Below, piece by piece: positions 1 to 64,000 of a stretch of 64,000 nucleotides of DNA (positions are counted from its first letter, which is position 1; the number at the start of each line of letters is the position of its first letter). The notes under the pieces are model-generated. The model worked only from the letters and a program-made list of their open reading frames with translations, was not told where the DNA came from and ran no database searches. The translations under genes were made by a program, and so were the position numbers. The stretch spans positions 129,511-193,510 of the forward strand of contig JBAZSC010000001.1 of assembly GCA_041662665.1 (NCBI GenBank), in the 5' to 3' direction. Source of the DNA: Patescibacteria group bacterium (GTDB lineage: Bacteria; Patescibacteriota; JABMPQ01; JAQVVF01).

Positions 1-204
1 AACCGAAATGCCTCAAACTTTAGTTAGGAGATATAGATTTTCCAGAAAAGCTAGTGAAGTCGAAATAAATTCTTGCCATAGTATAAGGCATGAAGGTTGA
101 TTTGCGAGTTTTAAGGTTCAATAAAGAATTTCATATACTATCATATAGGTATATATAATTATAAACGAGTATATAACAATGCGTCAATATGAATGTGTGG
201 ATAA

Positions 205-969
205 TTATGAGTTGACAAAATTTATCAATTTATTATGTAATATTTTATTTGAACAAATCATTGTTTTCATATTTCGCGACCAATTTTTATTAGAAAAATC
301 AGTTACTTTTCCGCCGGCTTCTTCAATAATTAATGTTGATGCCGCATTCCCAAATGGATCTGTTTTGATTGAAATTTTTCCATCAAGTTTTCCGCAAGCA
401 ACATAGCAAGAAGTCAGAGCTCCGCTTTCAAAAGCTCTTAAGCCTCTAATTTTGGGAGCAATTTTTTTTATAATGTTGCAGTTATTATTAAATTGATTTT
501 TAGAATAATGCGCGCTAAATCCAATATTAATTAGCGATGAAGAAAGATTATTGTTTTTAGACACTTTTATTTTTTTGTTATTTAAATATGCTCCTTTATT
601 TTTTTGTGCAAAAAATAGTTCATTCAAACTCGGACAAAAAACTCCGCCAATTTCAATTTTATTTTTATAAATCAATGCAATTGAAACAGAATAGAGTGGA
701 ATTTTTGCTGCAAAGTTTATCGTTGCATCAAGTGGATCAATTATCCATAAATAATCATTTTTTAGTCCAACTGTCCCAATTTCTTCAGACAATATTTGAT
801 GTTTTGGAAAATTATCTTTAATAATTTTTATAATAATTTTTTCCGACAAAAAATCATTTTCAGTCACAATGTCATTCCTAGTTTTTAATTTGAAAGTTTG
901 ATTTTTTAAAAAATTTTCATTTAATTTTTTGCCAGCTGATTTTAAAGCCTTAAGTAATGTTTTTTTCAT
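205..969 (-). CDS. inositol monophosphatase family protein (IMPase/SuhB-like)
   Basis: 254 aa ORF. Motif WIIDPLDAT matches the IMPase metal-binding DPLDGT motif, within an Mg-dependent phosphatase-like sequence context. Confidence 0.65.
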   Translation of the reverse strand: MKKTLLKALKSAGKKLNENFLKNQTFKLKTRNDIVTENDFLSEKIIIKIIKDNFPKHQILSEEIGTVGLKNDYLWIIDPLDATINFAAKIPLYSVSIALIYKNKIEIGGVFCPSLNELFFAQKNKGAYLNNKKIKVSKNNNLSSSLINIGFSAHYSKNQFNNNCNIIKKIAPKIRGLRAFESGALTSCYVACGKLDGKISIKTDPFGNAASTLIIEEAGGKVTDFSNKNWSRNMKTMICSNKILHNKLINFVNS

Positions 970-1003
970 AACAATATTTTATTAGTAAAAAAAGCGATAA
1001 AAA

Positions 1004-2230
1004 TTATCGCTTTACCATTTTCGATGCCTCTTTTAATGCCATACCTAAAAGGTAAGGCCGAAAAGAAGAACGATCAGTACCGCTGACATCTCTACGTCGA
1101 TGAGCCCATTGCATTGCTCTTAAGAAAAACATCATTGAGAAAGCAGAAATAATTCGATGATCAATAGCAATTCCATTACTCCTTAAATAATCAAGCATAT
1201 ATTTTCTGCATTCTTTTACATAATCTCTCAATTCAAATCTCGTTTCAAAATCAATGATCAACTGTCCATTTTTAATCGTTGCATTAAATGATCCATCCCA
1301 TTTTGTTGGACTTGCCATAATTTCTGGAAACCAGTTCGTAAATTTTACGATTCCTTCTGGAAGCAACCGATAATCAACTTTTTCGTTGTCAATTGCATAA
1401 ATATTTTGTTCAGAAGTTACCAGAAAATTTCCAGCGCCTTCATCGCCATGCTGAAGACAAATCCAAGGATAGCTCAAAATATTTTCTTTCATAATCTCAA
1501 ACATTTCCTTTAAAGAAGGCAATTCCAAACCATTTAAAACTAAAGGCAGATCCAAAACTATTCCTAGTTTCATTTTTATAGCATTAATCATTATTGTTGC
1601 TTCTTGCAAAAGATTAAATGTGTCGTCTAGCTTTTCACCATAACCAGCAAATTTTCTAGAATCTTTCAATGCTTTTGTTGCGCACCACATTTTCAGATTC
1701 CGTTTCAAAACTTTCTTTGCAATTGTCCAAACTTTTGCTCTGCTGATAATCAATTCATGCAATGTCTTTGCATTTTCTACGAAAGCTGCTATATGCAGAT
1801 CAGGGTTTACAATTGGAAAAACAGTTGGTGTCAAAAGATGGGGCTTTAATAATTCTGATCCGATTCTCTCACGCCTGCCGACACCTGGTGCGAATTTTGC
1901 GATTGCTCTTCTAATTGCCCAACTATTGGTATCTAGTTCGATAGTACAAAGCAAAGCGCCACTGACACTGCCAGAAGAAAAATTTGAAATTCTTAACGGA
2001 TTCAAATGTTCTGCTCTTAAAACAGTTTCAATATTTCTTGTAACAGATGTAAACAAATCAGAAGAGACAAAGCAAGCACGTTCTTGTAACAATATTTCAA
2101 TTCTTTGCAAAACATCAAAAGTTTCTGCTGTTGGTTCACTTCCAGAAGCTTTGTCAATTGCTGACAGTAAATTCCTTAATGTTTCGTAAAGCGTTTGTAG
2201 AAGTACCAAGTCAACATTTTGCTGTTCCAT
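1004..2230 (-). CDS. kinase-fold phosphotransferase (APH/ChoK family; possibly an anomeric sugar kinase)
   Basis: ICLQHGDEGAGNFLV...IDNE matches the Brenner HxDxxxxN...D motif of the APH/choline-kinase fold. The internal Met (MEQQNVDL) at 2230 sits 5 nt after a GGGAGG SD, whereas the track ORF extends to 2257 without an SD. This gene is somewhat GC-richer than its neighbours. Confidence 0.5.
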   Translation of the reverse strand: MEQQNVDLVLLQTLYETLRNLLSAIDKASGSEPTAETFDVLQRIEILLQERACFVSSDLFTSVTRNIETVLRAEHLNPLRISNFSSGSVSGALLCTIELDTNSWAIRRAIAKFAPGVGRRERIGSELLKPHLLTPTVFPIVNPDLHIAAFVENAKTLHELIISRAKVWTIAKKVLKRNLKMWCATKALKDSRKFAGYGEKLDDTFNLLQEATIMINAIKMKLGIVLDLPLVLNGLELPSLKEMFEIMKENILSYPWICLQHGDEGAGNFLVTSEQNIYAIDNEKVDYRLLPEGIVKFTNWFPEIMASPTKWDGSFNATIKNGQLIIDFETRFELRDYVKECRKYMLDYLRSNGIAIDHRIISAFSMMFFLRAMQWAHRRRDVSGTDRSSFRPYLLGMALKEASKMVKR

Positions 2231-2485
2231 TTTTCCTCCCTCTTTTATTTGAGGCATACATTTTAAGGTACGATAATTTCATATAGTATCATACTTTTTA
2301 GCAACCTAATTATATTTTTTAAAAATTATTAAAGCAATGGTCAGGTTGTGGATAACTTTCTTTGTCCGCCATAGTCCAGCATTTTTCGCAAAAAGTGCTG
2401 GACGAAGGCGGATCAAAACAAAAAAGCCCAAATATTTAGGCTTAAGTAATTTTGTTATTTAGTTATTTTTAATTTAGTTATTTTT

Positions 2486-3322
2486 TTACGCCTGCCATTC
2501 TTTCAACACTCTTTCATAAATTTCAGGTGTAGAAATATCATACCATTCGCCATCAAAATGATAGCCGTACAGATTTCCTTCGCTTGCTAATTTTGGCAAA
2601 ACATCTTCTTCTAATTTTGAATATTCTTTTTTTGGAATTAATTTAATAATCTTTGGATCAATTACAAATATGCCAGCTGAAATTAATCTGGAAAGATTCG
2701 GTTTTTTTTCTGGCTTTTCCAAAAATCCTAATATTTTTGAACCTCTTAATTTCACAACTCCATAACCTTCTGGATTTGGGACAGATGTTAAAGCGATTGT
2801 TGCCAAGCCTCCTTCTTCTTTATGGAATGCCAGCATATCTTTCAAATCAACATTCGCTAAAGTATCGCCATATAACATCAAAAAAGATTCATCAGTCAAA
2901 TATTTTTTAGCTTTTAATAATGCTTTGGCAGTTCCAACTTTTTTCTTGCACATCACATAAGTAATGCTAACACCAAATTTTTTTCCATCGCCAAAATATT
3001 TTTTTATTTTTTCTGACATGTGCCCAACCAAAATAATAATATCTTTTATTTCATTATCTCTTAACTGTTCAATAATATGCTGTAAAATCGGTTTGCCTTT
3101 GACTGGCAACATTGATTTTGGCATTTCATAAGTGAATGGTCGCATCTTGACGCCTTGTCCAGCTGCCAGCAAATAAGCTTTTTTGACTCTTGATCGCAAA
3201 CTTTTCAAAACTAAATACTCGATCGCATGTGATCGATTTCTAATTTTTTCGCCATCAATAACTTTGTCAATTTGTGGCAAAATATCTTTTCGTAATGTTA
3301 TTGTTAATCTTGATCTTTCCAT
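2486..3322 (-). CDS. sugar-1-phosphate nucleotidyltransferase with an N-terminal ribbon-helix-helix (CopG-like) domain
   Basis: The N-terminus RLTITLRKDILPQIDKVIDG...RNRSHAIEYLVLKSL has an RHH beta-alpha-alpha pattern. It is followed by LLAAGQGVKMRPFTYEMPKSMLPV...GDG..FG, the signature of the NDP-sugar pyrophosphorylase (RmlA/MurU/GlmU N-domain) family. Confidence 0.65.
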   Translation of the reverse strand: MERSRLTITLRKDILPQIDKVIDGEKIRNRSHAIEYLVLKSLRSRVKKAYLLAAGQGVKMRPFTYEMPKSMLPVKGKPILQHIIEQLRDNEIKDIIILVGHMSEKIKKYFGDGKKFGVSITYVMCKKKVGTAKALLKAKKYLTDESFLMLYGDTLANVDLKDMLAFHKEEGGLATIALTSVPNPEGYGVVKLRGSKILGFLEKPEKKPNLSRLISAGIFVIDPKIIKLIPKKEYSKLEEDVLPKLASEGNLYGYHFDGEWYDISTPEIYERVLKEWQA

Positions 3323-3481
3323 GAATTTTTCATGAAGTTCATAATGTTATAAAGTTATAAAGTTCGTAAAGTCGGCAATGACTTTATAACTTTAAAAACT
3401 TTAAGAACTTTATAAACTTGTTTTATACTTTAAATTATACTATCATAAAGCTAGTTTTATTTCAACAGTAAAAATATAATT

Positions 3482-4492
3482 ATGCAAAACACAGTTGATA
3501 AATCAAATTTCAAAGACGTTGTAAAAAATTATCCAAAACAATTTGCCAAAGCTCTAGATTTTGCCAAGGATGTTAAAATCGAAGGTCAGTTTGAAAATGT
3601 CATTGTTTGTGGTTTGGGAGGATCTGCCTTGCCAGTTGATATGGTGATTTCATATTTAAAATCAAAAAATATTAATTTTCCGATTTCAGTTTGCCGAAAT
3701 TATACCTTGCCAGTAGAGGCCAATGAAAAAAGTTTGATCATTGCTTCATCTTTTTCAGGTTCAACTGAAGAAACAATTTCTTGTCTCAACGAAGCATTAG
3801 CAAAAAATTACAAAGTTGTTGGCATTGCTCGTGGTAAAGATATTTTAGAAATTTGTCAGTCAAAAAATATTCCATATATTCAATATCCAGATGATGGCCC
3901 AACATTCCAGCCTCGTTGTGCATCAGGCTATATTTTTACATCAATTGTAACGATTTTATCTAAAATAAAAGTTTTAGAAAATATTGAAAATGATTTAACA
4001 AATTTAGGTAAATTTTTAGAATCAATAAATATAGAACAAGAAAAAGCTGGTCAAGAATTAGCGCCTAAATTAAAAAATAATATTCCATTAATTTATACAA
4101 CAGAATTTTATCGCGATTCTATAGCTCGCATTTTTAAAATCAAATTAAATGAAAATGCAAAGACGCAAAGTTTTTTCAATTATTTTCCAGAATTGAATCA
4201 TAATGAAATGGTTGGTTTTACAAATTTAGTTGGCAAATATTTTATCATAATTCTGCAAGATCCAAATGATCATGACCGAAACAAAAAAAGAATGAATATT
4301 TTTAAAAATCTTTTAGAACAAAAAGGAATTAGTGTTGAAATTATCTTGATGAAAGGAAATTCTGTTTTAGAAAAAATATTTGCATCTTCACTTTTGGCAG
4401 ATTGGACTTCATATTATTTAGCTTTAGCTTATAATCAAGATCCAACGCCAGTAAATATGGTTGAAGAATTTAAAGAATTGATGAAAAAATAG
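3482..4492 (+). CDS. bifunctional phosphoglucose/phosphomannose isomerase-like SIS-domain protein
   Basis: 336 aa. VIVCGLGGSALP is a SIS-domain glycine-rich loop. Size and layout resemble archaeal-type PGI/PMI. Confidence 0.5.
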   Translation: MQNTVDKSNFKDVVKNYPKQFAKALDFAKDVKIEGQFENVIVCGLGGSALPVDMVISYLKSKNINFPISVCRNYTLPVEANEKSLIIASSFSGSTEETISCLNEALAKNYKVVGIARGKDILEICQSKNIPYIQYPDDGPTFQPRCASGYIFTSIVTILSKIKVLENIENDLTNLGKFLESINIEQEKAGQELAPKLKNNIPLIYTTEFYRDSIARIFKIKLNENAKTQSFFNYFPELNHNEMVGFTNLVGKYFIIILQDPNDHDRNKKRMNIFKNLLEQKGISVEIILMKGNSVLEKIFASSLLADWTSYYLALAYNQDPTPVNMVEEFKELMKK

Positions 4493-4521
4493 TTGACTGT
4501 TTAATCAAATTTTGTTTTAAT
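4493..4521 (+). promoter_or_regulatory. sigma70-like promoter (cassette A): TTGACT - 17 nt - TTTAAT
   Basis: Near-consensus -35, 17-nt spacer and -10, followed by a short leader with a GGAGGAG SD. One of three near-identical copies (approximate coordinates). Confidence 0.55.
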
Positions 4522-4549
4522 TTACGTAGCACCCTAACAGGAGGAGAGA

Positions 4550-4705
4550 ATGGATAGAGACAAAACTGCGATTGATCAAGAAGCTTTGCAATGGCTTCGG
4601 CAAAAAGAAAATAGTCGAAAAGTCATTATTGTAATTGACGATTTCAGCCTAAGAGTTTTACAGAAAGCTGTCAGTCCATTGTCAGTTCTGATCTCCGCAA
4701 ATTAG
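4550..4705 (+). CDS. small hypothetical protein (51 aa), first gene of cassette A
   Basis: ATG 8 nt after a GGAGGAG SD. Not in the ORF track because it is below the length cutoff. Sequence is MDRDKTAIDQEALQWLRQKENSRKVIIVIDDF... Confidence 0.4.
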   Translation: MDRDKTAIDQEALQWLRQKENSRKVIIVIDDFSLRVLQKAVSPLSVLISAN

Positions 4706-4732
4706 TTGTGATAGCAAAGAAGGAGGACAACG

Positions 4733-4921
4733 ATGGCCGATCAAAACAAAGAAAAGCAATTATCCGGATTTGAACAATTTGTTTTTGATCCCAAATCAAC
4801 TTTAAGCGCAACAGATCAAATGCTTGCCTGGCTAAAAAGACATGAAGAAGAAATTGCAGCAGCAGATAGAGAATCTGAAGCAGAATTTAGAAAAGCGCAA
4901 CCAATTTTTGATAAGTTCTGA
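4733..4921 (+). CDS. small hypothetical acidic protein (62 aa), second gene of cassette A
   Basis: ATG preceded by AAGGAGGA. Ends just before a hairpin + T-run terminator. Confidence 0.5.
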   Translation: MADQNKEKQLSGFEQFVFDPKSTLSATDQMLAWLKRHEEEIAAADRESEAEFRKAQPIFDKF

Positions 4922-4936
4922 TTCAGTCGAACTTTT

Positions 4937-4960
4937 TAGAGCTTAATTGCTCTTTTTTAT
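4937..4960 (+). terminator. rho-independent terminator AGAGC-ttaatt-GCTCT + T-run (cassette A)
   Basis: Stem-loop followed by TTTTTT. One of three near-identical copies (5388-5411 and 5870-5895 are the others). Confidence 0.55.
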
Positions 4961-4975
4961 ATTCAAAAATTAATA

Positions 4976-5004
4976 TTGACACATCGTTTAGATTTTGTTT
5001 TAAT
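4976..5004 (+). promoter_or_regulatory. sigma70-like promoter (cassette B): TTGACA - 17 nt - TTTAAT
   Basis: Consensus -35, 17-nt spacer, -10 TTTAAT, then the leader AGTACCTTGAGAGGAGG. Confidence 0.6.
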
Positions 5005-5032
5005 CTATACAGTACCTTGAGAGGAGGAAGCA

Positions 5033-5389
5033 GTGGATCAGACAATCAAGCAAATGCTCGAAAAGAAACTTCAACAAGCGCAAGAATCATCTGATTCAGT
5101 TCAAATTGCAATTGTTGAAAAAACTTTAGCAGCCTTAAGTCAAGAAATTTTATCAATTGTCATTCCAGAAGATTTACCATCTGGTCGTCATGGACTTATG
5201 AGCGAAAATAAACTGAGAACTGTTGTCAAGCTGGTTAGATTAATGCTAAGAAGTCATAATGATTCGGAATGGCAATTTTTCCTTGATTTCGTAAATAAAG
5301 TCAATCAATTGCAAACTGCATTTGATGTTGATTTAGACGAGCAAGAAAAGATTTTGGATCAAATCACTGGTAGAAATTGTACAGTTTAG
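5033..5389 (+). CDS. small hypothetical helical protein (118 aa, GTG start), cassette B
   Basis: GTG start 6-7 nt after a GAGGAGG SD. The stop codon overlaps a terminator hairpin. Confidence 0.5.
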   Translation: MDQTIKQMLEKKLQQAQESSDSVQIAIVEKTLAALSQEILSIVIPEDLPSGRHGLMSENKLRTVVKLVRLMLRSHNDSEWQFFLDFVNKVNQLQTAFDVDLDEQEKILDQITGRNCTV

Positions 5390-5411
5390 AGCAATTTATG
5401 CTCTTTTTTTA
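5388..5411 (+). terminator. rho-independent terminator AGAGCAatttaTGCTCT + T7 (cassette B)
   Basis: Near-identical to the terminators at 4937 and 5870. Confidence 0.6.
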
Positions 5412-5427
5412 TCCTCAAAAATTATTG

Positions 5428-5456
5428 TTGACAGTCAATTCAAAATTTGTTTTAAT
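5428..5456 (+). promoter_or_regulatory. sigma70-like promoter (cassette C): TTGACA - 17 nt - TTTAAT
   Basis: Third copy of the same promoter module, followed by the leader AGTACCTTGGGAGGAGAGGAGGG. Confidence 0.6.
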
Positions 5457-5488
5457 TTAACAGTACCTTGGGAGGAGAGGAGGGAAAG

Positions 5489-5851
5489 GTGACTGTTAGG
5501 GAAATGATCGAAGCTAGAATCAGAGAAGCAGAAAGATTGGAAATTGTACAAGAACAAATTGATTTCTTAAGAACAGTTGAAAACAAGCTTTCAGAAATTG
5601 ATCCAAACATTCTAAGCATTAGTATGCCAGATAGATCGATACCTCCAAGTTGGTTTAGCGAAGTTGAAAGGAATGTCTTGATCGATCTTGTCGAACTATT
5701 CATAAAAGCAAAAACAGTAACTGAGCGAGCAACTTTTCTTGATATGATTAGAAGAGTTCATACCGAAAAAGGAAATAGGAAATTTGATTTTAGCGTTTCT
5801 GATTATCATGCAGTTAGTCGCGCAATTTGCCCTCTACAATCTAGCACTTGA
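5489..5851 (+). CDS. small hypothetical helical protein (about 120 aa, probable GTG start), cassette C
   Basis: The track ORF starts at TTG 5468 inside the SD-like GGAGGAGAGGAGGG run, so GTG 5489 (MTVREMIEAR...) is the more plausible start. Shares a loose pattern with the cassette B protein. Confidence 0.45.
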   Translation: MTVREMIEARIREAERLEIVQEQIDFLRTVENKLSEIDPNILSISMPDRSIPPSWFSEVERNVLIDLVELFIKAKTVTERATFLDMIRRVHTEKGNRKFDFSVSDYHAVSRAICPLQSST

Positions 5852-5869
5852 ATGCACTTTTATCCTAAT

Positions 5870-5895
5870 AGAGCAGTTTATGCTCTTTTTTTATT
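5870..5895 (+). terminator. rho-independent terminator AGAGCAgtttaTGCTCT + T7 (cassette C)
   Basis: Third copy of the terminator module. Confidence 0.6.
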
Positions 5896-5944
5896 TTTAA
5901 AAATTTATTATAATAAAATTAATTTAAAAAATAAGGAGGGAAAA

Positions 5945-8212
5945 ATGTTAAAACAAAGAAACAGTTTTAGAATATTTTGTATTTGCCTTGCCATTTTTTT
6001 GGGAGGCTTTTTTATTTGGCCAAATATTAGTTTTGCGAGTTTTCAAGATGTTATTATTAACGAACTAATGTGGATGGGATCAAGCGAATTTGGCTCAACT
6101 GATGAATGGCTGGAATTAAAAAATTTAACAAATCAAGATATTGATTTTAGTCAGACAAATTTCGCAATCTTCAAAAATGACGCAATAATGTTATCCATTA
6201 ATAATGGCTTTCTTAAGGCAAATGATTATTTTTTAATTTCCAGAAAAGATAAAGATAATTCTATTTTAAATATTAATCCTGATTTAGTTGCATCTTTTAC
6301 ATTAAATAATACTGAAACAAATTATAAATTGTATGATTCTGGAAATAATTTAATTGATGAAATTAAAGCGCCATTAGCTGGTCTTAATAATGAAACAAAA
6401 GTTTCAATGGAAAGAAATCAAGAGCCAGACAATGGTTTGCTTGCAACGGACTGGCATAATGCGCAAACAAAAATTAATTTAGATGAAAATTCAACTGCAC
6501 TAGCAACTCCAAAATCAGAAAATAGCCAGACTCAACAACAGCCAGAAATTTTTCCAGATCAAATATTTATTAATGAAATTCTGCCAAATCCCAAAGATTC
6601 AGATGATGCTGAATTTATTGAGCTTTATAATAATAATTCATTTGAAGTTGATTTATTAAATTGGCAAATTGGCGATAGCACAACTTCTCGTTACATAATC
6701 AAAGCTTCTGATTTCGCAGACACAAAAATTAAATCTAAAAATTATTTTCTTTTGCCAAAATCAATTACTAATTTAACATTAAATAATGATTTAGATTCTG
6801 TAAAAATTTATCAGCCAAATCAAAATTTATTAAATCAAATTGATTATCAAAATTGTTTAGAAGGTCAAAGCTATAACAAACTTAGCGATAATAATTGGCA
6901 ATGGTCAACGACTTTAACGCCAAATTCAGCAAATATAATTACAACGCCAACTGAAATTATTGATGATCAAAATAATAATCCAGTTGAAATAAAAGAGGAA
7001 GAATTAACAATTCCAGCTGGTCCATATTCTAAAAAAATAATTATTACCGAATTTTTGCCAAATCCAAAAGGATCAGATTCAGAATTAAAAGGCGAATTTA
7101 TAGAAATAAAAAATGTTGATTCAAAAAATATAGATCTCTATGGCTGGTACATTGATGATCAAAAAGATGGTTCAACGCCTTATCAAATAAAAAATCATTT
7201 GCAATTAAAACCAAATCAATATTATGTTTTTTATAAAGGCGAAACAAAATTATCTTTAAATAATTCTAATGAATCTGCCAGAATTTTATTGCCAGACAAA
7301 AAAGTTCTGCAAGAAATAAAATTTACAGGCACTGCAAAAGAAGCCGAGTCTTACGCGCTCAAAGATAATAAATGGCAATGGACAACGACTTTAACGCCTG
7401 GCAAAGATAACATTATAAAACAACAAAACAACGAAACAACAAAACAAGACGAAAACACCGAAACACCAGAACAAAAAAACACCGAAACAAACGTCATGAC
7501 AATCAAAGAAGTTCGCGGTTTAAAACGTTATGACACTTTAAAAACAACTGGCATTGTTATTGTTCCTCCAAAAACAATTTCTCAAACTTCATTCTATATT
7601 CAAGACGAAACAGCTGGCATCCAAATTTATTTTTCCAAAAAAGATTTTCCAAATTTAAAATTAGGCGACAAAATTGAAGTTAGCGGAAAATTATCAGAAG
7701 CCTCAAATGAAAAAAGAATTTTAATTGCTAGCAAAGACGATTTTAAAATTTTAGCCAATAATCAAAATTTGAAGCCTGCGCAAATTGAAACTGGCAAAGT
7801 TTCTGAAGATTTGGAAGGAGAATTTGTCATAACTTCTGGCCAATTAGAAAAATCAGTTGGTGGAACATTCTATATCAATGATGGTTCAAAGACTCTCAAA
7901 GTTTATATTCCAACAGATTCGAAAATAGAAAAACCGAAATTAAAAAAAGGCGATTGGGTAACAGTTCAAGGCATTATCAGCGAGACATCAAGCGGTTATC
8001 GTTTAATTCCTCGTTTTACAAGCGACATCAAAGCTGGAAAATTTTCTTTAAATCCAAGTCTTGGTCTAACCCAAATTCCAAAAGCCGGAGCAGATTCCAA
8101 AATATTTCTAATTTTATCTTTTGCAATCATTTTAATTTATTTATCAAAAGTATATGCCAAAAGCATTAGAACGAAAATTAAAGAAACAAGCCAAGAAAAA
8201 AGGTCTAGGTAA
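5945..8212 (+). CDS. surface-anchored protein with lamin-tail-domain (LTD) repeats and a C-terminal OB-fold-like region; possible extracellular DNA-binding protein
   Basis: ATG at 5945 lies 5 nt after AAGGAGGG. Signal peptide LAIFLGGFFIWPNISFA. Three LTD-like segments (INELMWMGSSEFGSTDEWLELKN; INEILPNPKDSDDAEFIELYN; ITEFLPNPKGSDSELKGEFIEIKN). The C-terminal third (YIQDETAGIQIYF...WVTVQGII) looks like an OB fold, followed by a terminal TM anchor. No nuclease catalytic domain was seen. Confidence 0.6.
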   Translation: MLKQRNSFRIFCICLAIFLGGFFIWPNISFASFQDVIINELMWMGSSEFGSTDEWLELKNLTNQDIDFSQTNFAIFKNDAIMLSINNGFLKANDYFLISRKDKDNSILNINPDLVASFTLNNTETNYKLYDSGNNLIDEIKAPLAGLNNETKVSMERNQEPDNGLLATDWHNAQTKINLDENSTALATPKSENSQTQQQPEIFPDQIFINEILPNPKDSDDAEFIELYNNNSFEVDLLNWQIGDSTTSRYIIKASDFADTKIKSKNYFLLPKSITNLTLNNDLDSVKIYQPNQNLLNQIDYQNCLEGQSYNKLSDNNWQWSTTLTPNSANIITTPTEIIDDQNNNPVEIKEEELTIPAGPYSKKIIITEFLPNPKGSDSELKGEFIEIKNVDSKNIDLYGWYIDDQKDGSTPYQIKNHLQLKPNQYYVFYKGETKLSLNNSNESARILLPDKKVLQEIKFTGTAKEAESYALKDNKWQWTTTLTPGKDNIIKQQNNETTKQDENTETPEQKNTETNVMTIKEVRGLKRYDTLKTTGIVIVPPKTISQTSFYIQDETAGIQIYFSKKDFPNLKLGDKIEVSGKLSEASNEKRILIASKDDFKILANNQNLKPAQIETGKVSEDLEGEFVITSGQLEKSVGGTFYINDGSKTLKVYIPTDSKIEKPKLKKGDWVTVQGIISETSSGYRLIPRFTSDIKAGKFSLNPSLGLTQIPKAGADSKIFLILSFAIILIYLSKVYAKSIRTKIKETSQEKRSR

Positions 8213-8285
8213 AAAAAGAACAGCTGCTTACGTTTACGGAACTTTGCGCAAAACTGGTTGGTCACCAAAAAGAAAGAAGAAATAA
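8154..8285 (+). CDS. possible very basic 43-aa peptide overlapping the 3' end of the LTD gene in another frame
   Basis: MPKALERKLKKQAKKKGLGKKRTAAYVYGTLRKTGWSPKRKKK. No SD. Could be a chance ORF in an A-rich sequence. Confidence 0.2.
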   Translation: MPKALERKLKKQAKKKGLGKKRTAAYVYGTLRKTGWSPKRKKK

Positions 8286-8356
8286 TTGACAAAATTTGAT
8301 TCAAAGATTATATTTATTAATCAGCACTTTTTACAACCCAAGGAGGGAAAAGAAAA

Positions 8357-8704
8357 ATGAAAAACACAATCAACATTGTGCTTGGATATTTTGCAATGTT
8401 TCTTGTTGTTGTCATTTATATTCTTTGCTTCATTATTTTTTATCGGCTGATTAACGTAAATCTTTTTTCAGAAATATTGTTGTTTATCCCAATGCTTATT
8501 GTCTTCTCAATCCTTTTCATCATTTTTGTAATTATCATCGGAGTTCCTGTTATTCTATTCTATTACTACTTTGTCAAGAAATGTGATCTATGCAACAAAA
8601 GAGGTTTCGTTTTTGCCTTTGAAACATCAGATTCAGAAGTTCCATTCTCTGATCCTTATCTTTGTTATAGATGTCGAAGTTTGCGAAAACAATTGAGAGC
8701 CTAG
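8357..8704 (+). CDS. small polytopic membrane protein with a C-terminal CxxC...CxxC zinc ribbon
   Basis: SD AAGGAGGG upstream. Two hydrophobic helices, then CDLCNKRGFV...CYRCRSL. Confidence 0.5.
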   Translation: MKNTINIVLGYFAMFLVVVIYILCFIIFYRLINVNLFSEILLFIPMLIVFSILFIIFVIIIGVPVILFYYYFVKKCDLCNKRGFVFAFETSDSEVPFSDPYLCYRCRSLRKQLRA

Positions 8705-8717
8705 AGAGGAGGAGAAA

Positions 8718-9113
8718 ATGGGCAAGAGAGCAGAAATACTGTTTATTACATCTGTTTTCTCATTTTCAGCAGCTTACGCGGTTTGTCTGATCTGCAATCT
8801 CAAAGATTTGTTACTCATTCTCCATGACAAACCTAATCTATCAATCACAGTATTTTTTCTTTTTATGCTCTTCCTTGGAATTGGTTTACTTTATCTCTCG
8901 ATCTTAGTATTTACAAATACTTTTCTAAAAAGATGCAATTGTTGCAAAGGTCGCGGATTAGTAAAAAGAGTCATTCTTGCTAGTCAATGTTTAGAACATC
9001 ATGAAAGAGAATACAACCTTTGTTCTAAATGTCGTAATGAAGAATCCTGGCGTCATAATGAAGAGTTTATCTTTGTAAAAGATCATTCGGTCATTCATGT
9101 TTCTTTGATCTAA
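8718..9113 (+). CDS. paralog of the preceding membrane + zinc-ribbon protein
   Basis: SD AGAGGAGGAG upstream. Same architecture, ending in CNCCKGRGLV...CSKCRNE. Confidence 0.5.
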   Translation: MGKRAEILFITSVFSFSAAYAVCLICNLKDLLLILHDKPNLSITVFFLFMLFLGIGLLYLSILVFTNTFLKRCNCCKGRGLVKRVILASQCLEHHEREYNLCSKCRNEESWRHNEEFIFVKDHSVIHVSLI

Positions 9114-9146
9114 CCCAATTTTGTTGGGTTTTTTTATTGTTTAAAT
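9113..9146 (+). terminator. rho-independent terminator CCCAAttttgTTGGG + T7
   Basis: Hairpin immediately after the stop codon at 9113, followed by a T-run. Confidence 0.6.
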
Positions 9147-9221
9147 TATTTTTTTGTTTTATTGTTAAATTATAGAAATAAATTTAGCATTTAGTTATTT
9201 ATAATTTAAAATTTAGCAACT

Positions 9222-10376
9222 ATGCCAGACGTATTTAAAGAAGTGAGCCATCAAGGCTATGGATCAAGAGTCATGGGATCATTTGGTGGAATTTTAATCG
9301 GAATTATTTTATTCTTTGCCTCATTTATTGTCCTTTATTGGAATGAAGGAAGGGTAGATATTTCTCAAATTGCCAAAAAATCAGTTGAAGTCCAATCTAG
9401 CAAAGTTGATGCAAGTTTAGATCAAAAATTAATTTCAGTTACTGGTCCAATTACTTCTTCAGAAAAATTAAGCGACAAATTATTTTTAAATGAATCAGAT
9501 TACATTGCAATTTATCGAAAATCTGAAATGTATGCGTGGACCGAAAAAACAGATACAGACACAACAACCCAAACAGGCGGATCACAGACAACTGAAACAA
9601 CTTATACCTATGACACTGCTTGGACTTCAAGTCCAGAAAAATCTTCTAGCTTTAAACATCCAGAAGGCCATCAAAATCCAAACCAATCAATAACAAGTGA
9701 AACTTTCAAAGTTAATAATTCTAATTTAGAAGAATATAAATTAGACATGGCAAATTTAAAACTTGATACAAGTTTATTAGTTAGCGCCAAAAAATTGCAA
9801 TTAGATTCAGAAAATACAACTTTAACTGAAGCAAACAAAATAGTTGAAAATTATTATGTTTATCAGGGAGCTGGAAATATTTCTAATCCTCAAGTTGGCG
9901 ATCAAAAAATCAGCTATTATGTTTTACCGCAAAAAGAAATAATTACAGTATTTGGAAAATTAGACAGCGGAAAAATTACAACTTTCACTGATGAAAAAGA
10001 TAACACTTTATTCCGCATCTTTTTAGGCGATAGAGCAACTGCAATTTCCACAATGAAAACAGAATATACAGTCATGACTTGGATTTTAAGACTAGTTGGC
10101 TTCTTGATGATGTGGATCGGTCTATCAGCAATGTTTGGTCCAATCAGTGTTGTCTTAGATTTCTTGCCATTCTTAGGATCTGCTAGTCGAGGAATTATTG
10201 GCTTTATTACATTTATCGTTGCCTTAGCTTTATCAGTTTTGACAATTTTAATTTCCATGATCATTCATAATATTGTCGCCTTAATTATAATTTTAGCAAT
10301 TATCGTAATTTCTGCTATTATCATTACTGCAATATTTATGAAAAAGAAAAAAGGTGCAAAACCAGCAAGCGCATAA
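9222..10376 (+). CDS. hypothetical membrane protein (N-terminal TM, extracellular domain, C-terminal TM cluster)
   Basis: 384 aa with hydrophobic segments at both ends. No recognised catalytic motif. Confidence 0.5.
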   Translation: MPDVFKEVSHQGYGSRVMGSFGGILIGIILFFASFIVLYWNEGRVDISQIAKKSVEVQSSKVDASLDQKLISVTGPITSSEKLSDKLFLNESDYIAIYRKSEMYAWTEKTDTDTTTQTGGSQTTETTYTYDTAWTSSPEKSSSFKHPEGHQNPNQSITSETFKVNNSNLEEYKLDMANLKLDTSLLVSAKKLQLDSENTTLTEANKIVENYYVYQGAGNISNPQVGDQKISYYVLPQKEIITVFGKLDSGKITTFTDEKDNTLFRIFLGDRATAISTMKTEYTVMTWILRLVGFLMMWIGLSAMFGPISVVLDFLPFLGSASRGIIGFITFIVALALSVLTILISMIIHNIVALIIILAIIVISAIIITAIFMKKKKGAKPASA

Positions 10377-10488
10377 TAATCAATAAATTTTAACGAATTT
10401 TAAAACGGCCAGAAATGGTCGTTTTAATTTAATTAAAATTTTAAGCTACAAAAAAAATCCGTCAAAACGGATTACAAAGTACAAATAA

Positions 10489-10722
10489 TCAATGTGTTTT
10501 AGCGCGAATGAGTTTCGGATCAAAAGTGATTTCATCTTGACGCACATCATGATTGACATCGCCACTTGGCAAACGAACAGCATAATGCTTTTCGCGATTA
10601 GCATCCATCCAATCACTGACAATAGTCACAATCTTGCCAGCATACAAACCAACAATAGCATTACCAGACAATTCTCGATCAAGAAAGCGATCAAATGATT
10701 CAGGAATCAGGTGTCCACACAT
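10489..10722 (-). CDS. small hypothetical protein (77 aa)
   Basis: Minus-strand ORF with an upstream AGGAGGAA SD and a downstream hairpin terminator (10449-10478). Locally GC-richer. The overlapping plus-strand ORF was judged spurious. Confidence 0.45.
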   Translation of the reverse strand: MCGHLIPESFDRFLDRELSGNAIVGLYAGKIVTIVSDWMDANREKHYAVRLPSGDVNHDVRQDEITFDPKLIRAKTH

Positions 10723-10800
10723 TTCCTTTTCCTCCTTCTTCTTGGTCCTCTCGCTCGATACCTTATCAAGACTATAACACTAAAAACTAATAAGTCAAGA

Positions 10801-13410
10801 TTATTTTTTTTGTCTCAAATCAATCACATCAGCTCTATCATTAACATCTTTTGCAGGATTTGGTTTAACAACATTTTGTTCTTTTTTGACAGTTTCTTTA
10901 ACCTTTTTATGAATCTCTTTTTTCAATCCAGAAAATATAAAAATATTAATAATCACAATACTAAACATTACAAGATATGGCACAGCTTCAGTTGAAATCA
11001 ACCTCTTGCCAAAAATCATGCTTGCTGCTTTTATTTTTTCATGTGATTTATTAAAATTATCATTTAATCTTTGCCAAAGACTATTTGCTTTTGGCATCAC
11101 TTCAATTTCTTTTGTTCTAGCGCTTTCATTACCACTTAAATCAACAGCCGAAATTGATACAAAATATTTATAATTATTTTCCAAATTTTCTAATATATAA
11201 ACATTTTTTTCAGGCTTTATTTCAATTGCATTATAAAAACTTTTTTCTTGTTTGTAATATAATTTATAAAAAGCTAAATCTTTTTCGCTATTTTTTGTCC
11301 AGCTTATTTCAATTTTTGCATCGCTAGATAAAATAATAGGTTCGCTTGGAATTTTTGGCGGAATTGTATCAATTGTATTTGTTGAAACTGCATTAGAAAT
11401 TAATGACGGATTTTTTTCTTCATCAACTGCTTTTATTGCAAAATAATATTTAGTTCCAGGAGTTAAGGATTTTAATTGTATTTCTTGCAATGATGGAGGA
11501 ATTAAGGGTTCAGGATATAATTTGTATTGTGTTGCAGAATAAAAACTATCTTCATCAATTAAATTTTCAGAATATCTAATATCATAATAATTTGCCAAAC
11601 CTTGATCATAATCATCGCCAGAAGCAGTCCATTCTAGATTGATTGTTGTATCAGTTGGATTCAAAGCTTTCAAATCTTTTATTGTATTAGGAAATGAATA
11701 ATCATTTGGTGTTGCCACAACTTGCGGTTCTAAATTTTCTTCATCAACATCATCATTGATCAGAGCATCCCAAGTCAATGGCAAAATAGTTATATAATAT
11801 TCTTCATTATTTTCTAAATTTGGAATCAGCATTTCTGTTTTTCCAAAAACGCTCAAAAATCTTTGCTCTCCGCCTTGTTTTTTGAATAAAACTTTATAGC
11901 CTTTAAAATCTTTATTAATCGGCGCTTCCCAAGATAAATTTATTTCTGAATCTTTTGGCTCAACATTAATATTATAAACTGAATCAACTTCTAATCGTTT
12001 AATATTTTTTAGCGGCGTAAAATTTCCTTGATCTTCATTTCCTAATCTCCAAATTGCAACTCCGGCAATTCCCAATTTTTTAATCACATTTATTTTTTCA
12101 GTAATGCTTCTTTCATTTTCAAAATAAACAGTATGCGGATTGTCTTTGTCATCTGTGTAATAAAACCAAGGGCATTTTGCATCATCATCCCATTCTATTT
12201 CAATATTATTTTCATCTAAAATATTTTTTACTCCATCATAAACCAAGCCTCTATTTTCGCACATTCCTTCAGTGCACCAGTCATAAGCATAAAAAGGCAA
12301 ACCAGCAATTATCTTTGTAGAATCAACTTTGCTTTGCGCATAAGTCAAAGCCCTAACCATCCATTTGATCGGCGCAATAGGTCCAGGTTGAGTATTCGCT
12401 CTGGCATGATCATAAGTCATAATCCTAATTTGATCAGCATTTTTGCCTAATTCTTCAAAGTCATAGGCTTGCGTCCAAGATTCATCATCAGATTGTTTTG
12501 CTTGCAAAGTTACTGATAAAATTTTGTTAATTTGATGCAATTCTTTTGCCAAGACTTTAATATATTGGCTAAAATCTTCTCTTGCTTTGTTATCTAAATT
12601 TTCATAATCAATATCAATGCCATCGTAATTATTTTCTTTAACTTCCGAAATTATCATCTCAATATTCTTTTTTCTTTTTCGCCAATCCATTACAACATTT
12701 GTACCTTTGGAATTATCATCAAAATTATTCGTAATTGTTGGAATATTTTTTTTGCCTGAATCATTTAATTTATTTATCAAATCATCATCCAAAACATCGC
12801 CATGTTTTTTTATCGTTCCATCTGGTTCAAGAGAATAAATAAAAGGCGATAGAGAAGTGAAGACTTCAAAATTATTATTAACTGTATTTTTTTGATCTGG
12901 CACATCAATTAATGGCATCCAGCCAATGACTTCAAATCCACTGTTTTCAGAACTATTTGGCGCAATTCCAATTTCTTTTGTTGCCTTGCTTTTATTTCCT
13001 GACCGATCAATTGCTTCTATGCTTACAAAATAAAATGCATTTGTTAAATCCTTAATTTGATAAGATGTTACATCAGGATTTACAGCAACAGGATCGCTGT
13101 CTTGTTTTTCTACTGAAGTTCTTAGATTAATTAAATATTTATCAACCTCATCTTCTTTGACATTTTGTTTCCAATTTAATTCCAAAGTATTGTCCAAAGC
13201 TTTGACACTAAATCCTTGTGGAATATGGGGCGGGTTCGTGTCATTCTTATTTGCAGAACCTAAATCAGCAGTATTAGAGTTTTTATTCGTCGTATTAGAG
13301 CTAGTATTAGAGAAAGCATTAGTCTGCAACACGAAAAAGACCTGAAATATCATTAGGACTAATACAAAACTGCAGATTATTTTTTGGTTTTTGAATTTTT
13401 TCATCTGCAA
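10801..13410 (-). CDS. secreted, membrane-anchored glycoside hydrolase family 18 (chitinase-like) protein with fibronectin-III-like repeats
   Basis: N-terminal signal peptide. YDGIDIDYENL matches the GH18 catalytic DGxDxDxE motif. Several FN3-like segments and a C-terminal TM helix (LVMFSIVIINIFIFSGL). Confidence 0.7.
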   Translation of the reverse strand: MQMKKFKNQKIICSFVLVLMIFQVFFVLQTNAFSNTSSNTTNKNSNTADLGSANKNDTNPPHIPQGFSVKALDNTLELNWKQNVKEDEVDKYLINLRTSVEKQDSDPVAVNPDVTSYQIKDLTNAFYFVSIEAIDRSGNKSKATKEIGIAPNSSENSGFEVIGWMPLIDVPDQKNTVNNNFEVFTSLSPFIYSLEPDGTIKKHGDVLDDDLINKLNDSGKKNIPTITNNFDDNSKGTNVVMDWRKRKKNIEMIISEVKENNYDGIDIDYENLDNKAREDFSQYIKVLAKELHQINKILSVTLQAKQSDDESWTQAYDFEELGKNADQIRIMTYDHARANTQPGPIAPIKWMVRALTYAQSKVDSTKIIAGLPFYAYDWCTEGMCENRGLVYDGVKNILDENNIEIEWDDDAKCPWFYYTDDKDNPHTVYFENERSITEKINVIKKLGIAGVAIWRLGNEDQGNFTPLKNIKRLEVDSVYNINVEPKDSEINLSWEAPINKDFKGYKVLFKKQGGEQRFLSVFGKTEMLIPNLENNEEYYITILPLTWDALINDDVDEENLEPQVVATPNDYSFPNTIKDLKALNPTDTTINLEWTASGDDYDQGLANYYDIRYSENLIDEDSFYSATQYKLYPEPLIPPSLQEIQLKSLTPGTKYYFAIKAVDEEKNPSLISNAVSTNTIDTIPPKIPSEPIILSSDAKIEISWTKNSEKDLAFYKLYYKQEKSFYNAIEIKPEKNVYILENLENNYKYFVSISAVDLSGNESARTKEIEVMPKANSLWQRLNDNFNKSHEKIKAASMIFGKRLISTEAVPYLVMFSIVIINIFIFSGLKKEIHKKVKETVKKEQNVVKPNPAKDVNDRADVIDLRQKK

Positions 13411-13588
13411 TCTTAGTATAGCAGAAAACAGAAAATAGAAAAAGTTATCATTTAAAGTTAATAGTCAATTGTTAATTGTTAAATGTTAGAAAACAAGTTA
13501 TCAACTGTTCAAGTAATTGTTCAAATTAACATTTTTTGCTATACTATACTTAATTAGAAATATTTATAAAAACAAAAAACAATTTATC

Positions 13589-14347
13589 ATGAAAAACTTT
13601 AAACCATTAGGGGAAATTTTTAGTTCAGCTTGGAAACAATTTGAAAAAAATTGGGGTAATTATGTTGGTCTATCAGCAATTTTCACTGTTGCTCAATTTG
13701 TGATTATTTTTGTCGTTGTTTTTTCAATGGTCTTCTTGCAACTAGCCGGTATTTTCGGAAGTATTCCATTAATGATCAATCAAGATTCAACAACAGCTGG
13801 TTTTGGCGGAATGATAATGATCATAACAGTTATCACAACATCTCTGCTCTTATTCATTGCTGTCTTCGGCCTAAGTTTTCTTATCAATGCTTGGTTGATG
13901 AGAACAATGATTACCCTTATTGCTAAAAAACAATCTGGCAGTTTAGATTTTGTTCAATTCATTAAATCTTGCTGGCCAAAAGTTTGGCGAGTATTTTTTG
14001 CTATGATTTTAATGATGCTAATTATTTTTGTAGGTTTCATTTGTTTTATTATTCCAGGTATTATTTTTGGTCTCTGGCTTTCTCAAGTCTTATTCCTAAT
14101 AATTTTAGAAGATTTATCAATTAGCGATGCCTTCAAAAAATCTAAAGAATTAGTTTCAGGCCACATAGGTACAGTCTTTCTCTATAATTTCGTTTTTATG
14201 TTAGTAATGGAAGTTGGGCTAATGGCAATTAATATAATCCCATTTTTAGGAACTTTAGCCATGCCTGTATTGAGCATTGTCATGATTCCTTTAATGACAA
14301 TTTTTCAATATCATATATTTTTAGAACTTAAAAAACTTAATGGTTAA
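13589..14347 (+). CDS. hypothetical polytopic membrane protein
   Basis: The track ORF starts at 13517 over promoter-like sequence, so the internal Met at 13589 (MKNFKPLGEIF) is more plausible. Six or more hydrophobic helices. Confidence 0.45.
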   Translation: MKNFKPLGEIFSSAWKQFEKNWGNYVGLSAIFTVAQFVIIFVVVFSMVFLQLAGIFGSIPLMINQDSTTAGFGGMIMIITVITTSLLLFIAVFGLSFLINAWLMRTMITLIAKKQSGSLDFVQFIKSCWPKVWRVFFAMILMMLIIFVGFICFIIPGIIFGLWLSQVLFLIILEDLSISDAFKKSKELVSGHIGTVFLYNFVFMLVMEVGLMAINIIPFLGTLAMPVLSIVMIPLMTIFQYHIFLELKKLNG

Positions 14348-14458
14348 ATTGCTGAACTGTTAAATTGTTAACTGCCAAATTGTTTAACCATTAAGCAATT
14401 TAGCAATCGAACAATTTAGCAATTAAGCAATTTAGCAATAATTAATTTAATTTAAAAT

Positions 14459-17400
14459 ATGCCTCAAACGCAAAAAACTGAAGTAAAAACAAGAAGTCGA
14501 ACCAGTCAAATTACTGGTGTCGTTGCAGCTGTTGTTGCAGCAATTGGTATCGGCGCCCTTATCTATTTTGCCGTTGTCAACTACAACACAAAAATAACAA
14601 CACAAACAGAATTTTCTGTTTTTGAACAAGAGTATCAGCCAAATGTTGAGCCAGTTTCTGCAATTGTAACTGATCAAAATCAACTCGCTGATGCACAAAC
14701 AAAATTGGATGCAATTAAAGGTGTTGTTACTCCTGTAATTGAACAACAAGCTCAAGATACCGGCACAACTCCTGGACAGATAATTGATGTTACCCAAAAA
14801 GATGCAATGATTGAATCTCTTTCTGACCAAGTTGTTTCCGAAACCGCAACAGAAATTAAAGATGAAGTTAACATTTTAATCGGCAAAGACGAGCTCGATT
14901 TTTCTCAAGCACAGGCTGCTGAAGATTATACGATGATAAAAGTATTTGGTGATCTGACTAACGCAACAGGCGGTACAGATACAACTAGTTCAGGTGTAAC
15001 CTTAACAGATGCTCAAAAGAATACACTTGATACAATTGCTGAAAATACTTCAACTGATACAACTCAAAAAATTACGGAAGGTTCTACAAAAATTGCTCGA
15101 GAAACTAGTGGCAATGAAAGTGAAATCAATAGCGAACTTACTGCTGAAGTTATCAGTATTTTTGGACAGGCAACTGATTTCACGCTTACTGGAACAAAAG
15201 ATGAATTTGCTGCAGCAGAAGCTCCAGCACCAAACGAAGTAACTCCAGATATCTGGTTTTGTAATTCTGAAAATAATTGTCAGCAATCAGAATATGCTAC
15301 TTTAGATAAATGTAAACTAGAAAAAGGCATAGACAAATGTTTTGAAGGCAACACTTGCGGTGATTGCAAACAAGCAGCTCCAGTAGATGAAAGAGTCCAT
15401 ACTTGCTCTCCTGATAATATTTGTATGCCATCAACTTTGTATCCTACTTTAGCGGATTGTGTGACAGCTATAGGTGCTGACAAATGTTTTGAAGGCAATA
15501 CTTGTGTTTGTCAAGCTACACCAGCAAATGAACCAGCTGCCAGTCAATTTCAATTATATTTTTGTTTAAATGGAAATTGGACATCTGATAGTTTTGGAGG
15601 TAACTCTATAGATGAAGCAAAACAAGTTTGTAGTACTGCCATAGGCAACCAATGCTTTATTGATTCAAGTGATCCAGGTCATGATGCCGCAAAAGAAGCT
15701 TGCAAGCCAGCAGTTGATGAGCCAGTAATCGATGAATCAGCATTTTGTGTTGATAATGCCTGTGTACCTGGCCCAATTAATGTAAAGTGTACTCCTCCAA
15801 ATTGCCCTGAACGTTTTGATAATATGGAAGCATGCAATCTTTCAGATTGCGAGCCAAAGCAAGAATATGTATACTGTGCAGAAACTGGTTGTTTAGCTGA
15901 AAGTTTTAGCAGTCAAGGCGAATGTGAAGCACAGCATATCGGCGCTAATTGCAAATTATCAACACCTGAATCTATACAAGAGTGTAGTGATGCTTGCATC
16001 AAGATGGAGCAAGATCAACAATATTACACTTGCGATAGAGACGTAAATCAATGCAAGGCAGTTCAAAATCTTGATGAATGTGAAGTTAATGGCGGTACCA
16101 AATATTGCACAACGAATAATGATTGTTGCAAAGCAAATGTAATTCCAGTTCAAAAACAATATTACTATTGCGATAAAAATGATAAAACTAATGGTTGTAA
16201 ACAAACAGAACTACTTGACTCCTTAGAAGCCTGTCAAAATGCGCATCCAGATGGTGGCTGTATAGCTGATGTTAAAAAAGCTATTTGCGATGAAACATGC
16301 AAGCCCGATCCAGTTTTAGATGTAATTGAAGACGAATGTCATAATAATTTGCCAAATGATCCTAAATGCTCATTGCAAGTAATTGACAAAATAGAAAATA
16401 AACCAACAGGTGAAATTACAGAATACAAATTATCAGTCACATCTTCAATTATTTATCGAGGTTTAGGCAGAGTTATTATGAAATTCTGGGCCAATCCAAA
16501 CGATCCAGTTAACTTTGAATATACAAAGCAAAAATTAGCTAATGATTTTAAAGACAATAAATTAAGAGTCAGATTTGGCGATAAAAAAGAAGATTTGTCT
16601 GATGTCCTAAAAGTTTACAAAGATCCAAGAAATCCAAACAAATATTATGCTATTGCTTATAAATTAAATATTGATAATCTTTGGCAAAATGATGATGGAA
16701 AATATAATAGCAAAAAATATTTTTATCAAGTCAATGCCGACAATAAAAAATCAGATTTCTTTGATTTCCAATCTTTGCAAAGAGGCGGAGAAGTTCTTTA
16801 TGTCAAAAACAGATTATATAATGGACATTATGATTTAAAAAAATATGGAACTATTGAATTAAATCTAAAAAATAGTGGACAACTTGCCGGCAATATAAAA
16901 ACCTTGAACAACAAATTGAAAAATTTCGAAAATGGCGGTGTTAATTTCTGGACGCAAACTTCAAAAGTTTCTCCTTATGGCTTGAGAACTGCAATGGCTG
17001 GAGATCAAAGATTCAAACAATATTTTAGCATTTTGAAAAATCTGCAAAAGAAAAATGATATTACAAAAGCTGTTCAAGTTCTTTACAATTATCATGATCG
17101 TCTAAAACCTGAAGATATTTATCGTCGTTATGATCAAGGCGGTGTTAATTATTGGGTTAAGCAAGTTAACAATGATAAATTGTCGTTCAGCAGTATGGTT
17201 ACTTATGTCATGCTAGGTACAGATGAGCCAAAAACAAATCTTACACAATTCTGGGGCACAGGAAAATTAGCTACTAGAAAAGCAGAAATCGAATTAGGCT
17301 TTGTTAAATCTTTAAGCCGAGGCATTACTCAAATGTCAGATATTGATCGATTCATGAATTCTTCCAAATATATTTCTTCTGCAAGCATTAGAGCAGATTT

Positions 17401-17653
17401 AAGAAATTCAGATGAATTCAGAAGATTGTTGAATGATGTTTATAAACGTGGTGAAGCATCTGACGCCATATCATTGTTATATATTGCTGATTTAGGAAGA
17501 CCAGTTGATCCAGATGGCCAGCCATTCTATGTCAACAAATTTAATCAACTTAGAAAAGATGGTCTAAACGCTACAGATGCTTTGAATGAAATTGATAAAG
17601 AATTAACGAGTAGTAAAGAATACAAAGATGCAATTGCAAGACCAATAAAGTAA
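14459..17653 (+). CDS. giant membrane-anchored Cys-rich secreted protein with a C-terminal DUF4214-like domain
   Basis: 1064 aa. N-terminal TM. Repeated Cys-rich modules (CFEGNTCGDCKQA / CFEGNTCVCQATPA and others). The C-terminal LLYIADLGRPVDPDGQPFYVNKFNQLRKDGLNATDALNEIDKELTSSKEYKDAI fits the DUF4214 consensus (LY..LGR..D..G..YW..L..G......F..S.EY). Paralogous to the next gene. Confidence 0.6.
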   Translation: MPQTQKTEVKTRSRTSQITGVVAAVVAAIGIGALIYFAVVNYNTKITTQTEFSVFEQEYQPNVEPVSAIVTDQNQLADAQTKLDAIKGVVTPVIEQQAQDTGTTPGQIIDVTQKDAMIESLSDQVVSETATEIKDEVNILIGKDELDFSQAQAAEDYTMIKVFGDLTNATGGTDTTSSGVTLTDAQKNTLDTIAENTSTDTTQKITEGSTKIARETSGNESEINSELTAEVISIFGQATDFTLTGTKDEFAAAEAPAPNEVTPDIWFCNSENNCQQSEYATLDKCKLEKGIDKCFEGNTCGDCKQAAPVDERVHTCSPDNICMPSTLYPTLADCVTAIGADKCFEGNTCVCQATPANEPAASQFQLYFCLNGNWTSDSFGGNSIDEAKQVCSTAIGNQCFIDSSDPGHDAAKEACKPAVDEPVIDESAFCVDNACVPGPINVKCTPPNCPERFDNMEACNLSDCEPKQEYVYCAETGCLAESFSSQGECEAQHIGANCKLSTPESIQECSDACIKMEQDQQYYTCDRDVNQCKAVQNLDECEVNGGTKYCTTNNDCCKANVIPVQKQYYYCDKNDKTNGCKQTELLDSLEACQNAHPDGGCIADVKKAICDETCKPDPVLDVIEDECHNNLPNDPKCSLQVIDKIENKPTGEITEYKLSVTSSIIYRGLGRVIMKFWANPNDPVNFEYTKQKLANDFKDNKLRVRFGDKKEDLSDVLKVYKDPRNPNKYYAIAYKLNIDNLWQNDDGKYNSKKYFYQVNADNKKSDFFDFQSLQRGGEVLYVKNRLYNGHYDLKKYGTIELNLKNSGQLAGNIKTLNNKLKNFENGGVNFWTQTSKVSPYGLRTAMAGDQRFKQYFSILKNLQKKNDITKAVQVLYNYHDRLKPEDIYRRYDQGGVNYWVKQVNNDKLSFSSMVTYVMLGTDEPKTNLTQFWGTGKLATRKAEIELGFVKSLSRGITQMSDIDRFMNSSKYISSASIRADLRNSDEFRRLLNDVYKRGEASDAISLLYIADLGRPVDPDGQPFYVNKFNQLRKDGLNATDALNEIDKELTSSKEYKDAIARPIK

Positions 17654-17663
17654 ATTATAAAAA

Positions 17664-17690
17664 AGGCGAGATCGAAAAAGATCTCGCCTT
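17664..17690. terminator. hairpin AAGGCGAGATC-gaaaaa-GATCTCGCCTT between the two paralogs
   Basis: Perfect 11-bp stem. Weak T tract. Confidence 0.45.
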
Positions 17691-17704
17691 AATATTCCAA
17701 TTAT

Positions 17705-20700
17705 ATGGAGGCAAAAAACAAATTTTATAGATTAATTGGGATTATAATTATTTTTTTAAGCATTGGAGCAATCGCTTATCTTTCATTTTCTAATTATTTT
17801 GGAAAAACTAAAATTAATAATTTTGGTGAAGATTATCCAGTTGATGAAATAAAAGATGCCAATGAAGAAAAACTCGAAGAACTAGTAGTATCTGCCCAAA
17901 AAACATTAGACCAGCAGATTAAAAATCAAGCGCCAGATACTTCAAAATCAGATCAAGAGATGATCCGAGAGCAAATTATCAATAAAATTTATAGTGAGAA
18001 TGTTAATGCTGAAGTTTTAGCACAAGAAAAAAATATTGCTCAATCCATATCTAATCAGTCAATTGCTCAGCTTAATAGCGAGATTGCTAGTGGAGGAAAC
18101 GATAATAATCAAAATTTAAATAGTAAAATTTTAGATTTAGCTGACAAGCTTTTTATTAAACAAAAAGCTAAAAAAACAGCTCAAGAAACTGTTAACGAGA
18201 TCAATGATGAAGTTACATCAGCAATTAATAATAGCAATTTAGATAGTCGTAAGCAAAGCAGCAGTGCAGTTAATATTATGCATGCAATAATTTTTGATGA
18301 TCCAAACCTTGCTTTTTCAAATGCCAGCAATAGCAAAGAAAAAAGAGCTTTGCAAGATATCTACAAAAATGCTTTGAATGATTCAAATAATAAAATTGAT
18401 AATAATCTATTAACTTTGAATAACCAGAATAACAAAGATGAATTTAATTATCAATTTAAAGAAAGCTTGAAACAAGTAGTTACAGTCGTCAAGCAAGATA
18501 CAAAAGTTAGGATGTCCAGTGCGCTTAGTGATAATGCTAAAAAAACAATTGCTGATCAAGTAGTTGCTGATTCCAATCCGAATAATTCTGCTGATCAAAT
18601 AATTGATTGCGCAAACAATGCAAATATTGAACAATGTTTAACAAAAGGCAATCAAAAACCAATTGCCGAACAAGTTAAACAAGTAGAACAAGTGACCCAA
18701 ACCATCAATAATACTTATGATAATCTTGATAATGAAAACGGTAAGATAATGAATCAAGAAGATAAACAAGAAATTATTGATACAACAATCAAAAAAACAA
18801 AAGAAGAAATAAAAAATCAACCGCTTGTTGAATATATTTGTACTTGCAAAGCGCCAGAAAATGTTTGCCAGTCAACTGGAAAAAATTATACTGACAAAGA
18901 TCAATGCGCAAATGAACAAGGAGGAGAATGTTTCGAGAGCTTAGATGCCTGTTATGGTTATTGCAAGCAACCAGCAACAGTAGAAGAAGAAACTGTTGCT
19001 ACTTGCACAAAACTAATCATATGTCACATTCCATCAGACAATCCAGAAAATCAGCAAGAGATTTGTGTTGCAGAATCAGCAGCCAAAGCGCATTATGCTC
19101 ATGGTGATTATGAAGGCTATTGTAAGACAGCCCCAACTAACGAGCCAGTCAATGAAAATACGAATACATCAAATGAAACTAATGAAAATATTAATACCAA
19201 CACAAATGAAATAGCTAATGAAAATGCAAATCAGCCTTTGAATGAGAATACGAATATTAATGAATCAACAAATCAAGTAGCTAATGAAAATACGAATATC
19301 AACATTAACACAAATCAAAACGTTAATGTCAACGAAAATACAAACGTTGTTACTAATGCAAACCAGAATACTAATCAATCGACAGGAGGAGGAATAGATG
19401 TTCCTAATGTCCCTCCGACAGACAATCCAGACCCAAATCAAAAACCACCTCTTGATATCCAGCCAGTAGAAAATGGAAATTTTTTTGCTTATTGTGATCG
19501 TGAAGTTGGACAATGCAGGACAGCAGAAAATATGTTTAAGGATGAAAATTCTTGTCTTTCTTCATTACAAAGTCAATTTCCTAACAAAAATATTACTGCC
19601 TGCATTCCTTTCGATTCAACCACACAATCTTATCCATGTTTAGAAAGTTGTACTAAAACAACTCCAGAAAATCAACAAATAAATGATTTAGAGAAAAGCT
19701 TGCATGATTATGTTGTCGAAAATCCAGTTTTTCTAAAAGAAGAAATTAATAAAATAAAAGAAGACATCACTGAAAAGACAATCAGAGTCTTTAATGAAAA
19801 GGTAAAACCTACCCCAATAGATCAGCAAAAACAAGATCAGATAGTCAACGATCTTAAAAATGAAATAAACCAACAAATTCAAGCCTTGCCAGAAAATGCA
19901 AGACCAAGCTACGAAGAAGTAATTGACAAATTAGCTCATAATGAATCTGATGAAATTTCACTTAAGGCTTGGATAGTTTACAAGGGGTTAGGTAGAGTAA
20001 TCTTGAAATTTGAAGAAAATGAATTTGATGTTTATAAAAAACTATATAGTGAGAATGTAATCAAATCAGCTTTTGACGCCGGAAATCTAAAATTTAAATT
20101 TGGTGAAAAAGCAGATGATCTAAAGTATGACTTCAAAATTTATAAGGACCAGAAAAGCGATCGTTTTTATGCTGTTGTCTATAATTTAGGTGAGGATAAT
20201 TTGGTGAATAAAGATAATGATCAATATGGTTCAAAAGAATATTATTTTCAAGTTGCTACAGATGAAAAGTTTTCTGAAATTTTCACTTTTAAATCTTTAA
20301 ATAGGGTTGGCGAGGCTTTGTATGATCAAAATAAATTATTTGGACAGAACCATGATTTAAAACGCTACGGCACTATTGCTTATGATTTCAACAAAGGCAG
20401 TCAAGAAAATAATTATATTAAAAAATCTGGCTTATCGTCCTACATTGATTCAAATGCAAGTCCTTATGGTCTAAAAACTGCCATGGCCAAAAGCCCAAAT
20501 TTCATAAACGCGTTAAAAAAAATCAATAACATTGATTCAATCAAAAAAGTCTATACAGGGTATGTTGATCTATTAATTCCTCAAGATATTTATTACCAAT
20601 ATAGCGAACCAACTGTAAAATATTGGGCAAACACTATTGCAAAAAAAGATCTCAATTTTAATTCTGTGGTACAAAATTTATTTTTCACTACCAAAGAGCA

Positions 20701-21112
20701 AGATTTAAATTTAATTGATTTTTGGAATAAACCGCAATATGCAACGATTGAGGACAGCTATCTAAAAACATTGAGGCGTGGTATCATATCAAATGATGAA
20801 ATTAATCAATTCCTAAATCAAGCAGAATATTCTTCTAAAGCATTAATCAGAGAAAAATTAAGATCTCAAGAAGAATATAGTCTTATTAAAAAACAGATTA
20901 TTAAACAAAAAGACAGTTCAATCTTAGCTTTTATTTTCTCCGCAGTTCTCGGCCGAGAAATTACTCCAAGAGAAAATAGCCATTATCTTGCCCAATATCA
21001 AAAGCTCGAAAAAGAAAAAGGCATGAATAAAGAAAAAGCTGCTGATAGAATAGAATCTGAATTAATTAATAGTTCTGAATATAAAAAAGAATTACAACAA
21101 ACAATAAAATAA
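17705..21112 (+). CDS. giant membrane-anchored Cys-rich secreted protein with an Asn-rich low-complexity tract and a C-terminal DUF4214-like domain (paralog)
   Basis: 1135 aa. N-terminal TM. Cys-rich centre. A NENTNT...NQNVNVNENTN low-complexity tract at about 19140-19390. The C-terminal region is homologous to the previous gene (YKGLGRVILKF.../YRGLGRVIMKF...) and ends in a DUF4214-like segment AVLGREITPRENSHYLAQYQKLEKEKGMNKEKAADRIESELINSSEYKKEL. Confidence 0.6.
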   Translation: MEAKNKFYRLIGIIIIFLSIGAIAYLSFSNYFGKTKINNFGEDYPVDEIKDANEEKLEELVVSAQKTLDQQIKNQAPDTSKSDQEMIREQIINKIYSENVNAEVLAQEKNIAQSISNQSIAQLNSEIASGGNDNNQNLNSKILDLADKLFIKQKAKKTAQETVNEINDEVTSAINNSNLDSRKQSSSAVNIMHAIIFDDPNLAFSNASNSKEKRALQDIYKNALNDSNNKIDNNLLTLNNQNNKDEFNYQFKESLKQVVTVVKQDTKVRMSSALSDNAKKTIADQVVADSNPNNSADQIIDCANNANIEQCLTKGNQKPIAEQVKQVEQVTQTINNTYDNLDNENGKIMNQEDKQEIIDTTIKKTKEEIKNQPLVEYICTCKAPENVCQSTGKNYTDKDQCANEQGGECFESLDACYGYCKQPATVEEETVATCTKLIICHIPSDNPENQQEICVAESAAKAHYAHGDYEGYCKTAPTNEPVNENTNTSNETNENINTNTNEIANENANQPLNENTNINESTNQVANENTNININTNQNVNVNENTNVVTNANQNTNQSTGGGIDVPNVPPTDNPDPNQKPPLDIQPVENGNFFAYCDREVGQCRTAENMFKDENSCLSSLQSQFPNKNITACIPFDSTTQSYPCLESCTKTTPENQQINDLEKSLHDYVVENPVFLKEEINKIKEDITEKTIRVFNEKVKPTPIDQQKQDQIVNDLKNEINQQIQALPENARPSYEEVIDKLAHNESDEISLKAWIVYKGLGRVILKFEENEFDVYKKLYSENVIKSAFDAGNLKFKFGEKADDLKYDFKIYKDQKSDRFYAVVYNLGEDNLVNKDNDQYGSKEYYFQVATDEKFSEIFTFKSLNRVGEALYDQNKLFGQNHDLKRYGTIAYDFNKGSQENNYIKKSGLSSYIDSNASPYGLKTAMAKSPNFINALKKINNIDSIKKVYTGYVDLLIPQDIYYQYSEPTVKYWANTIAKKDLNFNSVVQNLFFTTKEQDLNLIDFWNKPQYATIEDSYLKTLRRGIISNDEINQFLNQAEYSSKALIREKLRSQEEYSLIKKQIIKQKDSSILAFIFSAVLGREITPRENSHYLAQYQKLEKEKGMNKEKAADRIESELINSSEYKKELQQTIK

Positions 21113-21119
21113 TCTTTTT

Positions 21120-21701
21120 ATGCCAACAAAAGTTTCAACAAAAATTAATGTTTCTGTTTTAACAGGCGTCATTCTAGCAGGAGCGATGATGTTCGCTCTT
21201 GCCGGATTTGGCTTTTTGAAAACAGAAATAGAGCCAACCATCAAAAATAATTTGCCTGGCTGGGCATGGAGTTTTCAGACTCCAGACAATTATAGTTTTG
21301 ATAACAGCAAGATTAAGATCGAAAATTCAGTTGTCGAATTACAACAAGGAATAGAGCAAGGAGAAATAAAAAATAATTATCCTTACTCTTACGGCTGTTT
21401 GCCAAATCCTGCTGTTGCATTTATTACTGATTCTGATGGCGAAATTTCATATCAAATCAGCAAAGACAATTTGAATTGGTATTACTGGAATTCTGGATCT
21501 TGGAAAAATGCGACTAATATTGACCAAGCAAATACTGCCACAGAAGTTAATCAGCATATTGTCGATTTTTATCCATTATCTTTGAATCAATTTTACTTTA
21601 ATGCTATCTTGAACAAAAAAGATAGTAGATTAAGAGGAATTCAAATTACTTGCGATGAATCAACACTGAAAAAAGTTGAACTTTATCCAAAAAGTCTCTA
21701 G
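21120..21701 (+). CDS. hypothetical membrane-anchored/secreted protein
   Basis: 193 aa with an N-terminal hydrophobic helix. Followed by a hairpin + T-run terminator at about 21715-21741. Confidence 0.45.
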   Translation: MPTKVSTKINVSVLTGVILAGAMMFALAGFGFLKTEIEPTIKNNLPGWAWSFQTPDNYSFDNSKIKIENSVVELQQGIEQGEIKNNYPYSYGCLPNPAVAFITDSDGEISYQISKDNLNWYYWNSGSWKNATNIDQANTATEVNQHIVDFYPLSLNQFYFNAILNKKDSRLRGIQITCDESTLKKVELYPKSL

Positions 21702-21860
21702 AATATTTTAAAAGCCAGCAAAATAAAATGCTGGTTTTTTTAATTTAGTAATGATAAAATAATTTGACAAGTTAAATAAGTTAGACTAGTTAGACTTGTT
21801 AGATTAGTTCGTTAACTTATTTAACCAGTCTAACAAATCTAACCAGTCTAACAAATATTC

Positions 21861-22973
21861 ATGTATCTTTCTTCTCTTCAACTTAAAAATTTTCGCAATT
21901 ACAAAGATTTTGAATCAAGTTTCACCAATGGCTTGATTATTTTGACTGGCCAGAATGCTTCCGGAAAAACTAATTTATTAGAAGCAGTTGAATTATTGTC
22001 ATTATCAAAATCTTTTCGTGCCAGGTCAGAATACGATTTAATTTTATTTGGTATGGATTTCGCCAAAATTTTAGGAACATCACAGAAAAATAATCACCAA
22101 ACAAAATTAGATATTACTATTGATTCATTAACTTCCAAAAATCAAAAAGTAATTAAAATTGATGGTTTAAAAAGTCGCGCTTTTGATTTGATCGGCGAAT
22201 TAGTTACTGTACTTTTTTCTCCAGAAGATTTGAATTTAGTTAATTCAGCGCCACAACTTCGCCGACGTTATTTAGATGTTGTCATTTGCCAGATTAATAA
22301 AGACTATTGCCGAAATTTGTCCGAATACAAAAAAGTTTTAATTAATCGAAATCAGCTTTTAGCTAATATCAAAGATGGTTATGCAAAAAAAGAGGAATTA
22401 AGTTTTTGGAATGAAAAATTAATTGATTTAGGAACAAGGATTATTATCGAACGCCAAAAAACTTTACAATTTTTTAATACTAAATTGTCAGAAATTTACA
22501 ATGATATCTGCGATACTAAAGATCAAAAACTTCGTATAATTTATCTACCAAATTTGCCTTTGTTAAAAGATTCAGACATCAAAAAATTATTTGAACAAGA
22601 ATTAAATAATAAATACGAAAGAGAAATTTATAAAACTTACACTTTAGTTGGTCCGCATCGAGATAATTTTGTTTTTGAACTTAATAAAAAGAGATTAGCC
22701 ATCTTTGGTTCGCGAGGTGAATATCGCAGCGCAATATTAGCTTTAAAATCTGCAGAATTAGATTTTATTGAACAAAGCTTGGGAGAACGACCGATTCTTT
22801 TGCTTGATGATGTTTTTTCTGAATTAGATGAAAAAAGACGCAATCACATGTTTGATTTAGTCAGACGCCAGCAAACTTTTATCACTTCTGCTGATTTTGT
22901 CGGACTTGAAGTTGGTTTTGTTAGAGATGCGCAAGTACTTCAAATCAAAAATGGAGAAATAACGAATAAATAA
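21861..22973 (+). CDS. recF: DNA replication and repair protein RecF
   Basis: LQLKNFRNYKDFESSF...GQNASGKTNLLEAVELL (Walker A). SMC-like ABC ATPase, 370 aa. Confidence 0.85.
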   Translation: MYLSSLQLKNFRNYKDFESSFTNGLIILTGQNASGKTNLLEAVELLSLSKSFRARSEYDLILFGMDFAKILGTSQKNNHQTKLDITIDSLTSKNQKVIKIDGLKSRAFDLIGELVTVLFSPEDLNLVNSAPQLRRRYLDVVICQINKDYCRNLSEYKKVLINRNQLLANIKDGYAKKEELSFWNEKLIDLGTRIIIERQKTLQFFNTKLSEIYNDICDTKDQKLRIIYLPNLPLLKDSDIKKLFEQELNNKYEREIYKTYTLVGPHRDNFVFELNKKRLAIFGSRGEYRSAILALKSAELDFIEQSLGERPILLLDDVFSELDEKRRNHMFDLVRRQQTFITSADFVGLEVGFVRDAQVLQIKNGEITNK

Positions 22974-22974
22974 C

Positions 22975-23075
22975 AAAATCCAAATTCCAAACAAATCACA
23001 AATAACAAACGACAAATCGTCGATTTTGTAATTTGGATTTTGTAATTTGTTTGGAATTTGGTATTTGTAATTTAT
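22975..23075. repeat. intergenic composite palindrome, 'caaatcccaaat' family (copy 1)
   Basis: ccaaattccaaacaaatcacaaataacaaacgacaaatcgtcgattttgtaatttggattttgtaatttgtttggaatttgg is a long imperfect inverted repeat. The same sequence family recurs at 26252-26360, 37489-37612, 48279-48330/48700-48762 and 50612-50715. Confidence 0.7.
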
Positions 23076-23081
23076 TTCGAG

Positions 23082-23381
23082 ATGTCTATTTTTTCTCTCA
23101 AAGATTTACTGCCAGTTGCAATTAACAATGCTGGCATTAAAACACAGCTTGAAGCTTCTCAAGTTTGTTTGACTTGTGAAAAATTAATTAAAGAATTAAA
23201 TCACAAAGCTTTTAAGCTCGCAAAACCAATTAGTCTAAAAAATAAAACGCTAACCATTCAAGTTCCATCTTCATCTCATGCTCAAGAATTATTAATGCAC
23301 CAACATATCATCAAGCAAAAAATCAACCAGCATTTTAGAAAACAGCTGGTTGATCGGATAAGTTATAAAATAGAATTTTAG
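23082..23381 (+). CDS. DUF721/DciA-like protein (recF-adjacent small protein)
   Basis: The internal Met (MSIFSLKDLLP) is the likelier start. The position after recF and the pattern TLTIQVPSSSHAQELLMHQHIIKQKIN are typical of DUF721. Confidence 0.5.
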   Translation: MSIFSLKDLLPVAINNAGIKTQLEASQVCLTCEKLIKELNHKAFKLAKPISLKNKTLTIQVPSSSHAQELLMHQHIIKQKINQHFRKQLVDRISYKIEF

Positions 23382-23394
23382 TTAGATTATAGTA

Positions 23395-23775
23395 TTATAC
23401 AAGAACAGAAATTTTTCTTTCTATACCGGAAATCAATTCATCACTATTTGAATATTCAAGAAAATAATTTGTTATTGCGTGCAAAGATCCTGACAATTTT
23501 ACATTTTTCCTATATATACAAATTATAGGAATATTATAGAAATTAGCCCAACCTAATTCGATACCTAAACCTGTAGATGGATAGGAAACCTCAGCAAGAA
23601 TAACATCACATTCTTTTTTAAAAAAATCTTTAGAATAAAATGGCTTTTCGTTATTTTCATGAGGTAAAACAAAATTATATTTACTATTTAGATTACTTTT
23701 ACGAATAGGTCCATACAAATCTCTTTTGTAATCAAAATCTCTTGAATGAGCAACATATATATTCATAAAATACAA
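23395..23775 (-). CDS. nucleoside 2-deoxyribosyltransferase-like protein
   Basis: CDVILAEVSYPSTGLGIELGWANFYNIPIICI resembles the NDT-family D...DG.D.D.GTAFE.G.A.A.GKPVI region. Confidence 0.45.
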   Translation of the reverse strand: MYFMNIYVAHSRDFDYKRDLYGPIRKSNLNSKYNFVLPHENNEKPFYSKDFFKKECDVILAEVSYPSTGLGIELGWANFYNIPIICIYRKNVKLSGSLHAITNYFLEYSNSDELISGIERKISVLV

Positions 23776-23779
23776 AAAG

Positions 23780-24115
23780 TTATATTTTCATCATTTTCTC
23801 AACATTCACAATAAAAACAGTTGCTCCTCCAATTCTAATCTTCGTTGCTTCTTCAACATTCATCCCACTTTCCATACCATGAGTCATATATGCTGGAGCA
23901 GAAATAACCTTTTCTTTAACTTCGCAATTCTTTTTTATAATTTCTAAAACCTTTTCAATTTTTTCATCCTCAACACCAACTAAAAAAGTGGTGTTTTTTT
24001 TCTCTAAAAATCCGCCTTCAGATGTTAATTTCGTTAAACTAAATCTACCAGCAACAAGTTCTGCCTTCAATTTTTTCGTATTTTCTTTAGGTGTAATAAT
24101 AACTAGTAATTTCAT
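23780..24115 (-). CDS. DarA/PstA-like PII-fold c-di-AMP receptor (DUF970/YaaQ family)
   Basis: MKLLVIITPKENTKKLKAELVAGRFSLTKLTSEGGFLEKKNTTFLVGVEDEKIEKVLEIIKKNC...GGATVFIVNVE closely follows the B. subtilis YaaQ/DarA pattern. Confidence 0.55.
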   Translation of the reverse strand: MKLLVIITPKENTKKLKAELVAGRFSLTKLTSEGGFLEKKNTTFLVGVEDEKIEKVLEIIKKNCEVKEKVISAPAYMTHGMESGMNVEEATKIRIGGATVFIVNVEKMMKI

Positions 24116-24293
24116 ATATTAAAATTATAGCATAAATTTAGAAAATAGAAAACAGGAAACAGAAAAATAATCAAATTATTTGCTTTTGTTTTGACTTTAT
24201 TTAAAAAATATAGTAAAATCAGTAATTAGTAACTAGTAATTAGCAAACTTTCATCGTCTCTAGTTACTAGTTCCTAGTTACTAATTACTTTTA

Positions 24294-26252
24294 ATGAACA
24301 TATCAACTTTAGCAAAAAAATTAGGTTACCATAGCCAAGAAATGCGCAAGATGATTGAGGCAATGGGATATCGACTTCGACCAACAGCGTCGAAGATTTC
24401 TGATAAAAAAGCAAAAGAAATTACCAAAAAAGTAGAAAAGCTAGAAAAGGAAAAAACTCTAGAAATGAAAGAAGAACAGAAAAAAGTTGAAAAAGCCAAA
24501 GAACCAAAAAAACTTTATGTCGCCCAAACTATTACAGTTAAGGATTTCGCACAAGTTTTAGAAATGGAAGTTACTGATGTCATTAGACAATTGATCCAGG
24601 AAGGCATCATGGCAACAATCAATGAAGAAATTGATTTTGAAACAGCGAGTATTATTGCTGAAGAATTAGGCCATAAAATTGAATTAAAAAAAGAAGAAAA
24701 AGATTTGATTAAGGAAAAAGGAGTTCGCAAACAGATTCTCGAAGATTTATCTCATGAAGAAGAAAAGAATTTAAAGCCTCGTCCTCCAGTTGTTGTTGTC
24801 ATGGGTCACGTTGATCATGGCAAGACAAAATTATTGGATGTCATTCGCGAAACAAATATTATTGCTACTGAAGCAGGAGGTATTACTCAAAAAATCGGTG
24901 CTTATCAAGCAAAATGCAATGGCAAAGTCATTACGTTTTTAGATACTCCTGGTCACGAAGCTTTCAAAGCAATGCGCGAAAGAGGTGCAAAAGTTACTGA
25001 TATGGCAATTCTTGTTGTTGCAGCTGATGACGGTGTTATGCCTCAAACAGAAGAAGCAATTGCGCATGCCAAAAATGCTGGCGTGCCAATTATTGTTGCT
25101 ATCAACAAAATAGATAAAGAAGGTGCTGATCCAGAAAAAGTAAAAAGACAGCTCGCTGATTTAGGTTTGCAACCAGAAGATTGGGGAGGCGATACAATTA
25201 TGGTTGAAATATCTGCCAAAATGAATAAAAATATCGATAAGCTTTTAGAAATGGTTTTATTGCAAGCGGAAATTTTAGAATTAAAAGCCAACCAAGAATC
25301 AAAAGCCATAGGCACAATCATTGAAGCAAACAAAGATCCCAAAAAAGGTCCAGTTGCTACAGTTTTGATTCAAAATGGAACTTTGAATTTGGGCGATTAT
25401 GTTACTTGTGGCAGTATCTATGGAAAAATCAAGGCAATGGAAAATTTCTTAGGCAAAAGAATAAATCATGCTAAGCCATCAACTCCAGTTCAAATTTTAG
25501 GTCTTACAGCAGTTCCAGATTCTGGCGATATTTTGCAAGAAGAAAAATCCAAAGAAGCAGCTCGAGAAAAAATTGCCAAAATCGCAAAAGCAGAAATCAA
25601 GATTAAACGCAATTTGACTCCAGAAGAAGAAAGAAAAATTAAAAAATTAAATATAATTTTAATTGCTGATTTTTATGGATCTCTTGAAGCAATTATTGAT
25701 GAGCTAAACAAAATCAATTCCAAGCAAGTTATGCCTCAAATCATTGATTATTCTGCTGGCAAGATTACTGAATCAAATGTCATGAATGCTCAATCTTCAA
25801 ATGCAATTATTTTTGGTTTTAATTCTAAGCCAACAACTGTTGCATCTCGTCTTGCCGAAGATAAGCATGTCAAAATATTTTCCTACGATATTATTTACGA
25901 ATTAATTGACGAAATCAAAAAACAATTGAGTTCTTTGATCGAGCCAGAAGTCATTAAGACAAAATTAGGCAAACTTAATGTTTTAGCAATTTTCAGATCT
26001 GAAAAGAAAAGAAAAATTATTGGCGGCAGAGTCTTGTCTGGCTTCCTAGCAAAAGATTCAATTGTAAAAATAATCAGAGAAGATGTAGAAATTGGCCAAG
26101 GAAAAATTACTACTGTTCAAAAAAATATGGCTGATGTACAAAAGGTAGAAGCAGGTTCAGAATGTGGAATGTCAATTGATACGACTGTCAAAGTTAAAGA
26201 AGGTGACGTGATTGAAGCTTGGAAAGAAGAAATCAAAAAAATCACTTTATAA
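24294..26252 (+). CDS. infB: translation initiation factor IF-2
   Basis: G-domain VVVVMGHVDHGKTKLLD, DTPGHEAF and NKIDK motifs. 652 aa with a short N-terminal region. Confidence 0.9.
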   Translation: MNISTLAKKLGYHSQEMRKMIEAMGYRLRPTASKISDKKAKEITKKVEKLEKEKTLEMKEEQKKVEKAKEPKKLYVAQTITVKDFAQVLEMEVTDVIRQLIQEGIMATINEEIDFETASIIAEELGHKIELKKEEKDLIKEKGVRKQILEDLSHEEEKNLKPRPPVVVVMGHVDHGKTKLLDVIRETNIIATEAGGITQKIGAYQAKCNGKVITFLDTPGHEAFKAMRERGAKVTDMAILVVAADDGVMPQTEEAIAHAKNAGVPIIVAINKIDKEGADPEKVKRQLADLGLQPEDWGGDTIMVEISAKMNKNIDKLLEMVLLQAEILELKANQESKAIGTIIEANKDPKKGPVATVLIQNGTLNLGDYVTCGSIYGKIKAMENFLGKRINHAKPSTPVQILGLTAVPDSGDILQEEKSKEAAREKIAKIAKAEIKIKRNLTPEEERKIKKLNIILIADFYGSLEAIIDELNKINSKQVMPQIIDYSAGKITESNVMNAQSSNAIIFGFNSKPTTVASRLAEDKHVKIFSYDIIYELIDEIKKQLSSLIEPEVIKTKLGKLNVLAIFRSEKKRKIIGGRVLSGFLAKDSIVKIIREDVEIGQGKITTVQKNMADVQKVEAGSECGMSIDTTVKVKEGDVIEAWKEEIKKITL

Positions 26253-26360
26253 ATCCCAAATCCCAAAAAACAAACAAATAACAAATTACAAATCACAATC
26301 CGTCGACTTTGTAATTTGTTATTTGGGATTTGTTTGGAGTTTAGAATTTGTAATTTTACG
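26252..26360. repeat. intergenic composite palindrome, 'caaatcccaaat' family (copy 2)
   Basis: aaatcccaaatcccaaaaaacaaacaaataacaaattacaaatcacaatccgtcgactttgtaatttgttatttgggatttgtttgg, lying between infB and rbfA. Confidence 0.7.
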
Positions 26361-26363
26361 ATT

Positions 26364-26693
26364 ATGTCACATCGTTTAGAAAAACTTAACAGCCTAATTC
26401 AGCAAGAATTAGGTTTCATTATCAAAGAGGAAGTAGAGATTCCGATTGATTCTTTGATTACTGTTTCAAAAGTAGATACTTCTGTTGACATTAAACACAC
26501 AAACGTGTATATTTCTGTGATCCCAAAAAACAAAGCTGTTAGCGTTATCAAAAAGCTTAATCACAATGTTTATCATTTGCAAAAAGCTTTAAATAAAAAA
26601 TTGGTAATGCACTTTGTTCCAAAGATCCGATTTGTCTTAGACCATTCTGAAGAGCATGCTGAGAAAATCGAAAAGATTTTAGCAAAAATATAA
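26364..26693 (+). CDS. rbfA: ribosome-binding factor A
   Basis: MSHRLEKLNSLIQQELGFII... immediately downstream of infB, which is the conserved arrangement. About 110 aa. Confidence 0.7.
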   Translation: MSHRLEKLNSLIQQELGFIIKEEVEIPIDSLITVSKVDTSVDIKHTNVYISVIPKNKAVSVIKKLNHNVYHLQKALNKKLVMHFVPKIRFVLDHSEEHAEKIEKILAKI

Positions 26694-26811
26694 GAGAATC
26701 TAGAATCTTGAATTTAGAATCTAGAATAGAATAATGAATTCAGAATTTAAGAATTCTATATTCCTTATTCTATATTCATTCCAGATTCCAGATTCTAAAT
26801 TCCAGATTCTC

Positions 26812-27795
26812 ATGTTTAAATTTATCGACATTCAAATAAATCGCGCATTATATTTAATCAAAAAAGCAGAAAATATCCTGATTATTTGCCATCGCAAGCC
26901 GGATGCTGATACTATTGGATCTGCATTAGCTTTGGGTGATATTTTAGAAAAACAAAATAAAAAAATTGAATACGCTTGCCAGGATCAAATCCCTAGCAAG
27001 TTTTTTTTCCTAAAAAATGCCGACAAAATAAAAAAGATTGATGAAATTTTAAAGAATTTTATTAATTACAAGTTACTAATTACTTTGGATTGTGGAAGTT
27101 TCGAACAGACAGGTCTACACAACTTTTTTAGCATCAATGAATTTAAAACGCCTATCATAAATATTGATCATCATCATGATAATCCGCATTACGGAAAACT
27201 CAATATTATTGAAGCTAATGCCTCTTCAACTTCAGAAATTGTCCACAATTTTTTGCTAAAAATGAATGTTGATTTAGATAAAAATATTTCAACAAGTTTA
27301 TTAAATGGAATTTTTGGCGATACTGATAGTTTCAAAAATCCAAATACATCTCATGACACTTTAAAAACAACATCAGACCTTTTGGCATCAGGTGCAAATT
27401 TAAAAGAAATTACCAAAAATACTTTGCAAGACAAATCTTTGTCAACTTTAAGACTTTGGGGTAAGATATTGTCAGATATAAAAAAGAACAAAAAACTTGG
27501 CATAGTTTATGCTGTCATTACTAAAAAAGATTTGCAAGAATGCAACGCCAAATCAGAAGATTTAGAAGGCATTGCCAACTTTTTAAATTCAATTCCAGAT
27601 GTTAAGGCCTCATTAGTTTTATCAGAAAATGAAAAAGGCGAGATCAAAGGTTCATTTCGAACTTTGCATGATCATATTGATGTCTCAAAGTTAGCTCGCA
27701 GTTTAGGTGGCGGAGGACATAAAAAAGCTGCTGGATTTACATTGCCTGGCAGATTAATAAAAGAAGATAATGAAATCAAAATAAATCTCGAGTAA
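26812..27795 (+). CDS. nrnA: DHH/DHHA1 phosphoesterase NrnA-like (nanoRNase / pAp phosphatase)
   Basis: ILIICHRKPDADTIGSALAL, IDHHHDNP (DHH motif) and GGGGHKKAAGF (DHHA1 GGGH motif). The internal Met at 26812 (MFKFIDIQ) was chosen because the track start lies inside an intergenic palindrome. Confidence 0.7.
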   Translation: MFKFIDIQINRALYLIKKAENILIICHRKPDADTIGSALALGDILEKQNKKIEYACQDQIPSKFFFLKNADKIKKIDEILKNFINYKLLITLDCGSFEQTGLHNFFSINEFKTPIINIDHHHDNPHYGKLNIIEANASSTSEIVHNFLLKMNVDLDKNISTSLLNGIFGDTDSFKNPNTSHDTLKTTSDLLASGANLKEITKNTLQDKSLSTLRLWGKILSDIKKNKKLGIVYAVITKKDLQECNAKSEDLEGIANFLNSIPDVKASLVLSENEKGEIKGSFRTLHDHIDVSKLARSLGGGGHKKAAGFTLPGRLIKEDNEIKINLE

Positions 27796-28276
27796 AATTA
27801 ATAAAATAAGTAAAATTAATAAAACGACGAAATAAAAACAAAAAAATGGCAAAAATAAATCGAATAGAAGATTTAGATGCATGGCAAGAGGCAAGAAAAC
27901 TTTGTCAAGGAATATATCTTATTACAAATCATTTTCCAAAATATGAACTTTATAATATTATGAAGCATTTGAGAGAAAATGGTCGAGGAGTACCTGCTAA
28001 TATTGCAGAAGGATTTGGCAGATATTTTTTCAAGGAAAAATTAAGATTTTATGGAATAGCTAAGGGTTGTTTAGAAGAGATGAGAAATGATATTTATTTA
28101 TCTTATGACAGTAAATATATTAACAAAGAAATATTCAACAAATTTATCAATCAGATTAATAAAGTTTGCAAACAAATTAATGGACTGATTTCTATTACCC
28201 TTCAATTTATGAAAAAGCATTAAAAATTTCTATTAATTTTATTTCTTATTAATTTTACTAATCTTACTTATTTTAC
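27793..28276 (+). mobile_element. IVS-like element: four-helix-bundle gene carried inside an intergenic inverted repeat
   Basis: Left arm gtaaaattaataaaataagtaaaattaataaaa (about 27793-27825) and right arm ttctattaattttatttcttattaattttactaatcttacttatttta (about 28228-28276) are mutually inverted. They flank the CDS 27846..28223. Confidence 0.45.
27846..28223 (+). CDS. four-helix-bundle protein (family typically encoded in 23S rRNA intervening sequences)
   Basis: LDAWQEARKLCQGIYLITNHFPKYELYNIMKHLRENGRGVPANIAEGFGRYFFKEKLRFYGIAKGCLEEM carries the family hallmarks FP..E.Y.L..Q.RR...S...NIAEG.GR......FL.IA.GS..E. Confidence 0.65.
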   Translation: MAKINRIEDLDAWQEARKLCQGIYLITNHFPKYELYNIMKHLRENGRGVPANIAEGFGRYFFKEKLRFYGIAKGCLEEMRNDIYLSYDSKYINKEIFNKFINQINKVCKQINGLISITLQFMKKH

Positions 28277-28281
28277 AGTTT

Positions 28282-29043
28282 ATGTTCAGCAGCATTTCTG
28301 CATATTTTTCCACATTTACATTAATAGATTATATTACAACAATTTTAGACATTGGAATTGTTGCTGTTTTGATTTACTTTGCTTTCGCATTTGTCAAAGG
28401 TACTAAAGCTACAAGAATAATTTATGGCATAATAATTTTAAGTGTTGTTGTAGTTATTGGCAGATTACTAAATTTGCAAACTTTGAATTGGGTCTTGTCG
28501 CATTTAACATTATTAATTTTAGTCGCTATACCAGTTGTCTTTCAGCCAGAATTAAGAAGAGCTCTAGAGAGATTAGGCCGTGCCAATATTTTTGGCAAAA
28601 CAAAAAAAGAGTCAACAAAAATCAACGATATTATTGAAGCAATTGAAATTTTAAAGAAAAACAGAATTGGCGCATTAATAGTAATTCAAAGAAAAACTGG
28701 CTTATTAGAATATGTTGAATCAGGAACAGAGCTAAATGCTAATTTATCAATTGCATTATTGCTAAATATTTTCTTTCCAAATTCTCCATTGCATGACGGT
28801 GCAGTCATAATTTTAGGCAACAAGATTCTAGCTGCTGGCTGTATGTTGCCACTTACAGAAGGCGAATATTCAATGACCTACGGCACTCGCCACAAAGCAG
28901 CAATTGGCGTTACCGAAAATACAGATGCCATTGCCTTAGTTGTTTCTGAAGAAAGAGGCGAGGTCTCGATTGCCATTGACGGACATTTGGAGGAAAAAGT
29001 TGGAACGGAAAAATTAGCGAATAAGCTTGAACAGCTTGTTTAG
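28282..29043 (+). CDS. cdaA: diadenylate cyclase CdaA (c-di-AMP synthase)
   Basis: N-terminal TM helices. DAC-domain motifs HDGAVIILGNKI and GTRHKAAIGVTE (cf. DGA / RHRAA). Confidence 0.85.
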   Translation: MFSSISAYFSTFTLIDYITTILDIGIVAVLIYFAFAFVKGTKATRIIYGIIILSVVVVIGRLLNLQTLNWVLSHLTLLILVAIPVVFQPELRRALERLGRANIFGKTKKESTKINDIIEAIEILKKNRIGALIVIQRKTGLLEYVESGTELNANLSIALLLNIFFPNSPLHDGAVIILGNKILAAGCMLPLTEGEYSMTYGTRHKAAIGVTENTDAIALVVSEERGEVSIAIDGHLEEKVGTEKLANKLEQLV

Positions 29044-29157
29044 AATTTTCAATTACCAATTTCCAATTTTCAAATAATATTCAATGGACAATTTTCATTG
29101 GAAATTGATCATTGGTAATTGATTGTAAATTGATAATTGGAAATTGAAAATTATTTT

Positions 29158-30357
29158 ATGTCTAACAACTTTTATCTCAAAATTTTGGCCATAATCTCTG
29201 CAATTTGTTTGTGGTTTTTTGTCATTAACGAAGGCTTTAGAGTTGATAATTTAGATACTGAATTGACAATTAAAGCACAGAATCTTTCTGAAGATTTGAT
29301 AATTACTAATAATTTGCCAAACGTTAAAGTAAAATTGCGCGCTCCAAATGACGTCTGGCAAAAAAAAGATATTGCCACCAAAATAGATGCCTCAATTAAT
29401 TTGCAATATTATAGCCAAGGTGAATATGATATTGAAGTAAAAGTAGAAGCTTTAGACAAGAATATTCAAATCATAGAACAAGAGCCAAAATCAGTTCACG
29501 TAATTTTATCGCCAATTATTTCAATTGAAAAACAAGTTGAATTAGAAACATCTGGAAATTTGGGCAAAGATTATCAAGCATCCAAACCAAAATTTTCACA
29601 AAGCGAAGTTAATGTTGAAAGCGCTCAAGTCATTTTAGATAAAATTGTTAAAGTTGTTGCGCCAATAAAATATAATGGCGAAATGTCAGAAATTAAAAAG
29701 ACTGTAGAATTAGAAGCCAGAGATAAAGATAATAAAAAAATTGATAAAGTAAATATTCTGCCAAAAACAGTTGAAGTTATTATTCCTGTTAATAAAGAAA
29801 ATGGCGAAAAAACAGTTGGTGTTAAAGCAAATATTATTGGCAATTTGCCTGCTGGCGCTACGATTGAAAAAATAGAAACCAATCCGTCAACTGTTACGAT
29901 CAAAGGCAAGAATGAAAAGATTAAGGATATTGACACAGTCGAAACGGAAATCATAGATTTAAGTGAAATGACAGAAGATGTTAATGAAAAAAAAGTTAAT
30001 TTAAATTTGCCAGATGGAATTGAAATCTTAGGCAATCCGCAAATTACAGTCAAAATTTATTTAAACCAGCAAACAATTTCCAAACAATTTTCAGGCATTA
30101 TAAAATACAAAAATCTTAACGATCAATTTAAAGTTGGTGGTATTATGCCAAGTCGCATCCAATTGACAATTGAAGGCCCATCTGCTAAAATCAATAGCTT
30201 AAATGAGGATGATGTTTTTATAGAAATTGATTTAGCAAATAAAACAGAAGGAACTCCAGAATTTAGTATTTCGCCTGAAAGCATTTCAGTCCCATCAGGC
30301 ATCACTGTTAAGAGCGTTGAAACAAGATCAATCAAAGTTATTATTGTCAAGAAATAA
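29158..30357 (+). CDS. cdaR: YbbR-like domain protein CdaR (regulator of CdaA)
   Basis: Immediately downstream of cdaA. N-terminal TM (LKILAIISAICLWFFV) and repeated YbbR-like beta-rich segments. The track start 29137 lies in an intergenic palindrome, so Met 29158 is preferred. Confidence 0.65.
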   Translation: MSNNFYLKILAIISAICLWFFVINEGFRVDNLDTELTIKAQNLSEDLIITNNLPNVKVKLRAPNDVWQKKDIATKIDASINLQYYSQGEYDIEVKVEALDKNIQIIEQEPKSVHVILSPIISIEKQVELETSGNLGKDYQASKPKFSQSEVNVESAQVILDKIVKVVAPIKYNGEMSEIKKTVELEARDKDNKKIDKVNILPKTVEVIIPVNKENGEKTVGVKANIIGNLPAGATIEKIETNPSTVTIKGKNEKIKDIDTVETEIIDLSEMTEDVNEKKVNLNLPDGIEILGNPQITVKIYLNQQTISKQFSGIIKYKNLNDQFKVGGIMPSRIQLTIEGPSAKINSLNEDDVFIEIDLANKTEGTPEFSISPESISVPSGITVKSVETRSIKVIIVKK

Positions 30358-30398
30358 CTTTATAAACTTTATAACTTTAAGAACTTTATAACTCGTTT

Positions 30399-30971
30399 AT
30401 GTTAATTCCCACAGTCATCGAAAAATCAAATTATGGCGAACGTGCTTATGATATTTATTCCAGACTATTAAAAGATAGAATCGTTTTTTTAGGCGGAGAA
30501 ATTGATGATAATTTAGCTAATACAGTTATTGCTCAATTATTATTTCTTGAATCCGAAGACAAAACAAAAGATATTAAATTATACATTAATTCAAATGGCG
30601 GATCAGTTAGCGCTGGACTAGCAATCTATGATACAATGCAATATATCAAGCCAGATGTGTCAACAATTTGTGTTGGCTTGGCTGCATCAATGGGAGCAAC
30701 TCTTCTTTTAGCTGGTGCTAAAAATAAAAGAATGGCTTTGCCAAATGCTGAAATAATGTTGCATCAAATTATGGGTGGAGTACAAGGCCAGGCATCTGAT
30801 ATTGAAATTACAGCCAAACAAATTTTAAAGCTAAAAGAAAGATTAAATAAAATTATTGCTAAACATACCAATCAGAAATTAACTCAAATTGAACAAGATA
30901 CAGATCGTGATTATTATATGACTTCTGATGAAGCTAAAAAATATGGAATCGTTGATCAAATTATAAAATAA
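30399..30971 (+). CDS. clpP: ATP-dependent Clp protease proteolytic subunit
   Basis: [24 protein letters not shown]...[38 protein letters not shown], with Ser/His catalytic context. Confidence 0.9.
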
Positions 30972-31063
30972 TACAAATATACAAATCTACGCAAATGATG
31001 CGAATATGCAAATTCGTATATTTGTATCATTTGCATAAATTCGTAAATTAGTATTATAATTTT

Positions 31064-31192
31064 ATGAAAAAAATCACTAGCATTTTAAAATCAATTCCAG
31101 CAGTAATTATTGGATTCATTTCCGGAATATTTTTGTTCGGAGTCTTAGGAATTCTCTGGAGAAGAAAAAAGAAAAAAGAAATTAAAAAATAA
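31064..31192 (+). CDS. possible 42-aa single-TM peptide
   Basis: MKKITSILKSIPAVIIGFISGIFLFGVLGILWRRKKKKEIKK. No strong SD. Below the track cutoff. Confidence 0.25.
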   Translation: MKKITSILKSIPAVIIGFISGIFLFGVLGILWRRKKKKEIKK

Positions 31193-31244
31193 TATTTTTC
31201 ATTTAATAAAATTTTGTTAAAATAAAAATAAGGAGGAACAAATT

Positions 31245-31370
31245 ATGAAAAAGAAAAATAATAAAGTTTTAATTGTTTCTAATCAAGAAAGATTAATGAT
31301 TTTAATCGAATTATTATTCAAAAAGAAAATTTTAAGTAAAAAAGAATTTAATTTGTTGCAAGAAGTTTAA
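31245..31370 (+). CDS. possible 41-aa small protein
   Basis: ATG 8 nt after an AAGGAGG SD. MKKKNNKVLIVSNQERLMILIELLFKKKILSKKEFNLLQEV. Confidence 0.4.
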   Translation: MKKKNNKVLIVSNQERLMILIELLFKKKILSKKEFNLLQEV

Positions 31371-31379
31371 ATTAAAAAA

Positions 31380-31601
31380 ATGGAAAAAAAATATCAAAGC
31401 AAAACATTTGGATTATTTAAATCAATGCCATCTTTTTCAAGAGGAATAAGCAGAGCTTTTGATTTGACAGGAATTATCAATGAAAATAATTACAATACTT
31501 CAAAAACAGATAAAGAAGCAGATTTTAATGCTTTAAAAGGTGATTGGGAAGTTGTTGGAAATGATTTAAAAACAGCAATAAAAAATTATGACAAAGAATA
31601 A
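31380..31601 (+). CDS. small hypothetical protein (73 aa)
   Basis: ORF followed by a hairpin terminator (CTCACCAagctaaTGGTGAG + T-run at about 31640-31670). Confidence 0.4.
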   Translation: MEKKYQSKTFGLFKSMPSFSRGISRAFDLTGIINENNYNTSKTDKEADFNALKGDWEVVGNDLKTAIKNYDKE

Positions 31602-31700
31602 TTATAAAGAAAAAATCAGAAAAAACCAAAAAAAATCTCACCAAGCTAATGGTGAGTTTTTTGTTTTTTATATAAATAAAAAAAAGACCATCAGGTCTTA

Positions 31701-32201
31701 TTAAAAAGTGCTTTTTCCATGCAAAGCCAGAATCAAAGCCAGGAAAGAATTAAAACAGAAATGAGCTATTGTACAGATCATCAATGCTTTAAAACCTTTT
31801 TTATTGATTCCGCCAGTTTTCAAAAAAAGAATGCAAAGCGTAAATCCAGACACACCTTGAACCAAAATATTTGATGACCCTCCATGAAGATACCCAAAGG
31901 CAGCAGATAGCATGATTGCCATTATTAAAGCATAACGAAATTTTTTATCATCAGGAAAATAATTCATTAATAGTAATGGAGCGCGAAAAAAAAGTTCTTC
32001 ACGTAGTGCAAAAGTAAACAATATGATGAACGTTTTATAATTGCATATTGGCATTTCTAGTTCTATTTTTGGTAATTTTATATTACTGAAATGAATTAAT
32101 ATATCAGCAGCAATCAATGAGTAAACCAAATTGAAGAGAAGGGCTGTCAATATTAGCATTGGAATTTCCGAATTTTTGGCTTCATTTTTTAGCCAATCCA
32201 T
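31701..32201 (-). CDS. CPBP-family intramembrane metalloprotease (CAAX protease-like)
   Basis: Polytopic. EELFFRAPLL (EExxxR motif) and FGYLHGG (conserved His). A terminator hairpin overlaps the stop at about 31684-31706. Confidence 0.6.
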   Translation of the reverse strand: MDWLKNEAKNSEIPMLILTALLFNLVYSLIAADILIHFSNIKLPKIELEMPICNYKTFIILFTFALREELFFRAPLLLMNYFPDDKKFRYALIMAIMLSAAFGYLHGGSSNILVQGVSGFTLCILFLKTGGINKKGFKALMICTIAHFCFNSFLALILALHGKSTF

Positions 32202-32301
32202 TTCTTCCTCCTTGTCTAGTTTTAAAGTGCAATAATTTGCTTATCGCAAAGAATAGCATAATAAAACAAAAATTGTCAAGTCTATAAATTTCCTTTTTTC
32301 C

Positions 32302-32330
32302 TTGCCAAATCGTTTTATTTTTGCTATACT
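32302..32330 (+). promoter_or_regulatory. sigma70-like promoter TTGCCA - 17 nt - TATACT upstream of rny
   Basis: Near-consensus hexamers with 17-nt spacing, about 240 nt upstream of the rny start. Implies a long 5' leader (approximate coordinates). Confidence 0.45.
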
Positions 32331-32570
32331 CAAAGGTGCTAAAAAGTAAAAATTTTAGCATGAATTTTATAAATAAATTGGTCGCATACCGTAATTTGTT
32401 GTATTTTCATTAAACTTGAATTATTTTTGAAAAAAATTATGTTTGACTTTTGTAAAAAACTTTATTTAAGCCAAAATTTATCAAAAATCACCAAGATTCT
32501 TTCTTAAAGAATAGTTTTTTAAAACCAAAAAAATCCAAGTTTTCCACTTTTTACGGATGTGAATATTGAA

Positions 32571-34103
32571 ATGAACAGTATCTTATTAGTACTTATTAGC
32601 GCAATTATTGCTTTAATCGTTGGTTTAGCAGCTGGTTACGTATTAAGAAAATTTATTGCCAAAAGCAGGCAAGATTCAATTGAAGCAAAAACTGAAGCGT
32701 TAGTTGAAACAGCAAAAGCAAAACAAAAAGAAATCTTATTAGAAACAAAGACACAGGCTCTAGAAATCAAAGAAAACGCTGAAAAAGATCAGCGAGAAGG
32801 AAGAGCTAAGCTTTTAGATTTTCAATCGAAATTATCTCAAAGAGAAGGAATTCTTAATCAAAAATTAGATTCAATTTCTCAAAAAGAAGAACAATTAGAA
32901 AAAGGCAATCGAACAATTCAAAGAAAAACTCAAGAATTAGGCGAGATCCGAAAAAAACAAATGGCAACATTAGAAAAAGTTGCTTCATTATCACGAGAAA
33001 AAGCCAAAGAAGTTTTGTTAGAAATGGTTGAAAAAGATCAGCAAGAAAGAGTTTTAGGTATTATCAAAAAAGCTGAAAATCGCGCTAAAGACGAAGCTGA
33101 CACAAAAGCAAAAAATATTATTTCTCAAGCAATTGAACGTTATGCTCGTCCTCAAGCTTCTGAATCAACAGCAACAACTGTTTCTTTACCTTCAGACGAA
33201 ATGAAAGGCAGAATTATTGGACGCGAAGGACGAAATATCAAAAGAATTGAAGAATTATGCGGTATTGAAATTGTTGTCGATGATACTCCAGAAGCAATTG
33301 TTATTTCAGGATTTAATCCAATCAGACGCCATGTTGCCAAAAGAACATTGGAAAGATTAATCCAAGATGGCAGAATTCATCCAGCAAAAATCGAAGAAAC
33401 AGTTAATATGGTTAAAAAAGAAATCGCTCATGAAATCAAAGAAGCTGGCGAGCAAGCAGCATATGAATTAGGTATTGCTGATTTAGATTCAAAATTAGTT
33501 CAAGTTTTAGGCAGATTGAGATTCAGATCATCTTATGGACAAAATGTTTTAAGGCACTCCATCGAAGTTGCAAATTTTGCCAAAATCATGGCCGAAGAAT
33601 TGGGAGCTGATGTTAACATCGCTAAAAAAGCTGGTCTTTTGCATGATATTGGAAAAGCAGTTGATCATGAAATTGAAGGAACACACATTGAAATTGGTAG
33701 AAATATTTTGAAAAAATTTGGTGTCTCCGAAGAAATTATTCATGCAGTAGAATGCCATCATGAAGATGTTGAACCGCATACAGTTGAAGCAGTTATCGTC
33801 AAAGCAGCTGATGGAATTTCAGGTGCCAGACCAGGTGCTCGAAAAGATACTTATGAAAATTATATTAAACGTTTAACAGATCTTGAAAATATTGCTTTGA
33901 GCTTCGAAGGTGCAGAAAAAGCTTATGCTATTCAAGCTGGTCGCGAAGTTCGTATTTTCGTTACTCCAGAAGAAGTTGATGACTTGGGAGCAAAGAAATT
34001 AGCTCAAGCTATTGCTGACAAAATTGAAAAAGAACTGCGATATCCAGGTGAAATTAAGGTTAACGTGATTCGCGAGACTCGTGCAGTTGATTTTGCGAGA
34101 TAA
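32571..34103 (+). CDS. rny: ribonuclease Y
   Basis: N-terminal TM (MNSILLVLISAIIALIVG). KH domain GRIIGREGRNIKRIEELCGIEIVVDD. HD domain HSIEVANFAKIMAEELGADVNIAKKAGLLHDIGKAVDHE. Confidence 0.9.
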   Translation: MNSILLVLISAIIALIVGLAAGYVLRKFIAKSRQDSIEAKTEALVETAKAKQKEILLETKTQALEIKENAEKDQREGRAKLLDFQSKLSQREGILNQKLDSISQKEEQLEKGNRTIQRKTQELGEIRKKQMATLEKVASLSREKAKEVLLEMVEKDQQERVLGIIKKAENRAKDEADTKAKNIISQAIERYARPQASESTATTVSLPSDEMKGRIIGREGRNIKRIEELCGIEIVVDDTPEAIVISGFNPIRRHVAKRTLERLIQDGRIHPAKIEETVNMVKKEIAHEIKEAGEQAAYELGIADLDSKLVQVLGRLRFRSSYGQNVLRHSIEVANFAKIMAEELGADVNIAKKAGLLHDIGKAVDHEIEGTHIEIGRNILKKFGVSEEIIHAVECHHEDVEPHTVEAVIVKAADGISGARPGARKDTYENYIKRLTDLENIALSFEGAEKAYAIQAGREVRIFVTPEEVDDLGAKKLAQAIADKIEKELRYPGEIKVNVIRETRAVDFAR

Positions 34104-34233
34104 ATATAAACATGAAGATATTACGGAAATTATTGATCAAAAACAATATCCTAATATCTTAATATCCGAATATCTAACAAGTTTGTACTGAAAAAACGAT
34201 TTTGATATTACGGATATTAATAAAATTTATAAT

Positions 34234-34869
34234 ATGGAACCAGGATCACCAGAAGGACAAGTTGTAGAAGAACAAGGACCATTGCCTAAAGAAACACAGA
34301 AAGCATTAGATTTTGTCAATGATATTGAAATGTCTTTGACAACTCCGAAAGAAAAAGAAGAATTTTTTCGTGATTTACAATCACAATTATTTAGTTTTAT
34401 GCTGAATATTAGACCTTCTGTTCTTGCCATTGGCTTTAAAGACCCAGATGCCATCCAAAAATTAGTAGACCAATATAAGAAAAATGCTTTTGTCTATAAT
34501 GGAAAAATGATAGTTGATCGAGATTTAGTTCAGCAAAGAATTTCTGAAGAAACTGATTTTGCTAAAGCATTAGGATGGAAAGACGGAATGAGTATTGATG
34601 CCTGGTTAAAACAAGGGAGTCCAAAGAAAATGGGTAGACAAAGTGGGATAATTGGTTTTTTTCTTGGATATCCTAAAAGTGCAGTTATAGCATATTCATT
34701 TAGACGTATAAAAAAAAGTGTTACTGTAAATATTGAGGGACCTTATGAAAGTGATGCATTAATTTTTGCAACTGACAAAAGTCTTGTCGATTCCGAAGAT
34801 GTTAAAGCTCTAAAAGAAAAATATAAAACAGCTTTTGAAAAAGCTGGATTAGGAAGAGACTTAAAATAA
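34234..34869 (+). CDS. hypothetical protein (211 aa) inserted between rny and ymdB
   Basis: ORF with no recognised motif. Confidence 0.4.
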   Translation: MEPGSPEGQVVEEQGPLPKETQKALDFVNDIEMSLTTPKEKEEFFRDLQSQLFSFMLNIRPSVLAIGFKDPDAIQKLVDQYKKNAFVYNGKMIVDRDLVQQRISEETDFAKALGWKDGMSIDAWLKQGSPKKMGRQSGIIGFFLGYPKSAVIAYSFRRIKKSVTVNIEGPYESDALIFATDKSLVDSEDVKALKEKYKTAFEKAGLGRDLK

Positions 34870-34873
34870 ATTT

Positions 34874-35662
34874 ATGATAATTTTATTCTTCGGTGATATC
34901 GTTGGCAGAGCTGGTCGTTCTGCAATTAAAAAAATATTACCAGAACTAAAAACTAAATATAATCCAGATTTAATAATTGCTAATGGCGAAAATCTTGCCC
35001 ATGGTCTTGGTATTACAAAAAAAACAGTTCAAGAAGTTTTAGATTCAGGTGTTGATGTTTTAACATCTGGAAATCATATTTATGACAAGACAGAAGGCAT
35101 TGAAATGTTACAGCAAGATAGTAATTTGCCAATTATCAGACCAGCAAACTACCCATTAGATAATCCAGGCAAAAGATATATCATTAAACAAGTTCGGACT
35201 AAAAAAGTTTTGATCACAAATGTTTTAGGCCGAGTTTTTATCAAAGAAGATTTAGATTGTCCATTTAAGACAATTGATAAAATTTTAGAAGAAAATAAAA
35301 ATGAAAAAATAGATTTCAGTATCGTTGATTTTCACAAAGAAGCAACTTCAGAAGTCAAAGCTTTAGGTTTTTATTTAGATGGCAAAGTCTCGGTAGTACT
35401 AGGCACTCATACTCATGTTCAAACTTCTGATGAACAAATTTTAGAAAAAGGAACTGCTTATATTTCTGATGTTGGCATGGTTGGACTAAAGGATTCTGTT
35501 TTAGGCGTTCAAAAAGAAAAAGTTATTGATCAATTCTTGACTCAAATGCCTCATCGATGGGAAGTTGATGAAAGCGGAAAATGCATAATCAATGCTGTTG
35601 TCCTTAATTTTGAAAACGACAAAAAAACAATCACAAGAATTAATGAAGAAGTAGAGATCTAA
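34874..35662 (+). CDS. ymdB: YmdB-like metallophosphoesterase (TIGR00282 family; 2',3'-cyclic-nucleotide phosphodiesterase)
   Basis: MIILFFGDIVGRAGRSAIKKILPELKTKYNPDLIIANGENLAHGLGIT...GNH...GTHTHVQTSDEQILEKGTAYISDVGMVG closely parallels B. subtilis YmdB. Located in the rny neighbourhood. Confidence 0.85.
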   Translation: MIILFFGDIVGRAGRSAIKKILPELKTKYNPDLIIANGENLAHGLGITKKTVQEVLDSGVDVLTSGNHIYDKTEGIEMLQQDSNLPIIRPANYPLDNPGKRYIIKQVRTKKVLITNVLGRVFIKEDLDCPFKTIDKILEENKNEKIDFSIVDFHKEATSEVKALGFYLDGKVSVVLGTHTHVQTSDEQILEKGTAYISDVGMVGLKDSVLGVQKEKVIDQFLTQMPHRWEVDESGKCIINAVVLNFENDKKTITRINEEVEI

Positions 35663-35829
35663 TTTCTAATTTCTATTAAATTTTCAATGAATAATTTCTA
35701 AACGCAGAGCTAATTGCTCTGTTTTAAATTGTTCTTTGCGCTAAAATAAGTTAAAATAACACTAAGGTTTTAAAATTTATAATTAGAAATTTAATAAAAA
35801 TTGAAAATTGAAAATTGTAATACAAATTT

Positions 35830-36897
35830 ATGTCAAATAAAAATCAAAATGTCTCTGAATTGAGACAAGATATCGTCTCCAAAAACTGGGTCGTTATTGC
35901 GTCAGGCAGATCAAAAAGACCAAAAACCTATCAAGGAATAAAAGTTGCTGTTTTAGAACAGCCAAAAAAAGATTGTCCATTTTGCAATTTTGATAAACAG
36001 CCTGACACTCATGTCACTTTAATTCATCCTTTAATTCCAAATGATCCATATATTGCTGAATTAAAAAAAGAAGGCAACCCTTTGCCTACCTGGAAAAAAG
36101 AGCCATATAGCATCATTGATGTCCAAAACAAATTTCCAGCTTTTGTGTCAGATCAAAAATTTACCGAAAAACAAGTTGGACCTTACAAGGTATTGCCTGG
36201 CTTTGGCTATCATGAAGTCATAATTCCAGCTTCACATAACAAAACTTATGGTCAGTTAGCAGATTCAAGAGTCAAAGAAATAATTGATGTTTTTCAAGCT
36301 CGCTATTTAGCTTTAGCCAAAGAACCTCATATCGATTACATTTCTATAATTCATAATCACAGACCAGAAGCAGGCGCATCAGTTGCTCATCCTCATTCTC
36401 AGCTTTTTGCAATTCCAGTTATTCCAAAAGATATTAGAAATTCTTTGCATGGCTCAAAAAAATATTTTGCCGAACATGGAAAATGTCCACATTGTGAAAT
36501 TTTAGAATGGGAGAGAGAAAAAAAAGTTCGCGTGATTTTTGAAAATGATGATTTTATTGCCATCTGTCCATTTACATCTGTTGTTGCTTTTGAAGTCAGA
36601 ATTTATCCAAAGCTTCACTCGCCATATTTTGAAAGAATCGAAGATACAGAAAAAATAAATCTCGCCAAAGCATTAAAATTTTCTTTAAACAAACTTTATA
36701 AGGCTTTAAATGATCCGCCATTTAATTTTTTTATCCATACCGCACCAGCTGATGAGCAGAATCATGATCATTATCATTGGCATATTGAAATTTTGCCAAA
36801 AGTCACAATCTGGGCTGGCTTTGAATTATCAACAGGTATTGAAATTTCAACAGTCGAACCAGAAGAAGCTGCAAAGCTACTTCGAGATACTAAGTAA
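35830..36897 (+). CDS. GalT-family (HIT-like) hexose-1-phosphate uridylyltransferase-like protein
   Basis: CPFCNFDKQPD (zinc site) and SVAHPHSQLFAIP (HPH.Q active-site motif of galactose-1-phosphate uridylyltransferase). Confidence 0.6.
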   Translation: MSNKNQNVSELRQDIVSKNWVVIASGRSKRPKTYQGIKVAVLEQPKKDCPFCNFDKQPDTHVTLIHPLIPNDPYIAELKKEGNPLPTWKKEPYSIIDVQNKFPAFVSDQKFTEKQVGPYKVLPGFGYHEVIIPASHNKTYGQLADSRVKEIIDVFQARYLALAKEPHIDYISIIHNHRPEAGASVAHPHSQLFAIPVIPKDIRNSLHGSKKYFAEHGKCPHCEILEWEREKKVRVIFENDDFIAICPFTSVVAFEVRIYPKLHSPYFERIEDTEKINLAKALKFSLNKLYKALNDPPFNFFIHTAPADEQNHDHYHWHIEILPKVTIWAGFELSTGIEISTVEPEEAAKLLRDTK

Positions 36898-36965
36898 GAA
36901 AGTTATTAACAAGTTATCATTTGCTATTATCTTTTGGCTTACTTATAATAAAAACATACAAATCT

Positions 36966-37085
36966 AAAAACAAATGTCATCCTGAGCCAAAGCTTCGGAT
37001 CCCGAGAATAAGAAAATAATTACGGGATTCTTCCTGCCCGCAGTGCTACAGCGTTGCAGGCGGGCGGCTTTGGCCTCAGAATGAC
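36966..37085. repeat. GC-rich nested hairpin element (copy 1 of 2)
   Basis: The outer stem is gtcatcctgagccaaagc...gctttggcctcagaatgac and the inner stem ggatcccg...cgggattc. It also contains cctgcccgc..gcgggcgg. A second copy with the same outer and inner stems lies at 60553-60630. Confidence 0.55.
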
Positions 37086-37142
37086 GCGAAATTTTTCATT
37101 TTGCATTTATAATTTTTAATTTTTTGAGAGGTGGTGATAATT

Positions 37143-37424
37143 ATGACTAAGATGGCTTTAATTGAAAAACTATCTGCCAAATTAGGTATTTCAAAAAGAG
37201 AAACTGATAAATACATTTCAACATTTGTTGAAATCGTCACTGAAGAGTTAAAACAGAATAATAAAGTTGCTGTTACTGGTTTTGGTACTTTTTCTGTTTC
37301 AGATCGAAAAGCAAGAGAAGGTGTCAATCCACAAAATCCAAAACAAAGAATTACAATTCCAGCGATGAAATTACCAAAATTTACTGCAGGAAAAACACTT
37401 AAAGATAAATTACGTGCTGTTTAA
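37143..37424 (+). CDS. hup: HU/IHF-family DNA-binding protein
   Basis: MTKMALIEKLSAKLGISKRETDKYISTFVEIV...VAVTGFGTFSVSDRKAREGVNPQNPKQRITIPAMKLPKFTAGKTLKDKL. Followed by a hairpin + T-run terminator (37446-37476). Confidence 0.85.
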   Translation: MTKMALIEKLSAKLGISKRETDKYISTFVEIVTEELKQNNKVAVTGFGTFSVSDRKAREGVNPQNPKQRITIPAMKLPKFTAGKTLKDKLRAV

Positions 37425-37488
37425 GATTTTATTTTTATATATTTAAAAAGGCGAGAATCAATTCTCGTCTTTTTTAAAAAACCAAAAA

Positions 37489-37612
37489 AAATCCCAAATA
37501 CCAAATCCCAAACAAATTACAATAACCAAATTACAAAATTTTAAGAATAAGTTTTGTGATTTGTAATTTGTTAATTGTTTGGAATTTGGGATTTGTAATT
37601 TCGACGTTTAAT
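37489..37612. repeat. intergenic composite palindrome, 'caaatcccaaat' family (copy 3)
   Basis: atcccaaataccaaatcccaaacaaattacaataaccaaattacaaaatttt...gttttgtgatttgtaatttgttaattgtttggaatttgggatttgtaattt. Confidence 0.7.
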
Positions 37613-37627
37613 TGTTAAAATCATTTC

Positions 37628-39763
37628 ATGCATCAAATTTTAGATCAACTTAACGATATCCAAAAACAAGCAGTTCTTCATCAGCAAGGACCTCTTTTAA
37701 TTTTGGCTGGTGCAGGTTCAGGCAAAACAAAAACATTGACTCATCGCATTGCTTATTTAGTTGCTAATGGTGTTTCGCCATTCAACATCTTGGCAGTTAC
37801 ATTTACCAACAAAGCAGCTCAAGAGATGAAAGAGCGTGTTGGTAAATTAATCAAAAGCCTTAATTTGCCAAAATATTCTTCTAGTCAAAAACGGATTGAT
37901 TATAGATTGCCTTTTCTTGGCACTTTTCATGCAATTTGTGTTCGGATCTTAAAAATAGAAATTGAACATTTAGGTTACAGTAAAAATTTTAATATTTATG
38001 ATTCTGAAGATCAGTTATCCGCAATCAAGCAGTCAATGCGAAAATTAAATTATAATACCAACGAAATAAATCCAAGAATTATCCATTCTATTATTTCTAG
38101 CGCTAAAAATGATTTATTAGAACCAAATGATTTAAAAAATAAATCTAATGAATTTATCGAAGAGGTGGCAGGAGAAACTTATGAAGTCTATCAATCTTTT
38201 TTGAAAGAAAATAATGCTCTTGATTTTGATGATCTAATCATGATGACCATTAAAATTTTTCAAAAATTTCCACAAATTTTAGCAAAATATCAAAATCAAT
38301 TTCAATATGTTTTAGTCGATGAATATCAAGATACAAACAAGGCTCAATATTTATTAGTAAATTTATTATCAAAACGTTATCAAAATATTACTGTTGTTGG
38401 TGATGATTGGCAATCAATTTATTCTTGGCGCGGTGCAGATATTTCCAATATTTTGAATTTTGAAAAGGATTTTAAAAAAGCCAAGACTTTGAAATTAGAA
38501 CAAAATTATCGTTCAACTCAAAATATCTTAGATGTTGCCCATTGTATTATCGAAAAAAATAAAAATAAAAAAGATAAAAAATTATGGACTGATAATGAAA
38601 AAGGCGACAAACCAGTTTTGTTCGAAGCCGAAGATGAGCAAGAAGAAGCAAGATTTATAATTGATGAAATAAATAATTCCAAGCAACCATACAATCGATT
38701 TGTTGTTTTATATCGCACGAATGCCCAATCTCGATCTTTAGAAGAAAATTTTTTAAAGCACGATATTCCATATAAAATTATTGGTGGCTTAAAATTTTAT
38801 GAACGAAAAGAAATTAAGGATATCATTGCTTATCTTAGAGTCATAAATTCTTTCAAAGACACAGTTGGTTTAAGCAGAATTATCAATACTCCGCCAAGAA
38901 GAATTGGCGCCAAGACTTTGGGAGCTTTAGAAAAATATGCCAAACAAAATAAAATTGATTATATCAAAGCAGCAATTGCTTCAGAAAAATTAACTGGTGT
39001 TTCAAGTCAAACAAAAAATAATCTCAATCAATTTGGTTTAATTATGGAATATTTAAATGCTAAATCAAAAGAAATAAATCTGACTTCTTTAATTGATTTA
39101 TTATTACTAAAAATAGGTTTTAAAGAATTTATTTTAGATGGTTCTGAAGAAGGCGAGTACCGTTGGGAAAATATTCAAGAAATCAAAACAGTTGCTTCAA
39201 AATTTGATGATAATAAAGATGGTTTAGCAAAATTTTTGGAAGAAATTGCTTTAGTTTCAGATACCGATGAAGTTGATGATAAAAATAATTCTGTGACGTT
39301 AATGACAATGCATTCTGCCAAAGGTCTAGAATTTAGCAATGTTTTTATTGTTGGTTTGGAAGAAAATCTTTTTCCTCATTCAAGAGCGCTTGTATCGCAA
39401 GAGGAGCTTGAAGAAGAGAGAAGATTGTGCTATGTTGCTATGACTAGAGCTAAAGAAAAACTCTATTTAATTTTTGCCAAAACCAGAGAAATCTTTGGTC
39501 AAATGCAAGCCAATCCAGTCTCTCGTTTCATCGAAGATATTCCCAAGAAAAATCTTGATTCCTATTCCAAATCTTTCAATCAAAATGTTGTTTATCAAGA
39601 TAATAAAAAAGATTGTGAATTTAAGTCAGGCGATAAAGTAAAACATGCCGAATTTGGCAAAGGTATGGTTATTGGTTTTAACGAAGATTTAATCACTGTT
39701 ATTTTTGAGAAAATCGGAATAAAAAAATTGTCTTTAGAATACGCAAAGCTGAAGAAGATTTGA
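37628..39763 (+). CDS. pcrA: ATP-dependent DNA helicase UvrD/PcrA family
   Basis: LNDIQKQAVLHQQGPLLILAGAGSGKTKTLTHRIAYL (motif I), DEYQDTN (motif II) and later helicase motifs. 711 aa. Confidence 0.9.
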   Translation: MHQILDQLNDIQKQAVLHQQGPLLILAGAGSGKTKTLTHRIAYLVANGVSPFNILAVTFTNKAAQEMKERVGKLIKSLNLPKYSSSQKRIDYRLPFLGTFHAICVRILKIEIEHLGYSKNFNIYDSEDQLSAIKQSMRKLNYNTNEINPRIIHSIISSAKNDLLEPNDLKNKSNEFIEEVAGETYEVYQSFLKENNALDFDDLIMMTIKIFQKFPQILAKYQNQFQYVLVDEYQDTNKAQYLLVNLLSKRYQNITVVGDDWQSIYSWRGADISNILNFEKDFKKAKTLKLEQNYRSTQNILDVAHCIIEKNKNKKDKKLWTDNEKGDKPVLFEAEDEQEEARFIIDEINNSKQPYNRFVVLYRTNAQSRSLEENFLKHDIPYKIIGGLKFYERKEIKDIIAYLRVINSFKDTVGLSRIINTPPRRIGAKTLGALEKYAKQNKIDYIKAAIASEKLTGVSSQTKNNLNQFGLIMEYLNAKSKEINLTSLIDLLLLKIGFKEFILDGSEEGEYRWENIQEIKTVASKFDDNKDGLAKFLEEIALVSDTDEVDDKNNSVTLMTMHSAKGLEFSNVFIVGLEENLFPHSRALVSQEELEEERRLCYVAMTRAKEKLYLIFAKTREIFGQMQANPVSRFIEDIPKKNLDSYSKSFNQNVVYQDNKKDCEFKSGDKVKHAEFGKGMVIGFNEDLITVIFEKIGIKKLSLEYAKLKKI

Positions 39764-39769
39764 GGTTCT

Positions 39770-39950
39770 ACCCAGCTTTAGCTGGGGTTCGAAAAACTTT
39801 AGTTTTCGTCGGCGTTCTACTGCAACTTTAGTTGCACAAACCCCAGCTGAAGCTGGGTCATAAACGAGTTACTACCCAGCTTTTAGCTGGGGATTAAAAA
39901 TTTTGGATTGCAAAATTTTTACTGCAACTTTAGTTGCAGTAGTAGAAATT
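39770..39950. repeat. cluster of five short hairpins sharing a cTTTAg loop
   Basis: cccagctttagctgggg occurs three times and tgcaactttagttgca twice, arranged A-B-A-A-B between pcrA and rsmA. Confidence 0.6.
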
Positions 39951-39955
39951 ATATT

Positions 39956-40741
39956 ATGTTTCCAAACAAAGTCCTTGGCCAAAATTTTTTAGAAAATGAA
40001 GCAATAGTTGACAAAATGTTAAAGTCAGCTGAATTAAGTTTGCAAGATATAGTTCTAGAAGTTGGTCCAGGTCAAGGCGCCATAACTTCCAAATTATATC
40101 CAAAAGTTAAACAAGTCATTGCCGTAGAAAAAGATGGAGAGTTAGTCAAATATTTAGAAAACAAATTTAAAAATGCCAAAAATTTAAAAATTTTAGAAGG
40201 CGATATTTTAAAATCCCAATATTCAATATTTAATATTCAATCTTACAAAATAGTTTCTAATCTACCATTTTATCTTACCTCACGTTTCTTAAGAGTTTTT
40301 CTAGAATTACAAAACAAGCCGTCGTTGATGGTTTTAATAATTCAAAAAGAAGTTGCAGAAAGGATTTGCGATCAACCTCCTCAAGCAAGTCTTCTTTCAA
40401 ATTCTGTTCAATTCTATGGCAAGCCAGAAATTATTGATATTGTCCCAAAAGAAAATTTTAATCCGATTCCAGAAGTTGATGCTGCAATTATAAAGATAAA
40501 TGTTTTTAAAGAACCAAAAATAAAAGTTGATAATGTTGATGAATTTTTCAAAATTTTAAAAATTGGTTTTTCTCAAAAAAGAAAACAACTTCATAATAAT
40601 TTTTCATCAGGTTTGCATATTAGCAAAGAAGAAGCTAAAAAATTATTGCAAAATTGCGGCATTAATCCAGAAAGACGAGCACAGACTTTGAGTTTAGAAG
40701 AGTGGGAAAAGCTGTATAAGTTACTAGTAACTAGTGACTAG
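39956..40741 (+). CDS. rsmA: 16S rRNA (adenine1518/1519-N6)-dimethyltransferase RsmA/KsgA
   Basis: VLGQNFLENEAIVDKML...VLEVGPGQGAITSKL (SAM-binding site) ...VSNLPFYLTS. The internal Met (MFPNKVLGQNFL) was chosen because the track start (TTG 39908) lies inside the hairpin cluster. Confidence 0.8.
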   Translation: MFPNKVLGQNFLENEAIVDKMLKSAELSLQDIVLEVGPGQGAITSKLYPKVKQVIAVEKDGELVKYLENKFKNAKNLKILEGDILKSQYSIFNIQSYKIVSNLPFYLTSRFLRVFLELQNKPSLMVLIIQKEVAERICDQPPQASLLSNSVQFYGKPEIIDIVPKENFNPIPEVDAAIIKINVFKEPKIKVDNVDEFFKILKIGFSQKRKQLHNNFSSGLHISKEEAKKLLQNCGINPERRAQTLSLEEWEKLYKLLVTSD

Positions 40742-41000
40742 TAACTAGTTACTCGAATAAGTTATACACAAGCAACAAAAATCAGAGAAATAATTATTTT
40801 ATTTAGGCTTAAACAAGGTTATTATTCTTATAACTTACAACTTATAACTTATTTCTTCGTTTTGACACAAATTCATAAAATTGTTATTATTAAGCTAATA
40901 GAAAAAGTCCGCAATTTCTGCGTTAGCTTCTGCGTTAGCTTCTGCGTTAGCTTCTGCGTAGTTTAGCGAGTATTTACAAAACAAAATCAAATTAATCAAA

Positions 41001-42041
41001 ATGGCGAAACGAAAGCTCAAGCTATTTTTGCTTGTTATTTCCGGCCTCTTTATCTTTGGTGTAGGCTATATTTTCGCACAAAAATACCAAGACGATAATC
41101 AAAGTTCAACGAGTTCTTTTTTTCAATCAAGTCTTGATTCAGATAATGATGGCATAGTTGATGATCAGGAAAGAAAACTTAGTACAAATCCATATTTAGC
41201 AGATTCAGATTCTGATGGTTTTACTGACAAGCAAGAGGTTGATACAAAACACAATCCAAATGTTGCCGAATCTAAAGATAATCTAGATCAAGACAATGAT
41301 GGTTTAATTGGTTCAGATGAGAAAAAATTCGGTACTGACCTAAATAATGCTGATTCAGATTTTGATGGTTATCAAGATGGTGAGGAAATTGCTAATGGTT
41401 TTGATCCAACAAAAGCCAATTTAGGAAATATTAAGGCTCTGCTTAGCCAAATTCCAGATGAAAAAAAGCAAGAAGCAAAAGATATAACTGGAGTTGATCT
41501 AACTACTGGTTCATCAATTGATTCTTTGCAAGGAGTTCTAAATTCTGATCAATCTGAAGATTTGCAAAAAAATATTGATCAAATAGTAAGTGGCGCAAAT
41601 CAGGAATTAACTTTAGTTGAAGTAAAAGATAATGAAATAATTATTTCAGGTGATTCAAATTCTGAAACAAAAGATCAATATTTTGAATCATTTAACAATA
41701 TCGTAAAACAAAATCTAAATTTTTTGCTAGATCCAAATATTCAAGGCGAAATGATTAGCAAATATGGTGAAACAGAAACAACAATCAAAATTTCTCAAGC
41801 CTTCAGTAAATCAGCTGATGAATTTGAAAAAATAGCAGTTCCAAATGATTCAGATCTTATTAGTACACATCGAAAAATGATTTCTGTTTTCAGAACTTTA
41901 TCGCAAAAATATGATCTTATAGCCAATTCTCAAAGCAATAATTTGCCAACATTATCTCAAGCTCTAAAAGATATTTTGTCTTTAAATAAAATATTATACG
42001 AAGATATATTTGTTAAAATAAAAGAATTATCAATTTATTAA
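41001..42041 (+). CDS. secreted protein with thrombospondin-type-3-like Ca-binding Asp-rich repeats
   Basis: N-terminal TM/signal. DSDNDGIVDDQE, DSDSDGFTDKQE, DQDNDGLIGSDE and DSDFDGYQDGEE are DxDxDG-type repeats. Confidence 0.5.
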   Translation: MAKRKLKLFLLVISGLFIFGVGYIFAQKYQDDNQSSTSSFFQSSLDSDNDGIVDDQERKLSTNPYLADSDSDGFTDKQEVDTKHNPNVAESKDNLDQDNDGLIGSDEKKFGTDLNNADSDFDGYQDGEEIANGFDPTKANLGNIKALLSQIPDEKKQEAKDITGVDLTTGSSIDSLQGVLNSDQSEDLQKNIDQIVSGANQELTLVEVKDNEIIISGDSNSETKDQYFESFNNIVKQNLNFLLDPNIQGEMISKYGETETTIKISQAFSKSADEFEKIAVPNDSDLISTHRKMISVFRTLSQKYDLIANSQSNNLPTLSQALKDILSLNKILYEDIFVKIKELSIY

Positions 42042-42153
42042 ACGAGCAAATTCCGCGTTTTCTGCGATTAAAAATTTATTTCAAAATTTTTAATTTCCGC
42101 GTAATTCTGCGTTAAAAACTAATTAAATAGACTAGTAGCAATTAAATTTATAA

Positions 42154-42990
42154 ATGCTTAAAAAAATATCACTATTACTGTTAATCTTAACTCTATTCAT
42201 TACTTATAATGCTACTATTTTAACTGTCAAAAAAGCAGATGCCATTCCAGTAACAATCGATCTTCCAAGAGATACTGCAGATCGTGTTGGCATCACAATT
42301 TGGAAAGCTGCAATTTATCCATTAGTTCGCGATATGGTTTTATCTTTTGTTTCAACTGGCGATTTCAAGCTTAGCTGGAATAATGTTAAAGATTGGTTAA
42401 TTCACGATTTAGCTTTTCAAACCGCTAATGCTATTTTGCAAGAATATGTTGGTTTTAATTTGTGCACCACAATTGGAGCAGATGTCAGGATTGCTCTACT
42501 TCAAATGTACGATGACACTGGCTTTGCGCCAGATTGTACCTTTGATCAGAGTCAGCTTGCTCAAGTGACGGAAAAGCTCTTTTCGGATGATAGCACTTCC
42601 GCTTGGCAAGATGTAAGAAATTATTATTATGCCAATTTTCATTTAAGTCTTTTAGGCGAGGCAAATCAATTTGGCACTTGGTTCAAACTGCGAGATAATA
42701 TCAATGCTCAAGCGAATCAACGCCAACAAAATATCCGATTTGAAATGCTAATAAATGAGGGATTTTTAGGCAATTATGATTGTGCCGGTGTTCCAGAAAG
42801 CCGTCGTCCAGATGATTGTCGAGTTTTATCTCCTGGCATGATTACTGCAGAATTAATAAAAAGTAGCATAAGAGATCCAATGGATTCAGCTCTCAAGGCC
42901 CAAATGATAAATGATGTCGCAGCTCTTGGTGGAGTTGTTACTGATATGTTGAAAAATAAATTTATATATTCTATTTACGATAAATTATAA
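42154..42990 (+). CDS. secreted hypothetical protein
   Basis: Signal peptide MLKKISLLLLILTLFITYNA. No recognised domain. Confidence 0.45.
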   Translation: MLKKISLLLLILTLFITYNATILTVKKADAIPVTIDLPRDTADRVGITIWKAAIYPLVRDMVLSFVSTGDFKLSWNNVKDWLIHDLAFQTANAILQEYVGFNLCTTIGADVRIALLQMYDDTGFAPDCTFDQSQLAQVTEKLFSDDSTSAWQDVRNYYYANFHLSLLGEANQFGTWFKLRDNINAQANQRQQNIRFEMLINEGFLGNYDCAGVPESRRPDDCRVLSPGMITAELIKSSIRDPMDSALKAQMINDVAALGGVVTDMLKNKFIYSIYDKL

Positions 42991-43148
42991 AATTAATAAA
43001 ATAGTTTTAGTCAGTTTCTGTGTTTTCTGCGTTAGATTCTGCGTCATTCTGCGAAAACGTTTTAAGCGCAGAAAAACGCAGAATCTAACGCAGAGTCAAA
43101 AATTTTTATAACAAAATTTTTGACGCAGAAAAAATAGCCACAATCAAC

Positions 43149-45395
43149 TTGTTCAAAAATAAATCAAAATTAAAAAAAATATTAATAATTGCAATTTCCC
43201 TTGCTCTGTTTTTGATACCAACAGTTTTTGTTTTCGCGGACACAGGAGCAACTACAGCTCAGGCTAGTACTGGAACTAATGTCATAGATAAAACACTTTT
43301 GGGAGCAGTTACTTTGATTGTCGGTGGACTTTGCTATATTGCTGTTACAGTAATCACATTAGGCTTATGGATTATTGGTACAATTTTTGATTGGGTTATT
43401 GGTGGAACAACAATCAATGCTAGCTCAATGAATGAAATTGTTACAGCTGGTTGGGTATTGGTACGAGATATCTTAAATATTATTTTCGTTCTTGCATTAT
43501 TAGGCATTGCTTTTGCGACAATCTTAAGAATCGAAGCCTATCAATTTAAAACTTTATTGCCAAAATTATTAGTTGGCGCTTTGCTAGTTAATTTCAGCAA
43601 AACAATTGCATTAACATTAGTAGATTTTTCAAATGCTATTATGAGCGGAATAATGGGCACTCAAAATGGCGCAACAGCTTCTGCTTCTCTTTTAGCTTTA
43701 TTTAATGTTTCCAGTTTCTTGGATTTAAGTATGAATTTAGGAACACAGCTAAAAGTTGCAAGCACTGAACCTGCAGTATTAGGAACGAACATATTAGTTG
43801 TTGTGTTTTTAGGAATGTTTACGATGGCTTTAGCTGGATTAGCAGTTTTGTTAGTTATTCGTACTGTTGTTTTAATGATTTTAGTAGTTTTTTCTCCAAT
43901 TGCTTTTGTTTTAAATGTTTTACCAGTAACTCAAAAATATGCCAGCAAATGGTGGGAAGAATTTACAAAATATTTATTTGTTGGTCCAGTTGTTTGTATT
44001 TGTTATCTATTAGCTCTTCTTTTTGCTGTTAAATTTTCTCAAGGTGGAGGAATTACTGGTCTTACGGGTAATGTTGCTACGCAATTCAAAACCAATGTCG
44101 GCATGTCATCAGGCACAATTGGTCAATTCTTCGGCATGGCAATCGCTTGTGGAATTATGTTTGTTGGATTTACTTTTTCAAAAGAAGCAGCTGAAGGTTT
44201 AGCTGGTTCGGCGATGGGATTAGTTAAAAAAGGATTAATGGGAACAGCTGCATTGGCTGGCGGATTTGGAGCTAGAAAATTAAATGAATCATTAATGTCT
44301 GGTAAAAAGGGAAATATTGGCAAATTAATTTCAAAAGGATTGCAACTTGCTCGAGTTAGTCCGGGAACAGCAGACAAAGCTGGTGATCTTACTAAATTCC
44401 TAAGTCCGACTTTAGTTGCCGAAGGCTGGAAAGAAAGACAAGCTAAAAGAACAGCTGAAGCAATGTCCGGTGGCGCTGGTTTTATTCATGGCAGGATCAA
44501 TGCAGTTACAAATAAAATGCCATGGCTATTTGGCAAGGATGAAACTGATTTTGAACGACGTGGTCAAATGGAAAGTGTTGATAAACATATGTCAGAAATG
44601 AAAAAATATGGCAAAGGCAGTCATGAATATTATCGAAAAGAATTACGTGATTCTTTGGTCAAAAAAGATATGAGTCGGGCAGAAGCAGCTGTTATGTTGC
44701 TAGAAGGAGATGTGAATTTCAATGAAATTATGCGTGATGGAGTCTTGGGAAAAATGGTTGGTAATAAGTCGTATGATAAAGAAGGAAATGTTACAGGTTC
44801 TACGAAAACAGATTCAGTTACCGGCGCAGTAACTCCGATAGACAATACTCATAGCACCTCTTATGAAGCCTGGCAAGATTTCTTAATCCATAATTTCGGC
44901 AATCAGCGCGCAAAGTATATTGCTGGTAATTCCAATGATCTCTTGAAAGGTAAAGGAGAATGGGATAAAGCCGAATCTGTTAGAATTAATGAGCAAGGTC
45001 AAATGTTTTGGAATCCTGATCATGCTAAAGATGCAGCTGTCGAATGGTCAAAAGTTGGTTCTAGAAGTTCTGCTGCAGTTCCTAGATTTGCTGTCTCTAA
45101 TGAGAGGTATCAAAATGGTAGTGCTGTTGAACTCGCAATATCTCCAGTTCTACAAGAATATTTAAAAATTGGTGGTGTCAAAGGTTATTCTAAAGGTACT
45201 TTGGAGCAATTTATGCCGGATGCAACCAAAAAAGTTGTTCAACAACTCGAGACTCAGGTACGTGGAGTAATATCTGCTACGACTGTTTCAGCCCCAGCAC
45301 AAGCAGCAGGTACTGACTTTTTGACAATAGTGAGAGATCAGACCGGTGGAGAAGGTTTTTATCCAGGCACTACTAGAATTGTCGACAAAATTTAA
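43149..45395 (+). CDS. large polytopic membrane protein, VirB6/TrbL-like candidate
   Basis: 748 aa. Signal-like N-terminus, then 6 or more TM helices (residues about 55-340) and a long soluble C-terminal domain. The assignment rests on architecture and its position upstream of VirB3/VirB4-like genes, not on a motif. Confidence 0.4.
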   Translation: MFKNKSKLKKILIIAISLALFLIPTVFVFADTGATTAQASTGTNVIDKTLLGAVTLIVGGLCYIAVTVITLGLWIIGTIFDWVIGGTTINASSMNEIVTAGWVLVRDILNIIFVLALLGIAFATILRIEAYQFKTLLPKLLVGALLVNFSKTIALTLVDFSNAIMSGIMGTQNGATASASLLALFNVSSFLDLSMNLGTQLKVASTEPAVLGTNILVVVFLGMFTMALAGLAVLLVIRTVVLMILVVFSPIAFVLNVLPVTQKYASKWWEEFTKYLFVGPVVCICYLLALLFAVKFSQGGGITGLTGNVATQFKTNVGMSSGTIGQFFGMAIACGIMFVGFTFSKEAAEGLAGSAMGLVKKGLMGTAALAGGFGARKLNESLMSGKKGNIGKLISKGLQLARVSPGTADKAGDLTKFLSPTLVAEGWKERQAKRTAEAMSGGAGFIHGRINAVTNKMPWLFGKDETDFERRGQMESVDKHMSEMKKYGKGSHEYYRKELRDSLVKKDMSRAEAAVMLLEGDVNFNEIMRDGVLGKMVGNKSYDKEGNVTGSTKTDSVTGAVTPIDNTHSTSYEAWQDFLIHNFGNQRAKYIAGNSNDLLKGKGEWDKAESVRINEQGQMFWNPDHAKDAAVEWSKVGSRSSAAVPRFAVSNERYQNGSAVELAISPVLQEYLKIGGVKGYSKGTLEQFMPDATKKVVQQLETQVRGVISATTVSAPAQAAGTDFLTIVRDQTGGEGFYPGTTRIVDKI

Positions 45396-45413
45396 AAGTA
45401 TTATCAATAAGAC

Positions 45414-46835
45414 ATGCAAAGATTAAGTTTAACACAATTAGTCGATCAAAATATTTTTGACAAGATTTTCAAACAAGCACAAGACTGTGAGCGTTTTAGT
45501 TTTCAAGGAGAATATGGTCCAATAGCTTATCAGATTATTTTGACAATTGATAATGCGTTGCAAAAATTCCCTCAATTGAAATCAGAAAATCCAGAAATTT
45601 ACAAAAAATATAATGATCTAAATATTCATCTAAAATTCCATTGCCAAGAATATCTGCCAGATGATAATGATGTTTTAGATCTCTATGAAAAACATTTAGC
45701 TGATGCTTTGAAAAGAAATATGAATTTAGAAAGATGGCTTCGAAACAAGCTTATCTCAATGCGGATGACTTATCGCGATGAATACGTGAACAAAATAAAG
45801 GCAATAATCAAAAAAAACCAGCAAAAAATTGGTGAAAAAGAAATCATAATTTCTAATAAAAAATATCAGCCAACAATTGAAAATTGGATCAAAGATTATG
45901 AATATGAAGCTAATCCCGGCATCCATTCTTTAGTTGAAAGAAATAATTATTTTTTCCAATCCAAAAATCCTAGAAATTTGAATGAGCAAGAAAAGAAAGA
46001 ATTAAAAAAACTTTTGCAGCTTTTTGATCGAATGCAATTAAAAATAACTGACGCTGGAAGTTTAACTGGTTATTCAGCATCAATGTATGGCATTGAACTC
46101 AAAAAAACAGTTGATTTAGGCGCTTTTACAACCAAAGAGCAAGAGCATATTGATAAGGGAATCAAACAGCCTGCATCAAGTGTCAAGCCAATCCCATTCC
46201 CAACTAAAAAAACAGAACAGCGAGAAAAATTATTAGCAGAAAACAAAAAACTTGCCGAAAGAGAAATGCTTGGTGTAGTAGATATTAAAAAACTTCAGGC
46301 AGCTGAACCAAGCAATAGATTTATTGCATCTATAAAGAGAATCGGCAAACCAATAAAAAAAACAGAACCAAAAATTGAAGAAACAAAAGTAATAAAAGCA
46401 GTTCCAGAAAAAGAAGTTGTCAAAGAAATTGCAAAGCCAAAAACAGAAGAATTACCAAATCCTCCAAAAAAAGTTTTTCACAAAGAACACAAAATTTTAA
46501 CCCCAGCAAAGCCAGTCATTGTTTCCAAACAAATCAACAGAATTCAAAATCTTACTATTTTAGAATTCAGAGATCTAGGTACTGATGCAAAACAATCCGC
46601 GCAGAAATTATTAAATAATCTTCGCGATATTGCCAAGACTCATGAAGAGAGAAAAATTGCTCAAGAAAATTTCATGAAAAGTCCGCTTTACAAATTATAT
46701 GAGGCAATGACAAATCAAAGCGAAACAGAAAAAAAATCAATCAGCCAAGTTTCAAAAGATAGGCAAGATCAGAAAATGGAATATTTGTCGGAAGATGAAT
46801 ACATCGCGGTGAAAAGTATAAGCAAGCTTATCTAA
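45414..46835 (+). CDS. hypothetical Lys/Glu-rich soluble protein (473 aa)
   Basis: ORF inside the T4SS-like locus. No recognised motif. Confidence 0.45.
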   Translation: MQRLSLTQLVDQNIFDKIFKQAQDCERFSFQGEYGPIAYQIILTIDNALQKFPQLKSENPEIYKKYNDLNIHLKFHCQEYLPDDNDVLDLYEKHLADALKRNMNLERWLRNKLISMRMTYRDEYVNKIKAIIKKNQQKIGEKEIIISNKKYQPTIENWIKDYEYEANPGIHSLVERNNYFFQSKNPRNLNEQEKKELKKLLQLFDRMQLKITDAGSLTGYSASMYGIELKKTVDLGAFTTKEQEHIDKGIKQPASSVKPIPFPTKKTEQREKLLAENKKLAEREMLGVVDIKKLQAAEPSNRFIASIKRIGKPIKKTEPKIEETKVIKAVPEKEVVKEIAKPKTEELPNPPKKVFHKEHKILTPAKPVIVSKQINRIQNLTILEFRDLGTDAKQSAQKLLNNLRDIAKTHEERKIAQENFMKSPLYKLYEAMTNQSETEKKSISQVSKDRQDQKMEYLSEDEYIAVKSISKLI

Positions 46836-46949
46836 TTTCCAATTAACAATTTCCAATTTTCAATAAATTACCAATTTTCAATTTACAATGAATTCTCGCA
46901 GTTTTGAAAATTGGTTATTGGAAATTTATTGTAAATTGGTCATTGAAAA

Positions 46950-47393
46950 TTGAAAACTAATTTTATGCAGTATCCCATTCCTCAATTTGTCGAAATAGAA
47001 GACCAGATTATCGGCCCTCTGACTTTAAAACAATTTTTTTATTTATTAGGTGGCGGAATATTTTTACTGATTGCTTGGTCATTTGTTGATCTGACATTAT
47101 TCATTTTTCTAGCAATAATTGTTGCTGGAATAACAATGCCATTAGCTTTTGTCAAACCTTATGGCAGACCATTGACTGATTATCTTTCTGCAGTTTTCAA
47201 ATACATTTTAGGTCCAAAAATATTAGTCTGGCATAAAAGTGGAAGAGCTCCGAGAGTAAAAGCCTATGATCTTAATAAGAAAAAATCTGGTCCAGAAAAA
47301 ATCACCATTGGCGAAAAAAAATATACACCAAGCTCTATTCATCGTCTTGCAAGACAACTTGATTTTAAGACGGTCATGAGCGAAAAAAAATAA
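46950..47393 (+). CDS. small two-TM membrane protein, VirB3/PrgI-like candidate
   Basis: 147 aa. Two adjacent hydrophobic helices (LLGGGIFLLIAWSFVDLTLFIFLAIIVAGITMPLAF). Lies immediately upstream of the VirB4-like gene, as VirB3/PrgI does. Confidence 0.4.
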   Translation: MKTNFMQYPIPQFVEIEDQIIGPLTLKQFFYLLGGGIFLLIAWSFVDLTLFIFLAIIVAGITMPLAFVKPYGRPLTDYLSAVFKYILGPKILVWHKSGRAPRVKAYDLNKKKSGPEKITIGEKKYTPSSIHRLARQLDFKTVMSEKK

Positions 47394-47533
47394 TCATAAA
47401 TGATCAATTTCCAATTCTCAATTTTCAATAAGTTGCCAATGAACAATTTTCAATGGCTACTTCGTAAGTTTTGAAAATTGGTTAATTGATAATTTATTGG
47501 AAATTGTAAATTGATAATTGAAAATTAAAACTG

Positions 47534-48277
47534 ATGTCCAAAAAACAAGACAAGAAAAAAAATAGTGCTGAAACAAAGCAACAAGAAGAAACAATGCTTT
47601 CAAGCAAAGCAGTCAAGAAAGAAGAAGAGACTACTCAGAAGTTTTTAAAATTGTCTGGAATTAGAGATGGAATAGTAATTTTAAATAATAAAGCTCTACG
47701 AGCAATTGTAATGTGTTCATCAATTAATTTTGCTTTAATGTCTGAAGATGAACAAAAAGCAAAAGTTTTTGGCTATCAAGATTTTTTAAATTCATTAAAT
47801 TTTCCAGTTGAGATTGTCATTCAGACCAGAAAATTAAATATTGGAAGTTACTTAGAAAAAGTCAAAGAAGCAGAAAGAATGCAGGAAAACGAATTATTGA
47901 GAATCCAGACAGCAGAATATGCTGAATTTATCAAATCTTTAGTTGAACTAGCAAATATCACAACTTCTCATTATTATGTTGTTGTCCCATATTCTCCTCC
48001 TGGCATTGAAGCAACAGAAGGAATTTTAGATAAACTAAAAGGCATAATTTCACCAGCTTCAAAAATAAAAGAAGAGCAAGTTGGTTTTCAAAAGCAACAA
48101 GAAGAGCTTTTGCTTCGTGTTAATTCAGTTATCAGTGGTTTAGGCGGAGTTGGAATTCAATCAGCACAGCTAAATACTCAGGAAGTAGTTGAGCTATTAT
48201 ATTCATGGTATAATCCAGATGAGAGCACCACTGAGATTTTAGGAGAATTAGAGAAGCTCAAGATAGAGCAGGCATAA
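47534..48277 (+). CDS. VirB4/TrsE-like ATPase, N-terminal domain encoded as a separate ORF
   Basis: FLKLSGIRDGIVILNNKALRAIVMCSSINFALMSEDEQKAKVFGYQDFLNSLNFPVEIVIQTRKL matches the N-terminal region of Gram-positive VirB4 homologs (pattern I..DG.I......F.K.Y.L.DINF.....EEQ...F..F..FLNS....V.FQI). In homologs this region is contiguous with the segment that opens the next ORF. Confidence 0.55.
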   Translation: MSKKQDKKKNSAETKQQEETMLSSKAVKKEEETTQKFLKLSGIRDGIVILNNKALRAIVMCSSINFALMSEDEQKAKVFGYQDFLNSLNFPVEIVIQTRKLNIGSYLEKVKEAERMQENELLRIQTAEYAEFIKSLVELANITTSHYYVVVPYSPPGIEATEGILDKLKGIISPASKIKEEQVGFQKQQEELLLRVNSVISGLGGVGIQSAQLNTQEVVELLYSWYNPDESTTEILGELEKLKIEQA

Positions 48278-48278
48278 A

Positions 48279-48762
48279 AAAAATCCCAAATCCCAAATTC
48301 CAAACAAATTACAAATCACAAAAAACAAAATTGCCCGAACAAAATAAAACTAACAAATTATATAATCTCGAAGACCGAACTTTAGAATTTAGTAAAAGAG
48401 TTGCCAATATGTGCAACGCTTTGCCTAAAAATTATATTAATATTGTTTATATAAATCAGATTTTAAGATCAGGGAGTTCGATAGGTGCTAATTACATAGA
48501 AGCAAATGAATCATTAGGAAAAAAAGATTTTAAAATGAAAGTAAGAATTGCTAGAAAAGAAGCAAAAGAAACAACTTATTGGCTGAATTTAATAATAGAT
48601 GCTAATCCAGAATTTAGAAAAAGAATTGAACCATTATTACAAGAATCAATCGAAATAAGAAATATTTTATCAACAATAATAAACAAATCTAATTAATTTT
48701 TTTTGTAATTTGTATTTTGTATATTGTAATTTGTTTGGAATTTGGGATTTGTAATTTATAAT
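48279..48762 (+). mobile_element. IVS-like element: four-helix-bundle gene carried inside a 'caaatcccaaat'-family inverted repeat, inserted at the junction of the split VirB4 gene
   Basis: Left arm aaaatcccaaatcccaaattccaaacaaattacaaatcacaa (about 48279-48330). Right arm ttgtaatttgtattttgtatattgtaatttgtttggaatttgggatttgtaattt (about 48700-48762). Both flank CDS 48331..48696. Confidence 0.45.
48331..48696 (+). CDS. four-helix-bundle protein (23S rRNA IVS-type family), second copy
   Basis: LEFSKRVANMCNALPKNYINIVYINQILRSGSSIGANYIEANESLGKKDFKMKVRIARKEAKETTYWLNLI. Shares the family pattern with the 27846 gene. Non-ATG (TTG) start per the track. Confidence 0.55.
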   Translation: MPEQNKTNKLYNLEDRTLEFSKRVANMCNALPKNYINIVYINQILRSGSSIGANYIEANESLGKKDFKMKVRIARKEAKETTYWLNLIIDANPEFRKRIEPLLQESIEIRNILSTIINKSN

Positions 48763-50313
48763 AACGTTATGCAGGACAAAGATTTGCCAGTTGGCAAAAA
48801 AAATATCGAAAATTTGACTGAAGATGAGCAACAAGAAATCCTTAAGGCTGAAGAAATTTACAGAAAGGGTCTGGTTTCGATTCGCGATATTATTGCGCCA
48901 AGTGCATTGCAGGTTAATCCAAATTTTCTTAAATTAGGCGACAAGTTTGTCAGAACTTTGTTTATTTTTACATATCCTCGTTTTGTAAATACTGGCTGGT
49001 TTGCTCCAGTTATCAACATGAACATCGAAGCTGATATGGCGATGTATATTAATCCAGTTAGCTCCGAAAAAATCCTAAAAACTTTAAAAAATAAAGTTGG
49101 ACAAATCCAATCCACAATGGCAGGCAAGCAAGAAAAAGGCGAAGTTAGAGATCCAATGCTAGAAACAGCACTCAATGATGTTGAAGAACTTCGCGATCGT
49201 TTGATACAAGGCACAGAAAGATTTTTTCATTTTGCATTATATATCACAATTTACGAGAATTCTGAAAAAAAATTAGAGCAAACAACCAAAGAAATTGAAG
49301 ATTTACTTGGTCAAAGATTAATTTATTCCAAGCGAGCTTTTTTTCAAGCTGAACAAGGATTCAATACTACAACTCCGCTAGGTTTAGATGAACTAGGAGT
49401 CCTCAACAATTTTAATACATCTCCATTATCAACTAGTTTTCCATTTGTTTCTTCAGAATTAACTTCCGATGAAGGTGTTCTTTATGGAATTAATCGTCAT
49501 AATAATAGTCTAATTTTATTCGATCGTTTTACTTTGCCAAATGCTAATTCAGTTGTATTTGCAACTTCTGGTGCTGGAAAAAGTTATGCTGTAAAATTAG
49601 AAATTTTAAGATCTTTAATGTTTGGAACAGAAGTTATCGTCATTGATCCAGAAAATGAATATAAATATTTATGTGAATCAGTTGGAGGAACATTTTTAAA
49701 AATGTCTCTAGAATCAGAATACAGATTAAATCCATTTGATTTGCCAGTAGCAATTTCCGGCATGAAAACAAAAGACATTATTAGATCTGCAGTTATCAAT
49801 ATCAAAGGCTTATTAAGAATCATGTTGGGCCGTCTTACTAAAGAAGAAGATGCTTTGTTAGATAGAGGAATTATTGAGACATATGCTAAAAAAGATATTA
49901 CTGCTGAATCAGATTTGTCAAAAATAGAAGTTCCGACAATGAAAGATCTGCAAGAAATTCTAGAAGGCATGCAAGGAGCAGAGGATATAGTTCCAAGAAT
50001 TAAAAAATATACTGAAGGCACTTTTGCTGGATTATTAAATCAAGCCACAAATGTCAGAATTGATAATCCATTTGTCGTTTTTAGCATCAGAGATCTAGAA
50101 GATGAGTTACGTCCAATCGCAATGTATGTTATTCTTAATCATATCTGGAATATTGTTAGAGCAGAGATGAGAAAAAGAATTTTGGTAGTTGATGAAGCTT
50201 GGTGGATGATGCAATACGAAGAATCTGCCAGATTTATGTACAGTATTGCCAAAAGAGGCCGAAAATATTATCTTGGCACAACCACAATTTCTCAGATGTT
50301 AATGATTTTCTAA
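48742..50313 (+). CDS. VirB4/TrsE-like ATPase, central ATPase portion (frame changes near 50300)
   Basis: DIIAPSALQVNPNFLKLGDKFVRTLFIFTYPRFVNTGWFAPVIN (conserved VirB4 segment). Walker A VVFATSGAGKSYAVKLE. Walker B/arginine region ILVVDEAWWMM...AKRGRKYYLGTTTISQ. The likely start is the Met at about 48769, which has no SD. The ORF terminates 2 codons after the conserved TQ. Confidence 0.7.
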   Translation: MGFVIYNNVMQDKDLPVGKKNIENLTEDEQQEILKAEEIYRKGLVSIRDIIAPSALQVNPNFLKLGDKFVRTLFIFTYPRFVNTGWFAPVINMNIEADMAMYINPVSSEKILKTLKNKVGQIQSTMAGKQEKGEVRDPMLETALNDVEELRDRLIQGTERFFHFALYITIYENSEKKLEQTTKEIEDLLGQRLIYSKRAFFQAEQGFNTTTPLGLDELGVLNNFNTSPLSTSFPFVSSELTSDEGVLYGINRHNNSLILFDRFTLPNANSVVFATSGAGKSYAVKLEILRSLMFGTEVIVIDPENEYKYLCESVGGTFLKMSLESEYRLNPFDLPVAISGMKTKDIIRSAVINIKGLLRIMLGRLTKEEDALLDRGIIETYAKKDITAESDLSKIEVPTMKDLQEILEGMQGAEDIVPRIKKYTEGTFAGLLNQATNVRIDNPFVVFSIRDLEDELRPIAMYVILNHIWNIVRAEMRKRILVVDEAWWMMQYEESARFMYSIAKRGRKYYLGTTTISQMLMIF

Positions 50314-50603
50314 CATCAGATTATGGTAAAGCAATTGTTACTAATTCCGCTTTGCAATTATTATTAAAACAATCTCCAGCCTCAATTGATTTATTGAAAA
50401 AAACTTTTTATCTAACAGAAGAAGAAAAATATTTACTTTTAGAATCAGATGTTGGTGAAGGTATTTTCTTTGCAGGTAGCAAACATGTTGCAATTAAAAT
50501 AGTCGCTTCATATTCAGAAGACCAAATCATTACCACAGATCCAAAACAATTATTAGAATTAGAACAAGCCAAGAAGAATTATGAACAAGAACAAAATGTT
50601 TAA
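50199..50603 (+). CDS. VirB4/TrsE-like ATPase, C-terminal portion in the -1 frame
   Basis: From ...DVNDFLTSDYGKAIVTNSALQLLLKQ onward this frame continues the VirB4 C-terminus. It overlaps the previous ORF by 115 nt. This means a frameshift, an authentic pseudogene, or a sequencing indel near 50300-50315. Confidence 0.55.
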   Translation: MVDDAIRRICQIYVQYCQKRPKILSWHNHNFSDVNDFLTSDYGKAIVTNSALQLLLKQSPASIDLLKKTFYLTEEEKYLLLESDVGEGIFFAGSKHVAIKIVASYSEDQIITTDPKQLLELEQAKKNYEQEQNV

Positions 50604-50611
50604 AAACAAAA

Positions 50612-50715
50612 GCCACAAATCCCAAATTCCAAACAAATTTCAAATTACAAATCACAAAATTGCAAGTTTGTTTATTGTGATTTGTGATTTGTTTGGATTT
50701 TGGAATTTGTAATTT
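50612..50715. repeat. intergenic composite palindrome, 'caaatcccaaat' family (copy 6)
   Basis: ccacaaatcccaaattccaaacaaatttcaaattacaaatcacaaaattgcaagtttgtttattgtgatttgtgatttgtttggattttggaatttgtaattt. Confidence 0.7.
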
Positions 50716-50741
50716 ATTTCTATATTTAATAAAATAAAAAT

Positions 50742-51410
50742 ATGTTTAAAAAATCTTACATCATTTTAGCTCTAACATTAATTGCACTTGCAACAACTGC
50801 CTTCGGTTGTAAAAAAGCCGACACAAATACTAATCAGCCAGCCAATCAAAATGCAAATGTTGTTGCCAACAATACAAACGTGGTTGCAACAAATGATAAT
50901 GAGTTTCCGATTGTAAATGCCAATGAAGCATTAAATGCAAATGAAAATGTTACACTTAATGTCAATGAAACAGAAAATGCAGTTACAGAAAATTTAAATG
51001 CCATCGAAAATCAAGGCGAAATAAAAGTTGAGCAAGACCAAGAAAAAACAGTTTTAGCTTTAGCTTCAAAAATTGCTGAAATTTACGGCACTTTTACTAA
51101 CAAGGACAAAGAAGCCTACAAAAATCTAAAAACAATCAAAACTTACTCAACAGAAAAAATGAGCGCTTTTCTTGATGAACAAATTGCCAAACCGATAGAT
51201 CCAAAAGCATCATTTTATGGTGTAACCACAAAAACAATCAGTTCTGGAATTTCTGATACAACTGATAAAGAAATGACTGCCATTGTTACAACCAAGAGAG
51301 AAGAAATCACAGCTCAAAATAACAAGCCAACTGTCAAATATCAAATTTTAAAACTTGAATTTACAAAAGTCGGTGAAGAATGGAAATTAAGCGGGGCTTT
51401 CTGGTTGTAA
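50742..51410 (+). CDS. lipoprotein (Asn/Val-rich N-terminal region)
   Basis: Signal peptide + lipobox LATTAFGC. Confidence 0.5.
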   Translation: MFKKSYIILALTLIALATTAFGCKKADTNTNQPANQNANVVANNTNVVATNDNEFPIVNANEALNANENVTLNVNETENAVTENLNAIENQGEIKVEQDQEKTVLALASKIAEIYGTFTNKDKEAYKNLKTIKTYSTEKMSAFLDEQIAKPIDPKASFYGVTTKTISSGISDTTDKEMTAIVTTKREEITAQNNKPTVKYQILKLEFTKVGEEWKLSGAFWL

Positions 51411-51600
51411 TAATACAAATATGCAAATTTATGCAAATGATACGAATATACGAATTCGCAAATTATAATTAGTTCTAAAAAGTGATTTACAATCAAAAAT
51501 AAAATATTCGCTCGATTCGCATATTTGCAACATTTGCATTATTCGTATATTCGTATTATATTTTCACGTTTCTACTCGATAATTTTTTTAAATAATCAGT

Positions 51601-52266
51601 ATGAGAAATACTGTTAGTGATATAAATATAAATAAAGAATTATTTTATTATGAAAAACTAAAGGAGATTAAACACAAAAAAAAATCATCTCCAGATTTTG
51701 ATAATTATAAAAAAAATTTTTCTTCAAACTATGGTGCGCATTTAGCAAATCAAAAAAGTATCTCTGCTTTTGATGGAGCAGAAGGAGCAGAAGCAGAACA
51801 ATCTGCTGAAGAAATGCCAGATACTGTTGCAAGAGGTGAAGAAGGCGGTAACTATGAACAATTTAACCGTCTAAAAAGTGAAGCATTAGAAAGAGCCAAA
51901 AAAACAAAAGGCGGAGCAGAAAGAGCAGCTAAAGTTGCGAAAGCAGCTCAACAGCTTAAAAATATAAAAAACATAAAAAATTTATTAACGTTGGTAAAAG
52001 CTTTTGCCGCTTTTGATCCTATTACATTGTTGGTCACTTGGGTAATTATGAATGTTCAGTTTATCGGTGGCAATATCTTTAAATCAAAAAAAATTCCTCC
52101 ACTTGGAGGGATCGAATTACTTATCTATATTCCAGTCGCAATTTTCGTTTTTACCTTTAGTCTTCCTATGATTATGCTACCTCTCATTACAACCGGATTA
52201 GTTGGTGGCGCCCTTGCAGGCATTGCAAATATTGCGAGTTCAATTGGCACAAACATAGGTATATAA
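51601..52266 (+). CDS. hypothetical protein with two C-terminal TM helices (a pilin/VirB2-like role is speculative)
   Basis: Soluble Ala/Glu-rich N-terminal half, then LLTLVKAFAAFDPITLLVTWVIM and IYIPVAIFVFTFSLPMIMLPLITTGLVGGALAGIANIASSIG. Confidence 0.35.
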   Translation: MRNTVSDININKELFYYEKLKEIKHKKKSSPDFDNYKKNFSSNYGAHLANQKSISAFDGAEGAEAEQSAEEMPDTVARGEEGGNYEQFNRLKSEALERAKKTKGGAERAAKVAKAAQQLKNIKNIKNLLTLVKAFAAFDPITLLVTWVIMNVQFIGGNIFKSKKIPPLGGIELLIYIPVAIFVFTFSLPMIMLPLITTGLVGGALAGIANIASSIGTNIGI

Positions 52267-52271
52267 AATAT

Positions 52272-53750
52272 ATGAACAAAAACAAAATAATCATTTTCTT
52301 TGGGTTAATAACATTGCTTTTAGGTTTTAATCAAGTTTTTGCGCAAGACGAGGTTCAATTCCCAAGCGATCTGCAAAGCTTTATTAATGCTAACCCAAAC
52401 AATATTACTTCGAATGATCTTAAAAACATGCTTCCATTAAGCGTTACTTTAGATTATTCTCCAAAGCCAGTTTCAGCAACAAGTCCAGTCAAAGTGACAG
52501 CTAATGCGATTAGCAGTACTCAATCAAATGGCGTAACTTATCGCTGGTTTTTGGATGGCCAAGAAAAAAAGGTCAGCAATTCTGTTTTTGAATTTAATAT
52601 GAATGAAGGATTAATTCGCCAAGATTTGCGTTGCGGAGATTCTCGAGAAATAAAAGTTGAAGCCTCAAATTCTAATACTAAAGAAAAAGCAATTTCCACA
52701 TTAAAAATTCCGATTGGCTTAGATTTGTCATTTAACAAAAGATCAATTGGTGTTGCTGATCAAAATAATGCTGCTACAACAGATTATAATTTGAATAAAG
52801 CAGATATTGATCCAAATAGCATTATTTTGCAGGCTCCAGATATTTTCTTAAAGCCAACTCCTTCGCAAAATGAATTTCGTTTTGGAGATATTGTTCAAGT
52901 TGAAGCTGTAGATTTAAGGAATACTTATAACAATCAAGCTTGTACTTCCGCTTCCAATTTCACAAGTTTAGACAGCTATTTAGATAGCCTAAATTATCAA
53001 TGGACATATAATGGAACAGTTCAACAAGGAAAAAGCGGCAAAGGACAAAAATTTAAAACTGCTTCTTTCGTTATCAACACTTTGCCTGCACAAGTAATCC
53101 AAAATGATTTAGGATCATGCAACGCTACACAATCCCAAAATATCAATGTTGTTGGTTTAACAATTGCAGATTCTTCTGGAAAAACTTTAGCAACAAAGCA
53201 AGAATCATTAAATGTCATCGCTCCTCAAATTAATATCAAGCCAATTTGCGGCGCTTTCGGCAAAGATGTTAATTGCGCAAATATTAATTCCACAAATTTA
53301 AAATCAACTTATGGCGTTGCTCAAAGTTATCAATTAAATTCTGGCCAAACAATTAATTTTCAAGCAAATTTAAATAATTTTCAGCCATCACAACAATTAA
53401 ATTTAATTTGGAAAGTTAATGGCACAGAAGTTGATAACAAAACTATCGTTGATCCAAATACTCCATATTTCACTTCTCCAAATCTTACAATGACTAGCCA
53501 AATTCAGATTGTCGAAGTTAGCGCAATTAACACTGTCTATAATTCCAATCAAACAGAAAATGCCACTCAAAAAATTATTTTAACTCCAACTCAAGTTAAT
53601 GCCCAAATTTCTACATCTGGCACTCTAGGATCATTGCAAAAATTCTTGCCTAAAAATTTCCGAAATTTATATAATTTTATTGCAGCAGCCGGATTATTAG
53701 GTATTATAATTTTATTAATAACTATAAAAGAGAAGAAAAAAAATGGATAG
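52272..53750 (+). CDS. secreted protein with a C-terminal TM anchor
   Basis: Signal peptide IIIFFGLITLLLGFNQVFA. Beta-rich body. C-terminal AAAGLLGIIILLITI + KEKKKNG. Confidence 0.45.
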   Translation: MNKNKIIIFFGLITLLLGFNQVFAQDEVQFPSDLQSFINANPNNITSNDLKNMLPLSVTLDYSPKPVSATSPVKVTANAISSTQSNGVTYRWFLDGQEKKVSNSVFEFNMNEGLIRQDLRCGDSREIKVEASNSNTKEKAISTLKIPIGLDLSFNKRSIGVADQNNAATTDYNLNKADIDPNSIILQAPDIFLKPTPSQNEFRFGDIVQVEAVDLRNTYNNQACTSASNFTSLDSYLDSLNYQWTYNGTVQQGKSGKGQKFKTASFVINTLPAQVIQNDLGSCNATQSQNINVVGLTIADSSGKTLATKQESLNVIAPQINIKPICGAFGKDVNCANINSTNLKSTYGVAQSYQLNSGQTINFQANLNNFQPSQQLNLIWKVNGTEVDNKTIVDPNTPYFTSPNLTMTSQIQIVEVSAINTVYNSNQTENATQKIILTPTQVNAQISTSGTLGSLQKFLPKNFRNLYNFIAAAGLLGIIILLITIKEKKKNG

Positions 53751-54984
53751 AAAAAGAATATTAATTATCATTGGTATCGTCGCGTTGATTATTGCTTTCG
53801 CTGCAACAATCTATTTTGTGATTTTCCGAAAGCAAACAAAAGTTGCTTCAGATCTTCCAGCTTTAAATGAATCAGAACAACAAAGATTGCAATTAACAAA
53901 TGAAGAAAGAGCTGCCGGCGTTACTGAAGACCAAAAAATCCAGCAATATGTTGCTGAAAAAAGGAAAGAAATTGCCTTACAAGCAGAAACAGCAGTTACA
54001 AATAAATATCGAGTCATTCCAGTCTTAAACCAAAAATCAATTAGCCCAACATTATCAGCTGATTTTAGTAAACTTATTTTTTACAGCCCAGAAAATAAAG
54101 AATTTTATGTTGCCAATTTAGATGGCAGTCAGCCTTCGCCAATAACTTCATCTGCAATTGACAAAGTTTATGATATTTCATGGTCCAAGAAAAAAGATCG
54201 AGCAGTCATGACATTGTCAGACAATCAAGGATTGACCAGAAATTATTTAATTTTTGATATTAACAATCAAAAACAAACTCCAGTTGATCCAAATTTCAAA
54301 TCTCCAACATTATCTCCAGATGGTGAAAAAATCGCATATTTATTTAAAGACAAAGCATCAGGCACTTCCAATATTTCTGTTTCTAATTTAGATGGCACGA
54401 ATTGGAATAGCGTTTCTCCTTTTGAAGGCGAGTTTCCAATTATCAATTGGAATCTAGAATCAAAGCTTCTTTATTACAGCGAGCCAAGCACTCAAACAAA
54501 TGCCACTGCTTTTTCCGCCAATATTATTGGCAAAAGTTTCAATCAATTAGTTAGTGATTTTGGTCTTAATGTTAATATTTCAAATGACGGCAACAAAATT
54601 GTTTATTCAGGACAAAATGTTTCAAGCGCCACTACAACAAATTTGCAATTCTATGATGTTTTAGCAAATAAAAATGTTGATTTAGGCGTTCAAACATTTG
54701 CTGATAAATGTACTTGGCTTCCAGATAATCAAAATTTAATTTGCGCAATTCCAGAGAATCTAAGCAAATGTATGATTTTGCCAGATGCCTATAATAATTA
54801 TAATTTTGTTTCCAAAGATTCTTTCTTCAAAGTTGATACTCAAAATAACAAGACAACAAAATTAGCAGATACAAGTTTATTCGCTCAAGATTATGATGTC
54901 TTCAAGCCATTCATGCTTGGCGAAAAAATAATGTATTTTACAAGAAGACAGGATGGATTGCTTTATGCGTTTGTTATTCCTTGA
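53743..54984 (+). CDS. membrane-anchored TolB-like beta-propeller (PD40 repeat) protein
   Basis: N-terminal TM. PD40-like repeats LSPDGEKIAYLFKD and ISNDGNKIVYSGQN. Confidence 0.45.
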   Translation: MDRKRILIIIGIVALIIAFAATIYFVIFRKQTKVASDLPALNESEQQRLQLTNEERAAGVTEDQKIQQYVAEKRKEIALQAETAVTNKYRVIPVLNQKSISPTLSADFSKLIFYSPENKEFYVANLDGSQPSPITSSAIDKVYDISWSKKKDRAVMTLSDNQGLTRNYLIFDINNQKQTPVDPNFKSPTLSPDGEKIAYLFKDKASGTSNISVSNLDGTNWNSVSPFEGEFPIINWNLESKLLYYSEPSTQTNATAFSANIIGKSFNQLVSDFGLNVNISNDGNKIVYSGQNVSSATTTNLQFYDVLANKNVDLGVQTFADKCTWLPDNQNLICAIPENLSKCMILPDAYNNYNFVSKDSFFKVDTQNNKTTKLADTSLFAQDYDVFKPFMLGEKIMYFTRRQDGLLYAFVIP

Positions 54985-55123
54985 CGAATTTTCAATTTAT
55001 AATTTCTAATTTCTATTAAATTTTAAATAACTAATTTCTAAAGCTATCGTAGAGAAGGTTTGAAAATTTTAGCATTGAAAATTTAATAGAAATTAGGAAT
55101 TAGAAATTAGAAATTTTCTCTTT

Positions 55124-57031
55124 ATGAATTCTAAAATAAAAAAAATAATCTATTCCTTCATAATATTCCTGAATATTCTTTTTTTTGCGTCTCCAATTTT
55201 GCCAACTTATGCTGCCGGTTGTCCTGAAGGTAAAGTTGCAGTAATCGGCGATTCGTTGACAGTAGGATATGGCCCAAGGTTAAAGGCCAAATGTCCGAAA
55301 GTTGATGTTTTTGCCAAAAGTGGTGCCGAAACTTCTTTTATTAAAGGCCTTCTTGAACAAAATGTTTTAAATGGGGGATATAACCAGGTTATAATTTTCG
55401 CAGGAGTAAATGATGCAAACAATCTTAAATCTCCAGCAAATATCGAAAAAAATCTTGCTGACATGTACAAAGAAGCCAAAGATAAAAATATTGCAGTTAC
55501 AGCTATTACTATTCCATATTGGACTGAGCTCGCAACAGATAGAAAAGGTCAGCAAAAAAAACAGATTATATCTGAAGTAAATACATGGATTCAACAAAAT
55601 GCGCCAAATACTATAACTGCTCCAACATGGGTTGAAAAGCTGCACAGTGGAACAAATTATACCAATCTGATTGCCAAAATCATGAGTGCATCATTGCCAG
55701 CAACACAGACGACGACTACTCCAACTCCTACTCCAATAGCTCCTACGACTCCAACTACAAATGATGTCAAAGCAACTTGCAAAGGAACTGATTCGCTAGA
55801 TCAAAGTCAAACAAAAGATATAACTTTTTCAACCACAGAAACCGATCAAAGTAAAATCGCCACTGGAGCTTCTGATCAATGCTATAAAGAATGTGATACT
55901 GAAGGATGGACGAATTGCTCAGCTACAGTTAATAGCGTTACTGCTCAAGCACCAACTCAAACTCCAATTCCAGGAAGTGACGGTTCAACTCCAGCTACAG
56001 GTGTTGATACTACAGCTCAAGCTCCAACATTTGAGCCTAATCCATCATCATTAGTTTCTGGCAGTACTGCCTGTGAAATTTGGAAAAATGCTTTTAATTT
56101 AGGAATTTCATTTATCGGTGTCGCTGCATTGGCTGGAGTAATCTGGGGCGGATTCGGATATATCACATCTTATGGTAATCAAGAAAAAATAAAATCTGCC
56201 AAAGAAACAATTTGGGGATCAGTTGGTGGAATGTTTATCGGTCTTTTTGCTTATGTTTTATTTTCTTTAGTAAATCCTTATGTTTTGCAATGTAAAATAG
56301 ATGCGCCGTTTAAATTAAGTATTAGCGGTGCAACTGGGCAAAATCCAAGTGGGACTGGAACACAAGGACAAGGACAAGGACAAGGAGGTACTCTTCTTTC
56401 AGGCAGTGCAAGCGATTTAGGAAAATGCGCCAAGACCTACGATACAAATAATAAGAGCAATCGTTATACACAGATAGTAGAAAATGCTGCAAGGACATAC
56501 AATGTTGATCCATTCTTCCTTGAATCAACACTCGATCATGAAAGTTCATTTGACAATGGTGCTGTAAACAAAAATAGCGGTACTCTTAGTATGGGGCAAT
56601 TTATGCCTGGTACCTTTGATGCAGCTGCCTCAGAATGGTCAAAATCTACTGGCAAAAGCGTTGAGCAATCTTGCCTTAATGAAATTAGCTCAGGACCTGT
56701 TGACCCCAATGCAGGCTACTGTTCAAAAAAGAGAAATCCTAATTGCCCAGCATACATCAGTTATTCTCCAAGATGTAAGCAATGGGTCAAAGATCATTCG
56801 AATGAAATGGTAGAAATCGTTGCTGTTCATCTAAAACAATTATTAAGAAATATCCCAACCGACAATTATGCTTGTGTTGCTGCTGGATATTTTTCTGGAG
56901 CCGGTGGTGGAAGGACTTGGTGCAAAGATCCTAATATGCCTGGGTGGAAAGAAGAAGACAGAGCAGAAGTTAATAAATATGTGAATAAAGCAGCAACCCT
57001 ATATAATAAAGCCTGCCAGAGAGGAAAATAA
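55124..57031 (+). CDS. fusion protein: SGNH/GDSL hydrolase + Thr/Pro linker + TM hairpin + lytic transglycosylase (SLT) domain; VirB1/PrgK-like candidate
   Basis: VAVIGDSLTVGYG (GDSL block I). TTTPTPTPIAPTTPTT linker. Hydrophobic hairpin ISFIGVAALAGVIWGGFGYI / MFIGLFAYVLFSLV. LESTLDHESSFDNGAVNKNSGTLSMGQFMPGTF matches SLT-domain motifs ES.F....S.AGA.GLMQ..P.T. Confidence 0.55.
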   Translation: MNSKIKKIIYSFIIFLNILFFASPILPTYAAGCPEGKVAVIGDSLTVGYGPRLKAKCPKVDVFAKSGAETSFIKGLLEQNVLNGGYNQVIIFAGVNDANNLKSPANIEKNLADMYKEAKDKNIAVTAITIPYWTELATDRKGQQKKQIISEVNTWIQQNAPNTITAPTWVEKLHSGTNYTNLIAKIMSASLPATQTTTTPTPTPIAPTTPTTNDVKATCKGTDSLDQSQTKDITFSTTETDQSKIATGASDQCYKECDTEGWTNCSATVNSVTAQAPTQTPIPGSDGSTPATGVDTTAQAPTFEPNPSSLVSGSTACEIWKNAFNLGISFIGVAALAGVIWGGFGYITSYGNQEKIKSAKETIWGSVGGMFIGLFAYVLFSLVNPYVLQCKIDAPFKLSISGATGQNPSGTGTQGQGQGQGGTLLSGSASDLGKCAKTYDTNNKSNRYTQIVENAARTYNVDPFFLESTLDHESSFDNGAVNKNSGTLSMGQFMPGTFDAAASEWSKSTGKSVEQSCLNEISSGPVDPNAGYCSKKRNPNCPAYISYSPRCKQWVKDHSNEMVEIVAVHLKQLLRNIPTDNYACVAAGYFSGAGGGRTWCKDPNMPGWKEEDRAEVNKYVNKAATLYNKACQRGK

Positions 57032-57043
57032 TTTTTAAAGAAT

Positions 57044-58132
57044 ATGAAAACTCGTTCAAAATTAATTATTGGAAGTTTAATCTTTTTAATCCTAATTATT
57101 GTTGGTGCGCTTTTGGTTCAATATTTTTTTAAGAATAAAAATGAAACACAATTGCAGACTTCCCTAGAATCAGTTACTGCTTTTTCGGCAAATGAAACAA
57201 ATCAAATCAAAACAGAAATTAGCGAAACCATCCAATTTCCGAGTCATATTCTAAGTAACGGAGAGATCTATTCTTATAATTTAGATAATAGCAAATTTTA
57301 TAAGACCAATTTAAGCACAAAAAAAAGTTTAGCTATTATACCTTTTGCCAATACAGATAATATTATTAACGCCCAATGGGATCAAAGTAATGATAAGGTT
57401 CTTGCTATTCAAGATAATTCTTACAAGATATTTAGTTTAAATGATAGCAAAGTATATCCGCTTGATAATAATTTATCCAATCTTTTTTGGCTTGATGGCA
57501 ACAGATTAATTGGAAATTATTATAAACCTGAGGATAGTACAAATAGAATTTTAATTATCAATAGTCAAGGAGAGCTTCAAGAAACTATTTTAGATTTAGA
57601 AACTTCAATTGATGCTTTGCCAGTAAATATAATTGGCGCAAGCAATAATAATGTTTATTATCTTTTGAATGGCTATTTATATGAACTGAATCTATTAACA
57701 AAAGAGAATAATAAAATTATTGAACAGCAAATTACATCTGCCAAAATTTCACCTAGATCTGATAAAATAATATATAGTACTTTCATTGATGAAAAATTTT
57801 CTGATTTTGTTTTTGATTTAAATACAAGAGCGACTGCTCAATTACAAAATATTGATATTGATGCCAGCAATATTCTTTGGAGCAGTGATGAAAGTACTCT
57901 CTATTTAATAAAAAACAGCCTTGAAATAAGTGAAGGCTCCAGTGCATCTAGCTATTATCTTTTAGACAAAATAGAAAAATACAATTTAAATAATCAGCAA
58001 GTAGAATCAACAATAGACATTGCAGGTCAAGGTAAATATGGAGCAGACGATTTTTTCTTATCTAGCGATGAATCAAAAATCTATTTTGTAAATTCAGCCA
58101 ATTCTTTTCTCTACTCAATCAACTTAAAATAA
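57044..58132 (+). CDS. hypothetical N-terminally anchored protein
   Basis: N-terminal TM. Beta-rich body. No recognised motif. Confidence 0.4.
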   Translation: MKTRSKLIIGSLIFLILIIVGALLVQYFFKNKNETQLQTSLESVTAFSANETNQIKTEISETIQFPSHILSNGEIYSYNLDNSKFYKTNLSTKKSLAIIPFANTDNIINAQWDQSNDKVLAIQDNSYKIFSLNDSKVYPLDNNLSNLFWLDGNRLIGNYYKPEDSTNRILIINSQGELQETILDLETSIDALPVNIIGASNNNVYYLLNGYLYELNLLTKENNKIIEQQITSAKISPRSDKIIYSTFIDEKFSDFVFDLNTRATAQLQNIDIDASNILWSSDESTLYLIKNSLEISEGSSASSYYLLDKIEKYNLNNQQVESTIDIAGQGKYGADDFFLSSDESKIYFVNSANSFLYSINLK

Positions 58133-58166
58133 TAAATTCATCTAATAATTAAAGTAATAATCAACT

Positions 58167-58850
58167 ATGGCAAATGAAATGCAAACGCCTCAAGAAGTTA
58201 TAGACGCAGCAGAATCAGAAATTCCGACACAACAGGAGGCAGTAGAAGCGCAAGGAGAATCAAAAACATATGGAGCAGTAGATCTTGATGCCAAGCTCAT
58301 AACATACCAAGACAAGAATGCTCAAGAATATACGAAAGAAGAAGGTTATCGTAGTGAGGATGTCAGCAATTATAGTGAAGGAGATATGATTGGTGCTCTA
58401 CAAGATGGAAGAAAAATGTCCAAAGATGATACTAGATCAGCATTGGCCTCTTTAGATTCCTCTGGCATCAAAAGACTGCAAGAGATGGCTGCCGATAGTA
58501 GAGTAAGAAATCGAGAAAGAAATAAAAACGTAGAACAAGAATATACTAATGCAGGACGATTAGAAAAACTTGCACAGCAAGCTGAGCAACTGACATCTTT
58601 GAGGAGCGAAGAAGGACAGCGAAAATTTATCCAAGAAATTGCTCAATCATTAAATTTTGGCACATATTTAAATCGTAAAACTACAAATAAACTTAACTCA
58701 ACTCTTTCTTTACTTCAAACGCATGATCCTGAAGCAAAAAAGATAATTTTTAATGAAATAAAACCTGCGCTTCAAGATGCAGTTAAAGACAGCAATTTGC
58801 CATCAGACAAAGACACTGTAGATAAGATTATTGCAGAATATCAAGGTTAA
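58167..58850 (+). CDS. hypothetical acidic protein
   Basis: 227 aa. Followed by the terminator GCCTGCcaaaattaaGCAGG + T-run (about 58867-58892). Confidence 0.4.
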   Translation: MANEMQTPQEVIDAAESEIPTQQEAVEAQGESKTYGAVDLDAKLITYQDKNAQEYTKEEGYRSEDVSNYSEGDMIGALQDGRKMSKDDTRSALASLDSSGIKRLQEMAADSRVRNRERNKNVEQEYTNAGRLEKLAQQAEQLTSLRSEEGQRKFIQEIAQSLNFGTYLNRKTTNKLNSTLSLLQTHDPEAKKIIFNEIKPALQDAVKDSNLPSDKDTVDKIIAEYQG

Positions 58851-58940
58851 AATAAAAAATTTAAAAGCCTGCCAAAATTAAGCAGGTTTTTTGTTTGCCA
58901 AAAACAAAGTTTAAAGATAAACTATATTAAGACTCAAGCA

Positions 58941-59160
58941 ACGTCATAAGGTTCGGCCTTTTACTTGAAGAAATAAAATATTTTTTATATAAAGAACTTA
59001 GCTAGCAATATGAGCGTGGATTTTTGATAAGGCCGAACCTTTTACGTCTAGTTCATAGATTTAAAAGGTTCGGCTTTGTACATGTTTCCAAATTAGTTTT
59101 GCTTGCCAAGATAACAAAAAAATATTATCCATCCTTTAAGTAAAAAGCCGAACCTTGTGG
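58941..59160. repeat. two tandem MITE-like units with 13-20-bp GC-rich terminal inverted repeats (core aaggttcggcYtt)
   Basis: Core copies at about 58949-58962 (+), 59029-59042 (-), 59065-59077 (+) and 59145-59156 (-). Each +/- pair is about 80 nt apart. The first pair has extended arms acgtcataaggttcggcctt / aaggccgaaccttttacgt. Confidence 0.5.
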
Positions 59161-59178
59161 AAAAGAAATTAAAAAAAC

Positions 59179-60528
59179 ATGCCCAAATCAACAACAATTT
59201 ATTCCTGCCAAAGTTGCGGCGCTGAATTTGTACGCTGGGCAGGAAAATGCGAAAAATGCGGAGAATGGAATTCTTTGTCTCAAATAACAAAACAGCCAAC
59301 TATCTCAATGGGTAGGTCTTTGAATTTAGCTCAAGCTCTGAAACCACAAATATTTTCTCAAGTTTCAGCTCAAAATTTTAAAAGACTAGAAACAAAAATA
59401 TCTGAATTCGATCGAGTTCTTGGTGGTGGTTTTGTCCCAGGATCCGTTATTCTTATAGGTGGAGATCCAGGCATTGGCAAATCAACTCTTGCTTTACAAA
59501 TTTGTTGTATTTTACAAAGCTTAGGCAAAAAAATATTATACGCATCTGGCGAGGAATCAGCACAACAAGTCAAAATGAGAGCAGAGAGACTATCTCATAA
59601 ATCAGATAATATTCAATTTTTAGGCACTAATAATGTTGATAGCATTCTTCAAACAATTGAACAAATCAAACCAGATCTAACGATCATTGATTCTATCCAG
59701 ACCATGCAAACCGAAAATATTCAAACTGTCATGGGAAGTGTTAGCCAAGTCAAAACTTGTGCTATTATGTTGACTGAAGTTGCCAAAAGGAATAATTTAC
59801 CAGTAATACTTATTGGTCATGTTACAAAAGAGGGTACAGTTGCAGGACCAAAAACATTAGAACATTTAGTTGATACAGTATTATATTTAGAAGGCGATCG
59901 TTATCATTCTCTTCGCGTTTTGCGTTCAATAAAAAATCGTTTTGGATCAACAAATGAATCAGGAATTTTTGAAATGAAAGAATCTGGTTTAGTTGAAGTC
60001 AAAAATCCATCTGGCATATTTTTGGAAGAAAGATTAAAAGGCGCTGAAGGTACTTGTGTTACAGCAACAATTGAGGGTTCGCGTTCATTTTTGATTGAAG
60101 TGCAAGCATTAGTTTCTAAAACAAATCTCGCTTTTCCAAGACGAACAGCATCAGGATTCAGTTTGAATCGTTTGCAGATGTTGATTGCTGCAATATCTAA
60201 CAAAGTAGGTTTAAGATTAGATTCTCAAGATGTTTATGTCAATATCGTTGGCGGTATCAAAACAACAGAACCAGCAGTTGATCTGGCAGTTTGTTTATCA
60301 ATTGTCTCTGCCTTTCAGCGAAGACCAATTGATGCAGAAACAATTGTCTTGGGAGAAGTCGGTCTGACAGGTGAAGTCCGCTCTGTTCCGCAGATTGAAA
60401 AAAGACTTTCTGAAGCTGAAAAATTAGGTTTCAAAAAAATTATAATGCCAAGAAGTGAAGTCAAAACAAGTCTACAAATAATTCGTGTTAATAGTTTGCG
60501 TGATGCAATTACGAAAATACTATTTTAA
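59179..60528 (+). CDS. radA: DNA repair protein RadA/Sms
   Basis: N-terminal zinc ribbon CQSCGAEFVRWAGKCEKCGEW. Walker A GGDPGIGKSTLALQ. C-terminal Lon-protease-like domain. Confidence 0.9.
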   Translation: MPKSTTIYSCQSCGAEFVRWAGKCEKCGEWNSLSQITKQPTISMGRSLNLAQALKPQIFSQVSAQNFKRLETKISEFDRVLGGGFVPGSVILIGGDPGIGKSTLALQICCILQSLGKKILYASGEESAQQVKMRAERLSHKSDNIQFLGTNNVDSILQTIEQIKPDLTIIDSIQTMQTENIQTVMGSVSQVKTCAIMLTEVAKRNNLPVILIGHVTKEGTVAGPKTLEHLVDTVLYLEGDRYHSLRVLRSIKNRFGSTNESGIFEMKESGLVEVKNPSGIFLEERLKGAEGTCVTATIEGSRSFLIEVQALVSKTNLAFPRRTASGFSLNRLQMLIAAISNKVGLRLDSQDVYVNIVGGIKTTEPAVDLAVCLSIVSAFQRRPIDAETIVLGEVGLTGEVRSVPQIEKRLSEAEKLGFKKIIMPRSEVKTSLQIIRVNSLRDAITKILF

Positions 60529-60552
60529 AAAACAAAAAACAAAAAATAAAAA

Positions 60553-60630
60553 TTGTCATCCTGAGCGAAGCGAAGGATCCCATGACTAAACAAAAAAATC
60601 ATGGGATTCTTCGCTGCGGCTCAGAATGAC
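60553..60630. repeat. GC-rich nested hairpin element (copy 2 of 2)
   Basis: gtcatcctgagcgaagcgaaggatcccatgac...gtcatgggattcttcgctgcggctcagaatgac. Same outer and inner stems as 36966-37085. Lies between the convergent radA and 60694 genes. Confidence 0.55.
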
Positions 60631-60640
60631 GATGCAAAAA

Positions 60641-60670
60641 TAAAAAAACTAGCAAATGCTAGTTAAAACG
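60641..60670 (-). terminator. rho-independent terminator for the minus-strand small gene (AACTAGCAaatGCTAGTT + T-run on the minus strand)
   Basis: 8-bp stem with an A-run on the plus strand, which reads as a T-run on the minus strand. Confidence 0.55.
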
Positions 60671-60693
60671 AAAGTGCAAAAAATAAAAATGTG

Positions 60694-60921
60694 CTAGAGG
60701 AGACCTTTCTGATTCAAGATTGCGAGATGATTGTGATCCCATTTCATACGAGGTACCATCTTCATTGCTTCGCGAACACGACTCAGCTCTTCAGGAGTGC
60801 TAGCAGATCTGACATGAGCGAACAACTTTTCACGAAACATGATACCTGGAAAAGAAATTTCACCCTTTACATACGACTGAGTCAAAGCAACAGGATCTTC
60901 ATTCTGAAACTTGAGTGCCAT
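60694..60921 (-). CDS. small hypothetical protein (75 aa) in a GC-rich island
   Basis: Start MALKFQNEDPV lies 9 nt after a GGAGG SD. Has its own terminator. The overlapping plus-strand 112-aa ORF was judged spurious. The track ORF extends upstream to 61005. Confidence 0.4.
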   Translation of the reverse strand: MALKFQNEDPVALTQSYVKGEISFPGIMFREKLFAHVRSASTPEELSRVREAMKMVPRMKWDHNHLAILNQKGLL

Positions 60922-61060
60922 TTCCCTTTTCCTCCGAAGCCCGCCAAAGTTTGTAAAGGCGGGGAAAAGGCCTTCCGCTGTTTCTCGCGGAAAGCCGGAA
61001 ACCATGAGAAAAACAACTTGTTAATATAATATAACAAAATCAATATAAAGCAAGTCCTTT

Positions 61061-63196
61061 TTACTCAAAATGAGTAATTTGGTCAAAATCAGCCATTTTT
61101 TCCCTTAATAGAGGGAATTTTTTTATGTCATTTTTCGCCACAAAATTTTCTGCTTCTGCTTTTGCCAGTTTTAACAAATTTACATCCATTAAAGAAGCCA
61201 TTTTTAAATCAGGCAAACCAGATTGCCTAATTCCATAAACTTCACCAGGACCGCGCAATTCCAGATCTTTTTCTGCTAAAACAAATCCATCATCGCAATC
61301 AACCAAAGCCATTAGTCTATCATAAGATTTTTGTGACATAGAATCAGAAAACAGAAAGCAAAAAGACTGTTTTTCACTTCTGCCAACACGTCCTCTGAAT
61401 TGATGAAGTTGTGACAATCCAAAACGTTCTGCTCCTTCAATCATCATGATTGTTGCATTTGGAAAATCAATTCCAACTTCAATTACAGATGTTGAAACTA
61501 ATATCTTGACTTCATTATTTTTAAATTTTAATAGTGTTTTTTCTTTTTCTTCTTTTTTTAATTTGCCGTGCATCATTGCGATTTCAAATTCCGGAAAAAT
61601 TTCTTTGCTTAATTTTTCATATTCTTCTTCAACTGCTTTCACATCATCCCATTGATTATTTTGAGGACTAAATTCTTTTTCATCATTTTTTTCTTCGCCT
61701 GCCTTAATTCTTGGACAAACAACAAAAACCTGCCTGCCTAATTTTATTTTTTCTCTAATAAATTCATAAGCTTTATCTCGATTATATGGTGCCACTAATT
61801 TAGTTAGAATTTTTTTTCGTCCAAATGGTTTTTCTTTCAAAATGGAAATATCCAAATCACCATAAAGTCCTAATGCTAAAGTTCTTGGAATTGGTGTTGC
61901 TGTCATTGATAACAGATGCGGCGTTTTTTTCGTAGAAACGTTGCAATGCAACGTCGCTACGGCGTTCAATTTTTTTAATTTCGCTCTTTGCTCAACACCA
62001 AAACGATGCTGTTCATCAATTACAGTTAAAGCCAAATTTTTAAATTTTACATCTTCTTGAATAACTGCGTGCGTGCCGATCAAAATGTCAACATCGCCAT
62101 TTTTAATTTTATTCAACAAAATCTTTTTACTGACAGTCTTGTCATTGAATTTACGATCAACGCGAGTCAACAATGCCAGCGTAGCGACAGGGCAGTGCCC
62201 TGTCGCTACGAGTTTTTGTATTGTTTCAAAGTGTTGTTTAGCCAAAATTTCTGTTGGCGCCATTAAAATTGATTGTTTTTTCTGATTCGCAATCAAATAC
62301 ATTGCCATCAATGCGACAACAGTTTTGCCAGATCCAACATCACCTTCCAACAATCTATTCATTGGCTTATTTTTTTCTAAATCTAAGAAAATTTCCCAAG
62401 CTGATATCTTTTGATCTTTTGTTAATTTGAAGGGTAGGGAATCAACAAATTTTTTAATTAAATCTTTATTAAATTTAATTTTAAATGCTTTATTTTCCTG
62501 CCATTTTTTCTTTTTTAATAAATTATTTAATTGTAATAAAAATAATTCATCAAAAGCTAATCTTAACCTTGCTTTTTTCAAAATTTCTAAATTATCTGGA
62601 AAATGAATTTGTTTTAATGCCTCGCCTAAATTTATCAAGCTTAATTTTTCTTTAATTTCTTCTGGCAAAAAGTCATCAAATTTATCCGACAATTTTAGCA
62701 ATGGTCTTAGAATAAATCTTAAATATTTTGAAGACATGCCATTTGTTTCAGAATAAACTGGCAAAATTTTTCCTGACCCATCGTTAAATTTTTCAAAAGC
62801 AGGGGAATTCATTGATACCGAATTATAATTCAATTCAACTTTGCCATTCAATGTTACAAATGTCCCAACGCGAAAATATTTTTCTAAATATGGCTGATTA
62901 AACCAAACAATTTTAAGATCGCCAGATTCATCAGAAATTTTCGCTTCAGTCAAAGTCAGCCATCTTTTTGAAGTCGGCTTGTTTTTTATTGATTTGATCA
63001 TTCCTCTGATTGTCTGTTTCTCATTTATTTTTAAATTTTTGATTAAAGTAATATTGCTAAAATCATCATAGCGAAAAGGAAAATAAAAAAATAGATCAGA
63101 AACAGTTTTCAATTCTAATCTTTCTAAAGCACGTTTATGCTTCAGATCAAATTTCCGCAAACTATTCAATTTTGTTGATAATCTAACATTTTTCAT
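61061..63196 (-). CDS. recG: ATP-dependent DNA helicase RecG
   Basis: LLEGDVGSGKTVVALMAMYLIA...MAPTEILAKQH (motif I/Ia), VIDEQHRFGV (motif II), LSMTATPIPRTLAL (motif III). N-terminal wedge domain. Carries two in-frame 10-aa palindromic insertions (see findings). Confidence 0.85.
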   Translation of the reverse strand: MKNVRLSTKLNSLRKFDLKHKRALERLELKTVSDLFFYFPFRYDDFSNITLIKNLKINEKQTIRGMIKSIKNKPTSKRWLTLTEAKISDESGDLKIVWFNQPYLEKYFRVGTFVTLNGKVELNYNSVSMNSPAFEKFNDGSGKILPVYSETNGMSSKYLRFILRPLLKLSDKFDDFLPEEIKEKLSLINLGEALKQIHFPDNLEILKKARLRLAFDELFLLQLNNLLKKKKWQENKAFKIKFNKDLIKKFVDSLPFKLTKDQKISAWEIFLDLEKNKPMNRLLEGDVGSGKTVVALMAMYLIANQKKQSILMAPTEILAKQHFETIQKLVATGHCPVATLALLTRVDRKFNDKTVSKKILLNKIKNGDVDILIGTHAVIQEDVKFKNLALTVIDEQHRFGVEQRAKLKKLNAVATLHCNVSTKKTPHLLSMTATPIPRTLALGLYGDLDISILKEKPFGRKKILTKLVAPYNRDKAYEFIREKIKLGRQVFVVCPRIKAGEEKNDEKEFSPQNNQWDDVKAVEEEYEKLSKEIFPEFEIAMMHGKLKKEEKEKTLLKFKNNEVKILVSTSVIEVGIDFPNATIMMIEGAERFGLSQLHQFRGRVGRSEKQSFCFLFSDSMSQKSYDRLMALVDCDDGFVLAEKDLELRGPGEVYGIRQSGLPDLKMASLMDVNLLKLAKAEAENFVAKNDIKKFPLLREKMADFDQITHFE
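61931..61961. repeat. 31-nt GC-rich palindrome inside recG (cgtagaaacgttgca-a-tgcaacgtcgctacg)
   Basis: Imperfect inverted repeat with GTAG...CTAC termini. On the minus strand it encodes VATLHCNVST in frame. Confidence 0.6.
62180..62210. repeat. 31-nt GC-rich perfect palindrome inside recG (cgtagcgacagggca-g-tgccctgtcgctacg)
   Basis: 15-bp perfect arms with GTAG...CTAC termini. On the minus strand it encodes VATGHCPVAT in frame. Confidence 0.65.
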
Positions 63197-63258
63197 CTTA
63201 TCTTATTATCTCTAGAAAATAAAAAAAGAGCAATATCATGCTCTAAAAGATCAATAAA

Positions 63259-64000: not shown

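Follow-up and report, generated by a model that had tools for sequence, protein, structure and literature searches.

The question raised by this locus is whether four adjacent genes of a tiny-genome Patescibacteria bacterium encode a dedicated route to an activated sugar. The DNA examined, hereafter called the window, comprises 64,000 nucleotides of a Patescibacteria group bacterium (GCA_041662665.1, contig JBAZSC010000001.1, positions 129,511-193,510 of the forward strand). The original prediction had described an APH-fold kinase next to a sugar nucleotidyltransferase, flanked by an IMPase-family phosphatase and a PGI/PMI-like isomerase, and had proposed a salvage route of the AmgK/MurU or NahK type. 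All four genes were recovered where they had been placed, as the following ORFs:

205..969, minus strand: IMPase-family protein of 254 aa (MFA6295856.1, PF00459)
1004..2257, minus strand: kinA, a predicted protein-kinase-like small-molecule kinase of 417 aa (MFA6295857.1, hypothetical, WC663_00735)
2486..3322, minus strand: RHH-fused sugar-1-phosphate nucleotidyltransferase of 278 aa (MFA6295858.1, PF00483)
3482..4492, plus strand: bifunctional phosphoglucose/phosphomannose isomerase with a double SIS domain, 336 aa (MFA6295859.1, TIGR02128)

The four genes and their fold assignments are real rather than due to chance, considering the family matches (strong for the IMPase, NTP-transferase and PGI/PMI proteins), the conserved residues and AlphaFold model of kinA, and the purifying selection acting on all four genes (dN/dS 0.02-0.10, with the 79%-identical relative L001 as reference).

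The product of kinA is predicted to be an ATP-dependent small-molecule kinase with a protein-kinase-like fold of the APH/choline-kinase type. Its family, which is rare (38 representative clusters), retains the catalytic motifs of protein-kinase-like enzymes (VxK, E, HGDxxxxN and IDxG), with H270-G-D272, N277 and D290 being invariant, and K121 and E130 near-invariant, across the 38-member alignment. The AlphaFold (AF2) model is confident (pLDDT 88.6), and Foldseek returned a probability of 1.0 for LicA, choline kinases, MtnK and APH(3'), the top match being the pneumococcal choline kinase LicA (E 4e-8; TM-score 0.69-0.73, normalised to the target), with an identity to kinA of 12-15% in all fold matches. 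The best sequence-profile match of the family is APH(3')-Ia (E 1e-4), and the APH-like fold assigned to this kinase is thereby borne out. Membership of the AmgK, NahK or APH families is not supported: the profile HMM searches gave no Pfam or NCBIfam match for kinA even at E<=10, Pfam APH included, and neither NahK nor AmgK was found among the best 50 fold matches of the model. Residues 1-85 constitute a lineage-specific helical extension. The kinase had been delimited as 1004-2230; its ORF extends to 2257, and the ATG at 2230, the second of the ORF, is probably the true start, since GAGGGAGGA stands 4-5 nt upstream of it.

The match to APH(3')-Ia, the weak TCAD9, ABC1, RIO or Bud32-type matches of some family members and the patchy distribution of the family would also fit an aminoglycoside/macrolide phosphotransferase, a protein kinase or a conflict-system kinase lying beside unrelated housekeeping genes, as would a candidate promoter belonging to kinA and terminators on both of its flanks. 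Such an arrangement is highly improbable, given that the same phosphatase subfamily is linked to kinases that are 28-79% identical, in both orientations, that a fusion to a HAD phosphatase exists, that kinA has no PADLOC match, and that it is under strong purifying selection (dN/dS 0.097 versus the 79%-identical relative).

The 205..969 gene (PF00459, E 2.7e-54) encodes a protein of an atypical IMPase subfamily with the Li+-sensitive phosphatase fold. Among solved structures it is most closely related to the T. maritima IMPase 2p3n, SuhB and 2pcr (labelled FBPase/IMPase), and all NCBIfam equivalogs score below their cut-offs. In the alignment the canonical PWDxAAG motif is changed to TDPFGNAAS, with F-G in place of W-D in all six kinase-linked orthologs. 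Because the Asp that serves as a metal ligand in the canonical WD motif is thus missing, phosphatase activity of this protein is not assured.

The transferase (PF00483, E 1.5e-44) is composed of a NikR/CopG-like ribbon-helix-helix (RHH) domain at residues 1-47, for which the N-terminal profile matches NikR and CopG only (PDB), and of an NTP_transferase domain at residues 48-271 carrying the family-wide motif GxG-(I/V)KMRPFT. This architecture is kept in 25 of 25 aligned orthologs, and no report of an RHH domain fused to a sugar-1-P nucleotidyltransferase was found in the literature search. Homologs are numerous (1712 at E<1e-20) and the named ones are almost all from Patescibacteria. The gene is under purifying selection (dN/dS 0.024 versus the 79%-identical relative), and the GD, EKP and WxD motifs are retained. 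The nearest solved enzymes are UGPase 8x7s and GDP-Man pyrophosphorylases: the profile gives 188 bits with a UDP-glucose pyrophosphorylase and some 158-160 bits with GDP-mannose pyrophosphorylases versus 106 with MurU, whose model in turn gives the transferase 133 bits, below its cut-off of 250. The enzyme therefore resembles transferases of the Glc-/Man-1-P type more closely than it does MurU or LicC, and the MurNAc/GlcNAc specificity that had been proposed for it is not supported.

The resemblance of kinA to LicA, its top fold match, and the fold shared by LicC and the transferase raise the alternative that kinA phosphorylates choline, ethanolamine, inositol or another alcohol, that the transferase makes a CDP-alcohol for envelope decoration, and that the IMPase-like protein handles inositol phosphate; IMPase and cytidylyltransferase genes do co-occur in di-myo-inositol-phosphate operons. 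This route is very improbable. LicC aligns with the N-terminal 77 residues of the transferase only (48 bits), whereas hexose-1-P enzymes align with the whole domain (147-188 bits), and EKP and WxD are sugar-phosphate motifs. Moreover, the choline-kinase motif that follows the IDxG segment is missing from the kinA family, and no CDP-alcohol transferase, inositol-phosphate synthase (MIPS), LicB or LicD was found near the locus.

The isomerase (TIGR02128, 232.6 bits with the cut-off at 213.9; PF10432, E 1.6e-43) is transcribed divergently from the transferase. It had been regarded as part of the cluster, but adjoins the block in the window and in L001 only. Between and around the genes, the following elements were recognised:

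991..1013, minus strand: weak hairpin and T-run overlapping the kinA stop codon
2309..2337, minus strand: candidate kinA promoter, by sequence reading, TTGCTT, 17-nt spacer, TATAAT
2361..2413, no strand assigned: GC-rich palindromic hairpin of 53 nt, an insertion with no counterpart in L001
2424..2443, minus strand: intrinsic-terminator-like hairpin and T-run directly 3' of the transferase gene
3339..3419, no strand assigned: array of 8-9-nt repeats, TTATAAAGT x4 followed by inverted ACTTTAWAA x5

As only 34 nt separate the kinA stop codon from the IMPase ATG, these two genes are probably co-transcribed. The candidate kinA promoter is kept in L001 and is absent from the promoter-scan list as a result of its -35 hexamer matching at only 3 of 6 positions. 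L001 also has a hairpin and T-run at the same place 3' of the transferase gene, and this conserved terminator between the transferase gene and kinA indicates that they do not constitute one operon. The 53-nt hairpin is probably a small mobile or REP-like element outside the module, since it is missing from the relative. The repeat array lies between the transferase -10 box and ATG, in the intergenic region that separates the divergent PGI and transferase genes; L001 has an analogous AAGTT/AACT array, and a near-identical one stands upstream of clpP (30355-30392). The array at 3339..3419 may serve as an operator bound by the RHH domain, or else form a 5'-UTR hairpin.

The phosphatase partner is integral to the block: a phosphatase gene adjoins the kinA-family kinase in every context with enough flank. 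The neighbour is IMPase-like in six lineages with kinases 28-79% identical, namely the window, L001 (kinase 79% identical), L012/13 (36%) and L007 (35%) and, in convergent orientation, L009 (28%) and L016 (32%). In a distant clade Cof-HAD and HAD_2 genes adjoin the kinase (L006 and L017), and a kinase-Cof-HAD fusion was seen once (P0033). The transferase gene is directly upstream of the kinase gene in four of the six IMPase-linked lineages, and the predicted pairing of kinase and sugar-1-P-type nucleotidyltransferase recurs where the kinases share only 28-36% identity. In other Patescibacteria the slot after the transferase is occupied by a PfkB kinase, once HldE-like, or by a GlpX FBPase; the kinase in the slot of L019 resembles RfaE domain I (282 bits over its full length with the heptose-7-P anomeric kinase model, versus 98 bits for ribokinase). 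Two kinase folds in one post-transferase slot suggest non-orthologous displacement. Considering that the transferase is widespread and the kinase rare, most transferases must work without a kinA-type kinase.

Our preferred reading, to which we assign a probability of roughly 0.36, is that kinA, the phosphatase and the transferase form a Patescibacteria-specific sugar-activation module, in which kinase and phosphatase would supply hexose-1-P to the transferase and so bypass a phosphomutase. As to which sugar is used, where it is phosphorylated, in what order the steps run and how they are regulated, we infer the following. Kinase and phosphatase together would shift the hexose phosphate from C6 to C1, either with the phosphatase acting first, as for MupP then AmgK (hexose-6-P to hexose to hexose-1-P), or with the kinase acting first, as for HldE/HddA then GmhB (hexose-6-P to hexose-1,6-bisphosphate to hexose-1-P); direct salvage of a free sugar would also be possible. 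The transferase would then convert hexose-1-P into an NDP-hexose, the adjoining PGI/PMI could make Glc-6-P or Man-6-P from Fru-6-P, and the RHH domain would probably make the transferase a repressor of its own promoter. No PGM/PMM was found within the 64-kb window and the flanks examined, about 10% of the genome.

Counting for this module are the kinase fold with its intact catalytic set, the constant adjacency of the phosphatase (with a beta-PGM-family HAD also following the paralog kinB, described below), the upstream transferase in four of six lineages, the PfkB/RfaE-like kinases in the equivalent slot, the Glc/Man-1-P type of the transferase, the adjacent PGI/PMI and the precedent of MupP/AmgK/MurU. 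Counting against it are the choline kinase as best fold match at such low identity, the terminator between transferase and kinase, the far greater rarity of the kinase and the absence of the WD Asp. Furthermore, GlpX-FBA-GAPDH come after the transferase in the closest kinase-less relatives; the IMPase-like protein may be a local FBPase, in a gluconeogenic neighbourhood rather than a dedicated pathway.

A second, paralogous kinase (kinB), a PFK and a beta-PGM-family HAD are encoded just past the window edge, with kinB starting 5 nt after PFK and followed by the HAD gene; the GC contents of PFK and kinB (0.42 and 0.40 versus 0.32 +/- 0.03) mark both as compositionally foreign. These genes and the glycolysis-compatible neighbourhood, like the RHH domain and the missing WD motif, did not feature in the original prediction. 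The neighbourhood is equally compatible with a role in upper glycolysis, and a serious, if unlikely, rival to the module is that kinA and/or kinB phosphorylate free hexose at C6 as hexokinase substitutes feeding PGI/PMI and PFK, the IMPase-like protein being an FBPase and the transferase a mere neighbour or regulator, so that the upper-glycolysis gap typical of CPR would be filled. The kinases are indeed surrounded by PGI/PMI, PFK and an FBPase-like gene, transferase orthologs adjoin GlpX, FBA, GAPDH and PFK, and the foreign GC of PFK and kinB agrees with reports that CPR acquired upper-glycolysis kinases laterally. Hexokinase/glucokinase and PFK are missing from nearly all CPR, with divergent substitutes left possible (Jaffe et al. 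2020, PMC7304191). A hexokinase role leaves unexplained the constant kinA-type kinase-phosphatase pairing or fusion, which persists at L016, L006 and L017, whose loci carry no glycolytic genes, and L019 has an HldE-like anomeric kinase in the corresponding slot. Sugar kinases with this fold, among them NahK, AmgK, MtnK and maltokinase, mostly act on the anomeric carbon.

Strict kinase-phosphatase pairing and the single fusion would fit opposing activities as well as sequential ones, and the two enzymes could accordingly control how much of a single phosphorylated metabolite or effector is present (a hexose bisphosphate, for instance) instead of catalysing two pathway steps. There are precedents in PFK-2/FBPase-2 and in the archaeal fusion of NAD kinase with an IMPase-type NADP phosphatase; the IMPase-like protein obtains 104 bits with the model for bifunctional NADP phosphatase/NAD kinase, and the surroundings are PFK/FBPase-type genes. 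We nevertheless regard this as distinctly unlikely, since the nucleotidyltransferase linkage in four lineages and the HldE-like replacement favour biosynthetic flow, and a regulatory bisphosphate system of this sort is not known from bacteria.

Among known systems, the logic of phosphatase, anomeric kinase and nucleotidyltransferase is established for anabolic MurNAc recycling by MupP/AmgK/MurU in Pseudomonas (PMC5371407). The likeness is one of logic: 6-phosphate removal, a protein-kinase-like/APH-fold kinase acting at the anomeric carbon, a short PF00483 nucleotidyltransferase and the bypass of a de novo step. In contrast, kinA is not detectably of the APH/AmgK family, the phosphatase is of IMPase rather than HAD fold, the transferase is closer to Glc/Man-1-P enzymes and carries an RHH domain, and the MurNAc link is not borne out.

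The NDP-heptose pathway comprises GmhA (SIS isomerase), HldE/HddA (anomeric sugar-phosphate kinase), GmhB (phosphatase) and HddC/HldC (nucleotidyltransferase), HddC being of PF00483. The same four activities were proposed for the present cluster, and in another Patescibacterium it is an RfaE-domain-I-like kinase that occupies the equivalent position behind the orthologous transferase. However, all four proteins here are from other families (double-SIS PGI/PMI, protein-kinase-like kinase, IMPase fold), the transferase reaches only 95 of the 300 bits required by the HddC model, and the putative substrate is a hexose rather than a heptose, the bisphosphate intermediate being hypothetical.

With LicA/LicC, the locus shares the lic1 logic of a protein-kinase-like kinase and a PF00483-like transferase, LicA being the best structural match of kinA, but differs in the partial LicC alignment, in the missing choline-kinase motif, LicB and LicD, and in its phosphatase partner, for which lic1 has no equivalent. 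In the bifidobacterial LNB/GNB route, NahK, an APH-fold anomeric hexosamine kinase, feeds hexose-1-P to a GalT-type uridylyltransferase, and a GalT-family gene is also present in the window (35830-36897; best solved relative the Arabidopsis At5g18200 protein); however, kinA has no detectable NahK membership and the GalT homolog is 32 kb from the module. Finally, the transferase resembles enzyme-regulators whose RHH domain is N-terminal, such as NikR and the trigger enzyme PutA, in that its N-terminus matches the NikR/CopG RHH domain and the promoter region of its gene contains a repeat array, to which it would putatively bind.

The DNA derives from a 645-kb contig (GC ~31%) of a Patescibacteria (CPR) metagenome-assembled genome. 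All four open reading frames named in the original prediction were found in place, as follows:

205-969, minus strand: IMPase-like protein, 254 aa
1004-2257, minus strand: kinase (kinA), 417 aa (MFA6295857.1, "hypothetical protein WC663_00735")
2486-3322, minus strand: NDP-sugar pyrophosphorylase-like nucleotidyltransferase (the transferase), 278 aa
3482-4492, plus strand: PGI/PMI, 336 aa

The kinase start that had been proposed at 2230 corresponds to the second ATG, is located 4-5 nt downstream of a Shine-Dalgarno sequence (GAGGGAGGA), and is probably right. Comparison with the relative locus L001 (kinase 79% identical, arrangement as in the window) indicated purifying selection on all four genes (dN/dS: kinase 0.097, IMPase 0.104, transferase 0.024, PGI 0.098), the lineage-specific N-terminal helical extension of the kinase being likewise constrained (0.137 versus L001). 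Constraint is very strong for the transferase, the amino acid identity of which reaches 97% where its neighbours are at 79-85%. The PGI/PMI scores 232.6 bits against the bifunctional PGI/PMI model TIGR02128 (cut-off 213.9 bits) and carries a C-terminal bact-PGI SIS domain (PF10432, E 1.6e-43). Horizontal transfer of kinA itself was considered and rejected, its GC content being just 1 sd above the window mean.

The best-supported model, which is held tentatively and with a probability of about 0.36, is that of a sugar-activation module in which the kinase and the phosphatase would jointly deliver a hexose-1-phosphate to the transferase, with the PGI/PMI supplying 6-phosphates and with the net outcome of either bypassing a phosphomutase or providing an entry for salvage. 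The cluster had been interpreted as an AmgK/MurU-like salvage route for cell-wall sugars; of this interpretation the kinase fold and the kinase-transferase logic are retained, while the AmgK/MurU identity and the specificity for cell-wall sugars find no support in the evidence presented below.

The kinase yielded no Pfam match even at E<=10 and no NCBIfam family at E<=0.01, and, because PADLOC returned nothing at E<=0.01, a defence-system reading is without support. A single close homolog was found in an index of 5.8 billion proteins, 1.84 billion representatives, searched exhaustively with HMMER, yielded a family of 38 clusters to which a profile search of a word-indexed protein database added no further relatives, and the pattern HGDEG[AW]GN was retrieved from just one reference genome (Ca. 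Levyibacteriota) and three metagenome loci. The 38-sequence alignment displays a Gly-rich loop (GSVSGA or GGVSGA), near-invariant K121 and E130, invariant H270-G-D272, N277 and D290, and further conserved residues at W191, Y206, K209, E301, K305, W309, R380 and R388. The catalytic set of the protein-kinase-like (PKL) superfamily is complete, comprising the Gly-rich loop, the beta3 Lys, the alphaC Glu, the HxDxxxxN loop and the Mg-binding Asp (DFG equivalent).

The family profile matches APH(3')-Ia (E 1e-4), aligned at HGD...N...ID, and more weakly Bud32, spectinomycin phosphotransferase, RIO2 and ABC1. Weak matches to Pfam APH (PF01636), to which AmgK and NahK belong, come from 10 of the 38 relatives (best E 9.9e-5), the window kinase itself staying below its threshold. 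AlphaFold (AF2) run with a 2-sequence alignment gave a pLDDT of 39; the model used here is that obtained from the 38-sequence alignment (pLDDT 88.6, pTM 0.83), which adopts a bilobal kinase fold with a helical substrate lobe. Foldseek returned a probability of 1.0 for this model versus LicA, ChoK, MtnK and APH(3')-Ia, the nearest structure being the choline kinase LicA (E 4e-8, TM-score normalised to target 0.69-0.73), followed by choline/ethanolamine kinases, the methylthioribose kinase MtnK, APH(3')-Ia and PsiK, all at 12-15% identity. The APH-type fold predicted for the kinase is thus borne out by the agreement between the PKL catalytic signature and AlphaFold/Foldseek, and, as judged from sequence and model, the kinase is a member of the small-molecule branch (APH/ChoK/MtnK) of this superfamily. 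Its proposed membership of the AmgK/NahK group is not supported, given the lack of a Pfam APH or NCBIfam match and the absence of both enzymes among the best 50 Foldseek matches. The modelled fold gives no pointer to the substrate. One lesser alternative holds that the genes are unrelated neighbours and that the kinase is a resistance or protein kinase, for which the APH(3')-Ia and Bud32 matches speak and against which the recurrence of the phosphatase linkage in other lineages counts.

An IMPase-like gene adjoins the kinase in six lineages, namely the window, L001, L012/13 (kinase 36% identical to that of the window; order transferase - kinase - IMPase), L007 (35%; kinase - IMPase), L009 (28%; transferase - kinase, with a convergent IMPase) and L016 (32%; kinase and convergent IMPase, without the transferase), and the transferase is linked to the kinase in four of these six. 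A distant kinase clade carries, in place of the IMPase, the order kinase - Cof-type HAD - HAD_2 - winged-helix protein, in which kinase and Cof-HAD are separate genes in Ca. Levyibacteriota (L006) and are fused into one 718-aa protein at another locus (P0033, L017). Considering that an IMPase or HAD gene adjoins the kinase in both clades, the kinase-phosphatase linkage is the invariant feature, and the phosphatase, named in the original prediction as flanking the pair, is more central than proposed there. Within the window, a hairpin with a T-run, kept in L001, is located 3' of the transferase gene, a conserved TATAAT box is found 5' of the kinase, and kinase and IMPase are just 34 nt and a weak hairpin apart, from which we infer two probable transcription units, the transferase and the kinase-IMPase pair. 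A 53-nt GC-rich hairpin with a perfect stem (2361-2413), situated past the transferase terminator and ahead of the kinase promoter, represents a clean insertion with respect to the 79% relative and hence no conserved riboswitch; it resembles a small mobile palindrome or a REP-like element. The 241-nt region around it folds with z = -5.6, and Rfam at gathering threshold returned nothing in the window.

The IMPase-like protein contains a PF00459 domain (E 2.7e-54, 184.9 bits) with conserved SEE (62-63) and DPLDAT (78-83) motifs, its best solved relatives being the T. maritima IMPase 2p3n, 2pcr (labelled FBPase/IMPase) and SuhB. The canonical PWDxAAG is swapped for TDPFGNAAS...EEAGG (residues ~203-212), and all six kinase-linked orthologs have T(D/N)P(F/Y)(G/S)xAA at the PWD site and miss the second-metal Asp. 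York et al. in 1995 are said to have described a WD-x11-GG motif, the Asp of which ligates this metal. The protein also scores below the NCBIfam equivalog cut-offs (153 versus 264 bits for FBPase/IMPase NF009321, 147 versus 332 bits for SuhB NF008027); because of this and of the missing Asp, the predicted phosphatase activity is uncertain. A further lesser alternative would have the kinase and phosphatase oppose each other and so set a metabolite level, the pairing of the two genes being equally compatible with this and with the sequential steps of the sugar-activation module.

The transferase contains a PF00483 domain (E 1.5e-44, 152.8 bits) and the motifs AAGQGVKMRPFT, YGD, EKP and WYD; its family has, in the GxG-(I/V)KMRPFT motif, a Lys at the canonical Arg position and retains GD, EKP and WxD. 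The family profile scores 188 bits with the UDP-glucose pyrophosphorylase 8x7s, ~158-160 bits with GDP-mannose pyrophosphorylases (GMPPB, plant mannose-1-phosphate guanylyltransferase 1), 124 bits with RmlA-type enzymes and 106 bits with MurU (8hhd). The transferase falls below every NCBIfam equivalog cut-off, and its presumed identity as MurU is not upheld, considering its 133.4 bits on the MurU model (NF045761, cut-off 250) and the lead of 8x7s over MurU in the family-profile scores. Our best guess for its substrate is a hexose-1-phosphate (Glc or Man), MurNAc-1-P or phosphocholine being less likely. A LicA/LicC-type or inositol route is a lesser alternative as well: LicA is the nearest structure to the kinase model, while the LicC alignment, made with a single sequence, is confined to the N-terminus (48 bits). 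A di-myo-inositol-phosphate operon was rejected, as genes for inositol-phosphate synthase (MIPS) and DIPP synthase (DIPPS) are both lacking in the vicinity, and no inositol-phosphate cytidylyltransferase was noticed among the PDB matches of the transferase at E<1e-10.

Residues 1-47 of the transferase (window 3182-3322, minus strand) form a ribbon-helix-helix (RHH) domain, with the signature of a beta-strand and two helices (xRhTITL...NRSxAIxxhh). This segment went without a match in the whole-transferase Pfam search at E<=0.05, and a profile of residues 1-50 matched only NikR (E 0.003 and 0.14) and CopG in the PDB. It is almost invariant across 25 orthologs, and the fusion is kept across hundreds of Patescibacteria orthologs: 1712 homologs were found at E<1e-20, more than 100 of them full-length at >53% identity, those named being nearly all Patescibacteria, Kerfeldbacteria or Berkelbacteria. 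A literature search found no paper on an RHH fused with a sugar nucleotidyltransferase; the fusion may act as a trigger enzyme or repressor.

The PGI/transferase promoter region (3339-3419) contains an array of 8-9-nt repeats, with four copies of TTATAAAGT facing five of ACTTTAWAA, and a near-identical array (AACTTTATA, 4-5 copies) is found at 30355-30392, directly 5' of clpP. These two arrays could serve as an operator for the RHH domain, the regulon then extending beyond this locus, or, alternatively, as a generic promoter/5'-UTR element. The AAGTT array is present in the window and a close relative only and is absent upstream of more distant transferase orthologs, so its operator role stays hypothetical. 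The clpP gene follows cdaA (DAC domain) and cdaR/YbbR at 28282-30971; in many Firmicutes the cdaA-cdaR operon is completed by glmM.

Where the transferase occurs without this kinase, other genes follow it. At L018 and L021 (transferase identity 70-72%) a GlpX FBPase is next, then FBP aldolase and GAPDH; at L019 and L020 (55-57%) a PfkB-family kinase is next, with PFK nearby. Aligned along its entire length, the PfkB kinase of L019 reaches 282 bits with the RfaE-domain-I model, that of the D-glycero-beta-D-manno-heptose-7-phosphate kinase, an anomeric kinase of a sugar phosphate, versus 98 bits with ribokinase. That kinases of two unrelated folds follow the transferase points to non-orthologous displacement in this slot, and one of the two is of the type making a sugar-1,x-bisphosphate that is later dephosphorylated and then nucleotidylated. 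Three orthologs at L018/L021 (P0043, P0045 and P0051), the closest transferase relatives among those preceding GlpX-FBA-GAPDH, show degeneration of the NTP-binding motif (ATRG-xxMK versus AGGxG-IKMRP) and may have lost catalysis and kept the regulatory role alone.

On the same strand to the left of the window, the IMPase is followed by PFK, kinB and a HAD (PFK-kinB-HAD, L004:2491-5382). KinB (348 aa) is a PKL kinase paralogous to kinA (hhalign probability 99.1%) and starts 5 nt after PFK, and the HAD belongs to the beta-PGM family (TIGR02009, 194 bits, above cut-off). PFK and kinB have GC contents of 0.42 and 0.40 in a 0.32-GC genome and are compositionally foreign, an indication that the two were acquired laterally together. 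Nearly all CPR lineages are reported to lack hexokinase and PFK, divergent substitutes not being excluded (PMC7304191), and for the hexokinase kinB is a candidate. The main rival to the sugar-activation module, which we regard as unlikely, is that kinA and/or kinB are this hexokinase; it is favoured by the neighbouring PGI, PFK and FBPase-like genes and by the deviating GC content of PFK and kinB. GHMP and glucokinase motifs were not found in the window and fetched flanks (~10% of the genome).

A still less probable reading assigns to kinA and the WD-less IMPase the replacement of phosphoglucomutase/phosphomannomutase. The kinase would phosphorylate Man-6-P or Glc-6-P at the anomeric carbon to give a hexose-1,6-bisphosphate, the IMPase-fold enzyme would then take off the 6-phosphate, and the resulting hexose-1-phosphate would be used by a pyrophosphorylase that, as a trigger enzyme sensing the sugar-nucleotide pool, would also repress the locus through its RHH domain; kinB and the beta-PGM-family HAD might in turn stand in for the hexokinase absent from CPR. 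This would represent NDP-heptose logic moved onto hexoses with unrelated folds. The phosphohexomutase motifs [ST][AG]SH[NL]P, DGD[GAC]DR and GE[EQMS]SG (the last being the sugar-binding loop) were found in no frame of the window and fetched flanks (~10% of the 645-kb contig).

Elsewhere in the window, a GalT-family (HIT) enzyme (35830-36897, plus strand) has as best solved relative Arabidopsis At5g18200 (1z84, E 9e-57), which was reportedly characterised as an ADP-glucose phosphorylase, and is a second window enzyme making or using hexose-1-phosphate. Three small tandem ORFs (62, 118 and 127 aa; 4733-5851, plus strand) have no family matches and a GC content slightly over the window mean; near-identical terminators (AGAGC...GCTCT and T-run) are located 3' of all three, and the ORFs of 118 and 127 aa resemble paralogs by eye. 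Very large ORFs (1064, 1135, 748 and 473 aa; 14459-21112 and 43149-46835, plus strand), without a Pfam match at E<=1e-6, have in their vicinity a TraG-like P-loop ATPase (48742-50313) and a protein with T4SS-pilin, SLT and GDSL domains (55124-57031), so that this area possibly serves type IV secretion or a conjugation-like process.

CPR/Patescibacteria account for much of bacterial diversity, and in their upper sugar metabolism "missing" enzymes abound. The locus yields three clonable candidates: a kinase of a family that goes unrecognised by profile libraries, its obligate phosphatase partner with an altered metal site, and a widespread RHH-fused NDP-sugar pyrophosphorylase, which would be a new enzyme-regulator type. 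If a mutase bypass or a hexokinase substitute holds true, metabolic reconstructions of CPR would need revision as to the source of cell-wall/glycan precursors and the use of host-derived free sugars, and the sugar-kinase repertoire of chemo-enzymatic sugar-nucleotide synthesis would gain a new enzyme family.

The proposed sugar-activation module is a variant of a known pathway type, built from three divergent proteins, i.e. the kinase family, the WD-less IMPase and the RHH-fused pyrophosphorylase. A literature search found nothing relevant on AmgK/MurU in Patescibacteria. In the MupP/AmgK/MurU route the phosphatase precedes the anomeric kinase (PMC5371407), and the module could follow this order; in the NDP-heptose pathway the anomeric kinase acts before the phosphatase, and the same order would be the second option for the module.

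Follow-up and report, generated by a model that had tools for sequence, protein, structure and literature searches.

Palindromes between the genes of the window

The window, which is the whole 64-kb stretch of DNA that was analysed, belongs to one very small Patescibacteria genome, and all window counts are confined to that stretch. Between its genes lie hairpins of 70-150 bases, which are built from reiterated 7-9-base motifs. Their arms of 30-67 nt consist wholly of reiterated units, and they fill entire gaps from a stop codon to the next start codon, within operons and 5' UTRs. Ten ORF-less palindromes follow one plan, which we call type A (palindromes and arrays are listed without strand):

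22965-23076: type A, AAATCC family, 52-nt arms, in the recF-dciA gap
26247-26356: type A, AAATCCC, in the infB-rbfA gap
26694-26811: type A architecture, AGAATCT units, between rbfA and a DHH-family gene
29044-29152: type A, CAATTTY family, in the cdaA-ybbR gap, beginning at the stop codon and ending just short of the start codon
35661-35809: type A, AATTTCT family, 63-nt loop with a terminator-like GC hairpin at 35704-35722
37489-37601: type A, AAATCCC, beyond the canonical terminator 37446-37475 and ahead of pcrA
46833-46959: type A, CAATTTY family, 56-nt arms, upstream of a PrgI-like gene
47399-47526: type A, CAATTTY family, downstream of the PrgI-like gene
50615-50710: type A, 86-94% identity with the arms that enclose the ORF in the element 48281-48757
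54987-55115: type A, AATTTCT family, 45-nt loop

Further palindrome families and half elements are:

3329-3416: palindrome, 8-9-nt units (GTTATAAAG), between divergently oriented genes
14319-14457: palindrome of 8-nt units (AATTGTTA / GCAATTTA)
21780-21852: palindrome, 9-nt units (GTTAGACTA), located after the conserved terminator 21710-21745
24221-24289: palindrome, 7-nt units (AGTAAYT), with the conserved infB promoter (24191-24219) on one side and the start codon of infB (ATG at 24294) on the other
30354-30393: half element, a direct array of ATAACTTT without inverted partner
30968-31057: palindrome of 8-9-nt units (ATACAAAT / ATGCAAAT), after clpP
34117-34215: composite inverted arrangement of GATATTACGGA / AATATCC, after the RNase Y gene
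40916-40959 and 42051-42110: direct arrays related to the TTCTGCG palindrome
43026-43094: TTCTGCG-family palindrome, 93% complementary
51410-51559: palindrome of the ATACAAAT family, 59-nt loop

With an einverted-like dynamic programme, we found 21 strong inverted repeats (score at least 45) in the 9.0 kb of intergenic DNA, far above chance. At the same score, dinucleotide-shuffled intergenic DNA gave a mean of 0.35 (maximum 2) and 50 kb of coding DNA gave one, and 7-mer-block shuffles, a control that preserves local motif content, gave a mean of 0.65 (maximum 3) with this programme. A/T-rich low complexity by itself, which the original prediction had named as a possible refutation, is thus insufficient to explain the repeats. 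For the 41 intergenic regions that reach 40 nt, RNAfold energies gave a median z-score of -3.7 relative to dinucleotide shuffles; 24 of these regions fell below -3, compared with none of 41 length-matched coding controls (median +0.14).

All ten motif examples of the original prediction were recovered at their coordinates, as forward and/or reverse-complement copies. Three of the sites, at 30354-30393, 40916-40959 and 13457-13488, are direct arrays without an inverted partner. Its statement that most intergenic regions carry such a hairpin was slightly generous: among regions 40 nt or longer, the proportion is about half to 60%. The sharing of motifs by nearby regions appears as a weak tendency, neighbours of one family forming five pairs where 2.1 would be expected (p about 0.05). 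The description as a genome-wide feature of architecture holds. Since the same families recur in independent MAGs, and a separate metagenome contig from JGI shows 100% identity across 2683 bp spanning two palindromes, we conclude that the palindromes are not assembly artefacts. Copies inside the window are 80-93% alike, and no near-identical paralogues were seen among them (best match 42-58 nt at 86-93%); therefore, recent transposition is not demonstrated.

The type A architecture

Each of the ten type A palindromes has the plan 7-7-(11)-7-7, its units being placed about an AAAYAAAT block that is conserved. Their autocorrelation peaks at lags of 7, 14, 18, 25 and 32, with none at 21, 28 and 35. 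The arms align with arms from L001, L002, L004, L041 and L062 on the AAAYAAAT/ATTAAAT block, the architecture is also met in distant Patescibacteria, and the core sequence occurs on viral contigs of 53-65% GC, where some copies are hairpins. That motif families listed as different have this one architecture in common had been overlooked.

PF05635 genes in the loops of split palindromes

Two further elements of the window enclose a gene of the PF05635 family (23S-rRNA-IVS protein, S23p, Avd-like four-helix bundle), a tie that had also escaped the original prediction:

27792-28276, + strand: ORF-bearing element, arms 27792-27822 and 28246-28276 of TAAAATTAA-like 9-mers, filling the gap from the stop of the DHH-family gene to the start of cdaA
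27846-28223, + strand: PF05635 gene enclosed by these arms
48281-48757, + strand: ORF-bearing element, type A arms 48281-48329 and 48709-48757 (49 nt, 88% complementary), filling the gap between the gene 47534-48277 and a VirB4/TraG-like gene
48331-48696, + strand: PF05635 four-helix-bundle gene enclosed by these arms

The two genes, ivp1 and ivp2, were assigned with E values of 2e-29 and 5e-17 (TIGR02436; PDB 2GSC), and ivp1 has a weak match to the PHROG 'Avd protein of DGR'. Each of the two genes occupies the loop of a split palindrome, and the flanks of these palindromes do not fold separately; each flank of the 48281-48757 element by itself has an MFE of 0. In other genomes, 11 independent homologues (L020, L026, L027, L055, L123/L127, L133, L134, L137, two in L139, and L141) likewise have tandem arrays of 7-9-mer motifs at their flanks. 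Inverted complementarity between the flanks was confirmed in 10 of the 11; the second copy in L139 is truncated where the locus ends and has one readable flank. Such flanks were seen at 6 of 614 other small genes (1%). The arms in L127 are decayed, and therefore complementarity is not always maintained. The ORF has the same orientation as at least one adjacent gene in 13 of 13 cases. No transposase was seen among the ORFs of the window, and to our knowledge PF05635 is not a known transposase or nuclease.

The same AAATYCC...AAACAAAT arms accompany proteins similar to ivp2 (68-75% identical) in three gene contexts that are unrelated to one another, namely a T4SS-like cluster in the window, between uppS and an NTP-transferase gene in L123, and between glyS and an M16 peptidase gene in L133 (46% GC). 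One unit of arms and ORF is thus present at unrelated loci and genomes. The ORF-less palindromes at 22965, 26247, 37489 and 50615 match the arms of ivp2-like elements at 88-97% over 27-51 nt, and the two stay colinear as far as the inner end, ACAAAAT(T/G)G, a stretch that includes the start codon of the ORF. Likewise, palindromes of the CAATTTY and AATTTCT families match an ORF-bearing element of L026 in its arms, and the palindrome 3329-3416 is similar to the arms of ivp1-like elements in L137 and L141. For the TTCTGCG and GATATTACGGA families, no match to any ORF-bearing element was found.

Turnover between related species

In the related species L001 and L002 (about 80% nucleotide identity in coding DNA), orthologous intergenic sites are empty or carry another palindrome family, and the canonical terminators are kept. 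The recF-dciA site, filled by 22965-23076 in the window, is a 5-nt spacer in L001, and the site of 14319-14457 is an 8-nt spacer in L002. The site of 21780-21852 is empty in L001 and holds another family in L002. Between rbfA and the DHH-family gene (26694-26811) both species have a CCTAAAT-family palindrome, and the 3' site of RNase Y (34117-34215) holds a CAATTTT type A palindrome in L001 and a TTGCGAATA-type one in L002. The ORF-bearing element 27792-28276 is absent from L001-L005. No target-site duplication was visible in three comparisons of filled and empty sites. One orthologous hairpin pair of L001 and L002 is 93-96% identical, compared with about 83% for the flanking genes, and shows two fully compensatory CG>TA changes; another orthologous pair differs by an indel of one heptamer.

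Relation to terminators and RNA-level signatures

That the palindromes are not ordinary terminators is borne out by the separate presence of canonical GC-rich ones, which, unlike the palindromes, the related species have kept:

17663-17690, 21710-21745, 31637-31656 and 37446-37475: canonical GC-rich terminators with T-runs

Most palindromes have no T-run and are not called as terminators. Some lie downstream of canonical terminators, and the 5' UTR of infB holds another, which separates the conserved promoter from the ATG. The original prediction had offered bidirectional termination, mRNA stabilisation, insulation and recombination as hypothetical roles; no RNA signature of the sense strand was found.

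The palindromes could be RNA structures selected by the host, either intercistronic processing or stabiliser elements or unconventional terminators, in which case the likeness to 23S-rRNA intervening sequences (IVSs) would be secondary (exaptation, or the ORF as a passenger of the loop). We consider this explanation unlikely. It would fit the filling of stop-to-start gaps in conserved operons, such as infB-rbfA and cdaA-ybbR, the long and stable stems, and the orthologous hairpin that is more conserved than its flanking genes and has compensatory changes. However, a selected role of the sense RNA is argued against by hairpin stability without sense-versus-antisense bias, by stems in which G.U is not favoured over A.C mismatches (18 vs 23), and by the absence or replacement of palindromes at the same sites in sister species with conserved genes. 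The lack of a T-run in most of them and the positions beside or downstream of canonical terminators and in the 5' UTR speak against it as well.

Nature of the palindromes

We propose, with a probability of roughly 0.55, that the palindromes belong to a superfamily of selfish elements that form hairpins and are of the 23S-rRNA IVS kind, probably mobile or at least duplicative. The ORF-less hairpins look like versions, without the gene, of a selfish element that had so far been known from rRNA genes alone. In its full form, the element would consist of two inverted arms of tandem 7-9-nt units around a small PF05635 gene; in the window this form is sited between protein-coding genes rather than in rRNA, and its ORF runs in the direction of at least one neighbouring gene. 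On this reading, the majority of the window's copies are ORF-less miniatures of two arms and a short loop, related to the ORF-bearing form as MITEs are to transposons. Such miniatures may have descended by loss of the ORF from full elements, or ORFs may have been inserted into the loops of pre-existing hairpins. The elements would be inserted inside transcription units. They turn over fast between species, and within an element units are gained or lost one at a time as the arms remain complementary. By analogy with rRNA IVSs, RNase III would cut the transcribed 40-55-bp stem; insertion between genes may be harmless because this cut would remove the element from the transcript. No rnc gene was seen in the retrieved DNA, which carries no weight either way.

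It is improbable, in our view, that the palindromes are a mutational by-product with neither mobility nor function, in which slippage makes tandem 7-9-mers in A/T-rich spacers, intrastrand template switching makes the inverted copies, and streamlined genomes poor in repair and SbcCD merely tolerate the hairpins. Locally unique motifs, the direct-only half arrays at 30354 and 40916, the one-unit indel in an orthologous pair and complementarity that at times runs a few bases into the end of the upstream gene agree with such an origin, but the 7-mer-block shuffles (0.65 vs 21 observed), the same architecture and near-identical arms at unrelated loci of distant genomes (46% GC, and viral contigs of 53-65% GC), and the strong and specific association with one gene family do not.

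We likewise give little weight to the units being operator- or iteron-like DNA sites for a nucleoid protein, a regulator or the pentameric four-helix-bundle protein itself, with symmetry reflecting binding geometry instead of a hairpin: the regular unit length with a fixed irregular 11-nt unit, the same motif in consecutive intergenic regions (TTCTGCG at 40916, 42051 and 43026), the enrichment of a CG-containing motif in loops and the pentameric toroid of the Xanthomonas S23p homologue (PMC4990558) would suit it, but a spacing of 7 bp does not keep step with the turns of the DNA helix, unit sequences vary widely among elements of one genome, and compensatory changes keep the arms paired.

If the IVS-type reading is true, an element so far bound to rRNA occupies about half of the intergenic gaps in a Patescibacteria bacterium.

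Comparison with known systems

The window genes belong to the same protein family as Avd of diversity-generating retroelements, which is a PF05635 member. Unlike in those retroelements, neither a reverse transcriptase nor a template/variable repeat pair was found near the PF05635 genes of the window. REP/BIME sequences with RAYT transposases are also imperfect palindromes in intergenic spaces within operons. Enterobacterial REPs are species-specific at orthologous sites, have been proposed as mRNA stabilisers, and are about 20-40 nt, G+C-rich and marked by a conserved GTAG. In contrast, the Patescibacteria elements are 70-150 nt, A/T-rich and composed of tandem units, and no RAYT was seen among the window genes.

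MITEs and bacterial miniature palindromes (Correia, RUP, ERIC and Rickettsia palindromic elements) are similar in being short, ORF-less intergenic inverted repeats that are often co-transcribed, have termini in common with a larger element that bears an ORF, and are polymorphic for insertion among related genomes. Unlike MITEs, the elements described here have a partner ORF that is not a transposase, left no target-site duplication in the three comparisons, and have arms internally reiterated on the 7-7-11-7-7 plan, with window copies 80-93% alike.

Cyanobacterial STRR and the TAACTGA repeats of Beggiatoaceae, Cyanobacteria and Bacteroidetes are intergenic tandem 7-nt units as well, often just upstream of start codons, and horizontal spread is suspected (PMC4679880). 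A Beggiatoaceae genome has 169 direct heptamer sets and one inverted set (PMC4679880), whereas the Patescibacteria arrays are inverted, hairpin-forming pairs with many unit sequences and an associated gene.

The 23S rRNA IVSs with an S23p ORF, known from Coxiella, Leptospira, Brucella and Xanthomonas, likewise place a PF05635/S23p ORF in the loop of a long terminal stem. The Coxiella IVS has a 28-bp terminal stem, is excised by RNase III, and carries tandem heptamers whose number varies between strains (PMC4990558). Variable-number heptamers beside the ORF, the sense orientation of the ORF in the host transcript and a sporadic, horizontal-looking distribution are further likenesses (PMC4990558). 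The Patescibacteria elements differ in lying between protein-coding genes or in a 5' UTR instead of 23S helices 9, 25 or 45, in their much longer and wholly reiterated arms, and in their ORF-less miniatures, which in the window outnumber ORF-bearing copies by about 10:1 and occupy about half of the intergenic regions.

Palindromes in the intergenic DNA

All the motifs of the original prediction, which described long intergenic hairpins built from locally reiterated short units, were found where it had placed them. A windowed-MFE hairpin caller was too permissive, returning many weak coding stems, and was replaced by an einverted-like dynamic programme, which gave 23 matches in the window, 21-22 of them intergenic. 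Inverted repeats numbered 21 in 9.0 kb of intergenic DNA, compared with 0.35 in dinucleotide shuffles and 0.65 in 7-mer-block shuffles, and the same scan found a single one in 50 kb of coding DNA. Relative to dinucleotide shuffles, folding z fell below -3 in 24 of 41 intergenic regions (those 40 nt or longer) and in none of 41 coding controls. The shuffle and coding controls thus indicate that low complexity is no explanation for the palindromes, and the possibility that A/T-rich sequence alone yields them at this frequency, which would have spoken against the prediction, did not hold (21 observed, 0.35-0.65 shuffled).

The window has a G+C content of 31% and encodes IF-2, RbfA, RNase Y, PcrA, RecG, RecF, ClpP, CdaA, HU and T4SS-like proteins. 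Neither rRNA nor any other Rfam family was matched in it at the gathering threshold, and the E-value mode returned sub-threshold generic hairpin or miRNA-precursor matches; tRNA and tmRNA genes were not found in the window. One intergenic region (4493-5032), at 540 nt unusually long for a compact genome, has no palindrome, a folding z of -0.55 and no Rfam match.

Anatomy and placement of the palindromes

The arms are 26-56 nt long and 71-93% complementary with 7-25% G+C, most loops span 3-17 nt and some 45-63 nt, and whole elements measure 70-150 nt. Autocorrelation of the arms peaks at lags of 7, 14, 18, 25 and 32, with none at 21, 28 or 35, indicating a 7-7-(11)-7-7 plan common to ten palindromes despite their differing units (AAATCCC, CAATTTY, AATTTCT, AGAATCT). 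In these ten palindromes, termed type A, the 5' arms can be aligned with the reverse complements of the 3' arms on a conserved AAAYAAAT/ATTAAAT block, and the alignment takes in arms from loci of other genomes (L001, L002, L004, L041 and L062). Units of 8, 9 or 12 nt occur in the palindromes at 3329, 14319, 21780, 30968, 51410 and 43026.

Many elements have their 5' end -9 to +6 nt from the upstream stop codon, and in several the 3' end is 1-8 nt ahead of the next start codon. They lie inside conserved operons (infB-palindrome-rbfA-palindrome-DHH, cdaA-palindrome-ybbR and recF-palindrome-dciA). One separates the infB ATG from its conserved promoter (TTGACT-17-TAAAAT, 24191-24219), and two stand downstream of canonical terminators (21710, 37446).

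CG dinucleotides are enriched 6-fold in the loops (5.6 vs 0.93 per 100 nt in the arms, p 2e-12). The motif TCGTCGA / CGACGA is frequent in loops of the window and of the related species L001 and L002 and was not seen in more distant lineages; the TCGT form is on the + strand in all nine window loops that contain this motif. Examples are as follows.

23017-23024, CG motif in a loop
24250-24261, CG motif in a loop
26301-26307, CG motif in a loop
47459-47466, CG motif in a loop
27824-27830, CG motif in the inner left arm of an ORF-bearing element

Upstream of pcrA (37583-37630; compare L002 21640-21680), TTGTAA-17 nt-TAAAAT is followed 6 nt later by the ATG, and the TAAAATCATTTCATG part of this promoter-like sequence is conserved in L002. 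Judged from its sequence, this arrangement suggests that the pcrA mRNA may be leaderless, with a -35 that falls where the 3' arm of the palindrome ends. The start codons inspected by eye had no evident Shine-Dalgarno-like sequence upstream. The longest-ORF rule picks TTG starts inside G/T-rich 3' arms (23058, 26316, 29137, 46950, 48742); from alignment with orthologs, the real starts are ATGs further downstream, for example 23082, 26361 and 29155. For annotation, this means that TTG starts in 3' arms are over-called and that automatic N-termini are likely over-extended.

Comparison with related genomes

Our analysis covered 64 kb from a single genome together with related loci totalling about 1.7 Mb, the compared species being about 20% diverged. 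By IF-2 amino acid identity, the nearest genomes are the Patescibacteria MAGs L001 (94%), L002 (91%), L003 (76%) and L004 (59%), followed mainly by Moranbacteria/Moraniibacteriota MAGs at about 45%. Synteny with L001 and L002 covers window positions 10-38 kb, the genes there showing about 80% nucleotide identity. One JGI contig is 100% identical to the window across 2683 bp, two palindromes included; the metagenome scan for closer relatives gave this identical contig and otherwise proteins of at most 55% identity, and a look-up of identical proteins led back to the same genome alone.

L001 and L002 retain the canonical GC-rich terminators but not the palindromes. A palindrome site may be a 5-9-nt spacer elsewhere, as in L001 at recF-dciA and in L002 at 14348, and the region 3' of the RNase Y gene carries GATATTACGGA in the window, a CAATTTT type A palindrome in L001 and a TTGCGAATA type in L002. 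The same palindrome families reappear at differing loci in differing species, and paralogues within the window are only 80-93% alike over 40-80 nt. At three filled/empty sites no target-site duplication was visible between these species, which are about 20% diverged and have A/T-rich flanks there.

Gene content also differs. The 211-aa gene at 34234-34869, which has no family match, and the PF05635 element at 27846-28223 are both absent at the syntenic positions of L001 and L002. Two proteins of 1064 and 1135 aa, encoded within 14459-21112 upstream of the T4SS-like cluster, have no Pfam or NCBIfam match, and the second is missing or strongly diverged in L002. The T4SS-like cluster (within 46950-50313) encodes a PrgI-family protein and a VirB4/TraG-like ATPase. 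Together these two regions may form an integrated conjugative or surface-apparatus region.

Palindromes with a PF05635 gene in the loop

Two window elements, 27792-28276 (ivp1) and 48281-48757 (ivp2), consist of the following parts.

27846-28223, PF05635 gene (PF05635 E 2e-29, TIGR02436, PDB 2GSC E 1e-12)
27792-27822 and 28246-28276, 9-mer arms around this gene
48331-48696, PF05635 gene (E 5e-17)
48281-48329 and 48709-48757, type A arms around this gene, 88% complementary

The names of the PF05635/TIGR02436 family, whose members are four-helix-bundle proteins, are '23S rRNA intervening sequence protein', S23p and Avd. Each gene occupies the loop of a split palindrome, which takes up the entire gap between the neighbour genes. 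Each flank alone has a folding energy of zero, indicating that the arms of these elements are not two separate hairpins. PADLOC gave no defence-system match for either protein.

The same architecture was found at independent homologues, some in loci already fetched (L020, L026, L027, L055) and others from protein searches (L123/L127, L133, L134, L137, two in L139, L141). Tandem 7-9-mer arrays flank these genes, and 10 of the 11 show flank-to-flank inverted complementarity; the second L139 copy ends at the locus edge with one flank readable. The homologues are wedged between housekeeping genes (uppS|NTP-transferase, glyS|M16, ackA|murJ, ftsI|murE), each co-oriented with at least one adjacent gene. 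Among other small genes, flank complementarity occurred in only 6 of 614 (97 loci), and the three of these that were cross-checked (W 46950 in the window, L001 12513, L002 12535) are genes between two complete palindromes.

These elements are related to the ORF-less palindromes by sequence. The same type A arms accompany proteins 68-75% identical to the second window copy at three loci with unrelated neighbouring genes, one being in a genome of 46% G+C. The ORF-less AAATCCC palindromes of the window are 88-97% identical to those arms and colinear with them as far inward as ACAAAAT(T/G)G, the inner terminus, in which the ORF start codon lies. Likewise, L026 has an ORF-bearing element whose arms match the CAATTTY and AATTTCT palindromes.

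Other repeats

A separate G+C-rich palindromic family (TGTCATCCTGAGCGAAGCGAAGGATCC ... GGATTCTTCG...CTCAGAATGACA), with no sequence relationship to the A/T-rich tandem-unit palindromes, occurs at 60552-60633 and 36975-37100 and in distant Patescibacteria (L034 at 5843, 13754, 15207 and 16817; L050 3096-3372; L062 9854). Between pcrA and the rRNA adenine dimethylase gene (39770-39900), ACCCAGCTTTAGCTGGGG(T) is present three times; two of the copies pair as the outer stem of a G+C-rich hairpin of 89 nt, the intergenic MFE being about -59 kcal/mol, and an analogous ACCCCTGCCATGGGCAGGGT palindrome lies at another site in L002 (21552-21629). Upstream of a radA-like gene, 58945-59159 forms a 215-nt hairpin with arms of about 106 nt (MFE -84 kcal/mol) and four copies of AAGGTTCGGC / GCCGAACCTT, for which Rfam gave nothing above noise.

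The type A core CCAAATTCCAAACAAAT was also present on five contigs classed viral in IMG/VR, four of 53-65% G+C and a fifth (L143) of 39%. Sites on the other four are as follows.

L144 10697-11397
L145 4117
L146 2065
L147 791-892, 1387-1546 and 3893-4013

Hairpins were found on two of these contigs, three on L147 and, on L144, an arm pair around a 597-nt loop that has no PF05635 match. The viral contigs hint that the palindrome family spreads beyond A/T-rich Patescibacteria.

Interpretation

The most economical explanation, to which we give a probability of about 0.55, is that the palindromes belong to a superfamily of hairpin elements of the type of 23S-rRNA intervening sequences (IVSs), lying inside transcription units and turning over rapidly. 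Both ORF-bearing copies and ORF-less miniatures, the latter about ten times as many, would have inserted inside transcription units, and the two forms would be connected either by ORF loss or by ORF insertion into the loop. We infer from rRNA IVSs that RNase III would cut the transcribed stem, and stems of 40-55 bp should be adequate substrates. The gene for this enzyme, rnc, had no match in the fetched loci, which are local neighbourhoods only. As for how the elements spread, the window has neither a transposase nor identical recent copies, and target duplications were not visible.

Host-selected RNA structure is a weaker explanation. The orthologous hairpin L001 12364 / L002 12386 is 93-96% identical, compared with about 83% for the surrounding genes, and two CG>TA double changes in it are fully compensatory; by MFE, the sense fold is as stable as the antisense fold, and the single mismatches in stems (18 G.T vs 23 A.C) bear no sense-RNA signature. 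The palindromes could also be by-products of slippage plus template-switching, likewise a weaker account, and another orthologous pair of L001 and L002 differs by exactly one heptamer. Arrays for protein binding, built of the tandem units, are a weaker proposal too.

Under the IVS-type reading, elements of this kind, mainly ORF-less miniatures, have colonised about half of the intergenic spacers in a streamlined genome, and their families are conserved across distant Patescibacteria yet turn over rapidly between sister species. The elements account for a large share of the non-coding DNA in very small genomes, and assemblies probably break at their repeats. Should the stems be RNase III sites, operon transcripts would be systematically cut between genes in these organisms. 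With many copies and filled/empty sites, they offer a natural system for the movement of IVS-type elements and the role of S23p/Avd-like proteins.

A joint reading that we consider unlikely goes further. The PF05635 pentamer (S23p / Avd-like) would be a factor dedicated to the mobility or maintenance of tandem-7-9-mer hairpins, a class both widespread and unrecognised. The hairpins would spread without a canonical transposase, perhaps via an RNA or hairpin-DNA intermediate, and RNase III would remove them from transcripts. As an analogy, Avd assists reverse transcription in DGRs. If this were true, 23S IVSs, the Patescibacteria palindromes and possibly the intergenic heptamers of other phyla would be one mechanism.

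Comparison with known systems

Our search of the literature on intergenic palindromes or MITEs of Patescibacteria/CPR found nothing specific. TIGR arrays occur in Patescibacteria and can be palindromic, being clusters of 36-nt units or stem-loops with box C/D motifs and an adjacent Tas (Nop-domain) gene; they were rejected on anatomy, the elements here being dispersed single hairpins of 7-9-nt units with no adjacent Tas-like gene. REP/BIME elements are 20-40-nt G+C-rich palindromes with a conserved 5' GTAG, plus a RAYT, and are ruled out by the 70-150 nt length and the 7-25% G+C of the arms; no RAYT lies within the window. An intrinsic (rho-independent) terminator is a short G+C-rich stem and then a T-run. 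The consensus promoter/terminator scan called canonical terminators at 21710, 31637, 35704 and, on the minus strand only, 37452-37467; it left the palindromes uncalled, and their stems are A/T-rich with 26-56 nt per arm, which excludes this class.

MITEs match in part. As in MITEs, the ORF-less copies share terminal inverted repeats with an ORF-bearing element, colinear at 88-97% identity. On the other hand, a MITE parent encodes a transposase, whereas the enclosed gene here is PF05635, for which we know of no catalytic activity. The window ORFs showed no transposase domain.

The closest likeness is to IVSs, which to our knowledge have been known for 35 years only as rRNA-gene oddities. The 23S IVS of Coxiella has an S23p ORF with a 28-bp terminal stem and tandem GACAGAT heptamers whose number varies between strains, and it is excised by RNase III; it has long been suggested to be a mobile element that uses its ORF to move (PMC4990558). 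Enigmatic direct heptamer repeats between genes have also been described in Beggiatoaceae, Cyanobacteria and Bacteroidetes (PMC4679880). In the window, an S23p/PF05635 ORF lies inside the two ORF-bearing copies only, the others being ORF-less, and complementary termini form a long stem around the ORF in both. Arrays of period 7-9 occur in all arms and vary in number, as in the one-heptamer indel between L001 and L002. The difference lies in location: IVSs occupy helix 9, 25 or 45 of the 23S rRNA gene, whereas all copies here lie between protein-coding genes.

Follow-up and report, generated by a model that had tools for sequence, protein, structure and literature searches.

The window (the whole 64,000-nt stretch of Patescibacteria DNA that was analysed) carries at 4493-5915 three promoters of the form TTGAC(A/T)-N13-TTTGTTTTAAT and three terminators of the form AGAGC-loop-GCTCT followed by a T-run, set between a gene for a PGI-like sugar isomerase and a gene for an LTD surface protein. 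The units frame, in order, a pair of ORFs of 51 and 62 aa, a 118-aa gene and a 120-aa gene. Positions, strands and the basis of each assignment are as follows.

3482..4492, plus strand: PGI-like SIS-domain sugar isomerase, the upstream anchor (Pfam bact-PGI_C, E=1.6e-43).
4493..4549, plus strand: promoter P0 and leader; -35 box TTGACT at 4493-4498, extended -10 TG at 4513-4514, -10 box TTTAAT at 4516-4521.
4550..4705, plus strand: 51-aa ORF, annotated WC663_00750; GC3 0.33, atypical.
4733..4921, plus strand: 62-aa ORF of the 'B' family with an FxFDPKS motif; GGAGG at 4722-4726; bicistronic with the 51-aa ORF.
4938..4975, plus strand: terminator T1 (hairpin 4938-4953, T-run 4954-4959) with junction spacer ATATTCAAAAATTAATA; consensus scan and folding.
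4976..5032, plus strand: promoter P1 and leader CAGTACCTTGAGAGGAGG; -35 box TTGACA at 4976-4981, -10 box TTTAAT at 4999-5004.
5033..5389, plus strand: 'C2', 118 aa, GTG start, annotated WC663_00760; 46-49% identical to P0005 of the related locus L005.
5388..5427, plus strand: terminator T2 (hairpin 5388-5404, T-run 5405-5411) with junction spacer ATCCTCAAAAATTATTG; consensus scan, folding and terminator profile.
5428..5488, plus strand: promoter P2 and leader ACAGTACCTTGGGAGGAGAGGAGGGAAAG; -35 box TTGACA at 5428-5433, -10 box TTTAAT at 5451-5456.
5489..5851, plus strand: 'C3', 120 aa, GTG start, annotated WC663_00765; orthologues in L002 (69% identical) and L004/L006 (about 40%).
5870..5944, plus strand: terminator T3 (hairpin 5870-5886, T-run 5887-5893) with the LTD promoter region; consensus scan.
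5945..8212, plus strand: LTD surface protein, the downstream anchor (Pfam LTD, E=1.6e-36), with a signal peptide, three lamin-tail domains and OB folds.

The -35 boxes at 4493, 4976 and 5428 read TTGAC(T/A) and are followed by a 17-nt spacer with TGT at its end and by TTTAAT; the units stand head to tail with periods of 483, 452 and 482 bp. TTGAC-N13-TTTGTTTTAAT is matched exactly three times in the window, where shuffled sequence would give 0.02, and P0 is matched by the promoter profile (nhmmer, E=8e-14). An A/T-rich stretch lies 5' of the -35 box in the promoter modules. The leader of P0, AGCACCCTAACAGGAGG, with GGAGG at 4540-4544, has clearly diverged from those of P1 and P2; folding of all three leaders gave three different predicted structures and no common one, and there was no match to an Rfam family. 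Terminator hairpins have stems of 5-6 bp, loops of 5-6 nt and a T-run of 6-7 T, with folding energies of -6.7 to -7.6 kcal/mol for the three window hairpins; T1 is matched by the terminator profile (nhmmer, E=1.9e-5), and 3' of T3 lies the promoter region of the LTD gene (TATAAT 5909-5914, SD, ATG 5945). The hexamers at 17-nt spacing are those of sigma-70-type promoters, and the hairpins with U-tract those of intrinsic terminators; the sequence supports for each unit a putative near-consensus extended -10 promoter, a predicted strong GGAGG ribosome-binding site and a predicted intrinsic terminator.

The first-pass annotation had described three near-identical copies of a composite terminator-plus-promoter module, each small gene lying in its own insulated transcription unit, a degenerate fourth terminator before the LTD gene and a region noticeably GC-richer than its flanks. 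The recurrence of promoters and terminators is real, as are the ORF sizes (51, 62, 118 and 120 aa) and the two GTG starts, which are supported because aligned orthologues begin with ATG at the same position. On alignment, however, the promoter-plus-leader copies are only 69-72% and the terminator copies 80-82% identical to one another; the composite module occurs twice (4938-5004 and 5388-5456), although promoters and terminators each number three; and the supposed degenerate fourth terminator is the full third one, T3, 89% identical to T2. A promoter, ribosome-binding site and terminator can be predicted for every unit, but insulation fails for unit 1: the PGI stop codon (TAG, 4490-4492) immediately adjoins the -35 box of P0, so that there is no terminator 5' of P0 and the unit is open on its 5' side. 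Relatives have a terminator hairpin just after PGI that is absent from the window at that point. In GC content the array region (0.346) does not stand out: the mean over the window is 0.316 (sd 0.024), and 12% of stretches of the same size reach its value.

C2 and C3 are paralogues: by BLASTP they are 29% identical over 94 aa, profiles built independently for the two subgroups align with an hhalign probability of 95.7% (E=1e-8, 108 columns), and the AF2 models (pLDDT 87 for C2, 78 for C3) show five helices each, with matching helix boundaries and the same predicted topology. The cargo of units 2 and 3 is thus homologous, and that of unit 1 (the 51-aa ORF and B) unrelated; the earlier statement that the genes between the modules differ holds for unit 1 but not for the 118-aa and 120-aa proteins, for which the suggestion of a diversified small-protein family was correct. 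The N-terminal half of B is 39% identical to a 56-aa ORF of L005, which sits directly upstream of the C2 gene there. No homology to the C family could be demonstrated for B, for the 51-aa ORF or for A, a small family seen in relatives; a C-terminal likeness between A72 and B62 (a 'PIF' motif) is weak and not significant (E=0.3). The small proteins are mostly acidic and helical and have no signal peptides, and are therefore presumably cytoplasmic.

It might be argued that these ORFs are not genes, and that what is repeated is intergenic or regulatory DNA that was duplicated, or a series of non-coding RNAs. The 51-aa ORF fits such a reading, being an ORFan with no detectable homologue and an atypical GC3, and its coding status is uncertain. 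The other three ORFs have orthologues in relatives, those of C2 and C3 with intact frames; dN/dS of C3 against orthologues is 0.26 and 0.14, values that point to real genes. With the confident AF2 models and the lack of an Rfam match added, we give this reading next to no credence.

A second interpretation, which takes up the cassette and anti-defence arrays mentioned in the first-pass annotation, is an integron-like or defence/anti-defence array, in which mobile cassettes captured by site-specific recombination encode anti-defence, toxin/immunity or effector proteins. The likeness lies in the superficial layout, short variable ORFs with a repeated hairpin element, and in the rapid divergence of the proteins. 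Integron cassettes are normally promoterless and expressed from a common Pc promoter, and each of their boundaries is an attC site, an imperfect palindrome of 57-141 nt built on an R''-L''/L'-R' core; here each unit is preceded by its own promoter, the hairpins combine a stem of 5-6 bp with a U-tract, dN/dS stays below 0.3 and the promoter module recurs nowhere else in the window. A Pfam scan of all genes in the neighbourhood (205 to 14347) detected domains of sugar metabolism as well as LTD, TMEM43 and GH18, left four ORFs without a match, and showed no recombinase or integrase. As to function, the small proteins gave no significant PADLOC, PHROGs or NCBIfam match and in Pfam only sub-threshold noise (e.g., Imm70 at E=0.074); a PDB profile search returned nothing below E=0.18, structural comparison with the PDB and viral libraries yielded no match, phage and plasmid records gave no tblastn hit, and a literature search turned up nothing relevant. 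No toxin gene is present at the window's locus. This interpretation is largely refuted, and the anti-defence, toxin/immunity and secreted-effector roles attached to it find no support.

The C family comprises six protein clusters in 5.8 billion proteins, with four representatives among 1.84 billion; it was found by a full-HMMER profile search, single-protein word-indexed searches giving only the query and one relative. Variants among cluster members are alternative start calls of the same strain only. All six clusters come from MAGs of related Patescibacteria, where they map to the interval flanked by the same PGI-like and LTD genes; PGI synteny was seen in L002, L003, L004 and L006, and the LTD gene is syntenic in all relatives. 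Where the locus of a relative is complete, it has a single promoter and a single terminator, with differing cargo: promoter-C3-terminator in L004 and L006-L009; promoter-A-terminator in L003; promoter-C3-terminator plus an inserted PIN-like pair in L002. L005 carries A-B-C2-terminator as a single operon without internal modules, B and C2 overlapping; its contig begins inside gene A, so that the promoter lies outside the sequence. The variation in cassette number that the first-pass annotation proposed to look for is thus present between relatives, both in unit number and in cargo. The cargo seen amounts to three small families and one ORFan, always in the order A-B-C2-C3, a pattern more easily explained by duplication and loss than by the capture of foreign genes. 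The assembly is supported by an independent Logan contig (L001) with an identical array and by two further contigs (L016 and L020) that match the window sequence to either side of the array. Among 185,579 GTDB species genomes the promoter pattern was matched once, and a scan of viral contigs gave no match; a metagenome scan with it gave 10 loci, nine of them chance promoter-like matches and the tenth (L016) the same strain on a chimeric contig.

Orthologous promoters are 84-89% and orthologous terminators 82-92% identical, other orthologous intergenic DNA 44-61%, at a dS of 0.5-0.8. This is far more conservation than neutral change would leave: promoter, leader and terminator are under strong purifying selection, and the proteins evolve faster than the scaffold while still being constrained. 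P2 shares 89% identity with its L002 orthologue, the 32-nt leader being identical, and 72% with its paralogue P1; the duplication therefore predates that species split. Recent homogenisation between the window promoter copies was not seen on comparison of promoter identities, and gene conversion as the main cause of the similarity of the module copies was rejected, orthologous copies being more alike than paralogous ones.

The same scaffold bears on an exchange reading, in which portable homology (promoter and terminator, or the PGI and LTD flanks) lets related strains swap small-gene cassettes by homologous recombination after DNA uptake, the array being alleles accumulated from different lineages. 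L003 and L004 have promoters 84% and terminator-plus-spacer regions 92% identical around unrelated cargo (A and C3); with any cargo, the conserved scaffold extends to the start codon on one side and to some 15 nt ahead of the hairpin on the other; the PIN-like pair of L002 sits exactly where the internal junctions of the window break; and P0, P1 and P2 differ from one another more than P2 from its L002 orthologue. Against exchange, the cargo comes from the same few families in an unchanging order, so that contiguous deletions account for every state, C-family members are absent elsewhere and from phage, plasmid and viral collections, the Pfam-scanned neighbours hold no recombinase, and the internal junctions have the sequence that tandem duplication predicts. 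We regard exchange as possible but unlikely.

Both internal junctions read T-run, TAT(A/C)(T/C)TCAAAAATTA(A/T)T(A/G), TTGACA. At the matching position in single-unit relatives, and at T3 of the window, the T-run is followed by TATTTATCAAAATTTAATATAAT, the LTD promoter region. The usual post-terminator spacer is thus fused to the -35 box at an identical breakpoint in both junctions, the 3' flank of a unit being joined to the 5' flank, which is the signature of a head-to-tail duplication; the shared breakpoint suggests to us one founding junction that was re-duplicated.

The fused sequence, a composite of roughly 90 bp, could also be read as a MITE- or REP-like mobile element that inserted in a pre-existing A-B-C2-C3 operon and split its transcripts. 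B and C2 overlap in L005 and have no intervening module, the genome contains other palindromic repeats dispersed through its intergenic DNA, and a hairpin with the same AGAGCA/TGCTCT stem and a T-run lies at 63227-63244 on the minus strand, within the one extra match, a weak one, of the terminator profile in the window (63215-63251; nhmmer, E=5e-4). Many dispersed copies, terminal inverted repeats and target-site duplications would mark such an element; the latter two are absent, within the window and some 110 kb from related loci the promoter profile hits nothing but this locus, the promoter pattern has its single GTDB match, and both halves of the module recur in relatives as the boundary sequences of the single-unit locus. 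We hold insertion of a mobile element to be very improbable.

The best explanation, to which we assign a probability of roughly 0.6, is a three-unit head-to-tail array of autonomous units that arose by tandem duplication and loss at a variable, clade-specific locus. In each unit a sigma-70-type promoter (TTGACA, 17-nt spacer, extended -10 TGtTTTAAT) and a predicted leader of some 25 nt, which bears the GGAGG ribosome-binding site, would precede one or two small ORFs; a short intrinsic terminator would close the unit, which would be transcribed and terminated on its own. Ancestrally there may have been a single unit with one promoter and one terminator, as in every complete relative locus; tandem segmental duplication of the entire promoter-to-terminator unit would have formed the array, followed by divergence of the C2 and C3 paralogues and by gene loss inside units. 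The ancestral gene order was probably A-B-C2-C3, of which relatives would retain contiguous subsets. As direct repeats, the promoter and terminator modules could allow unequal recombination to lose or gain whole units, and we infer that it is the cause of unit loss. Formation of such an array is an ordinary kind of genome evolution. Several observations count against duplication and loss: the cargo of unit 1 is non-homologous to C, so that plain triplication needs several extra deletions; a module is missing between B and C2 in L005, and would be either a later addition in the window lineage or a loss in L005; six loci are too few to order the events; the scaffolds of L003 and L004, 84-92% identical around unrelated cargo, also suit replacement; and the predicted terminator hairpins are short.

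A broader proposal builds on these parts. Promoter-leader and terminator would form a dedicated, strongly expressed 'expression slot' whose small genes are exchanged, duplicated and deleted by recombination at module boundaries, a recombinase-independent, promoter-carrying cassette system in episymbiotic Patescibacteria, and the fast-evolving helical proteins without a PDB fold match would act in host or phage interaction beside the adjacent LTD surface protein. We consider this improbable as a whole.

The locus is a clean natural case of regulatory parts (promoter, leader and terminator) that have changed much less than the genes they serve, in a set of species with roughly half-saturated synonymous sites. 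To our knowledge, few regulatory elements have been characterised for Patescibacteria, and the modules provide candidate strong promoter and terminator parts for them. C2 and C3 form a tiny clade-restricted family without known relatives; its five-helix models are confident, and its copy number varies at a site next to a surface protein. For CPR biology this is a modest lead and not a new mechanism.

Among known systems, tandem paralogue arrays (segmental duplication and unequal crossing-over, copies with their own promoter and terminator) resemble the locus in their head-to-tail units of similar period, 3'-flank/5'-flank junctions, paralogy (C2 and C3) and unit number varying among relatives; unlike them, the locus combines 70-89% nucleotide identity of regulatory parts with 24-29% amino-acid identity of coding parts, and one of its units holds unrelated genes. 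Integron cassette arrays share the short variable ORFs, the recurring hairpin element and the fixed chromosomal site, but the locus has no IntI integrase or attC architecture, its cassettes are not promoterless and its gene pool is tiny and locus-specific. Variable hotspot loci, in which defence or accessory islands are replaced via flanking recombination, are alike in conserved flanks (here PGI and LTD) with differing content and in the inserted pair of L002, which is of toxin-antitoxin type; the content here, however, consists of subsets of one small clade-specific gene set, and conservation extends from the flanks to the promoter and terminator of the locus itself. The promoters resemble extended -10 (TGn, -16 region) sigma-70/SigA promoters of low-GC Gram-positive type in TTGACA, 17-nt spacer and TGt, with a -10 box of TTTAAT instead of the typical TATAAT; the terminators resemble intrinsic terminators of the same type in their GC-containing hairpin and 6-7 T, with hairpins that are unusually short here.

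The gene layout described in the first-pass annotation, three promoter-leader-ORF-terminator units placed head to tail, was confirmed by a reading of positions 3800-6800 and by the ORF listing. Unit periods are 483, 452 and 482 bp. On the 645-kb contig of the MAG ('Patescibacteria group bacterium') the ORFs carry the names WC663_00750 to 00765, all as hypothetical proteins.

Array features in the window (ORFs from the ORF listing).
3482-4492, PGI-like SIS gene (PGI; Pfam bact-PGI_C, E=1.6e-43)
4493, -35 box, first promoter
4550-4705, 51-aa ORF
4733-4921, 62-aa ORF (B)
4938, terminator hairpin
4976, -35 box, second promoter
5033-5389, 118-aa ORF (C2), GTG start
5388, terminator hairpin
5428, -35 box, third promoter
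5489-5851, 120-aa ORF (C3), GTG start
5870, terminator hairpin
5945, start of lamin-tail-domain (LTD) surface protein gene

An identical array is present on an independent Logan contig (L001), and shorter JGI and ENA contigs (L016, L020) agree with the window on either side of it. The JGI contig (L016 1-200; Ga0172379_10117524) is identical from PGI and the first promoter through the 51-aa ORF into the 62-aa ORF, most of which it covers. It then switches sharply, at window position ~4872, to unrelated, apparently more GC-rich DNA, and is most likely a chimeric assembly.

Each promoter consists of TTGAC(T/A), a 17-nt spacer with TGT at its end, and TTTAAT; TTGAC-N13-TTTGTTTTAAT has three exact matches in the window (0.02 expected from shuffles). 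The three hairpins (AGAGC-loop-GCTCT, -6.7 to -7.6 kcal/mol) are each followed by 6-7 T, and transcription would be predicted to start and terminate at these modules. The copies had been called near-identical; promoter plus leader are only 69-72% identical, terminators 80-82%. Three promoters and three terminators do recur, but the terminator-plus-promoter composite occurs only twice, since the first promoter begins right after the stop codon of PGI and no terminator precedes it. What was taken for a degenerate fourth copy is in fact a third terminator, complete and with the LTD promoter region behind it, and the GC excess is small (0.346 versus 0.316, sd 0.024; matched by 12% of equal-sized windows).

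The terminator profile gave one weak extra match near 63.2 kb (63227-63244, minus strand, nhmmer E=5e-4): AGAGCATGATATTGCTCT + T7ATTTT, with the stem and tail of the array terminators, between a 225-aa ORF and recG. No further match to the promoter profile was obtained in the window or related loci; weak ones (E=0.01-0.1; L004 8729-8761, L007 8749-8782) lie upstream of a conserved 131-aa gene. In the window, 505 nt (8213-8717) separate LTD from this gene (a 60-nt spacer in related locus L002) and hold a near-consensus promoter, TTGACA-17-TATATT (8286-8314), likewise with CAGCAC near the expected transcription start. The weak matches and this CAGCAC suggest that CAGYAC is a common start context in the clade. 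The same stretch holds a 115-aa ORF (8357-8704; by eye ~3 hydrophobic, transmembrane-like segments and a CxxC...CxxC tail), not called by gene callers in L001. Direct repeats inside LTD (6561-7398, spacing 474-477 nt) are probably its repeated lamin-tail domains.

C2 and C3 are paralogues: they share 29% identity across 94 aa (BLASTP), profiles built independently per subgroup align over 108 columns (hhalign probability 95.7%, E=1e-8), and the AF2 models of C3 and C2 (pLDDT 78 and 87) have a common five-helix layout. The family comprises four clusters in 1.84 billion representative proteins (full HMMER scan) and six proteins in a 5.8-billion-protein index. B and protein A (72 aa, from locus L003) each have a single relative, both in locus L005; none was found for the 51-aa ORF, the GC3 of which is atypical. 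Homology of A, B or the 51-aa ORF to C was not detectable. The small proteins, which are mostly acidic, gave no significant match in Pfam, PHROGs, PADLOC, NCBIfam or viral predicted structures, and none in phage and plasmid records.

All C2/C3 members lie at one syntenic site, ordered NTP-transferase (minus strand), PGI, small genes, LTD, 131-aa gene, TMEM43-like gene. When 185,579 species genomes were scanned at the DNA level for the pattern of promoter and leader, exactly one further locus emerged, L003, at the same site in a MAG labelled Saccharibacteria. Cargo order is at every locus a subset of A-B-C2-C3.

Content between PGI and LTD.
Window: promoter-[51 aa + B]-terminator, promoter-C2-terminator, promoter-C3-terminator
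L002: promoter-C3-terminator, with a PIN-like pair on the opposite strand just past the terminator
L003: promoter-A-terminator
L004, L006-L009: promoter-C3-like-terminator
L005 (contig begins inside A): A-B-C2-terminator, a single operon without internal modules

The L002 pair occupies 2588-3251 on the minus strand and resembles a toxin-antitoxin module: a PIN-like protein of 181 aa, whose Pfam PIN match (E=0.007) falls short of the family threshold, overlaps a 54-aa ORF.

For the window versus L002, dS is 0.5-0.8; the dN/dS values indicate that the genes are real but evolving fast.

dN/dS, window versus L002 unless stated.
NTP-transferase: 0.02
PGI: 0.11
LTD: 0.18
C3: 0.26
C3-like (L004 versus L006): 0.14

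The window and L002 share 89% identity over promoter plus leader, all 32 nt of the leader being the same, and 82% over the terminator. For L003 against L004 the figures are 84% for the promoter and 92% for the terminator-to-LTD-start stretch. This conservation reaches the start codon, and ~15 nt ahead of the hairpin, regardless of cargo. Since other orthologous intergenic regions show 44-61% identity, the scaffold (promoter, leader, terminator) is under strong purifying selection. Orthologous promoters (89%) are closer than paralogous ones inside the window (69-72%), so recent gene conversion does not account for the similarity of the modules, and the duplication is an older event.

The T-run at each internal junction leads into TAT(A/C)(T/C)TCAAAAATTA(A/T)T(A/G), with TTGACA immediately behind it; after the T-run in single-unit relatives and at the third window terminator stands TATTTATCAAAATTTAATATAAT, the LTD promoter region. 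The junctions have the structure expected of head-to-tail duplication of a segment that starts shortly ahead of the -35 box and ends ~16 nt beyond the terminator. As the breakpoint is common to both, a single founding junction probably went through a further round of copying. No recombinase was found within about 6 kb of the array.

A model of duplication, divergence and loss is best supported. It starts from an ancestral small-gene locus, specific to the clade, that had a single strong promoter and a single terminator. The whole unit would have been tandemly duplicated, the C paralogues would have diverged, and separate lineages would have lost genes or whole units, a loss that the direct repeats plausibly assisted. 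Against a simple order of events, L005 lacks the module between B and C2, and the cargo of unit 1 is unrelated to C. Cargo may instead have been exchanged between strains at the locus: L003 and L004 have near-identical scaffolds with unrelated cargo, and the L002 pair is inserted directly after the locus terminator, at the breakpoint of the window's internal junctions.

Elsewhere in the window, long palindromic intergenic repeats (arms ~45 nt, AAATCCCAAATTCCAAACAAATTACAAAT... and inverse) each lie shortly before the start of a gene on the plus strand (22963-23083, 26246-26366, 37484-37611, 48276-48334 and 48657-48767, 50605-50725; fold at 50600-50730, -39.7 kcal/mol, z = -6.5). A second dispersed, AT-rich intergenic family (AATTTTCAATTACCAATTTCCAATTTTCAA...) occurs at 29044-29153, 46834-46959, 47399-47527, 54987-55116 and 35660-35702 (copies at 35660 and 55000 93% identical). 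A AACTTTATAA / AACTTTAAGAACTTTATAA motif array in the divergent NTP-transferase/PGI promoter region (3377-3415) recurs ~27 kb off (30353-30391, 87% identity) and may be a shared operator.

Integron-like, mobile-element and non-coding readings of the array each fail their defining tests. The array itself is genuine and tidily built, and it is informative in that its scaffold is conserved while its cargo evolves fast; as genome evolution it is nevertheless of an ordinary kind.
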